DNA of 24,000 nucleotides from Pyrinomonadaceae bacterium. GTDB lineage: Bacteria; Acidobacteriota; Blastocatellia; Pyrinomonadales; Pyrinomonadaceae. The stretch is taken from the NCBI GenBank assembly GCA_041394845.1, contig JAWKHL010000001.1, forward strand, positions 464,116 to 488,115. The letters are read 5' to 3'. The notes under the pieces are model-generated. The model was not told where the DNA came from. It made no database searches and was given only the letters and a program-made list of their open reading frames with translations. Positions 1 through 24,000 of this stretch are shown here, piece by piece. The position numbers were made by a program, and so were the translations under genes. Positions within the stretch are counted from its first letter, which is position 1. Each line of letters starts with the position of its first letter.

Positions 1-461
1 ACAAGGCTTCCGGCCAACTGGACGAGTCCCGTTCCGACCAAATTGCGGATGCCCTCGGCGTCGTTCATGATCCGCGAGATGAGCTGTCCGCTCTGGGTCG
101 AATCGAAATAGGCGACCGGGAGTTTTTCGATCCGGGCCTGCACCTTTTTGCGCATCTCGGTGATCGCCCTTTGAGCGGCGATGCCAAGGATCTGCGACAG
201 GGCAAAGGACGTGACGGCCTGGATCAAGGTGGCCGAGCCGATGGCCAGCGCGATCCATTTCAGAAGTTCGTACCGCTCCTTGCCGATCACCTCGTCGATC
301 AGAAATTTCGAGGACGCCGGCAAAACCATCCCCGAAAGCTGGCTGATGAGCATCAAAACGCCGCCGAGCGCCAGACGCCAGCGATAATCCCAGACTATTT
401 TGCGCGCCTCTTTCCAGGCGCTCGAATAATTTACCTTTTTCTTTTTTTTCTCTTCTGCCAC
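1..461 (-). CDS. ABC exporter (type-I, MsbA-like) N-terminal transmembrane domain; 5' part of a gene that continues past the left edge
   Basis: Own translation of the minus strand from GTG at 461-459 (2 nt after the Rrf2 stop): VAEEKKKKKVNYSSAWKEARKIVWDYRWRLALGGVLMLISQLSGMVLPASSKFLIDEVIGKERYELLKWIALAIGSATLIQAVTSFALSQILGIAAQRAITEMRKKVQARIEKLPVAYFDSTQSGQLISRIMNDAEGIRNLVGTGLVQLAGSL, open to the window edge. Hydrophobic helices followed by the pattern FDxxxxGxLxSRxxxDxxxI are typical of ABC exporter TMDs. It is absent from the ORF track because it has no in-window stop. The exact start is uncertain. Confidence 0.7.
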   Translation of the reverse strand, partial: MAEEKKKKKVNYSSAWKEARKIVWDYRWRLALGGVLMLISQLSGMVLPASSKFLIDEVIGKERYELLKWIALAIGSATLIQAVTSFALSQILGIAAQRAITEMRKKVQARIEKLPVAYFDSTQSGQLISRIMNDAEGIRNLVGTGLVQLAGSL

Positions 462-463
462 TT

Positions 464-916
464 TTATTTTTCCTCAAAACAGCCCGTTTCGATCAGCCGT
501 GTGCGGACCCTTTTCATAACGTCGGCCAGAGTGATGGATCTGAGTTTTTTGATCAGATCGTCCTCGGCTTCCTGCAAAACCTCGGCGATGACCGGGCGGA
601 CGGTGATCCCCATTTTGCATTCGTGTTCCTGATCGAGAACCGGAACCTGAAAGAGCGAGCCTTCTTCGAGCGCCAGATAAATATCGGCCAGAGTGATCTC
701 TTCGGGCGAACGGGTCAGGCTCGAACCTCCGCCCGCACCCATCCGCACCTCGACCAGATCGTGTTTGACCAGTGAGCCGATGATGCGCCGGATGACGACC
801 GAATTGGTGCTGACGCTTTCGGCGATTTTTTCCGACGTCACGCACCCGCTTTCCGCCATCGCGGCCAGCATCCCGGCCGTGTGTATTGCAATTGCCAATC
901 TGGAGTTCGAAGCCAT
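464..916 (-). CDS. Rrf2-family winged-helix transcriptional regulator
   Basis: 150-aa ORF. MASNSRLAIAIHTAGMLA...VTSEKIAESVSTNSVVIRRIIGSLVKHDLVEVRMGAGGGSSL matches the Rrf2 N-terminal wHTH layout. By eye it lacks the three closely spaced Cys of Fe-S-binding IscR/NsrR members. Confidence 0.85.
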   Translation of the reverse strand: MASNSRLAIAIHTAGMLAAMAESGCVTSEKIAESVSTNSVVIRRIIGSLVKHDLVEVRMGAGGGSSLTRSPEEITLADIYLALEEGSLFQVPVLDQEHECKMGITVRPVIAEVLQEAEDDLIKKLRSITLADVMKRVRTRLIETGCFEEK

Positions 917-921
917 TTTCA

Positions 922-973
922 GTCTGTAATCAATTTGGTTACACTTAGGTCTGTAACAAGACTAGTTACACTT
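922..973. promoter_or_regulatory. Two tandem 25-bp direct repeats, each containing the dyad TGTAA-N9-TTACA; candidate Rrf2 operator pair
   Basis: GTCTGTAATCAATTTGGTTACACTT (922-946) and GTCTGTAACAAGACTAGTTACACTT (949-973). The outer 8 and 9 nt are identical and the repeats are 27 bp apart. They begin 6 nt upstream of the Rrf2 ATG. Confidence 0.4.
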
Positions 974-1022
974 GTGCCGTTTGTCAAGTCGGTACCGCGA
1001 GCGATAGCGACCGGGTCGGCTT

Positions 1023-1967
1023 TTACCAAGTCGCCACCGCTTCTTGTTCTGATTTTGCGAAAACCCTCTTGACGGCGCGGATCGTGTTGCAGTGAATGTC
1101 GACCGTGTCGCGGATGTCTTTGGCGTAACCGCCGCTCATCGTTGTTACGATGGGCACGCCGTGTTCTCTGGCGTATTGCAGGACCATCTCGTCGCGCCGC
1201 ATCAAACCGGCCTTGGTCAATGAGAGGCGGCCGAGTTTGTCGTTCTCGAAAGGGTCCGCGCCGCCGAGGTAGAAAACCAGATCGGGATCGTGCAGAAAGA
1301 TCCGGGGCAAAGCCTCGCTCAGAGTTTCCAGATATTCTTCATCGCCGGTTCCGTCCGGCAGTTCGATATCGAGATTCGAGATTTCCTTGAAAAGCGGGTA
1401 ATTTTTCGCTCCGTGCATTGAGAATGTAAAGACCTCGCTTTCATCTCGGAAAATAAAGGCCGTGCCGTTGCCCTGATGAACGTCGCAATCGACGATCAGA
1501 AATTTTCGGGCCGATCGCTCCCTCTGCAAAACCCGGATGGCGACCGCAACATCGTTGAGGACGCAGAAACCCTCGCCGCGATCGGGAAAAGCGTGATGAG
1601 TGCCGCCGGCCAGATTTGACGAAACTCCGGCTTCCAACGCGTGAAAAGAAGCGTTGATCGTGCCCGATACGGCCAGAAATGTCCGCCGGACGAGCGATTC
1701 GGACCACGGCAGACCGAGCCGGCGAACTTCTTTTTTATGAAGAGTTCCGGCCCGAAGCCTGGTCACATAATCCTCGGTGTGAACGAGCGTTAAATCGGCA
1801 AATTCGGCGGGCTGAGGTTCGATCACTTCTTCGGGGCCGATGGTCCCCTCGGCCAGCAGAATGTCGCGGACGAGTTCGAATTTTTTGATCGGAAAAACGT
1901 GCCCCTCACCGATGTCGGCGTAATAATGGGGCGAGTAGAAGAGTCTGTAATCTTTGGCTGGCATCAA
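1023..1967 (-). CDS. Histone deacetylase / acetoin-utilisation (HDAC/AcuC) family zinc deacetylase
   Basis: 314-aa ORF containing GGTHHAFPDRGEGFCVLNDVAVA, DCDVHQGNGT and YLGGADPFENDKLG, which are the HDAC-family catalytic His pair, Asp/His zinc ligands and C-terminal Gly-rich loop. Confidence 0.85.
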   Translation of the reverse strand: MMPAKDYRLFYSPHYYADIGEGHVFPIKKFELVRDILLAEGTIGPEEVIEPQPAEFADLTLVHTEDYVTRLRAGTLHKKEVRRLGLPWSESLVRRTFLAVSGTINASFHALEAGVSSNLAGGTHHAFPDRGEGFCVLNDVAVAIRVLQRERSARKFLIVDCDVHQGNGTAFIFRDESEVFTFSMHGAKNYPLFKEISNLDIELPDGTGDEEYLETLSEALPRIFLHDPDLVFYLGGADPFENDKLGRLSLTKAGLMRRDEMVLQYAREHGVPIVTTMSGGYAKDIRDTVDIHCNTIRAVKRVFAKSEQEAVATW

Positions 1968-2019
1968 ATGAGATTATGCCATTTGTGCGGGATTATGTGA
2001 ATGAACAGCCTTCAAAAAG

Positions 2020-2150
2020 GCGGGCGCTGGCGCAACCCTTTCTGACCTGAAACATGTTATAAGATATTTCCTGTGAAACTCACTCCATTTAACAGTTAAA
2101 AAGAGCCGATAACAAAATAACAGGTGGGGAAGGGTTGCGCCAACGCCCGC
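2020..2150. repeat. 21-bp GC-rich inverted repeat (20/21 match) flanking an 89-bp AT-rich core
   Basis: GCGGGCGCTGGCGCAACCCTT (2020-2040) versus AAGGGTTGCGCCAACGCCCGC (2130-2150). Lies between the E1-fusion stop and the HDAC start. Confidence 0.6.
2087..2115 (-). promoter_or_regulatory. Sigma-70-like promoter TTGTTA-N17-TTAAAT, inside the core of the inverted repeat, reading toward the HDAC gene
   Basis: Minus strand: TTGTTA (2115-2110), 17-nt spacer, TTAAAT (2092-2087). The same -10 hexamer occurs in the promoter at 5681-5709. Confidence 0.4.
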
Positions 2151-2181
2151 TTCTTTACAATTCGCTCAATAAAAATTCGCT

Positions 2182-3633
2182 CTAATATTTCGGCACATCC
2201 CGATCGACCTCATCGGACCAGGCCGCGATGCCGCCTTTTAGATTGATCAGGCGTCCGGTGTAACCCGCATTTTTCAGATCCCGGATCGCTTTGGCGCTGC
2301 GGACGCCGCCTTTGCAATGGATGACGGCGGTGCGCGACGGGTCGATCTCTTTGGCGCGGGCGACCACCTGGCCGAGCGGGATCAGTTTCGTTCCCTCGAT
2401 CCGGGCGATCTCATATTCGTGCGGTTCGCGGACGTCGATCACCTGAAGCTCGCCGTTGTCGGTCATCAGATGGTTTAATTGGGTCGCCGTGATCTCCTCC
2501 AGTTCGGTCGTTTCATCCGGCAGATTGAGCCCGCAGAACTCTTCGTAATCGATCAGTTCCTTAACGCTCGGGTTCTCGCCGCAGACCGGACAATCGGGGT
2601 TTTTCTTCAGTTTCAGCTCGCGAAAACGCATCTTCCAGGCGTCGAAAAGCAAAAGCCGGTTGAGCAGGATCCCATCGGCGCCCAGAATCACCTTGATCAC
2701 TTCGTTGGCCTGGATCGTTCCGACGATGCCCGGCAGAACGCCTAAGACTCCGCCCTCGGCGCAGGAGGGAACCAGACCGGGCGGCGGCGGTTCCGGGTAA
2801 AGACAGCGGTAACAGGCTCCGCGTTCGGCCCAGAAAACGCTGGCCTGACCTTCGAAACGGAAGATCGAGCCGTAAACGTTCGGTTTGCCCGTCAGCACCG
2901 AAGCGTCGTTGACCAGATAGCGGGTCGGGAAGTTGTCCGTTCCGTCGACGATGACGTCGAACTCCTTAAACAGTTCGAGCGCGTTTTCGCTCGTCAGACG
3001 CGTTTCGAAAGCCTCGACCCGCGTGTTCGGGTTGATGTCCAGCAGGCGTTCGCGGGCCGATTCGATCTTCGGCCGGCCGACGTCTTTCGTGCCGTGAATG
3101 ATCTGTCTCTGGAGGTTCGATTCGTCGACCACGTCGAAATCGACGACGCCGAGAGCCCCGATTCCGGCGGCCGTCAGATAAAGCCCGAGCGGCGATCCCA
3201 GACCGCCCGTGCCGATCATCAGCACGCGGGCCGCCTTTAATTTGCGCTGGCCCTCCAAGCCGACTTCCGGCAGGATCAGATGCCGCGAATAACGGGCGTA
3301 TTCTTCGGTCGAAAGCTCCGGCAGACCGGTTTCGGCTGTGGCCTCTCCGGCGGCCCGGTTTCCACCGGCGATCGACGGCACGATCAGAATCTCGTTGCCG
3401 CTTTTGACCTCGGTCTCCAGACCGTTCAGATCGCGGATGTCCTCGTCGCCGACGTAAACGTTGACGAAATTCCGCAGATTGTTCTGGTCGTTGTACAGAT
3501 GTTTTTTGAGATCGCCGAACTGCGCCGTCAGTTTTTCCAGCGCCTCGCCGGCCGTCCCGGCCTCGATCTCAACCTCCGAATTGCCCCCGGCAAACTGCCG
3601 GAGCGGGGTCGGAATGACTATTGTTATTGGCAT
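2182..3633 (-). CDS. Fusion protein: ThiS/MoaD/CysO-like ubiquitin-fold sulfur carrier (ends GG) + ThiF/MoeB E1-like adenylyltransferase + rhodanese (MoeZ-like)
   Basis: ORF track gives 2182-3771, but the first 46 codons read through the GGTGATG repeat. The ATG at 3633 has AAGGGAG about 10 nt upstream. Residues 1-91 (MPITIVIPTPLRQFAGG...GNEILIVPSIAGG) form a beta-grasp carrier ending in GG (codons 3366-3361). Then come RYSRHLILPEVG...MIGTGGLGSP (E1 ATP loop), CYRC...CPVC (zinc motif) and a C-terminal rhodanese with the HCKGGVRS active-site loop. Confidence 0.85.
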   Translation of the reverse strand: MPITIVIPTPLRQFAGGNSEVEIEAGTAGEALEKLTAQFGDLKKHLYNDQNNLRNFVNVYVGDEDIRDLNGLETEVKSGNEILIVPSIAGGNRAAGEATAETGLPELSTEEYARYSRHLILPEVGLEGQRKLKAARVLMIGTGGLGSPLGLYLTAAGIGALGVVDFDVVDESNLQRQIIHGTKDVGRPKIESARERLLDINPNTRVEAFETRLTSENALELFKEFDVIVDGTDNFPTRYLVNDASVLTGKPNVYGSIFRFEGQASVFWAERGACYRCLYPEPPPPGLVPSCAEGGVLGVLPGIVGTIQANEVIKVILGADGILLNRLLLFDAWKMRFRELKLKKNPDCPVCGENPSVKELIDYEEFCGLNLPDETTELEEITATQLNHLMTDNGELQVIDVREPHEYEIARIEGTKLIPLGQVVARAKEIDPSRTAVIHCKGGVRSAKAIRDLKNAGYTGRLINLKGGIAAWSDEVDRDVPKY

Positions 3634-3662
3634 GATATTATTGCTCCCTTGTTTGTAAATTT

Positions 3663-3800
3663 GGTGATGGGTGATGGGTGATAGGTGATGGGAAAAAACA
3701 CTTGATAAATAATCGGTAAACGATGATTGAAAAGGGGAATAGTTAAATCCTTCAATCCCATCACCCATCACCCATCACCCATCACCCATCATTCATCACC
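3663..3800. repeat. Heptamer-built inverted repeat (units GGTGATG/GGTGATA); arms 3663-3692 and 3757-3800, 64-nt spacer
   Basis: The left arm GGTGATGGGTGATGGGTGATAGGTGATGGG is complementary to the right arm CCCATCACC(C)ATCACCCATCACCCATCACC at 29/30 positions in register. The right arm overlaps the last codons and stop of the JAMM gene. Confidence 0.8.
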
Positions 3801-4207
3801 TCTTCCTCATTAAACCTCGAACGATCCGCCTCCATCTCCCACGAACGGACGTCGGCGGCTTTGCCGTTCAAAACCGAAACGATTATGTATGACCAGACCG
3901 GCAGGGCGTGATCCAGATCGAACTGCGACGGGACGGCCCTGTCGTTCGGGTGCGAGTGATAATAGCCGATGACGTCGAGTTTTTTCTCCCGCGCGTGGCG
4001 TTCGGCCCGGAGAACGTCTTTCGGCAGGATCAAAACGCGGTTGTGCCGTTCCGATTCTTCCATGGCGTTTTCCATCGGCAAAAGTTCGACCACCTCTTTT
4101 CGTCCGTCCTCAAACCGACCGATCAGCATCCCGCCGCATTCGTGCGGAAAAGTGCTTTCGCCGTGCCGTTCGATCTGTTCGATCAATTTGTTGTTTATCG
4201 AAATCAT
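3782..4207 (-). CDS. JAMM/MPN+ zinc metalloprotease (Mec+/HcyD-like)
   Basis: 141-aa ORF. ECGGMLIG ... HSHPNDRAVPSQFD is the complete E...HxHx7Sx2D JAMM motif. Confidence 0.85.
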   Translation of the reverse strand: MISINNKLIEQIERHGESTFPHECGGMLIGRFEDGRKEVVELLPMENAMEESERHNRVLILPKDVLRAERHAREKKLDVIGYYHSHPNDRAVPSQFDLDHALPVWSYIIVSVLNGKAADVRSWEMEADRSRFNEEEVMNDG

Positions 4208-4216
4208 ATTTTTGGT

Positions 4217-4296
4217 AATAATTGATAACGGAAAATGGATAATGGTGTTTTTTGCTCGAAAGATCTCTCATTATCCGTTATCCATCATCAATTATT
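4217..4296. repeat. Imperfect inverted repeat built from GATAAT/GGATAAC-type units; arms 4217-4244 and 4269-4296, 24-nt loop
   Basis: AATAATTGATAACGGAAAATGGATAATG versus CATTATCCGTTATCCATCATCAATTATT, about 24/28 complementary by eye. Fills the gap between the MetY-like stop (4296-4298) and the JAMM ATG (4207). Confidence 0.7.
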
Positions 4297-5483
4297 CATT
4301 TTAAGACCGCTTGCTCGATGTCGGCGATGATGTCTCCGATGTCTTCGATGCCGACCGAGATTCTGATCAATCCTTCCGAAATTCCAAGAGCGGCGCGGCG
4401 TTTCGGCGAGAGTTCACGGTGCGAACTCGTGGCCGAGTGCGAAACCAGCGTGTAAATGTCGCCGAGACTGGTTGCGCGGACCGCCAGTTTCAGATTGTCC
4501 ATCAGGCGAAAGGCCGCCTCGCGCGTGTCGTCTTTCAGTTTGATCGAGACCAGAGCTCCGCCGTGTGGATCGCGTAAAACTTTTTTTGTCAACTCTTTAT
4601 CGTCCGTTAATAGAGGATGATAAACCCTTTCGATCCGATCGTTTCCGGTCAGAGTCCCGGCCAGAATCTTTGCGTTCGAGCATTGCCTTTCGAGCCTCAA
4701 ACCGAGCGTTTTGACGCCGCGCAAAATCTGATGCGCCTCCCAGACGCTCAAAACCCCTCCGACCAGTTTCATCACGCCGACCAGATTTGGCCGGTCGAAT
4801 TCCTCGTTCGAGATGACGATCCCGCCCAGCGAATCGGCGTGTCCGCCCAGATACTTGGTCGCCGAATGGACAGAAAAATCCGCGCCCAGAGTCAAAGGCC
4901 GACACAGATAGGGCGAGGCGAACGTGTTGTCAACGATCAGGCGCGCGCCCGATTCGTGGGCGATTTCGGCGACCGCTTCGATGTCGCAGATCTTAAGCAG
5001 CGGATTGGAGATGGTTTCCGCCAAAAGCACACGCGGTTTCGTTTCCCTGGCCTCATCGCGCAAACGGTCTAAATCGTTAAAGTCGGCCGTCCGGGTTTTT
5101 ATTCCGAACGAGCCGAAGATCTTGCCCAGCAGATCGAACGACGCGCCGTAAAGATCCTGCGAGGCCAGAACGACCGCACCCGGTGCGAGTTCGCAGGCCG
5201 AAAGCGCCGCGTGAATGGCCGCCATTCCCGAAGCGTAGGCGACGGCGAATTTTCCATCTTCGATCGCCGCCAGAGATTCTTCGAGCGCCGCCACGGTCGG
5301 GTTTCCGTAGCGGGAATAAACGTAATCGCCGCCCTCACCGGCGAAAACCGCGTCCATCTGTTCCATCGAATCGTAAGTGTAAGTCGCCGTCGCATAGATC
5401 GGCGTCGCAACCGGTCTCCCGACCGGTCTCGCCCGCCTTTCCCCCGCGTGAACAAGTTTTGTGTTGATCGAAAATTCGCTCAT
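4296..5483 (-). CDS. Cys/Met-metabolism PLP-dependent enzyme (MetB/MetZ/MetY family: O-acylhomoserine sulfhydrylase or cystathionine gamma-synthase)
   Basis: ORF track gives 4296-5513, but the first 10 codons read through the GGATT repeat, so the ATG at 5483 is more likely. Contains NTKLVHAGE, ASGMAAI and FSVHSATKYLGGHADSLGG (the S-x-T-K PLP-lysine motif of this family). The subfamily cannot be resolved by eye. Confidence 0.85.
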   Translation of the reverse strand: MSEFSINTKLVHAGERRARPVGRPVATPIYATATYTYDSMEQMDAVFAGEGGDYVYSRYGNPTVAALEESLAAIEDGKFAVAYASGMAAIHAALSACELAPGAVVLASQDLYGASFDLLGKIFGSFGIKTRTADFNDLDRLRDEARETKPRVLLAETISNPLLKICDIEAVAEIAHESGARLIVDNTFASPYLCRPLTLGADFSVHSATKYLGGHADSLGGIVISNEEFDRPNLVGVMKLVGGVLSVWEAHQILRGVKTLGLRLERQCSNAKILAGTLTGNDRIERVYHPLLTDDKELTKKVLRDPHGGALVSIKLKDDTREAAFRLMDNLKLAVRATSLGDIYTLVSHSATSSHRELSPKRRAALGISEGLIRISVGIEDIGDIIADIEQAVLK

Positions 5484-5535
5484 AAATCCAATCCAATCCA
5501 ATCCAAAATCCAAAATCCGAAATCCAAAATCAAAA
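5484..5535 (-). repeat. Single-arm tandem array of GGATTTT/GGATT units (sense RNA) abutting the MetY-like start codon
   Basis: Minus-strand reading: TTTTGATTTTGGATTTCGGATTTTGGATTTTGGATTGGATTGGATTGGATTT followed directly by ATG. No inverted partner nearby. Confidence 0.8.
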
Positions 5536-5568
5536 GGCTCTCGCGCTAAAGTCTTTAGCGCGAGAGCC
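5530..5568 (-). terminator. Intrinsic terminator in the leader of the MetY-like gene (perfect 15-bp stem flanked by an A-run and a U-run)
   Basis: GGCTCTCGCGCTAAAG-TC-TTTAGCGCGAGAGCC (5536-5568). On the minus-strand RNA it is followed by UUUUGAUUUUGG. About 50 nt upstream of the ATG at 5483. Confidence 0.7.
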
Positions 5569-5680
5569 TTTTACAAAAAATTTTCTCTGCGGTTCTTTAG
5601 CAGTTTTTAACGTGGAGCAAGTTATCCTTAAATCGCCACGCCGAAACTCTTTCATTTGAGTTTCATGTCAATAAACGGCA
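5569..5680 (-). promoter_or_regulatory. Structured 5' leader; candidate riboswitch aptamer (SAM-II/SAM-V-like impression, unverified)
   Basis: Minus-strand RNA has hairpin GAAACUC-AAAUGAAA-GAGUUUC (5664-5643), then CGUGGCGAUUUAAGGAUAACUUGCUCCACGUUAAAAACUGCUAAAG (5640-5595). In the second element a CGUGG/CCACG stem encloses a U/A-rich loop with CUUGC, and the 3' tail GCUAAAG could pair with that loop as a pseudoknot. Confidence 0.35.
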
Positions 5681-5709
5681 ATTTAACAATTTGCCCGAAA
5701 GCGTGTCAA
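5681..5709 (-). promoter_or_regulatory. Sigma-70-like promoter TTGACA-N17-TTAAAT for the MetY-like/JAMM/E1 transcription unit
   Basis: Minus strand: TTGACA (5709-5704), exact 17-nt spacer, TTAAAT (5686-5681). Confidence 0.55.
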
Positions 5710-5765
5710 GCCGGGTTGATTCCAAATGGAGATTCATTTTGCTTTTAATCTTCAACGAGCGCCCG

Positions 5766-6143
5766 TCAGCAGGTCGAGTGAAACAGTCCTCCGACCGGCG
5801 TGTCTTCGGCGAGTTTGTTATAGAGTTCGACGGCCGCGCGGGTTTCTTCGACATGAACCGGGATCCCGCGCTGGCGCAGAAGATCGAGGGTTTCGGGGCA
5901 GGTCTGAAGAACAAGTTCCATGCCGCGGGTAAGGACGATGACCTGACTGCCGTGATCGAGAAGTTCCTCGACATCGGCGGGCTGAATTCCGGGCACATGC
6001 CGCGTTCCTGTCTCGCTCCAGTCCCAGTCGCGACCTCCGCCGGGATAAAGTTTGAAATCTTTTCCGAGGCCGAGCCCTTCGACTTCCATTCTTCCCCAGG
6101 AAATATGCGTAATGCGCGGTGAGCGCCCCTTTAATTCATTCAT
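5766..6143 (-). CDS. Mth938-like (DUF498/AAMDC-like) domain protein
   Basis: 125-aa ORF with a strong SD (AAGGAAGG) upstream of the ATG at 6143. ITHISWGRMEV...DFKLYPGG...WDWSETGTRHVPGIQPADVEELL...VIVLTRGM resembles the Mth938 domain family. Recognised from memory only. Confidence 0.65.
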   Translation of the reverse strand: MNELKGRSPRITHISWGRMEVEGLGLGKDFKLYPGGGRDWDWSETGTRHVPGIQPADVEELLDHGSQVIVLTRGMELVLQTCPETLDLLRQRGIPVHVEETRAAVELYNKLAEDTPVGGLFHSTC

Positions 6144-6157
6144 TTTGCCTTCCTTTA

Positions 6158-6355
6158 CTACTTTTCTTTAACCAACATCCTCTCAAAATGTTCCCGCGAA
6201 TCTGCGACAGACAATTCTTCCTTTGGATTCATACCGATGAATGGAAGAAGGACAATTCTGCCGTCAGGTGAAAAATCCAACATTTCACCTCCTCCGCTCG
6301 CGGCAAAATCCAGATAATCCGGGCAAATTCGGACGCCAAATGGTCTTTGTTGCAT
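6158..6355 (-). CDS. Hypothetical small protein (65 aa)
   Basis: ORF ends 14 nt before the Mth938-like ATG and has ordinary amino-acid composition. No clear SD and no recognisable motif. Confidence 0.35.
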   Translation of the reverse strand: MQQRPFGVRICPDYLDFAASGGGEMLDFSPDGRIVLLPFIGMNPKEELSVADSREHFERMLVKEK

Positions 6356-6420
6356 TTAGGAAATCAGATCCTTTGGTTGAGGAGGCGTTCTTTTGGTTTC
6401 CTGGAATTTCACTGGTTCAA

Positions 6421-6466
6421 GTTGTTGATAATAATCAAAGCTTTGATTATTATCAACAACTTTTTT
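6421..6466. repeat. Perfect 40-bp palindrome followed by T6
   Basis: GTTGTTGATAATAATCAAAG|CTTTGATTATTATCAACAAC (6421-6460), then TTTTTT (6461-6466). Each half contains the Fur/Zur-box-like TGATAATAATCA. Confidence 0.8.
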
Positions 6467-6523
6467 ACAGGAAAAAAGTCGATCGGCACGCTCTTAAATT
6501 GTCAAAGAACCATTGGAATTTGA

Positions 6524-6590
6524 GATTTGGGATTTGGGATTGCGGATTTTCTGGCAATCGAGCCAAATCCGCAATCCGCAATCCCAAATC
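6524..6590. repeat. Heptamer-built inverted repeat (units GGGATTT/GCGGATT); arms 6524-6549 and 6565-6590, 15-nt loop
   Basis: GATTTGGGATTTGGGATTGCGGATTT versus AAATCCGCAATCCGCAATCCCAAATC, 24/26 complementary. The right arm overlaps the cysteine synthase stop codon (6589-6591). Confidence 0.8.
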
Positions 6591-7542
6591 AAAAAGTTTG
6601 ATCCCAAAATCTTTCGCTCAAATATCTGCCTCCGCCGTCGCAGAGGATCGTGACGATGACGGCTTTTTCCTTTAGTTCACGGGCTAGATTTATTGAGGCC
6701 GCTACGTTTGCGCCGGAACTGATGCCGACGAAGAGTCCTTCCTGGCGGGCCAGTCGGCGCGTCATCTCTTGCGCTTCTTCTGTCGAGATCTCCAGATTTT
6801 CGTCGGCCAGTCCGGCCTGGTAAATGCCGGGAACGCGGGCCGATCCCAGATGTTTCATTCCTTCGAGACCGTGGAGAGGCGAGTCGGGCTGGACGGAAAT
6901 CGTTTGCACCATCGGGTTTATTTCTTTCAGACGGCGCGAGGTCCCGGTGAAAGTGCCGGTCGTTCCCAAACCGGCCACAAAATGTGTGATCCGCCCGAAT
7001 GTCTGCCTCCAGATCTCCGGTGCGGTCGAGTGAAAATGCGCCCGCCAGTTGGCCTCGTTGTTGTATTGATCGGGATAGAAGTAGCGGTCGGGGAATTGGC
7101 GGACAAGTTCTTTGGCCCGCGCCTGAGCCCCGTCGGTCCCTTCGAGCGCGTCGGTTTCGATGATCTCCGCGCCGTAAAGCCGCAAAATTCGCTTTCGTTC
7201 GGGGCTGGCGTTTTTCGGCAGGGTCAAAGCCACCCGATACCCGCGCGCCGCACCGATCATCGCATAAGCGATGCCGGTGTTTCCGCTGGTCGCATCGAGG
7301 ATCGTTTTGCTTTTGGTGAGTTCGCCCGAATTTTCGCCTTCGAGTATCATTGCCAAGGCGGCCCGGTCCTTGACCGAACCGCCCGGATTCATAAATTCGG
7401 CCTTGGCGTAGATCTCGATTTCGTCCGGCAGATCGTCGATGACGTTCCTCAAACGGATCAAGGGCGTATTGCCGATCCGCGATTCGAGCGAGTTATCCTC
7501 GGTTTGATAAGTTATTTTCGTTTCTAAAACAGCCGTTTGCAT
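6589..7542 (-). CDS. Cysteine synthase, fold-type II PLP enzyme (CysK/CysM family)
   Basis: ORF track gives 6589-7566. The ATG at 7542 has an AGGGG SD upstream. Motifs: IGNTPLIRL, NPGGSVKDRAA (PLP lysine), SGNTGIAYA, GTTGTFTG, GISSGANV. Confidence 0.85.
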   Translation of the reverse strand: MQTAVLETKITYQTEDNSLESRIGNTPLIRLRNVIDDLPDEIEIYAKAEFMNPGGSVKDRAALAMILEGENSGELTKSKTILDATSGNTGIAYAMIGAARGYRVALTLPKNASPERKRILRLYGAEIIETDALEGTDGAQARAKELVRQFPDRYFYPDQYNNEANWRAHFHSTAPEIWRQTFGRITHFVAGLGTTGTFTGTSRRLKEINPMVQTISVQPDSPLHGLEGMKHLGSARVPGIYQAGLADENLEISTEEAQEMTRRLARQEGLFVGISSGANVAASINLARELKEKAVIVTILCDGGGRYLSERFWDQTF

Positions 7543-7555
7543 AAATACCCCTGAT

Positions 7556-7610
7556 CGAAAAAACAAAGCCGACCGCGAAATTTAATGTTCGAGACATTCA
7601 CGGTCGGCTG
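7556..7610 (-). terminator. Intrinsic terminator (attenuator) between the Cys-rich leader ORF and cysteine synthase
   Basis: Minus-strand RNA: A8 run, CAGCCGACCG (7610-7601) ... CGGUCGGCU (7575-7567) with an inner AAUGU/ACAUU stem, then UUUGUUUUUU. Ends 14 nt before the cysteine synthase ATG. Confidence 0.7.
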
Positions 7611-7635
7611 TTTTTTTTGTATTTTAGCGTTTACA

Positions 7636-7734
7636 TCAAGTTGTCCTAACGCTAAACCTCAGCCGCCGCGCCCGACAGGCGCATCCGTTACAACAGCAAC
7701 AACAAATTCGGATTTTCGACTGAGTTTTCATCAT
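7636..7734 (-). CDS. 32-codon Cys-rich leader peptide ORF (MMKTQSKIRICCCCCNGCACRARRLRFSVRTT)
   Basis: Own translation of the minus strand: ATG ATG AAA ACT CAG TCG AAA ATC CGA ATT TGT TGT TGC TGT TGT AAC GGA TGC GCC TGT CGG GCG CGG CGG CTG AGG TTT AGC GTT AGG ACA ACT TGA. Seven of 32 codons are Cys, five of them consecutive (7704-7690). Too short to appear in the ORF track. SD is weak or absent. Confidence 0.6.
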   Translation of the reverse strand: MMKTQSKIRICCCCCNGCACRARRLRFSVRTT

Positions 7735-7754
7735 TTTCTAAATCTTTACAAAAA

Positions 7755-7784
7755 AGTCTACATTCCGGACGCAGACGATGTCAA
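7755..7784 (-). promoter_or_regulatory. Sigma-70-like promoter TTGACA-N18-TAGACT upstream of the leader ORF
   Basis: Minus strand: TTGACA (7784-7779), 18-nt spacer, TAGACT (7760-7755). About 20 nt upstream of the leader ATG. Confidence 0.5.
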
Positions 7785-7795
7785 GATGGTTTTGG

Positions 7796-7871
7796 ATTTT
7801 GGGTTTTAGATTTTGGATTTTGGATTAAATTTCGAGGATAAATCCAAAATCCAAAATCTAAAACCCAAAAT
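7796..7871. repeat. Perfect 31-bp inverted repeat built from GGATTTT/GGGTTTTA units, 14-nt loop
   Basis: ATTTTGGGTTTTAGATTTTGGATTTTGGATT (7796-7826) and its exact reverse complement (7841-7871). Confidence 0.9.
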
Positions 7872-7883
7872 TTAAAAGAGATG

Positions 7884-7917
7884 AAGCGGCTTATGATCGG
7901 GAAAACATAAGCCGCTT
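7884..7917 (-). terminator. 12-bp perfect hairpin, probable terminator of the phosphohexomutase/FtsB-like unit
   Basis: AAGCGGCTTATG-N10-CATAAGCCGCTT. The minus-strand RNA continues CAUCUCUUUUAAAUUUU, which is U-rich but not an immediate U-run. Confidence 0.45.
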
Positions 7918-8023
7918 AAATGGCGGAAGGTTAAACTGTAGGCAAAGCGGAGCGGATAGGCAAAAGGCGGATTATTTAGCGGGTAGGCAGTTTATGCCGG
8001 AGAATGACTCTCCGCTAGGTAGC

Positions 8024-8338
8024 TTAATTCACCGGCACAAGAATCTTTTCATTCGGACGGCTCATTCCGATCTTGCGAGCTTCGCGCTCGATGATCCGGG
8101 AGTCCGTCTTCAATCCCTTGACTTCCTTTTGAAGTAATTCATTTTCAGTTGTCAATTGTTCAATCTCGGTCGTCAGAGTTTCATGCTGTGTCATTTCGGC
8201 TCTCAGCTCTGAGAAAGCGCGCAGATTGATGGCGATGCAAACCATAAAGGTTATCGAAACGATGACCGCAAAAACAAACCACTGTGGAGTTGTACTTGTC
8301 TGACGTTTCTCTAGTTTTGCGCGTTTTTTTTTACTCAT
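8024..8338 (-). CDS. Septum formation initiator (FtsB/DivIC family) protein
   Basis: ORF track gives 8024-8383. The ATG at 8338 (MSKKKRAKLEK) avoids overlap with the upstream gene. Single TM helix WFVFAVIVSITFMVCIAINL, a coiled coil (EIEQLTTENELLQKEVKGLK) and the C-terminal IIEREARKIGMSRPNEKIL signature. Confidence 0.7.
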   Translation of the reverse strand: MSKKKRAKLEKRQTSTTPQWFVFAVIVSITFMVCIAINLRAFSELRAEMTQHETLTTEIEQLTTENELLQKEVKGLKTDSRIIEREARKIGMSRPNEKILVPVN

Positions 8339-8351
8339 AACGGCAGAACTG

Positions 8352-9743
8352 TTAGTCCAGTAAGTAGCGATGGCCTTGCTCAAGTAACACCTCCAAATCT
8401 TCCCTGTTTTCGCTTTCAGCGTAAATTCTGACCAGCGGTTCGGTGCCGGAAGGACGCATCAGCATCCAGCTTTTATCGGCAAAAATGAATTTTACGCCGT
8501 CCGTTCGATCTATTTTTTCAATCTTTCTTCCCGCTATTTCATGCGGATCTTGAGATAACTTATCTTTAAGCATTTGGGCGACTTCCGGCGTCAGTTTGAC
8601 TCCGATGCGGCCCGATTCCAGTTTGCCGACGCGCCCGTAAAGTTCTTCGAGTTGCTCGGTCAGGCCGGTTCCCCGGGCGGCGACCGCTTCGGCCGCCAGC
8701 AGACAGGCCAGAATGCCGTCCTTTTCGGGGTAATGCCCTCGGATCGAAAGCCCGGCGGATTCCTCTCCGCCGAGGATGATCTCGTCTTTATTTATCAATT
8801 CGCCGATGAACTTGAAACCGACCGGCGTCTCGTAAAGTCTGATGCCCCGGTTTTCGGCCACCCGGTCGACCAGATGAGTCGTTGCCACGCTGCGGGCGAC
8901 CCCCAGCATCCAACCCCTCGATTCCACCAGATAATCCGTCAAAAGCGCGATCAGCTGATTGGGCTCGATAAATTGGCCGTTGCTGTCGATCACTCCGAAA
9001 CGATCACCGTCCCCGTCCGTGGCCAGCCCGAGCGTCAGGTTGCCGGACGTGACTTTCTCGCGAAGTTCATCCAGATGATCTTTGCCGGGTTCGGGGGAGC
9101 GGCCGCCGAAAGTAACATCGCGCCAGTCGTGAATGGTTTCGCACTCCAAACCGTTGTCGCGCAACAGTTTGTCAAGGTAACCGCGACCCGTTCCCCAAAG
9201 CGCGTCGTAGGCGTATTTGCCACGGGCGGCGGCGATCTGGTCGAGGCGCAACTTGCTTTTCAAATCTTCCAGATAATCGGGGCGTGGGTCGAATTCTTCG
9301 ATTGAACCCCCGCCCGCGGTTTCGGCCTTGGCACCCATTTCGAAATTGCTTTCAATTCGTTTGGTTATTTCCGGCAGAGCCGGGGCACCGTCCGATGTGG
9401 AAAACTTGATACCCTGGTATTCAGGCGGATTATGCGAAGCGGTAAAATTTATTCCGCCGGCCGCTTTTTGATTCCGGATCGTATGGGAAATCGTCGGCGT
9501 CGGCGTCGGATTCTGGCATAAAAGAACCCGAAATCCTTTGTCTTTGGCGATTTCAGCCGCCACTGCCGAAAAAGTCTCTCCCATAAACCGCGAATCATGT
9601 CCGATGATCAGGGACTGACCGCTTTCCTTATAATTGTCTTTCAAATAACTGCAAATCGCTTCGGTTACAAGCCTGACATTTTCAAAAGTGAAGTCATCGG
9701 CAATGATCGCTCTCCACCCAGATGTACCGAAACGAATTGACAT
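8352..9743 (-). CDS. alpha-D-phosphohexomutase (phosphoglucomutase/phosphomannomutase family)
   Basis: ORF track gives 8352-9776. The ATG at 9743 (MSIRFGTSGWRA) has GGAAAG upstream. Motifs: TASHNPPEYQGIK (phosphoserine loop), DGDGDR (Mg loop), GGEESAG (sugar loop), RPSGTEPLVRIY (phosphate loop). Confidence 0.85.
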   Translation of the reverse strand: MSIRFGTSGWRAIIADDFTFENVRLVTEAICSYLKDNYKESGQSLIIGHDSRFMGETFSAVAAEIAKDKGFRVLLCQNPTPTPTISHTIRNQKAAGGINFTASHNPPEYQGIKFSTSDGAPALPEITKRIESNFEMGAKAETAGGGSIEEFDPRPDYLEDLKSKLRLDQIAAARGKYAYDALWGTGRGYLDKLLRDNGLECETIHDWRDVTFGGRSPEPGKDHLDELREKVTSGNLTLGLATDGDGDRFGVIDSNGQFIEPNQLIALLTDYLVESRGWMLGVARSVATTHLVDRVAENRGIRLYETPVGFKFIGELINKDEIILGGEESAGLSIRGHYPEKDGILACLLAAEAVAARGTGLTEQLEELYGRVGKLESGRIGVKLTPEVAQMLKDKLSQDPHEIAGRKIEKIDRTDGVKFIFADKSWMLMRPSGTEPLVRIYAESENREDLEVLLEQGHRYLLD

Positions 9744-10169
9744 AAAATCTTTCCAAGGTCTAAAGTATGACTTCAAAAGAATCTAAACTTTACTTTTATT
9801 TCAAATGGGTTTGGTTTAGAGATCTTATTTAGTTTTGTTGTTTTTTTCCGAAATTAAAGGGCTATCTCAGAAGTAGAACCAAACTATCATAATCCGTTTA
9901 ATTCTGTAAAGACATTTTTAGGTGTTGTTAAACTTCTTTATTTTCAATGGTTTGGAACTATTAGTTTAAGTGATTGTTCAACAGAGTGCTTAAACGTGAA
10001 CGTTAGGTGAACGGAAATCCACCTTTTTATCAGGCCTGTGAAAATTCCCAGTAATTACAGGTGTCTTGTGAAAAAAAATCTCACGGCAAATGTGGAAAAA
10101 CTTTAAACAGCAGTTTAAGTAGATTAATTTGATCCGAGAAAACAACTGAAAATCTTTCGGGTTTTGAGA

Positions 10170-10216
10170 AGGCTTGTCTGTGTCAAATGGCTACAGATAG
10201 GCCGGTTTTTTGTTTG
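10170..10216 (+). terminator. Orphan intrinsic-terminator-like hairpin in the long AT-rich gap (possible 3' end of an sRNA)
   Basis: GGCTTGTCTGT (10170-10180) pairs with ACAGATAGGCC (10192-10202): 11 bp including 2 G-U, 11-nt loop. Then GG TTTTTTGTTT. There is no plus-strand ORF upstream. Confidence 0.4.
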
Positions 10217-10314
10217 GCGTGTTAATTGGCTACAGTATGAGGATCTGTCATTTTACCCTTTCTTGCGCGGTAAACTGTTAAAAACAAAAGAGGATAACTC
10301 TTCGTGCGGGAAGC

Positions 10315-10328
10315 GGCACAGTATTTGC
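10315..10328 (+). promoter_or_regulatory. Sigma-54 (-24/-12) promoter match GGCAC-N5-TTGC
   Basis: cGGCACagtatTTGCca: GG-N10-GC spacing is exact, and 9 of 10 positions of the core consensus TGGCAC-N5-TTGC match. About 160 nt upstream of the radical SAM ATG. Confidence 0.4.
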
Positions 10329-10487
10329 CAATAAATATTAATAAGGATAGTGTGTTCTCCAAATCTACTAAGCCAAAATTATCGAGAAATTATTAAGTAT
10401 TATTTAGGTTTGCATGCCTTAAAGTGCGTTAGAACACACCCAGATTTATCAAAATAAAGGATTTTTCTTGTTGGAGAAAAGAAGATT

Positions 10488-12524
10488 ATGAGACCGATAA
10501 AACATTTTGAAAAAGGCTTGACATTTGTCGCAAGTGGTGTTTTCAAAGCAATTAAATCAGTTAACCAATATAAACCGAACCCGTCTTTTACGCCGAAATG
10601 GTCGGATAAGCCGTTGCTTAAATCGTGGCAGAAATCAAAACCGACGCTCGGGTTTCCGAGAACGACCGACAGTCTTTGTCCCAATTGCGTCATCGAAGCG
10701 CGGGAAGAGATCTTGAGCGGAAAACGCGACGTTTCGACGCTCGTCAATGAAAAGGTCGGCGAGATCAAGGCCCAGATAATCGAACGCGACGGGCAGATCT
10801 GGATGATCAAAGATTGCCCCGAACACGGGCATTTTGAAGATCTGATGGCCATCGATTCCAAATTCTTAGAGCATATCGAAGCCAATTTTCCGGGACGCGA
10901 CATTTCGGCACACAACGACGAAAAATTGCACAATCACGGTTCTTCGACCATCAAATACGGCCGCGGCGCCGTTTTGACGGTCGATCTGACCAACCGTTGC
11001 AATATGATGTGCGACCCGTGTTTTATGGACGCCAATCAGGTCGGCTTCGTTCACGAACTTTCGATGGAGGACGTTAAAGAGATCCTCGATAACGCCATCT
11101 CGATCAAACCGCGTCGGCAGATGTCGGTGCAGTTCTCGGGCGGCGAACCGACGCTCTCGCCGTATTTTATCGAGGGCATCCGCTACGCCCGGCAGGTCGG
11201 TTACAATTCGGTTCAGGCCGCGACCAACGGCATCGAGTTCGCCAAATCCAAAGAATTCTGCCGCGAGGCCGCCGATGCCGGACTTCGTTTCGTTTACCTG
11301 CAATTCGACGGAATCGGAAACGACGCCAACTCGCACCGTCAGGTCGGCAACCTGTTTGATGTTAAACTCCGCGCGATCAACAATTTGCACGAAGCCGGCG
11401 TTGACATCATTCTGGTTACGACGCTGGTCAACGGCATCAACAACGATCAGGTCGGTTCGATCGTCCGCTTCGCGCTCGACAATCCGAAGAAGATCTCGTT
11501 TGTGTCATTTCAACCCGTTTCCTTTACGGGCCGCGACGAGCACATCACCGAACAGCGACGTTTGCAACAGCGCTACACCTTGTCGCATCTGGCGGAGGAC
11601 GTTCAGAAACAGGTCGGCATCACCGAACCGACCCGCGACTGGTTCCCGCTTTCGCTGATGGGCGCTTTTGCGGATTTCGCCGATCTGGTTCACGGACCGG
11701 AAGCCGACTGGGGACAGGTCTCCTGCGGATGCCACCCGAACTGCGGCGTCGGCACGGCCGTTATGATCAACAAAGAAACCAAGGAAATGGCTCCGGTTCC
11801 GGAGTTCCTGAACATTCCCGGTCTGGTCGAAGATATGAAACATATCACCGACACCGCCCGCGGCAAATGGTTCTCGAATCTGATGATGGGATTGGCGCTT
11901 TTGAAGAACTACAATCCATACGGCGCGCCGCACTCGCTGACGCTGGGCGGCATTCTGAAGAAGTTCGACAAATCTTTCGGTCTGACCGGTAAAGATTACG
12001 GCAAGGTTGACGGATCGCGCACGATGGATGACATCGAAAAACGCCGTCAGGACCCGTGGAACTTCCTGTTTATCGCCGGAATGTGGTTCCAGGATCTGTT
12101 CAACTACGATTTCCGCCGGACCGAGATGTGCATCATCCCCTACGGCACGCAAGAGGGCGAGATTTCCTTCTGCGCCTACAACACGGGCATCGGCTGGAGA
12201 AACATCATCGAACATATGCACCAGAACGCCACCGTCGCGCAATGGTATAAAGAGAACGGCCGCCACGAGATCTTCGCTCGCGGCAAAGAGGTCGAACTGG
12301 GCAGCAACGAACACGGCCTGAAACTCAACGCGGTCGATCTCGAACGTCCGGACAAACCGGATATGGAAGGCCCGAAGACCGCTTCTGAAGAAATGCAGAT
12401 GATGCGCAAACTCTATCAGCAGATGGTTATGGAGAAAAATCAGATCAAGGGCGAAAACCTGGTTCAGATCGGCGGTTTGAAGTCCAAAAAGAAAAAGGAC
12501 GACGCCAAAACCGCTTCTGTTTAA
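10488..12524 (+). CDS. Large radical SAM enzyme of the COG1964 type (archaeal tetraether synthase Tes / GDGT-MAS-like family)
   Basis: 678-aa ORF with a GGAG SD. CNMMCDPC (nt 10998-11021) is the CxxxCxxC radical SAM motif, followed by SVQFSGGEPTL. N-terminal CPNC...IKDCPEHGHF is a zinc-ribbon/rubredoxin-like element. C-terminal MCIIPYGTQEGEISFCAYNTG. The radical SAM assignment is firm; the Tes-like assignment is from memory of the family layout. Confidence 0.85.
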   Translation: MRPIKHFEKGLTFVASGVFKAIKSVNQYKPNPSFTPKWSDKPLLKSWQKSKPTLGFPRTTDSLCPNCVIEAREEILSGKRDVSTLVNEKVGEIKAQIIERDGQIWMIKDCPEHGHFEDLMAIDSKFLEHIEANFPGRDISAHNDEKLHNHGSSTIKYGRGAVLTVDLTNRCNMMCDPCFMDANQVGFVHELSMEDVKEILDNAISIKPRRQMSVQFSGGEPTLSPYFIEGIRYARQVGYNSVQAATNGIEFAKSKEFCREAADAGLRFVYLQFDGIGNDANSHRQVGNLFDVKLRAINNLHEAGVDIILVTTLVNGINNDQVGSIVRFALDNPKKISFVSFQPVSFTGRDEHITEQRRLQQRYTLSHLAEDVQKQVGITEPTRDWFPLSLMGAFADFADLVHGPEADWGQVSCGCHPNCGVGTAVMINKETKEMAPVPEFLNIPGLVEDMKHITDTARGKWFSNLMMGLALLKNYNPYGAPHSLTLGGILKKFDKSFGLTGKDYGKVDGSRTMDDIEKRRQDPWNFLFIAGMWFQDLFNYDFRRTEMCIIPYGTQEGEISFCAYNTGIGWRNIIEHMHQNATVAQWYKENGRHEIFARGKEVELGSNEHGLKLNAVDLERPDKPDMEGPKTASEEMQMMRKLYQQMVMEKNQIKGENLVQIGGLKSKKKKDDAKTASV

Positions 12525-12547
12525 TCCTCGAAGATTAAACTAAAAAA

Positions 12548-12586
12548 GCGCCGCAGATCACCGAGTGATCTGCGGCGCTTTTTTTT
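12548..12586 (+). terminator. Strong intrinsic terminator after the radical SAM gene
   Basis: AAAAAA-GCGCCGCAGATCA-CCGAG-TGATCTGCGGCGC-TTTTTTTT: 13-bp perfect stem, 5-nt loop, T8. Confidence 0.85.
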
Positions 12587-12665
12587 GCGTTCAGGCAACC
12601 GGATTTTTATTTTGGCGCACCCAAGTTGAAAAATTCGGTTAAGATCAAAAGAGGATTACTCAGAC

Positions 12666-14123
12666 ATGCTTCAGCAGGCTTGGTTTATCACGTTTTGTTT
12701 GCTTTTAATGACCTCGGCCGTTTTGCCTCAAACCCGGAATTGTTTTAAAGGAGAAACTTTGACCGGACGCGGAGCGCCGGGCGAGGAGATAACCGAGGCG
12801 GAGAACAAACTCTGTGCGGAAATAAAAAAAAACCGGGATCTGAAAGCGATTTACGGTTTTGTCCTGACTCCGAAATTCGGCCGCCTGGTGCGGGTCTATC
12901 GGGACAGAGCGGTTTTTACTTTTTATAATAATATCGCCCGTTATCAGGAACTGGAATTGAAAACTGAGGAATTTGAAAATTTTCAAATTCAACTGGCTAA
13001 GATAAATCCTTCGACCCAACCGCCGATTCGGGAGCCCTGTACCGATATGTGTTCGGGGTACGAATTTATCAGCCTGACGCGCAAAGGGGGACGCCGGGTG
13101 CCGATCTTTGCGTCCTATCAGTTTCCGCCCGAACCGATGCGATGTTTGCAGAATTTGTTGAAAAGCTGGGAGAGTTCGGAATCTATCAAAACTCATTATT
13201 ATTTGCAGGCAAAATTTCCGGAGGCCAAAGTCGTTTTGACCAATGAAAATTATTCGGTCCGGGCAGTTTGGAAAAGCGGCGATGACCTGCGCGTTCTGGT
13301 GGTTGACAAAACCAAGCCATTTAAATCCACTTTTTCCTGGCGCCGATTCTCCGGCGGGGAACCTGTGGATCAGGCGGAACAGCCCCGGGAACTCGAGCTT
13401 TTGGGAAAAAACGGGAGTACCGGCTGTGGATCTTCGATGGTCGCGAACCGCCATCCTTCTCAAAGAATGTTGGGCGAATACGAATTATGCGTAGGCACCG
13501 GCACCAAAGCGGGGCTGTGGAAGGTGGGGAGCGGAGAGGAGAAAAAGATTTCCGATGGCGAATACGACTCTCCGCTGGTTACGCCCGACGGGAAATGGAT
13601 CATCGCCGCCAAAGGCGATAAAGACAAACCGATCTGGAAATCAATAGTTCGGATCGATGCCGAAACCAACCGGGAATACAGGGTGGATCTTCCGGTCGCC
13701 GATTGTTTTTACCCGTCGGCTTCGGTCCCGGTTCGAAATAAAATTCTGCTCGTTCGCTGCAAACAGGAGCACACGCCGAAAGAAAATAATCCGAGTCCCG
13801 ATCCGCCCGAATTCTATCTGTTCGATCCGCAAACCGGCGAGGTGCAGCAGACAAAAGACGAGATTCGGCCCCTGATGCATCAGAGTTTTCGTTTTCTTCA
13901 ACCGACTCAGAAAACCGGTGAGTTTTGGGCGGCGATCCCCGATCCGAAAACGGAGACGACCCGGATCGGCCGTTACGATGTGCGAAATCTTGAATTCACT
14001 CCGGTTCTGGCTCTTCCCTCGATAATCTTTTACAGCTACGATCTGTGGATGGATGAGGAGGGAGAAACGGCCTATATCGTTTACGATTTTCAGTTGCTCA
14101 GCGTGCCTCTGTCAGAAGATTAA
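12666..14123 (+). CDS. Secreted protein of unknown function; stand-alone copy of the C-terminal module shared with the two downstream giant paralogs
   Basis: 485-aa ORF with an AGAGGA SD and an N-terminal signal-like segment (WFITFCLLLMTSAVLPQ). Shares with 14681-18271 and 18345-21902 the motifs RVYRDRAVFTFY, CTDMC...KGGRR, AVWKSGDDLRVLVVD, SPLVTPDGKWIIAAK, PEFYLFDPQTGE, IRPLMHQSFRFLQPT, EFWAAI, IGRYDV, DLWMDEE and LLSVPL. Confidence 0.8.
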   Translation: MLQQAWFITFCLLLMTSAVLPQTRNCFKGETLTGRGAPGEEITEAENKLCAEIKKNRDLKAIYGFVLTPKFGRLVRVYRDRAVFTFYNNIARYQELELKTEEFENFQIQLAKINPSTQPPIREPCTDMCSGYEFISLTRKGGRRVPIFASYQFPPEPMRCLQNLLKSWESSESIKTHYYLQAKFPEAKVVLTNENYSVRAVWKSGDDLRVLVVDKTKPFKSTFSWRRFSGGEPVDQAEQPRELELLGKNGSTGCGSSMVANRHPSQRMLGEYELCVGTGTKAGLWKVGSGEEKKISDGEYDSPLVTPDGKWIIAAKGDKDKPIWKSIVRIDAETNREYRVDLPVADCFYPSASVPVRNKILLVRCKQEHTPKENNPSPDPPEFYLFDPQTGEVQQTKDEIRPLMHQSFRFLQPTQKTGEFWAAIPDPKTETTRIGRYDVRNLEFTPVLALPSIIFYSYDLWMDEEGETAYIVYDFQLLSVPLSED

Positions 14124-14680
14124 AAACGATCGAAATTTTTTGAAGGGCGGGAACAAATCCGAACTTTCCGGGTCTAATGCGCAGAGTCAAAGCAAAAAAA
14201 TGACCGCTCGCTTTGCACCTTGATCGCAAAAGGAAAGAGATAAAGTTTACGGCTTTCTGAAAATATTCAAAAAAGTCTTATCGGTATGATAAATTTGTGG
14301 CCAAAATTTGCCGAAAGCTTTTGGGTCAGGTATATGTTCCACGATAAACACGCTCTGTTGAGCTTTAATTATTGGCCTTCTCTTTTTTCTAAATTCGTTC
14401 TCCCGTTTTCGGGGTGTTCGAGATCAAAGGACTAAGCGGGTCGAGAAGAAGATATTTAAATCGCCTCAAAGCAACCGTTCGTTTCCGGTCGGGCAACTAA
14501 CGGGTTACAGATTTTTGTAGAAAATTTGCAAATCCGGAATCCGGGAATGCCGGATGAAAGTCCAATCGTTTTTATTGTCCCGGGGGTATCGGGCGGGGAA
14601 ACGAGGATCGAAAAAAAATCTCAAGCGGGTCAAAATTTCATTTCCAACAATTAAAACTTTAAACGGAGCTCTCAAAAAAA

Positions 14681-17600
14681 ATGCGCCATTTCATCTTCTC
14701 AGCCGTTTTGATCCTTATCTTTTTGCCTCTTTTGGCCGCGGCTCAGACTCCGGGCAATGCCAAACTGCTCGAAGAACTGCTCGATTTTCCGGCCCCGCCC
14801 CGCGTTGTCAAAGACGCCAAAGAAACGGGAGAAAAAAAACGTCCGGCCGAGTTTTTCGATTCGCGAAACGTGCCCGCCGATAATGCCCCGATCGGGGATC
14901 TTCTGGATTACTGGAAGTATCAGAGTTCGAATTACAACGATTTCCGTTACAACGTCAAACCCTCGAAAGAAAGTCTGAAAGCGATCCTCGAAGCGCTCGA
15001 AGAAAATCCGGCCCAATTGTCTGATTTTCTGTCGATCCTGCCGACCGACCCGGAGGTGGCCGAGGTCGTCAAGAGGATTTACGAAAGAGAACTCCAGTCG
15101 GATGATCTGAATTCATCCCTGCTTCAGAACGTCCGCAACTGGCTCAAATATCACAGCGATACGTTCATAACGGAACTTCAGCAGGGGGCGCGGACGGTGA
15201 ACGCTTCCGGAAACGGAGAAGACGGGGCGGGGATCGAGAATCAGAACGAACTGATCTCTCTGGCCGAAGTCGATTGGGATCTGGCCATGCCGATCGTCGA
15301 ACAACTGGAAACAAAAGATTCGGCCTCGCCGCTTTTCACTCTGGCCCAATACGTTCGTTATCATCACGCCCTCGCAGCGGAAAACAAATCGGAGACGAAA
15401 AAATTCCGATCGATCCTCCAGAAAATAGTCGAGAACAAAAAAGCCCCGTACAAATCGCGGGATCTGGCCATGGACGCGCTCGTTTTGGGCGGAGATTACG
15501 AGGGACGGACCGAATGGTATCTCTCTCTTTTGGCCGACGAGACATTGCTCGAACTTCAGGAGAACGGTTTTACCGGATTGACGACATTGCCCCGCCATTC
15601 GCCGAGGTCGCGCGAAGACTGGATCCCGCAGATGGTCAAACTGCTCGGGAGCGATAACCCGAGTGTTCGTTCGGCCGCCGTCCGCAATCTGATCAAGATC
15701 GCCGACATCAATAACCCGGACGTCATCAAAGGGCTTCTTCCCTGGCTGGCCGATCCCGAATGGGCGAAGGAATCGGACGACGACGAGAGACTGAGCCTGA
15801 TCCGGATGCTCGGAGAAATGGATGTGCCCGAGAGCGTGCCGGGGCTTATCTCGGTGGTTCTGAAAGAAGAGGAAGATCTTCGCGCTTCGGCCGCCAAGGC
15901 GCTCGGGCGGTACCGCGCTCCGGAAGCGGCCTCCGCCCTCAGACACGCTCTGCAGAACGAGACCGACAGCGATTACCGCAAGGAGATCATCTCGGGGCTG
16001 ATCGCCTGCGGCGGTCTGACCGCCTTTGAACAGATGACCGGGCTTGAGGCCTACGCCGCACAGATTTCCACCGAAGAGGGAGAGGAGGCTTATGAAAATT
16101 ACACCTACGGGTATGATGAGGACGACACGCCGCCTATGCCGGTCGAGGTGTCGATCGGGGAGTTTTTGAGCGAGATCGAAGATCCTTCCGGCGAACTGGC
16201 CTATCAGGTGATCAAACGGGTCGGGGTTCTGCGGCGGGAAAATCCCCCGGTGGCCGCCATTCTGCTGGGTTTTATGCAGAAATGGGATCACCGTTTGATC
16301 GATCTGGAGATGTTCAACTGGCTGGAGAACGGAAAAGCGGACGCCGATACCGTTCTGCGGATTCTGGCCAAACGGGAGAACATCCGCCGCAACATTCCCA
16401 ACGAGTTGGCCGGTTCGGGAGGAAAAAACGCCCTGACGCGGGGGATCGCGGCGACGGTTGCGGGCGATCCGGTTCGGATGTCGGGAATATTATCGGAAGG
16501 CGAAACCGAAGAGCGGATCGCTCTTTTGACCGCCGCCCGTCTGACCCGAACGATTTTGCCGGTTCCCGAGGTCGGCGCGCTTTTGAGCAGTCCCGATCCG
16601 CTTCTTTCACGGGCCGCCCGCCGTTACCTTGAGACCGAGGACAGCGCCGCCGCCCGGAGTCTGATCTTGGCCAAATATCCGGATGAAATCCCGATCCTCG
16701 GTTCGCGCCGGGCGTTCATTCCGGATCTCAAACGGGATTACTCCGAAAACGATGCGCTCGACGAACTTTTCGAGAGCGTCACCGGCAATTATTTCTATTC
16801 GGGAAACTACACTCGCCTGATCGAAATGGAGGATCGGTTCCGCGATGAGATCCGGAAGGACTCCGAACTTCAGGCGGTTTTCGCGTTTGTGGGCGAGAAA
16901 GAAGGCGGGGAACAGGTGATCCGCGTCTTTCCCGACCGGATCACTTATTCGATCTACCCGGATCAGGCGCATTTCAGGGAAAAAAACATCTCGAGCGAAG
17001 ATTACGAGACCTTTTTCAATCATCTGGTCGGGGCCGGAATAGACAATCTCGGGCCGATGGCGGTCGGAACCTGCGAGTACGGTTGTTCGGGCGAGGAATT
17101 TATAATGATCGGTCGCGGAGGCGGTCGGCGGATCTATTTTCGGGGCCTTTCAACGCCGAAAGAACTGACCGGACTGAAGCGGATCTTCGAAGATCTGGGC
17201 CGCGAAAACATGAGTCTTCGTTATCGTCTGGAAGACCGGATAAAAGGGCTTGAAATTCTTCTGGCCGAACCCGGACTGGTGGCTCACGCCGTCTGGAAGG
17301 ACGGGGACGACCTGCGAGTTCTGGTCGAAGATCTGACAAAAAAGGGCGATGTTTTCACCAGACTTTTCAAGCAGGAGGCCAGAGAATCGCTCGACGGTCC
17401 CATCGATTATCAACGGCGCAACGAACTCCAACAAAAAAGGCGGGAGCGTCTGGTCTCGGACTTTTTTGCCTGGCGAGGTTTCTACGACGGCAAACTGACC
17501 GGAGAGACCGTCGCCCAGCCCGAAGGGATCGCCTATCTGAGCGATTTTCCTTACGAGGAGTTCTTGAGTTTTTCGAATCCGCGGACCTTTCAAAAACAGT

Positions 17601-18271
17601 TCGGCGGTTTTGAATTTCGCGCCGGAGCCAGAAATAACAATAATCTGATAAAAACGGACCGGAACGGGGCGACCTCCGTCATCAAAGAGGGAATTTACAG
17701 TTCGCCGCTGGTAACGCCCGACGGCCGATGGGTGCTGGCGAGCAAAAGAATTACCTGGGGGAAAAACCCTTTTATCGTCCGGGTCAACCCCCGGACCGGT
17801 CGCGAGTTGCCGGTCGAACTGGAACCGGCCGACTATTTGTCTCCGATCTGTTTTATCCCTTCGCACAACCGGGTTTTGGTGGTCGCTTATAAAAAAGCCG
17901 AAGCGGGAAGTTCGAACTTTTGGGATGAAAAGGCGATGCGATATTATCTGCTCGATGCTTCGACCGGGGCGATTCAAAAGGTCAAAGGCGAATTCCGTCC
18001 CCTGATGCAACAATCCTATCGCGGCCTGCAACCGACGGGGCGGCCCGAGGAATTCTGGGCGGCCATCTACGATCGGGAAAAGGATTCGACCTCGGTCGGA
18101 CGTTACAACGCCGGATCGTTCACCTTTGAAACGGTCCTTACAATTCCCGGGATCGAACTCGACAGCATGAACATCTGGGTCGATGAAACGGAAGGCAAGA
18201 TCTATTTCGTGTACCGCAGCGAAACGGCCGGAACCGGACATCTGTTGAGGTTGCCGCTTCCGGGGAAATGA
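14681..18271 (+). CDS. Large secreted protein of unknown function: signal peptide + HEAT/ARM-like repeat region + conserved C-terminal module (approx. 16838-18271)
   Basis: 1196-aa ORF with a GGAG SD. Signal peptide MRHFIFSAVLILIFLPLLAAA|QT. HEAT-like stretches (NPSVRSAAVRNLIKI; DLRASAAKALGRYRAPEAASALRHAL). The C-terminal module is collinear with the 485-aa paralog (CEYGC...GGGRR, AVWKDGDDLRVLVED, SPLVTPDGRWVLASK, FRPLMQQSYRGLQPT, EFWAAIYD, VGRYN, NIWVDETEG). Confidence 0.85.
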   Translation: MRHFIFSAVLILIFLPLLAAAQTPGNAKLLEELLDFPAPPRVVKDAKETGEKKRPAEFFDSRNVPADNAPIGDLLDYWKYQSSNYNDFRYNVKPSKESLKAILEALEENPAQLSDFLSILPTDPEVAEVVKRIYERELQSDDLNSSLLQNVRNWLKYHSDTFITELQQGARTVNASGNGEDGAGIENQNELISLAEVDWDLAMPIVEQLETKDSASPLFTLAQYVRYHHALAAENKSETKKFRSILQKIVENKKAPYKSRDLAMDALVLGGDYEGRTEWYLSLLADETLLELQENGFTGLTTLPRHSPRSREDWIPQMVKLLGSDNPSVRSAAVRNLIKIADINNPDVIKGLLPWLADPEWAKESDDDERLSLIRMLGEMDVPESVPGLISVVLKEEEDLRASAAKALGRYRAPEAASALRHALQNETDSDYRKEIISGLIACGGLTAFEQMTGLEAYAAQISTEEGEEAYENYTYGYDEDDTPPMPVEVSIGEFLSEIEDPSGELAYQVIKRVGVLRRENPPVAAILLGFMQKWDHRLIDLEMFNWLENGKADADTVLRILAKRENIRRNIPNELAGSGGKNALTRGIAATVAGDPVRMSGILSEGETEERIALLTAARLTRTILPVPEVGALLSSPDPLLSRAARRYLETEDSAAARSLILAKYPDEIPILGSRRAFIPDLKRDYSENDALDELFESVTGNYFYSGNYTRLIEMEDRFRDEIRKDSELQAVFAFVGEKEGGEQVIRVFPDRITYSIYPDQAHFREKNISSEDYETFFNHLVGAGIDNLGPMAVGTCEYGCSGEEFIMIGRGGGRRIYFRGLSTPKELTGLKRIFEDLGRENMSLRYRLEDRIKGLEILLAEPGLVAHAVWKDGDDLRVLVEDLTKKGDVFTRLFKQEARESLDGPIDYQRRNELQQKRRERLVSDFFAWRGFYDGKLTGETVAQPEGIAYLSDFPYEEFLSFSNPRTFQKQFGGFEFRAGARNNNNLIKTDRNGATSVIKEGIYSSPLVTPDGRWVLASKRITWGKNPFIVRVNPRTGRELPVELEPADYLSPICFIPSHNRVLVVAYKKAEAGSSNFWDEKAMRYYLLDASTGAIQKVKGEFRPLMQQSYRGLQPTGRPEEFWAAIYDREKDSTSVGRYNAGSFTFETVLTIPGIELDSMNIWVDETEGKIYFVYRSETAGTGHLLRLPLPGK

Positions 18272-18306
18272 TTCGATTTTGGATTTTGGATTTTGGATTT
18301 CGGATT
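18272..18306 (+). repeat. Single-arm tandem GGATTTT array starting 1 nt after the stop codon of the 1196-aa gene
   Basis: TTCGATTTTGGATTTTGGATTTTGGATTTCGGATT. No inverted partner. Lies 39 nt upstream of the next ATG (18345). Confidence 0.8.
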
Positions 18307-18344
18307 GTTTTTCTTCTGAGGGGATTTGGGGTTGAGGGATTTTT

Positions 18345-21300
18345 ATGTTTGGGAGAACTTGGCAAGTTTGGGGGGTGATTCTTTTTACGGTTTTTTGCCC
18401 GGTCGTTTTGCGGGCGCAGGGCGGGAATGAAAATTTGCTCCGCCAACTGCTCGATTTACCCGCACCGCCTCCGGTGGCGGAAAAAGAAGAGGAAAAATCC
18501 GAAAAACTTCCGCGTTACGCCATGTCTTTTGACGAAAAGGAGTTTCCGGCCGACGACGCTCCGATCGAAGACCTGCTGGCTTACTGGAGCGTTCAGGCTG
18601 AAACGACATTTCTGGGTCGGGGGACAAACGTTCCGAAACTGTCGGTCAAATCGGCCGAAAGATTGCTCGGCGAACTCGAAAACACTCCGGAGAAACTTGA
18701 CGGGTTCCTGAAACATTTGCCGACGACGCCGGAAATCGCCGGTCAGGTCAAAGAGATCTTCGACCTTTCGCAAAACGCCGGGGGAATTGATGACGATTGG
18801 CGAAAGACCGTTAAAAGCTGGCTGAAACACAACAGCCGGTTTTATCTCGACCAACTGGCGGCCGAGGCCTCTTTGGCCCGCGATCAGGAGAAATACGGAT
18901 CGGTCGATAAGGACGAGGAACTGAAAGCCTTGGCCCGGGTCGACCGGGAGGCGGCCCGGAATGTTCTGAAAAAGCTGGAAAATGATCCGGCCAATCCCCG
19001 GACTTCCGCTCTGGCGAAAACCCTGCTTTATAAAACGGCTCTTTTCGCCGGGGACGACATCGAAGCGGAAAAATACCGCGATGAACTGAAAAAAATCATC
19101 TCGGACCGGAATGCGCCGGCCTTCGCCCGCGACTCGGCTTCGGACGCTCTGTTTGAAACCGATTGGCCGGGCCGGGACGATTTTTATCTTTCCCTGATGG
19201 AAGATGAGAGTCTGTTGTTTCCGAGAGAGAAGATCACTTTGTATCGTCCGCTGACGACCCTGCCGGAAAAATATCCGGACAAATGGATCCCGATCCTGTC
19301 GAAACTGGTCGAAAGCCCCAACCGGGCGGTTCATAATGCCGCCGTTCAGAGTCTGATGAGGTTTGAAAACCGGAAAGATGCCCTCAAACCCTTGTTGCCG
19401 TGGCTGGCCGATCCGGGATGGGCCGACATTAACTGGAGTCCGGGAGGACGCATCACCTTGATGCAGGTAGTTTCGAATGTCGATCTGCCGGAAAGCGTGC
19501 CGGGGCTCATTTGGATCGTCGAAAATGAAGATCTGAACGCTCATTGGGCGGCCGGTTCGTTGGCCAAATTCAGGGACCCGCGGGCGGCGGCGGCTCTTAA
19601 AAACGCCCTCAAACGGCTCGGAGAAGAAACCTATCGAAGCGACATAGTTGAGGCTTTGATAGCCTGCGGCGGTCTGAGCGCCGACGAACAGTTGGCCGCG
19701 CTGGAATTTTACGCCGAATATATTTCAAAACCGGACAACTTTAAGAAGATCGAAAACCGCAATCCTTATGAGGATGAAGACCCGCTGCCGATCAAGGTCA
19801 GCATCGGCCGGTTTTTGTCGGTTCAGACAGAACCCGCCGAAGACCTGATCCGGCGCGCCTTCGAGCGGCAAAAGGTTTTGCGCCGGGAAAAGCCGGAGGT
19901 GGCCCGGATCCTGTCGGATTTTATGACCAGATGGGAGGGGCGTCTGGTCGATCTGGAAATGCTCCGCAAGATCTCCGGCGGCGAAGCCGATGCCGAGACG
20001 ATCCTCGGCGCTCTGGCCCGGCGTGCGGATTTAAGAAAAAACGTTCCCGCCGATCTTTTCGCCATGCGCGGCCGGATCGGTCTTCCGGCCGGAATTGCGG
20101 CCTGCGTGCTGGAAGATGAAAACGAACTTCTTTCCGCTTTTCGCCGGTCCGATGATGAAACCAGAATCTCGGTTCTGGCCTGTGCCCGGTTGATCCGTTC
20201 GCAGCTTCCGGTGCGGGAGGTCGGCGGTTTGCTGGGAAGCCGGAACAAACTGCTGGCGCTGGCCGCCGAACGCTATCTGGAATCGGAAGATGGCCCGGAA
20301 GCGCGGGGGTTGGTATTGGCCCGGCATCCGGGCGAGGCTTTGATTCTCGGAGCGCGGACATCTTTCAATCCGGCCAAAACCAAGGAGTTTTCCACTTCGC
20401 TCGGGCGGCTTTTCGCCAGCACCACCGACTGGTATATGAACGCATTGTATCCCGACTTTTCGGCATTCTCCGGGCTCGATAAGTTTGAAGACGGCCTGCG
20501 CCGGGAGGTTCTGGAAAACGACGATCTGCTGGAAGTTTACTCGATTGTGCCGACTTACGTGGTCAGAGTTTTTCGGGACCGAACCGTTTTCACCTGGTAT
20601 GAGGACGAGGCGAGGTTTCGTCAGAGGGTTTTGAAGCCGGAAGAACTGGCCGATCTGAAAAACTGGATTAGAGAAAGCGAGATTGAAGAAACGCCGCCTC
20701 TGTTCGGCGGTTGTCACTACACCTGCGGAATGCTTGAATACGTCCGGATAAACCGCAACGGCGGACGCCGGTTTTTCGCCTATACCGATGTTTCAAGCTT
20801 TGTCGGCTTACCGTTCGCCTTTCAGAAAATGCGGGAGTCGAGCGATTCAAGGCTCCGTTACTATTTGCAGGATAAAATCGAGGGATTGGAGGTTTTATGG
20901 GCGGACGAAAATCTGAAGCCGAAGGCGGTTTGGAAAGAGGGTGATGATCTGCGCGTATTGATCGCCGACCGGGAAAAGGAATCGCAGATCGATGAGGAAA
21001 TAAGCCGGCGGAACAAGATCGACGAAGAGAACGGGTTTTTGGATTACGACCAGAAAAGAAAAAGGGCGCGGGAGCGCCGGGCCGAAAGGGAATACGAGCA
21101 TTTCGGGTGGCGCTCCTTTAAGGATGGTCGTCTCGGCGACCGGGTCGAGGAACCCGTCGAAATTCCGTATCTGCGGGATAAAACGGCCTTCGCTTCGGTC
21201 GAAGATTTGAATTCCAACGACAGCATCTGGCAGGCCGGATACGAAAATTTCGAGATCCGCACCGGATTCAATTACGACACCTACGGTTTGTGGAAAGTCG

Positions 21301-21902
21301 ATCGTTCGGGTTCGTCCCGGATCGCCGCAGGCTGGTTCGGCGGAGATGTGTTTGTCAGCGGAGACTGGGCGGTGGCCGCCAAAACCGACGAAAACTGGGC
21401 CGTTCCGAACTACGTCGTCCGGGTCGATCTGAAAACGGGCAAAGAATATAAAATCGATCTGCCGCCGGCCGATAATTTTTATCCGGTCGCACTCGTTCCG
21501 GCGCATAACAAAGTTTTGCTTTACCGGGCGTCGGACGAAAGAACCCAGAAAAAAAAGAGCAACCCGAGCCCGAAAACGCCGGAATTTTATCTCCTTGACG
21601 CCGCCACCGGCAAAACCGAACTTATCGCAGGTGAGTTTCGCCCGTTGATCGATCAGACCTTCCGTTCCCTGCAACCGACCGGAAAGCCCGACGAATACTG
21701 GGCCGCCATTTACGACGAGGCGAAAAACAAAACCGAGATCGGCCGCTACAACGTCCGCCGGTTCGATTTTAAATCCGTTCTGACCGTTCCCGAGATCAAT
21801 TTGGGCAGCATGGACATCTGGGTCGATGAAAAAGAGGGGAGGATCTATATCGTCTATCAAGGGCAACTGCTGTCCGTTCCCCTGACGAAAGCGGAGGAAT
21901 GA
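18345..21902 (+). CDS. Large secreted protein of unknown function, full-length paralog of 14681-18271 (C-terminal module approx. 20496-21902)
   Basis: 1185-aa ORF with a GAGGG SD. Signal peptide ...VILFTVFCPVVLRA|QG. Collinear with the 1196-aa protein along its whole length: LLRQLLDLPAPP, ADDAPIEDLLAYW, WLKHNS, LLPWLADPGWA, PESVPGLI, LIACGGLS, RLVDLEM, RVFRDRTVFTWY, CHYTC...NGGRR, AVWKEGDDLRVLIAD, PEFYLLDAATG, FRPLIDQTFRSLQPT, EYWAAIYD, IGRYNV, DIWVDEKEG, LLSVPL. Confidence 0.85.
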   Translation: MFGRTWQVWGVILFTVFCPVVLRAQGGNENLLRQLLDLPAPPPVAEKEEEKSEKLPRYAMSFDEKEFPADDAPIEDLLAYWSVQAETTFLGRGTNVPKLSVKSAERLLGELENTPEKLDGFLKHLPTTPEIAGQVKEIFDLSQNAGGIDDDWRKTVKSWLKHNSRFYLDQLAAEASLARDQEKYGSVDKDEELKALARVDREAARNVLKKLENDPANPRTSALAKTLLYKTALFAGDDIEAEKYRDELKKIISDRNAPAFARDSASDALFETDWPGRDDFYLSLMEDESLLFPREKITLYRPLTTLPEKYPDKWIPILSKLVESPNRAVHNAAVQSLMRFENRKDALKPLLPWLADPGWADINWSPGGRITLMQVVSNVDLPESVPGLIWIVENEDLNAHWAAGSLAKFRDPRAAAALKNALKRLGEETYRSDIVEALIACGGLSADEQLAALEFYAEYISKPDNFKKIENRNPYEDEDPLPIKVSIGRFLSVQTEPAEDLIRRAFERQKVLRREKPEVARILSDFMTRWEGRLVDLEMLRKISGGEADAETILGALARRADLRKNVPADLFAMRGRIGLPAGIAACVLEDENELLSAFRRSDDETRISVLACARLIRSQLPVREVGGLLGSRNKLLALAAERYLESEDGPEARGLVLARHPGEALILGARTSFNPAKTKEFSTSLGRLFASTTDWYMNALYPDFSAFSGLDKFEDGLRREVLENDDLLEVYSIVPTYVVRVFRDRTVFTWYEDEARFRQRVLKPEELADLKNWIRESEIEETPPLFGGCHYTCGMLEYVRINRNGGRRFFAYTDVSSFVGLPFAFQKMRESSDSRLRYYLQDKIEGLEVLWADENLKPKAVWKEGDDLRVLIADREKESQIDEEISRRNKIDEENGFLDYDQKRKRARERRAEREYEHFGWRSFKDGRLGDRVEEPVEIPYLRDKTAFASVEDLNSNDSIWQAGYENFEIRTGFNYDTYGLWKVDRSGSSRIAAGWFGGDVFVSGDWAVAAKTDENWAVPNYVVRVDLKTGKEYKIDLPPADNFYPVALVPAHNKVLLYRASDERTQKKKSNPSPKTPEFYLLDAATGKTELIAGEFRPLIDQTFRSLQPTGKPDEYWAAIYDEAKNKTEIGRYNVRRFDFKSVLTVPEINLGSMDIWVDEKEGRIYIVYQGQLLSVPLTKAEE

Positions 21903-21903
21903 T

Positions 21904-22009
21904 GGTTTTGAATTTCGAGGTTTGAAGTTTGAATTGACGGGGAGACACTCGCTTTCCGCCGCCGCTTTTAACAATTCAAACTTCAAAATTCAAACCTCAA
22001 AATTAAACC
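21904..22009. repeat. Imperfect inverted repeat built from GTTTGAA(T/G)T-type units; arms 21904-21936 and 21972-22009, 35-nt spacer
   Basis: GGTTTTGAATTTCGAGGTTTGAAGTTTGAATTG versus CAATTCAAACTTCAAAATTCAAACCTCAAAATTAAACC. The inner 14 nt are perfectly complementary and the outer parts pair with register slippage. Starts 2 nt after the stop of the 1185-aa gene. Confidence 0.7.
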
Positions 22010-22019
22010 TTCCCGAAGC

Positions 22020-22048
22020 TTGCCTTTGCGCCGAAAAAAGTGTTTAAT
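22020..22048 (+). promoter_or_regulatory. Sigma-70-like promoter TTGCCT-N17-TTTAAT upstream of rpsU
   Basis: TTGCCT (22020-22025), 17-nt spacer, TTTAAT (22043-22048). About 50 nt upstream of the rpsU ATG. Confidence 0.4.
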
Positions 22049-22100
22049 AATGGTTTGCTCGAAACGAGCGGATCTTATGAGCCGAAGGGGGTGATAGCGA

Positions 22101-22322
22101 ATGGCTTTTATAACTGTTAATAACAACGAATCGATCGAAAACGCGTTGCGGCGTTTTAAACGGAAGGTGATGACCGAAGAGATCATCAAGGATTATAAAA
22201 AGCATCAGCATTTTATTCCGCCCGGCCAGAAGGCCAAGCTCAAATCGGCCAACGCCCGGAAACGCAACCGGAAACGTTTTCGTCGTCCGTTTCGTCCGAT
22301 GAACACGGGCGGCGGTCGATAG
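22101..22322 (+). CDS. rpsU: 30S ribosomal protein S21
   Basis: 73-aa basic ORF with a GAAGGGGG SD. MAFITVNNNESIENALRRFKRKV...KKHQHFIPPGQKAKLKSANARKR matches the S21 signature (ALRRFKR; EKPS/G-like segment; K/R-rich tail). Confidence 0.9.
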   Translation: MAFITVNNNESIENALRRFKRKVMTEEIIKDYKKHQHFIPPGQKAKLKSANARKRNRKRFRRPFRPMNTGGGR

Positions 22323-22348
22323 TTTTGATAAAAATTTGACTTGCAAAT

Positions 22349-22413
22349 GATGCGTTGTGCGAACGGGTTTTGAAAATAAAACACCTCGCATTCAAACGCA
22401 TCTTTTTATTTTT
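22349..22413 (+). terminator. Interrupted hairpin plus T-rich run after rpsU, abutting the surE ATG
   Basis: GATGCGTT..TGCGA...TCGCA..AACGCATC (22349-22402), then TTTTTATTTTT. The loop is large, so terminator activity is uncertain. Confidence 0.35.
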
Positions 22414-22416
22414 GCC

Positions 22417-23172
22417 ATGAGCAATTCGGAAAAACCCCGCATCCTGATCACCAATGACGACGGTTATCATTCGGAAGGGATCATCGCGCTGGAGGAGGCG
22501 CTGAGCGAGATCGGCGATTGTTTCGTCGTCGCGCCGGCTTCGGAAATGAGCGGAGCCTCTCATTCGCTGACGCTGGCCCGCCCTTTGAGGATCCGCCAGA
22601 TCGACGAACGGCACTGGACCATCGACGGCACTCCGACCGATTGCGTAACTCTGGCCTTAAACCAGATCCTGCCGCCCGAACTGCGCCCCGATATCTGCGC
22701 TTCGGGGATCAATCCGGGGGCCAATCTGGGCGATGACGCGACCTATTCGGGAACCATCGCCGGAGCGCTCGAAGCGACCATTCTCGGCGTTCCGGGGCTG
22801 GCGTTTTCTCTCGTCGCTTACCGCAATCAGGATTACACCGAATCGGCCCGGGTGGCCAGGCAAATGGTCGAAAAGGCGCTCCGCGAGGGATTGCCGGAAG
22901 GGACGCTTTTGAACGTCAACATCCCGAAAGGCGTGCCGAAAGGCGTCCGCATCACCAAACAGGGTTTTAAGAACGCCCGGCCCGTGATCAGCGAACATAT
23001 CGATCCGCGCGGGAAACTCTACTACTGGATCGGCGAGGTGCGCGAGGGTTTTCACCCCGAAGGCGGAACCGATTTCGAGGCGGTCGACGAGGGATTCGTT
23101 TCGGTAACGCCGATGCGGAGCGATCTGACCAATCATCAGGCGATCGCCGAATTGAGGGATTGGGAGAAATAG
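22417..23172 (+). CDS. surE: 5'/3'-nucleotidase SurE
   Basis: ORF track starts at GTG 22357. The ATG at 22417 gives MSNSEKPRILITNDDGYHSEGIIALEEAL, the canonical SurE N-terminus (ILxTNDDG). GINPGANLGDDATYSGTIAGA also matches. Confidence 0.9.
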   Translation: MSNSEKPRILITNDDGYHSEGIIALEEALSEIGDCFVVAPASEMSGASHSLTLARPLRIRQIDERHWTIDGTPTDCVTLALNQILPPELRPDICASGINPGANLGDDATYSGTIAGALEATILGVPGLAFSLVAYRNQDYTESARVARQMVEKALREGLPEGTLLNVNIPKGVPKGVRITKQGFKNARPVISEHIDPRGKLYYWIGEVREGFHPEGGTDFEAVDEGFVSVTPMRSDLTNHQAIAELRDWEK

Positions 23173-23216
23173 TCGGAAAATTGAGGGATTCCGAAGGCTT
23201 CCCGGACTAACGATTG

Positions 23217-23864
23217 ATGGACGAATTTCAGATAACCCGTCGGGCGATGATCAAACGCCTGCGGGAGCATTACAAATTAAAGGACGAACGGGTGCTCGGG
23301 GTGATGGAAAATGTTCCCCGCCATCTGTTCGTTCCGGATGCGCTGAAATCTCAGGCTTACAAAGACAACGCTCTTCCGATCCCCGGCAACCAGACCATTT
23401 CTCAACCCTTTATCGTCGCCCGGATGACCGAACTGCTGGAACTGACGCCGCACAGCCGCGTTCTTGAGATAGGAGCCGGTTCCGGTTATCAAACGGCGAT
23501 CCTGGCCAGTTTGGCCGAAAGGGTTTACGCCGTCGAAAGAGTCCCGAAGCTGGCCCGGCAGGCCGCCGAAAGGCTCGACTCGCTGGGCATCAGAAACGTG
23601 GCGTTGGTTTGCGGCGACGGGACCCTCGGTTGGGAAGAGAAAGCGCCTTTTGACGCGATTCTGGTGGCGGCCGGAAGCCCGGTCCTGCCGATGCCTCTGG
23701 TCGATCAACTGAAGATCGGCGGCCGTCTGGTGATACCGATCGGACAGGATACGAAATCGCAGAATCTGATCCGCGTCATCCGAATGGAAAAAAGTTACCG
23801 GACTCAGGACTTCGGTGCCTGCGCCTTCGTCCCGCTGATCGGCGAACACGGATGGCAGGATTAG
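23217..23864 (+). CDS. pcm: Protein-L-isoaspartate O-methyltransferase
   Basis: ORF track starts at TTG 23214; an ATG follows at 23217. VPRHLFVP, QTISQPFIVARM, VLEIGAGSGYQTAILA (SAM-binding motif I), GDGTLGW, PFDAILVAAG. surE-pcm adjacency is a well-known conserved pair. Confidence 0.9.
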   Translation: MDEFQITRRAMIKRLREHYKLKDERVLGVMENVPRHLFVPDALKSQAYKDNALPIPGNQTISQPFIVARMTELLELTPHSRVLEIGAGSGYQTAILASLAERVYAVERVPKLARQAAERLDSLGIRNVALVCGDGTLGWEEKAPFDAILVAAGSPVLPMPLVDQLKIGGRLVIPIGQDTKSQNLIRVIRMEKSYRTQDFGACAFVPLIGEHGWQD

Positions 23865-23872
23865 ATGTTTTT

Positions 23873-23963
23873 GTGATGGGTGATAGGTGATGGGTGATAG
23901 GATATAACTAGTATGAGGGACGTTGATCGGCGAACAATTACCGTTCACCCATCACCTATCACC
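23873..23963. repeat. Heptamer-built inverted repeat (units GGTGATG/GGTGATA, same unit as 3663-3800); arms 23873-23901 and 23946-23963
   Basis: GGTGATAGGTGATGGGTG (23879-23896) is exactly complementary to CACCCATCACCTATCACC (23946-23963). Begins 9 nt after the pcm stop. Confidence 0.8.
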
Positions 23964-23974
23964 TGGAGAAAAAA

Positions 23975-24000
23975 ATGAAATTAAAACAAGCGTTGGAGCG
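23975..24000 (+). CDS. First codons of an unidentified gene running off the right edge (MKLKQALE...)
   Basis: ATG at 23975 preceded by GGAG 8 nt upstream, open to the window end. Far too short to identify. Confidence 0.3.

Follow-up and report, generated by a model that had tools for sequence, protein, structure and literature searches.

Heptamer-array hairpins at gene ends of a soil acidobacterium and their possible kinship with rRNA intervening sequences

Six hairpins with arms of tandem heptamers in the window (the whole 24,000-nucleotide stretch analysed here) belong to a family found throughout the 6.03 Mb genome of their host, a soil acidobacterium of the Pyrinomonadaceae, which was scanned in full. 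We tentatively favour the reading that they are gene-less members of this family resembling the intervening sequences (IVSs) of rRNA, but located outside rRNA, and that they share transcripts with the adjacent genes and are probably cleaved by RNase III. Such an element would be a largely selfish or near-neutral module with arms of four to five units, the G-rich, C-poor strand directed inward and the outer ends placed against a functional boundary, usually a stop codon, but also a tRNA end or a start region. The gene-less hairpins are read as IVS-like because the same arms enclose PF05635 genes, both here and in related genomes. The original prediction stands as an observation, whereas its interpretation, local concerted evolution of both arms rather than spread of a single element, is only partly supported.

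Anatomy of the hairpins in the window and genome-wide

The arms in the window were tested by TRF period calls and by RNA folding against 200 shuffles per locus. All six predicted hairpins were confirmed (Table 1): every arm has period 7, and folding energies as RNA range from -26.6 to -68.2 kcal/mol (z -4.7 to -9.6), with 0/200 shuffles being as good. Five of the six touch a stop codon, as had been claimed, the DivIC-side hairpin being the exception. Pairing in several registers was confirmed as well, and so were both spurious N-terminal extensions, HHLSPITHH and DFGLDWIGF. Two solo arrays, 5485-5535 and 18275-18306, were missing from the original prediction; the former creates the spurious extension LDFGLDWIGF.

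Table 1. Heptamer hairpins and solo arrays in the window (energy in kcal/mol)
Feature	Position	Strand	Arms	Unit	Loop	Energy; z	Setting
JAMM/E1 hairpin	3663..3800		3663-3693 + 3756-3786(-3800), 31 nt, 97% complementary	GGTGATG/A	62 nt	-68.2; -6.5	between JAMM and ThiS-ThiF-rhodanese (E1) genes, both - strand; JAMM stop 3782-3784 within arm; E1 ATG 3633 29 nt from other arm
MetY-like/JAMM hairpin	4217..4296		4217-4244 + 4269-4296, 28 nt, 86%	GGATAAT/C	24 nt	-26.6; -6.6	MetY-like stop 4296-4298 abuts arm; JAMM ATG 4207 at 9 nt
Solo array	5485..5535	-		(GGATT)4(GGATTTT)5			between leader terminator 5532-5572 and MetY-like ATG 5483, abutting ATG
PALP hairpin	6519..6595		6519-6549 + 6565-6595, 31 nt, 87%	GGGATTT/GCGGATT		-42.4; -7.4	3' end of PALP (cysteine-synthase-like) gene; stop 6589-6591 within arm
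DivIC-side hairpin	7790..7877		7790-7826 + 7841-7877, 37 nt, 95%; perfect 31/31 core 7796-7826 / 7841-7871	GGATTTT plus mirrored variant units		-42.6; -9.6	146 nt downstream of DivIC-like gene (nearest stop), after GC hairpin 7886-7922
Solo array	18275..18306	+		(GATTTTG)x4.6, sense G-rich			3 nt after stop of 1196-aa gene
HEAT hairpin	21906..22007		21906-21936 + 21972-22002, 31 nt, 84%	GTTTGAA		-31; -4.7	3 nt past HEAT-repeat protein stop 21900-21902
pcm hairpin	23873..23963		23873-23901 + 23945-23963; 19 nt (23879-23897 / 23945-23963) 100% complementary	GGTGATG/A		-40.1; -5.3	pcm stop 23862-23864 8 nt before; next ATG 23975 11 nt after

Genome-wide, TRF reports ~1,631-1,664 arrays of period 7, versus 314 of period 6 and 439 of period 8, and ~300 (294-298) array pairs are inverted versus 13 direct, both excesses being far above chance. 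The units are not locus-specific, as had been proposed, since two superfamilies recur and dominate the pairs, GGATTTT-like (144/294) and GGTGATG-like (89/294), among at least 32 unit classes. The related claim that an arm matches its partner better than arms at other loci holds for the GGATTTT class (0.94 vs 0.85) but not for the GGTGATG class, where there is no excess (0.89 vs 0.89). The arms of the hairpins comprise 4-5 units (~31 nt). Copy number per array has its mode at 4-5 units in every major unit class and decays geometrically only for rare units. G-first polarity, with the G-rich strand running inward from both outer ends, is found in 249 of 260 hairpins; solo arrays follow the same rule across the genome, including the one at 18275..18306.

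PF05635 cassettes and comparable repeats

PF05635 comprises 23S-rRNA intervening-sequence or Avd-like four-helix-bundle proteins, labelled "rRNA intervening-sequence protein". In the genome under study (G000), six out of seven PF05635 genes lie within heptamer-array arms: five have arrays at most 120 nt away on both sides, compared with a 4% background (P ~2e-6), and the sixth is bracketed slightly farther out. The unit class of the MetY-like/JAMM hairpin also brackets a PF05635 gene (G000:C1:2446664). Across 11 genomes, periodic inverted arms are present in 54 of 66 PF05635 cassettes, 46 of those 54 being G-first. The heptamer unit tracks the protein lineage, with protein identity of 77% for identical units, 50% for units with one mismatch and ~35% for the rest (permutation 0/2000), although this covariation could be mere co-inheritance. 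The closest solved relative is Xanthomonas XCC0516 (PDB 2gsc, E 2e-27), the start of which is overlapped by a GGGAATC array in a published table (PMC4692102). A check of 65 long hairpin loops revealed no PF05635 remnants, and the number of PF05635 genes is no guide to how dense the gene-less arrays are: hairpins occur in G009 without a PF05635 hit, and 13 cassettes accompany few arrays in G003.

ORF-bearing IVSs of 23S rRNA (Coxiella, Leptospira, Brucella; S23p / PF05635) carry a long terminal inverted repeat forming a ~28 bp stem, can hold a PF05635 gene in the loop and are regarded as selfish; in Coxiella, RNase III cuts the 28-bp stem (PMC4990558). The long terminal stem and the PF05635 gene in the loop are shared with the cassettes described here, whereas the window loci are gene-less and separate protein genes instead of occupying rRNA helices. 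The literature searched describes no IVS with arms of tandem heptamers. By analogy with the rRNA IVSs, the ~30-bp RNA stems of the gene-less hairpins would probably be cut by RNase III, a gene for which is present in G000, and the transcript would be left segmented with paired ends.

The repeats themselves are of the same kind as the convergent GGGAATC arrays of Xanthomonas, so a class of matched inverted arrays near gene 3' ends, none being known to the original prediction, has been described. Heptameric repeats of Xanthomonas (GGGAATC) and Nostoc (GGGGA(C/T)T) are tandem, with a mode of ~4 units (Rehm et al. 2015, PMC4692102). They form 70-75 convergent (G-rich first) inverted pairs per genome, are ~90% intergenic, lie 28 nt from the upstream ORF end versus 160 nt from the next ORF, are scarcer between divergent genes, and vary in length and sequence among related species (PMC4692102). 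Tandem heptamers, the ~4-unit mode, convergent polarity and the bias towards the upstream end are thus common to both systems. By contrast, the acidobacterial pairs include many more unit classes, most of them unable to form G-quadruplexes; the stop is abutted more tightly (median 1-3 nt) and in phase, tRNAs are also flanked and solo arrays obey the polarity rule too. In this genome, arms of a repeat type known from Xanthomonas also enclose a small PF05635 gene, and hairpins adjoin stops and tRNA ends by the hundreds. A looser kinship exists with the STRR sequences of heterocystous cyanobacteria, tandem heptamers abundant in intergenic DNA; the likeness noted originally is supported, although both phylum and units differ.

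Gene boundaries, conservation and a possible host function

The genome-wide scan bears out the expected link with gene 3' ends. For 261 non-MITE pairs, the median distance to the stop is 3 nt and 74% fall within -21..+10 nt; 127 of these pairs are closer to a stop and 35 closer to a start. Arrays lie within -21..+12 nt of the stop at 596 of 4,745 gene ends, where 527 are G-rich and 33 C-rich in the sense strand (309 vs 13 where the unit is open in every frame). The first unit is in phase with the stop codon and often contributes it, and TGA and TAG are enriched at array-bearing ends. Arrays also flank 41 of 71 tRNAs.

Hairpins do occur inside operons, as predicted for MetY-like/JAMM/E1, and both operon hairpins are conserved in the genus, with unit changes in both arms. 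At JAMM/E1 the hairpin was inserted between genes that ancestrally lay close together: 6-17 nt separate them in other genera, and a hairpin fills the gap in G000 and the same-genus G002 and G006, the first unit giving the stop. Both arms carry GAATGAT in G002, GAGTGAT/GAATGAT in G006 and GGGTGAT in G000, and this orthologue comparison agrees with the suggested co-evolution of the two arms. At the MetY-like/JAMM junction, the GGATAAT/C unit is found at the same place in G002 and G006. Genomes of the same genus, in which synteny differs, lack the HEAT hairpin at the matching place. The pcm hairpin is lineage-specific within the genus, and many other Pyrinomonadaceae have hairpins with other units right behind pcm. 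The overall distribution is patchy among close relatives; the same-genus G003 is nearly array-free (44 arrays per Mb, no pairs in 160 kb).

These data bear on a second reading, which we consider rather unlikely, namely that the hairpins are RNA 3'-end elements selected by the host, made by in-place slippage and hairpin-templated correction, the stem of which would protect or terminate the upstream mRNA or insulate cistrons as REP/BIME do, in line with the original proposal. The tight placement behind stops, the retention of the two operon hairpins and the partner match in the GGATTTT class argue for it. Hairpins are also 2-fold enriched between convergent genes and 2-fold depleted between divergent ones, and where convergent ends carry arrays, canonical terminators are less frequent (5% vs 23%); the convergent enrichment and terminator scarcity fit a host function at 3' ends equally well. 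However, sense and antisense strands fold alike (ddG ~0; G-U pairs 439/7009 vs 430/6960), the same elements also occur beside tRNAs and around PF05635 genes, their occurrence is patchy, and in-place slippage predicts neither a few units at hundreds of loci nor their fixed number. In addition, only 27 of 191 hairpins are followed by a T-run, and 93 of 168 co-directional hairpins (55%) lie <30 nt from the next start, without space for a downstream promoter. The hairpins are therefore not canonical terminators, and at least half of them are unlikely to have the terminator role originally proposed. For the IVS-like reading, the same spacing and the missing U-tract suggest co-transcription with the neighbouring genes.

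Slippage, DNA structure and mobile elements

It is improbable that the arrays are nothing but a by-product of mutation, made by a polymerase that preferentially slips by 7 nt wherever selection permits, and have neither function nor element identity. Passages of PMC4679880 and PMC4692102 cite a heptamer excess in long SSRs of many bacteria, ascribed to the polymerase footprint, and copy number does differ from one MITE copy to another and among orthologous sites. Nevertheless, simple slippage, part of the origin initially suggested, explains neither the sharp, non-geometric 4-5-unit peak nor the strict polarity. Moreover, expansion adds DNA and consumes no flanks, and so cannot yield arrays that abut stops in phase. 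The dominance of few units and the near absence of arrays from G003 also speak against it.

A DNA-level structure or protein site, such as a G-quadruplex, a cruciform or a putative site for a single-strand-binding protein, for instance a cold-shock protein or the PF05635 pentamer, with the RNA hairpin being incidental, is likewise doubtful. In its favour, the elements are strand-symmetric, GGGAATC oligonucleotides form G-quadruplexes with four units preferred (Rehm et al., PMC4692102), four GGG tracts are present in the GGTGATG class, and relatives of the PF05635 proteins are homopentamers (PDB 2gsc, 5 chains), compared with arrays of 4-5 units. Yet the single-G units AATTGTT, ATCATTT and AATGGTT share the 4-5-unit mode, therefore G-quadruplexes are no general explanation, and inverted pairing is left unexplained.

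One separate MITE family of 37 copies, with terminal inverted repeats, a conserved 58-nt core, short flanking duplications and GTGATGG arms, is the only MITE with such heptamer arms. The argument against spread of a single REP/MITE holds apart from this family, since flanks are unique in 261/294 pairs and loops mostly so (146/202 unclustered). Mobilisation of ordinary MITEs or REPINs by a transposase or RAYT (Y1 transposase) is accordingly very improbable for the hairpins at large, despite this family and 8 PF01797 genes in G000: all six window loci fall outside the MITE family, the copies of which lie 47-330 nt from genes, away from stops, and G009 has hairpins without any PF01797 match. No link between reverse transcriptase and the heptamer hairpins was found. 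Like REP/BIME/REPIN, the arrays form hundreds of intergenic hairpin repeats enriched at 3' ends and in operons, with genome-specific family sequences; unlike them, they have tandem-heptamer arms instead of REP palindromes. A REPIN/RAYT identity was rejected, since the RAYT-like PF01797 genes are flanked by different, GC-rich REP-like palindromes and a heptamer array lies within 500 nt of only 1/7, against a 37% background.

Heptamer-array hairpins at gene and tRNA ends

All six hairpins described in the original prediction are present in the window, and each of their arms has a period of seven (TRF). The arms are 19–37 nt long and 84–100% complementary, with perfect pairing (31/31) between 7796-7826 and 7841-7871. 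Folded as RNA, every locus forms one long stem (−26.6 to −68.2 kcal/mol; z from −4.7 to −9.6 against dinucleotide shuffles), and in 6/6 the G-rich strand reads inward from the outer ends, an arm order referred to here as G-first. Contact with a stop codon holds for five of the six, the exception being 7790-7877, located 146 nt from a stop. The gene labels proposed earlier, namely Cys_Met_Meta_PP (MetY-like), Prok-JAB, ThiS-ThiF-rhodanese fusion, PALP and PCMT, are correct, and the spurious ORF extensions attributed to the repeats are real. The arrays yield false N-terminal extensions and also provide stops which alter C-termini, and annotation pipelines should allow for both. The original observation is thereby confirmed, and its interpretation is partly supported by the comparisons described below. 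The window also contains two solo arrays, i.e., heptamer arrays without an inverted partner, which had been overlooked.

Coordinates of the features discussed (positions without a contig are window coordinates; C1, C2, C3, C5 and C7 are contigs of the studied genome)
Feature	Position	Strand	Description
Heptamer hairpin	3663-3800
Heptamer hairpin	4217-4296
Heptamer hairpin	6519-6595
Heptamer hairpin	7790-7877
Heptamer hairpin	21906-22007		upstream of rpsU
Heptamer hairpin	23873-23963
Solo array (GGATT)4(GGATTTT)5	5485-5535	-	between leader terminator (5532-5572) and MetY-like ATG
Solo array	18275-18306		starts 3 nt past a stop
E1 gene	2185-3633	-	fusion of three domains, ThiS-ThiF-rhodanese
Perfect palindrome	6419-6462		22+22 nt, zero spacer (AAGTTGTTGATAATAATCAAAG / CTTTGATTATTATCAACAACTT); 3' of a heptamer hairpin, 5' of a small minus-strand ORF
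Perfect 20-bp hairpin	12542-12584		between A6 and T6, 18 nt past the stop of a 603-aa gene
tRNA island	C5:221027-236483	one strand	~30 tRNA genes
MITE copy (example)	C2:429572-429779
PF01797 gene (example)	C1:324257-324745
PF01797 gene (example)	C3:163753-164199
PF01797 gene (example)	C7:28633-29067

Several features of the window stand beside the hairpins. The GGA of the units in the array at 5485-5535 is the sole Shine-Dalgarno-like motif ahead of the MetY-like start. The palindrome at 6419-6462 resembles an operator, and the E1 protein, the JAB protease and the MetY-like enzyme jointly look like a sulfur-carrier pathway for homocysteine/methionine. The SurE protein is 78–86% identical to SurE from Pyrinomonadaceae/Blastocatellia MAGs. 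A scan of the window against Rfam at the gathering threshold returned zero families.

The window occupies C1:464116-488115 in a genome of 6.03 Mb and 12 contigs. Across this genome, TRF detects 1,664 period-7 arrays, whereas periods 6 and 8 yield only 314 and 439. Merging leaves 1,631 arrays, which take up 0.77% of all sequence and 5.2% of the non-coding DNA. The proposal that units are locus-specific is refuted: a few units dominate the arrays (GGATTTT in 355, GATGGGT in 228 and CGGATTT in 217, followed by a tail of 193 canonical units), and the same is true of the inverted pairs, where 144 are GGATTTT-like and 89 GGTGATG-like among 32 unit classes. Array length has its mode at 4.0–4.9 copies (757/1,664). 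In each major unit class copy number peaks at 4–5 units rather than following a geometric distribution, whereas for rare units it decays geometrically. GGG tracts are confined to the GGTGATG class; GGATTTT, CGGATTT and AATTGTT, the last with a single G, are without a G3 tract and otherwise identical in design. Single-G units show the same peak, which argues against G-quadruplex formation as the general cause of the four-unit mode.

Within 250 nt of each other, arrays form 298 inverted pairs but only 13 direct ones, and the G-rich arm is on the left in 281/298, an orientation that is identical from either strand. With our own crude gene calls (4,745 genes, 85% coding), 191 pairs fall between co-directional genes, 69 between convergent and 34 between divergent ones, and four within a gene; per base pair, they are enriched about twofold in convergent and depleted about twofold in divergent contexts. 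After 33 pairs representing MITE copies were left out, 261 were kept. Of these, 74% lie at −21 to +10 nt from a stop (median 3), whereas the median gap to a start is 20–52 nt; 127 are nearer a stop and 35 nearer a start, and 249/260 are G-first. The predicted enrichment at gene 3' ends holds genome-wide, since 596 of the 4,745 gene ends bear an array at −21 to +12 nt, G-rich in the sense strand in 527 cases and C-rich in 33. This polarity is not an artefact of ORF calling, because units open in all six frames give 309 versus 13. Array-to-stop distances are commonest at −2 and +3, with the first unit running in phase with the stop codon (TGAttttgga, TAGattttgg). Stops at array-bearing ends are TGA in 57%, TAG in 25% and TAA in 17%, compared with 41%, 19.5% and 40% genome-wide.

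Solo intergenic arrays behave alike: at stops, 219 are G-sense (median 2 nt) versus 48 C-sense, and ahead of starts 113 are C-sense versus 48 G-sense. One rule covers pairs and solos: the outer end abuts a gene, and from there the G-rich strand runs inward. An array is also found within 60 nt of 41 of the 71 tRNAs, mostly 0–9 nt away; those of the rRNA operon spacer on contig C9 are among the 41. Nearly all spacers of the tRNA island contain one GGATTTT-type hairpin, 0–9 nt from the tRNA ends.

Comparison across relatives

In other genera, the junction between JAMM (the JAB protease gene) and E1 is a 6–17-nt spacer, whereas in the studied genome and in the relatives G002 and G006 it is occupied by a hairpin, the first unit of which supplies the JAMM stop. 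Each species has its own unit there, present on either arm (GAATGAT, GAGTGAT/GAATGAT and GGGTGAT); at the MetY-JAMM hairpin, by contrast, the three genomes share the unit GGATAAY. The empty spacers and the alteration of both arms support insertion followed by concerted change of the arms. The concerted evolution originally proposed is supported by the JAMM-E1 orthologues. Genome-wide, an arm resembles its own partner more closely than it resembles the arms of other pairs in the GGATTTT class alone (0.94 versus 0.85); in the GGTGATG class the two values are equal (0.89). The pcm hairpin and that at 21906-22007 are specific to the studied genome within the genus, and many other family members have hairpins with other units directly after pcm.

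Samples of 40–160 kb from each of 15 relatives show array abundance to be a patchy trait. They are array-rich in G001, G007, G009, G011, G014, G020, G021, G025 and G027, where the G009 sample is biased in that its contigs were picked for array hits, and array-poor in G022, G023, G026, G029, G030 and G003, the last belonging to the same genus. In these samples, 43/48 pairs are G-first.

Known repeat systems and alternative identities

Heptamer tandem repeats have been known in bacteria since the cyanobacterial STRRs of 1990. To our knowledge, neither a function nor an origin has been established for them, including those described from Xanthomonas in 2015. The present arrays differ from STRRs in their host, a Pyrinomonadaceae acidobacterium, and in their units. 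The closer precedent is the GGGAATC type of Xanthomonas, heptamer arrays with a modal length of four units, which form 70–75 convergent inverted pairs per genome, are ~90% intergenic, lie on average 28 nt from the upstream ORF versus 160 nt from the next one and are rare between divergent genes (Rehm et al. 2015, PMC4692102). Shared with this type are the period-7 excess, the mode of about four units, convergent G-first pairs, intergenic location, proximity to the upstream ORF end and scarcity between divergent genes; the G3+ tract capable of forming a G-quadruplex is missing from the commonest units here. The architecture is the same, so that the class, of which the original prediction knew no description, had in fact been described (PMC4692102).

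The second comparison is with ORF-bearing intervening sequences (IVSs) of 23S rRNA, selfish elements with a ~28-bp terminal stem and a PF05635 gene which are excised by RNase III (PMC4990558). A terminal inverted repeat and a long stem are common to both, the arms here being 20–38 nt (median 31). Unlike these IVSs, the six window loci carry no gene in the loop and lie between protein-coding genes rather than in a 23S rRNA helix; elsewhere in the genome, however, six of the seven PF05635 genes are inside such arms. The genome encodes RNase III (rnc). The reading we tentatively prefer, at somewhat short of an even chance, is that the hairpins are gene-less, IVS-like elements which would have been installed against gene and tRNA boundaries, would be co-transcribed with their neighbours and whose stems would probably be processed by RNase III.

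Their position at 3' ends could instead mean that the hairpins are 3'-end elements selected by the host, which we regard as possible though doubtful. They are not canonical intrinsic terminators, because a T-run follows the 3' arm within 12 nt in only 27/191 cases and 55% of co-directional hairpins (93/168) leave <30 nt before the following start. In such places the downstream gene must be transcribed through the hairpin, as in the MetY-JAMM-E1 operon. The stems are A/U-rich and ~31 bp long. Ordinary terminators are in use in this genome, as exemplified by the canonical bidirectional one at 12542-12584; stems of canonical terminators begin a median of 33 nt past the stop, and such terminators are scarcer at array-bearing convergent ends (5% versus 23%). 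Sense and antisense strands showed no asymmetry in stability or G-U pairs, which argues against an RNA element selected on one strand.

Pure slippage is improbable given the 4–5-unit module, the inward polarity, the in-phase abutment on stops and tRNAs and the units common with PF05635 arms. That the arrays act as DNA-level structures or putative protein-binding sites seems equally hard to favour; for G-quadruplexes, the same set of rules and the 4–5-unit mode of single-G units are contrary evidence.

The least probable reading is that of MITEs or REPINs, as flanks are unique for the window loci and for 261 of 294 pairs, the majority of loops fall into no cluster, and the PF01797 genes (Y1-transposase, RAYT-like) lack heptamer flanks (an array within 500 nt in 1/7, versus a 37% background). 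Clustering of loops and flanks gave one separate MITE family only, of 37 copies of ~175 nt, to which a conserved core and termini with target-site duplications are confined; none is in the window. Its ends are TACTCTGTAAAT...ATTTACACAGTA, bordered by short duplications of TA/TTAA-like sequence; inside, arms made of GTGATGG arrays enclose the conserved core of 58 nt, with unit number varying among copies, and the copies stand 47–330 nt from genes. On either side of the eight PF01797 genes there are instead GC-rich palindromes of REP-like type, e.g., GTCGGGAGAATCCCGAC and CCTCCATCTGAAGATGGAGG, a second repeat system unrelated to the heptamers. A telomerase-like or reverse-transcriptase origin is rejected as well, since RVT_1 was not found in the array-rich, near-complete relatives G006, G007, G009 and G014, as is a link to PF13366 (GxxExxY nuclease), the single copy of which in the studied genome has no arrays within 200 nt.

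PF05635 genes and heptamer arms

In the studied genome, period-7 arrays lie no more than 120 nt away on each side of five of the seven PF05635 (23S_rRNA_IVP) genes, versus 4% of all genes (P ~2e-6), and a sixth has GGATTTT-class arrays on either side. Each array-bracketed gene has its own unit, and these units recur as gene-less hairpins, including the GGATAAT class of the window. A set of 66 PF05635 loci drawn from 11 genomes includes 54 with inverted arms that are periodic, 42 with a period of 7 and 12 with one of 8 or 9; 46 of the 54 are G-first. PF05635 proteins from cassettes, i.e., gene plus flanking arms, with identical units are 77% identical, those whose units differ by one mismatch 50% and the rest ~35% (0/2000 permutations). 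Co-inheritance could be the source of this tracking; even so, the unit seems to be under constraint, since it can be identical between genera when the proteins share only 64% identity.

The idea that gene-less hairpins are decayed PF05635 cassettes is rejected, as no protein remnants were found in 65 long loops. That arrays require PF05635 in the same genome agrees with 8/8 unbiased array-rich samples, but G009 contradicts this pattern, having hairpins and zero PF05635 hits. Conversely, PF05635 is not sufficient for arrays in G003, G022, G023 and G029: G003 carries 13 cassettes with heptamer or 9-mer inverted arms, whereas its gene-less arrays number 44 per Mb with 0 pairs in 160 kb. Together, G009, G003 and the remnant-free loops speak against a simple causal link.

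PF05635 proteins are four-helix bundles ('IVS proteins', Avd-like homopentamers) and putative sequence-specific array binders. It is conceivable, but unlikely, that they bind the heptamer arrays with one unit per lineage, the pentamer setting arms of 4–5 units, and thereby make, maintain or spread both cassettes and gene-less hairpins. If so, this would be an undescribed class of protein-plus-repeat element and a joint explanation for STRRs, Xanthomonas GGGAATC arrays and rRNA intervening sequences. The rules in the studied genome are unusually clean (a fixed 4–5-unit module, an inward G-strand, in-phase outer ends at stops and tRNA ends, and unit families common to gene-less hairpins and PF05635 gene arms), suggesting a testable tie to the likewise unexplained rRNA intervening-sequence proteins. 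Our literature search found no paper tying PF05635 to heptamer repeats. The nearest solved relative is XCC0516 of Xanthomonas campestris (PDB 2gsc, five chains; E 2e-27). Without comment from Rehm et al. (2015), their supplementary table places a GGGAATC array over the annotated start of XCC0516 (PMC4692102); the same array is repeat 15 of S2 File Table A, with four units at Xcc 622956-622983, 6 nt from XCC0517 (PMC4692102).

Follow-up and report, generated by a model that had tools for sequence, protein, structure and literature searches.

Results

The cysM locus and its leader region

The window analysed, a stretch of 24,000 nucleotides from a Pyrinomonadaceae bacterium (Acidobacteriota), a soil acidobacterium, carries on its minus strand a gene encoding a cysteine synthase, preceded by a short leader open reading frame (ORF) with a run of cysteine codons and by an intrinsic terminator (Table 1). 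The predicted enzyme contains a PALP domain (5e-73), and scores above the cut-off of the TIGR01136 cysKM model (355.8 bits; cut-off 344) and slightly under that of the TIGR01138 cysM model (375 bits; cut-off 394); the gene is called cysM below. There is a single Cys among the 317 residues of CysM, so the protein can be made during cysteine shortage. All the leader elements lie on the minus strand, where every coordinate that a first-pass annotation of the sequence had given, from the promoter-like site to the terminator, was borne out.

Table 1 Features of the cysM leader region, listed in the direction of transcription (positions refer to the window).
Feature	Position	Strand	Description
-35-like hexamer TTGACA	7779..7784	minus	detected by promoter scan
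-10-like hexamer TAGACT	7755..7760	minus	18-nt spacer; serves as -10 in this window only
5' block TAGACTTTTTTGTAAAGATT(T/C)A.A	7737..7760	minus	24 nt, A/U-rich, nearly invariant
Leader ORF MMKTQSKIRICCCCCNGCACRARRLRFSVRTT*	7636..7734	minus	32 codons, with AUGs at 7734 and 7731; homologous ORF, with its ATG at the same aligned position, in 61 aligned leaders
Segment 1 CUCAGUCG	7717..7724	minus	leader codons 4-6; anti-antiterminator partner of segment 2
Run of five Cys codons TGTTGTTGCTGTTGT	7690..7704	minus	TGT TGT TGC TGT TGT; leader codons 11-15; proposed sensor
Two further Cys codons	7675..7683	minus	TGC (7683-7681) and TGT (7677-7675), as TGC GCC TGT, inside the small hairpin
Small hairpin GCGCC-UGUCG-GGCGC	7668..7682	minus	in about half of the family
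Segment 2 CGCGGCGGCUGAG	7658..7670	minus	pairs with segment 1 through 7665-7658 and with segment 3 through 7670-7660
Hairpin H	7623..7656	minus	9 bp, UUUAGCGUU (7656-7648) / AACGCUAAA (7631-7623); leader stop TGA (7638-7636) in the loop
A8 run	7618-7611	minus	just before the terminator
Segment 3 CAGCCGACCGUG	7599..7610	minus	antiterminator partner of segment 2 and terminator 5' arm
Intrinsic terminator	7558..7609	minus	13-bp stem 7609-7597 / 7579-7567 (3' arm, segment 4), 17-nt loop, U tract UUGUUUUUU (7566-7558)
Cysteine synthase, CysK/CysM family	6589..7542	minus	317 aa; ATG 7542-7540; presumed regulated gene

The five consecutive Cys codons are the only run of at least three in any frame of the window, and runs of at least five occur 0.005 times per shuffled window. 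The C-A-C motif at the two further Cys codons recurs in the long-type leaders of the family described below. There is no recognisable Shine-Dalgarno sequence ahead of the leader ORF, and leader translation is therefore an assumption. The stem of the terminator has a stability of -22.3 kcal/mol, and its U tract lies 15 nt from the cysteine synthase ATG.

No Rfam model matched the whole window at the gathering score. A search of positions 7480-7880 with E-values up to 10 gave matches that were all far below the gathering score, without any amino-acid leader, riboswitch or T-box on the leader. The strongest of the sub-threshold matches were microRNA-precursor models, located on a neighbouring 88-nt repeat hairpin.

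The first-pass annotation had proposed TTGACA-N18-TAGACT as the promoter. The motif is present, with a score of 10/12 in the promoter scan, but as a promoter it is peculiar to the window: TTGAC occurs in all 57 family members with enough upstream DNA, with a spacing different from that of the window, and in 55 of these 57 the -10 hexamer is TAAATT, 8 nt further upstream than TAGACT. The family promoter, TTGACA-N17-TAAATT, is located 30-31 nt upstream of the TAGAC block, and the TAGACT of the window doubles as the start of the nearly invariant 5' block. From the end of the predicted promoter to the AUG there are 20 nt in the window and around 35 nt in the family; judging from these predictions, the leader mRNA would have a 5' UTR and start well upstream of the AUG. 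The 5' block is more conserved than any other part of the leader (19 invariant columns in the 61-sequence alignment, nearly all of them within the block), occurs once in the window, where 0 occurrences are expected by chance, and is probably the leader 5' UTR and translation-initiation region.

Conservation of the Cys-rich leader upstream of cysM

Short ORFs with runs of Cys codons precede cysM in around 35 of the 80 closest species genomes. Scanning of metagenomes with the conserved 5' block detected 52 Cys-rich leaders, and a cysM orthologue (67-78% identity) lies behind the 42 of these metagenome leaders that have enough downstream DNA; every leader of the family with enough downstream DNA precedes this same orthologue. 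The alignment comprised 61 distinct leaders, from 22 genome loci and 39 further metagenome loci, and the combination whose conservation upstream of orthologues the first-pass annotation had named as a check, a Cys-run ORF plus a terminator, was present at all of them: each has a homologous leader that includes both a Cys cluster and a terminator.

The number of Cys codons per leader goes from 2 to 8 (median 5; Cys cluster in 61/61 leaders), Cys accounts for 17.9% of the residues across the 61 leaders, and two adjacent Cys codons are absent from nine of them. In 59/61 leaders the first Cys falls on codon 9-13, the spacing between the AUG and the first Cys codon being fixed at 30 nt in the family. 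Leader length goes from 17 to 33 codons, and the number and spacing of the Cys codons vary freely; the peptide is conserved and has a basic N-terminus; beyond the Cys run, conservation of the RNA is not matched by conservation of the peptide. By reading frame, translation past hairpin H occurs in none of the 61 leaders. The 1.13 Mb of loci analysed contain 44 runs of at least four Cys codons, 41 of them in short leader-type open frames. The 5' block (window and metagenomes) gave no sign of other regulated genes.

Other loci depart from this arrangement in several ways. Five of them (L044, L046, L051, L052, L055) form a diverged sister family, with a different terminator and no 5' block, in which the Cys cluster is kept; at four (L059, L068, L071, L072) a Cys-rich upstream ORF overlaps the cysM start out of frame, and there is no terminator; one (L005) has no leader ORF and keeps the 5' block and the terminator; two (L033, L178) have neither leader nor terminator and keep the 5' block. 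In P. methylaliphatogenes K22 (L026), the 500 nt preceding cysM, where another gene ends, contained no leader with a Cys run.

Mutually exclusive pairings in the leader RNA

Four helices are conserved in the family, with compensatory changes in each: the terminator (3:4), the antiterminator (2:3), the anti-antiterminator (1:2), and hairpin H, which is placed between segments 2 and 3. The terminator and hairpin H are strongly supported, 2:3 and 1:2 moderately.

The terminator (91% of cells paired; 9/12 pairs with compensatory changes; 0/500 shuffles as good) is predicted independently by RNAalifold, and a GC-rich stem followed by a U tract, that is, a canonical intrinsic terminator, exists in all members. 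Its distance to the cysM start ranges from around 15 to more than 100 nt among relatives, which places the cysM ribosome-binding site outside the conserved structure. Hairpin H (85% of cells paired; compensatory changes in 6/7 pairs) has the stop codon within its loop in 52/61 leaders, and is an integral, covarying part of the putative switch rather than a side feature.

The segment GCGGCGGCUG (7669-7660) had been proposed as an antiterminator through a CGGCUG:CAGCCG pairing. This pairing is conserved, and the sister family keeps it with a different sequence, but the helix is longer than proposed: CGCGGCGGCUG (7670-7660) pairs with CAGCCG-A-CCGUG (7610-7599) over 11 bp interrupted by one bulge, a duplex of -20.8 kcal/mol that 0.7% of shuffles match in the window. 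In the family, 79% of the cells of 2:3 are paired, compared to 17-47% when the partner is slid. In the sister family, segment 2 (CGCGA[C/U]CGG) copies the 3' arm of that family's own terminator, forming duplexes of -19 to -24 kcal/mol, compared to -13 to -15 for shuffles.

Segment 1, absent from the first-pass account, is complementary to CGGCUGAG at 7665-7658. Helix 1:2 (-13.9 kcal/mol in the window, where 2:3 is the more stable of the two) is part of the minimum-energy fold, and 76% of its cells are paired in the family, compared to 20-47% for slid controls; the variation in segment 1 is A/G and C/U, compatible with wobble pairing. The first Cys codon follows the segment after 12 nt, and this distance does not vary within the interquartile range. 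The covariation score of 2:3 was equalled in 1/500 shuffles, and the number of pairs changed on both sides was equalled in 188/500 (2:3) and 123/500 (1:2), a modest covariation due to the high conservation of both segments. Segment 2 is common to 1:2 and 2:3, and segment 3 is common to 2:3 and the terminator, making these pairings mutually exclusive.

The small hairpin shows 89% of cells paired and 4/5 compensatory pairs among the approximately 30 sequences with it, and could be a pause or spacer hairpin.

Folding of the nascent and full-length leader

The 221-nt leader RNA is more stable than its dinucleotide shuffles (z = -3.66; 0/200 shuffles fold as well). The first-pass annotation had suggested folding the leader with and without a bound ribosome, and the outcome depends on the kind of fold. 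Equilibrium folds of the full-length leader give the terminator under every ribosome mask, helix 1:2 even closing around the masked ribosome; attenuation is kinetic, so masked equilibrium folding is uninformative, and folds of nascent RNA (RNA without segment 4; in the family, the RNA lying downstream of a ribosome halted at the first Cys codon) were used instead. These give the predicted switch. The nascent RNA of the window up to 7576 folds as 2:3 stacked on hairpin H, and in the stalled-ribosome folds of 52/61 leaders segment 2 pairs with at least 4 (median 7) of the 12 bases of the terminator 5' arm, compared to a mean of 2.8 paired bases when segment 2 is shuffled. The free full-length RNA forms the terminator in 61/61 leaders. 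RNAalifold on the 61 sequences returned the terminator plus a trivial hairpin in the invariant block and nothing else, an outcome expected because the remaining helices exclude each other; the helices were consequently tested singly.

Discussion

A probable cysteine attenuator

These elements, conserved and covarying, with mutually exclusive pairings and an exclusive association with cysM, most probably constitute a ribosome-mediated leader-peptide transcription attenuator, which senses the availability of charged tRNA-Cys and governs read-through into cysM. Of the trpL/hisL/pheL design that the first-pass annotation had proposed for cysteine, the ORF, Cys cluster, terminator and exclusive antiterminator are present; we infer from them leader translation, stalling at the Cys codons, its timing with respect to the RNA polymerase, and the cysteine response.

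Transcription would begin upstream of the leader ORF. When cysteine is ample, the ribosome would pass the Cys codons and reach the stop codon, where it would melt hairpin H and occupy the space between segments 2 and 3; segment 2 would pair with segment 1 behind the ribosome, the 3:4 terminator would form, and the polymerase would halt at the U tract, just ahead of the cysM ATG. When Cys-tRNA is scarce, the ribosome would stall as an early Cys codon (7704 onward) occupies the A site, and would stand between segments 1 and 2 with its trailing edge reaching segment 1. Segment 2, which in no family member lies closer than 15 nt downstream, would remain free, and segment 3 would pair with it on emergence, in a helix stacked on hairpin H; with the terminator 5' arm sequestered in this way, the polymerase would read into cysM. 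If there is no translation, 1:2 would form first and termination would be the default, an outcome that depends on kinetics since 2:3 is the stronger helix in the window. Two steps of this scheme would rest on sterics. Segment 1 is 12 nt upstream of the Cys codons, so a stalled ribosome would cover a few of its bases at most, and the exclusion of 1:2 would be steric; most members have the stop codon over 20 nt past segment 2, so the block of 2:3 by a terminating ribosome would depend on sterics and on the loss of hairpin H.

A broader reading, conceivable although rather unlikely in our judgement, is that Cys-sensing cysM leaders arose several times in Acidobacteriota with different designs, and that, in addition, the 5' block has a further role or the leader acts in trans. 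Judging from sequence comparison, the designs may be three: two sequence-unrelated terminator-type families and the overlapping-ORF design. The 5' block may provide a second input, such as a bound protein or a special initiation signal that does without a Shine-Dalgarno sequence; another option is that it enables the terminated leader RNA, or the peptide, to act in trans. If true, repeated origin would offer a natural comparison set of how ribosome-based amino-acid sensors arise and diversify.

Alternative explanations

The best surviving rival of the cysteine attenuator, itself improbable, is a real terminator/antiterminator switch that responds to another input (a ligand or protein acting on the 5' block or on hairpin H, or the speed of translation or transcription), the Cys codons being secondary or a second input. 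The Cys clusters, which all leaders have and whose distance to both the AUG and segment 1 is fixed, argue against it, as do the sister family, which still has a Cys cluster and a terminator-mimicking segment although it lacks the 5' block, the lack of any riboswitch or T-box match in the region, and the confinement of the 5' block to the cysM locus. What speaks for this reading is the 5' block, the most conserved part of the leader, together with the locus that retains block and terminator without a leader ORF, and a geometry unlike that of trpL.

A stable functional Cys-rich micropeptide (metal- or redox-binding) with its own terminator, linked to cysM incidentally or as an operon, had been considered in the first-pass annotation and is disfavoured here. 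The peptide is conserved, with 2-8 Cys and a basic N-terminus, and some leader peptides do act in trans, as does peTrpL of Sinorhizobium (PMC7298713). Nevertheless, the nucleotides of segment 2 are kept in 61/61 leaders, and they are read as Arg-Leu in 49 of them; in the other 12 they are unchanged despite being read in another frame (five), containing a stop (four) or following one (three), indicating that the constraint is on the RNA, not on the peptide. The variable length of the peptide and its freely varying Cys number and spacing point the same way, as does the conserved alternative pairing, which shares bases with the terminator arm and for which a plain terminator would have no use. 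We reject the functional micropeptide on the frame-shift evidence in the segment 2 region, and regard it as very unlikely overall.

Marginally less likely still is translational control as in mycobacteria, with stalling on the Cys codons remodelling the RNA so that the cysM ribosome-binding site is exposed, or control via Rho, the hairpin and U tract not being a conditional terminator. Translational control is the only mechanism demonstrated by experiment for leaders with Cys runs (10.1101/834739), and the U tract of the window ends just 15 nt before the cysM ATG; yet a canonical intrinsic terminator is present in all members, at a distance from cysM that varies from around 15 to more than 100 nt, and the cysM ribosome-binding site is not in the conserved structure. 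Finally, a chance or artefactual ORF in a structured 5' UTR is effectively refuted, with next to no probability left to it, by the rarity of five-Cys-codon runs (0.005 expected per window) and by the conservation upstream of cysM of ORF and Cys cluster in 61 distinct sequences and a second family.

Comparison with known systems

Transcription attenuation by leader peptides is a textbook mechanism for Trp, His, Leu, Thr, Phe and Ile/Val. The proposed cysM attenuator resembles E. coli trpL, hisL, leuL, thrL, pheL and ivbL/ilvL in its short leader ORF rich in codons for the end product, in the exclusive 1:2, 2:3 and 3:4 pairings among which the position of the ribosome would pick the fold, and in the position of 3:4, an intrinsic terminator, immediately ahead of the first biosynthetic gene. 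It differs from them in the signal (cysteine) and the host (an acidobacterium), shows no sequence or Rfam relationship to them, and has a nearly invariant A/U-rich 5' block and no visible Shine-Dalgarno sequence. Segment 1 of trpL contains the regulatory codons, whereas that of the cysM leader is 12 nt upstream of them. In addition, the stop codon is held in a further hairpin, covarying and placed between segments 2 and 3, so that a terminating ribosome would act by melting hairpin H, not by covering segment 2. Premature termination upstream of cysteine or methionine genes is likewise controlled by Cys T-box leaders and SAM/S-box riboswitches; the sensor proposed here is, in contrast, a translated ORF and not a tRNA- or ligand-binding fold.

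Leaders with Cys runs were predicted in Actinobacteria by Seliverstov et al. 2005 (PMC1262725), and Canestrari et al. 2020 described cysteine-responsive polycysteine leaderless sORFs in M. smegmatis (10.1101/834739), where ribosome stalling on the poly-Cys leader ORFs controls cysteine genes; in the case studied, a sequestered Shine-Dalgarno is freed, that is, translational attenuation without a terminator (10.1101/834739). Like the cysM leader, those are short ORFs with consecutive Cys codons, located ahead of genes of cysteine metabolism, and in both the sensor is the stalling of ribosomes on Cys codons (demonstrated or proposed). However, they belong to another phylum, have no sequence similarity to the cysM leader, and are on leaderless mRNAs without conserved terminators, whereas the cysM leader has a predicted 5' UTR, a canonical terminator and a conserved antiterminator. 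A search of open-access papers and bioRxiv preprints turned up no Cys leader that has a terminator, and no such leader in Acidobacteria. The first-pass view of cysteine as an unusual attenuator signal thus holds for designs with a terminator, none having been found, but not for Cys-run leaders as such, which are known in Actinobacteria (PMC1262725, 10.1101/834739).

What would be new, judging from the sequences, is a trpL-type transcription attenuator keyed to cysteine, Cys-run leader ORFs being already known. If the cysteine attenuator is real, cysteine would join the amino acids sensed by terminator-type leader-peptide attenuators, the more than 60 natural sequence variants would be a ready mutational series, and a covariance model built from the family could annotate cysM regulation in soil metagenomes. 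Its architecture would also be a testable variation on the trp model, in which segments 2 and 3 flank a clamp hairpin whose loop contains the stop codon, and the distance from segment 1 to the sensor codons downstream of it is one ribosome trailing edge.

Anatomy of the leader

The gene following the leader encodes a CysK/CysM-family, PLP-dependent cysteine synthase (PALP match 5e-73; 355.8 bits against TIGR01136, cut-off 344), whose single Cys among 317 residues means that it can be made under cysteine shortage. Reading of the minus strand (7400-7900) plus the ORF listing confirmed each of the elements described in the first-pass annotation (promoter-like site, ORF, Cys codons, hairpins, A8 run and terminator). 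The Cys run is the sole run of at least three Cys codons in all frames of the window (five-Cys-codon runs: 0.005 per shuffled window), and the leader RNA folds better than 200 of 200 dinucleotide shuffles (z = -3.66). No Shine-Dalgarno sequence of the leader is visible.

Features of the cysM leader in the window
Feature	Position	Strand	Remark
Promoter-like site	TTGACA 7784-7779, 18 nt, TAGACT 7760-7755	minus	top promoter-like match of the region
Leader ORF, 32 codons, MMKTQSKIRICCCCCNGCACRARRLRFSVRTT*	7734-7636	minus	ORF listing
Five Cys codons in a row	7704-7690	minus	sequence reading
Two further Cys codons	7683-7681 and 7677-7675	minus	sequence reading
Small hairpin GCGCC/GGCGC	7682-7668	minus	sequence reading
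Stop-codon hairpin H, 9-bp helix	7656-7648 with 7631-7623; stop codon 7638-7636 in the loop	minus	
A8 run, just before the terminator stem		minus	
Terminator stem, GC-rich, 13 bp	7609-7597 with 7579-7567	minus	
UUGUUUUUU, directly after the terminator stem	7566-7558	minus	ends 15 nt upstream of the cysteine synthase start codon (ATG at 7542)

Downstream of cysM, the minus strand also encodes a DUF498/Mth938-like protein (5766-6143) and a PLP enzyme of Cys/Met metabolism (4296-5513) akin to methionine gamma-lyase, cystathionine gamma-synthase and O-succinylhomoserine sulfhydrylase. In Pyrinomonas methylaliphatogenes, by contrast, cysM is immediately preceded by the C-terminal end of a gene similar to that of the PLP enzyme. 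On the plus strand, 10488-12524 encodes a radical SAM protein of 678 aa that starts with a zinc ribbon of the HMPTM type (PF23545, N-terminal) and has no evident link to the leader.

Distribution of the leader

Judged by its cysteine synthase, the window comes from the Pyrinomonadaceae (Acidobacteriota, Blastocatellia). When the 500 nt before each orthologue were scanned in the best 80 species genomes (61-77% protein identity to the window's enzyme), short ORFs with Cys runs were found upstream of about 35, 22 of which have in common a 24-nt 5' block (TAGACTTTTTTGTAAAGATTCAAAT), a leader of the MNKxxxKNQxCCCCCKxHRLRFGVxxM* type and a terminator. Metagenome contigs scanned for the 5' block gave 120 loci, 52 of them with a Cys-rich leader; the remaining matches were unrelated AT-rich sequences. 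In each of the 42 Cys-rich-leader loci with sufficient downstream DNA, a cysM orthologue of 67-78% identity begins 190-420 nt away from the 5' block, indicating that the element is specific to cysM; no evidence of a wider regulon was found in the window, the metagenome block matches or the fetched loci. The predicted conservation of a Cys-run ORF plus terminator upstream of orthologues is thus borne out by 61 distinct leaders that were aligned, 22 from genomes and 39 from metagenomes.

Three related loci are natural loss variants: L005 (about 2760-2900) keeps the 5' block and terminator, the leader ORF being deleted from its AUG through the H 3' arm, and L033 and L178 keep the 5' block, but the short ORF between it and cysM (MSIFR.E.FFNRCSS*) lacks a Cys cluster, and there is no terminator. 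A 3.9-kb metagenome contig (L157) carries the 5' block and leader start twice on the same strand, 3.8 kb apart (75-94 and 3864-3882), the first copy being followed by just a short matched cysM fragment (60 aa). Four loci of other Acidobacteriota (L059, L068, L071, L072) show a different design, without terminator: in a stretch of about 70 nt around the cysM start, an upstream ORF of 16-22 codons runs across that start in a different frame. This ORF carries two Cys clusters, as in MLMTCCNEYDKPCCCCL*; cysM has its sole in-frame ATG between them and reads the second as Val-Val-Val-Val.

Promoter and 5' block

The 5' block (7737-7760, minus strand; alignment columns 1-24) is nearly invariant in the 61 leaders, whose cysM proteins differ by 25-35%, and is restricted to the cysM leader locus. 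Of 57 relatives whose upstream DNA extends far enough, 55 have TTGACA 30-31 nt ahead of the TAGAC block, and TAAATT is the commonest hexamer 17 nt after TTGACA; given this promoter position, the block is most likely 5' UTR. It contains no Shine-Dalgarno sequence, and could serve to start translation, be an operator or have some other role. In the window, TTGACA stands just 18 nt before TAGACT, adjoining an 88-nt heptamer-repeat hairpin; compared with loci L001-L031, the window promoter looks rearranged by a loss of about 12 nt beside this hairpin. The TTGACA-N18-TAGACT promoter proposed in the first-pass annotation is therefore plausible, but as a local rearrangement of the family spacing.

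Tandem TTTTGGA heptamers (or their complement; 20 matches, 0.3 expected) occupy several intergenic regions (5499-5536, 6519-6595, 7790-7877, 18270-18307). At 7790-7877, directly upstream of the leader promoter, two inverted arrays form the near-perfect hairpin, which also drew spurious microRNA-like Rfam scores near the leader.

Mutually exclusive pairings

Four RNA segments of the leader take part in three alternative helices. In the minimum-energy fold, segment 1 (CUCAGUCG, 7724-7717, leader codons 4-6) pairs with CGGCUGAG (7665-7658) in segment 2 (anti-antiterminator, 1:2), a helix overlooked in the first-pass annotation, whose pairing of segment 2 with the terminator 5' arm holds. This antiterminator (2:3) is longer than proposed there: 7670-7660 (CGCGGCGGCUG) pairs with CAGCCG-A-CCGUG (segment 3, 7610-7599) over 11 bp, with an energy matched by just 0.7% of shuffles. 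Duplex energies in the window are -13.9 (1:2), -20.8 (2:3) and -25.0 kcal/mol (3:4, the terminator, segment 4 being 7579-7567); with these three duplexes, the leader has the full pairing logic of a classical attenuator.

Support for each helix, counted separately, in the alignment of 61 leaders
Helix	Cells paired	Slid controls	Substitutions
Terminator	91%	25-45%	9/12 pairs compensatory; every measure beats 500/500 shuffles
Hairpin H	85%	34-50%	6/7 pairs compensatory
Antiterminator 2:3	79%	17-47%	24 cells changed on both sides (reached by 4/500 shuffles)
Helix 1:2	76%	20-47%	mostly A/G and C/U changes keeping wobble pairing
Small hairpin (about half of the family)	89%	23-51%	4/5 pairs compensatory

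Segment 2 is common to 1:2 and 2:3, and segment 3 to 2:3 and the terminator, which is the structure predicted by RNAalifold (able to report one structure only). Conserved helices that exclude each other in this way are what mark out an attenuator. Inside the main family, 2:3 and 1:2 show modest covariation; we take as the strongest covariation-type evidence for 2:3 a distant Pyrinomonadaceae group (L044, L046, L051, L052, L055) in which both terminator and leader (...CC.GRDRE..C...) are different and segment 2 (CGCGA[C/U]CGG) copies the 3' arm of its own terminator (duplexes of -19 to -24 kcal/mol, versus -13 to -15 for shuffles).

Every one of the 61 leaders has a Cys cluster; they hold 2-8 Cys codons each (median 5), Cys accounting for 17.9% of residues and first occurring at codon 9-13 in 59; nine lack two adjacent Cys codons. 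The peptide 3' of the cluster is not the conserved feature: the CGGCUG core of segment 2 reads as Arg-Leu in 49 leaders, lies in another frame in five, has the stop inside it in four and follows the stop in three, its nucleotides unchanged in every class. This constancy despite frame changes and early stops, together with the variable leader length (17-33 codons), argues against the ORF encoding a functional micropeptide and in favour of a ribosome-read RNA switch.

Folding, geometry and proposed mechanism

Equilibrium folds of the complete leader always gave the terminator, whatever the ribosome mask, as would be expected of a kinetic switch; since 2:3 is more stable than 1:2 in the window, default termination without translation would rely on kinetics. 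Free full-length RNA formed 9-12 of the 12 terminator pairs in 61/61 leaders. Nascent RNA of the window, folded before segment 4 exists, gave helix 2:3, which stacks on H. When the RNA lying 3' of a ribosome stalled at the first Cys codon was folded, segment 2 paired with at least 4 of the 12 terminator 5'-arm bases in 52/61 leaders (median 7; mean 2.8 for shuffled segment 2).

Distances from AUG to the first Cys codon (30 nt, tightly fixed) and from the segment 1 end to that codon (12 nt, without variation across the interquartile range) place segment 1 upstream of the sensor codons, not over them. Segment 2 begins at least 15 nt (median 31) after the first Cys codon, and segment 3 a median of 24 nt after the stop codon, which lies in the H loop in 52/61 leaders, in or before segment 2 in seven and beyond H in none. 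A ribosome covers roughly 12-15 nt either side of its P/A sites; if it waited at the first Cys codon, its trailing edge would therefore touch segment 1 while segment 2 stayed accessible, and at the stop codon it would open H and occupy the stretch between segments 2 and 3.

Sequence and comparison show the elements, how they are conserved and that their pairings exclude one another; leader translation, stalling, these steric exclusions, the timing relative to RNA polymerase and a response to cysteine we infer as follows. With ample Cys-tRNA, the ribosome would reach the stop codon inside H, so that neither H nor 2:3 could form; 1:2 would re-form behind it, and 3:4 would terminate transcription before cysM. 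With scarce Cys-tRNA, it would stall at the Cys run, preventing 1:2; H and 2:3 would form once segment 3 is made, sequestering the terminator arm, and cysM would be transcribed. Strong comparative evidence supports the first-pass reading, and the leader is probably a cysteine-responsive, ribosome-mediated transcription attenuator.

Comparison with known systems

No Rfam family matches the leader, and our open-literature search turned up neither a Cys leader paired with a terminator nor any example from Acidobacteria, where predicted attenuators are, in one survey, almost entirely unannotated (PMC2965389). The design is like that of trpL, hisL, leuL and related leaders. For the terminator type, the earlier statement that the classical attenuators do not include cysteine is correct, but it overlooks actinobacterial work: Cys-run leaders of M. 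smegmatis are leaderless short ORFs that respond to cysteine and work by exposing a masked Shine-Dalgarno sequence (10.1101/834739). In contrast, the window leader, from another phylum, is not leaderless by its predicted promoter, and combines a canonical terminator with a conserved antiterminator. The attenuation principle (textbook) and Cys sensing by leader ORFs are already known; what is new, and open to direct tests, is a Cys attenuator of the terminator type in this phylum, together with its unusual geometry and its many natural variants.
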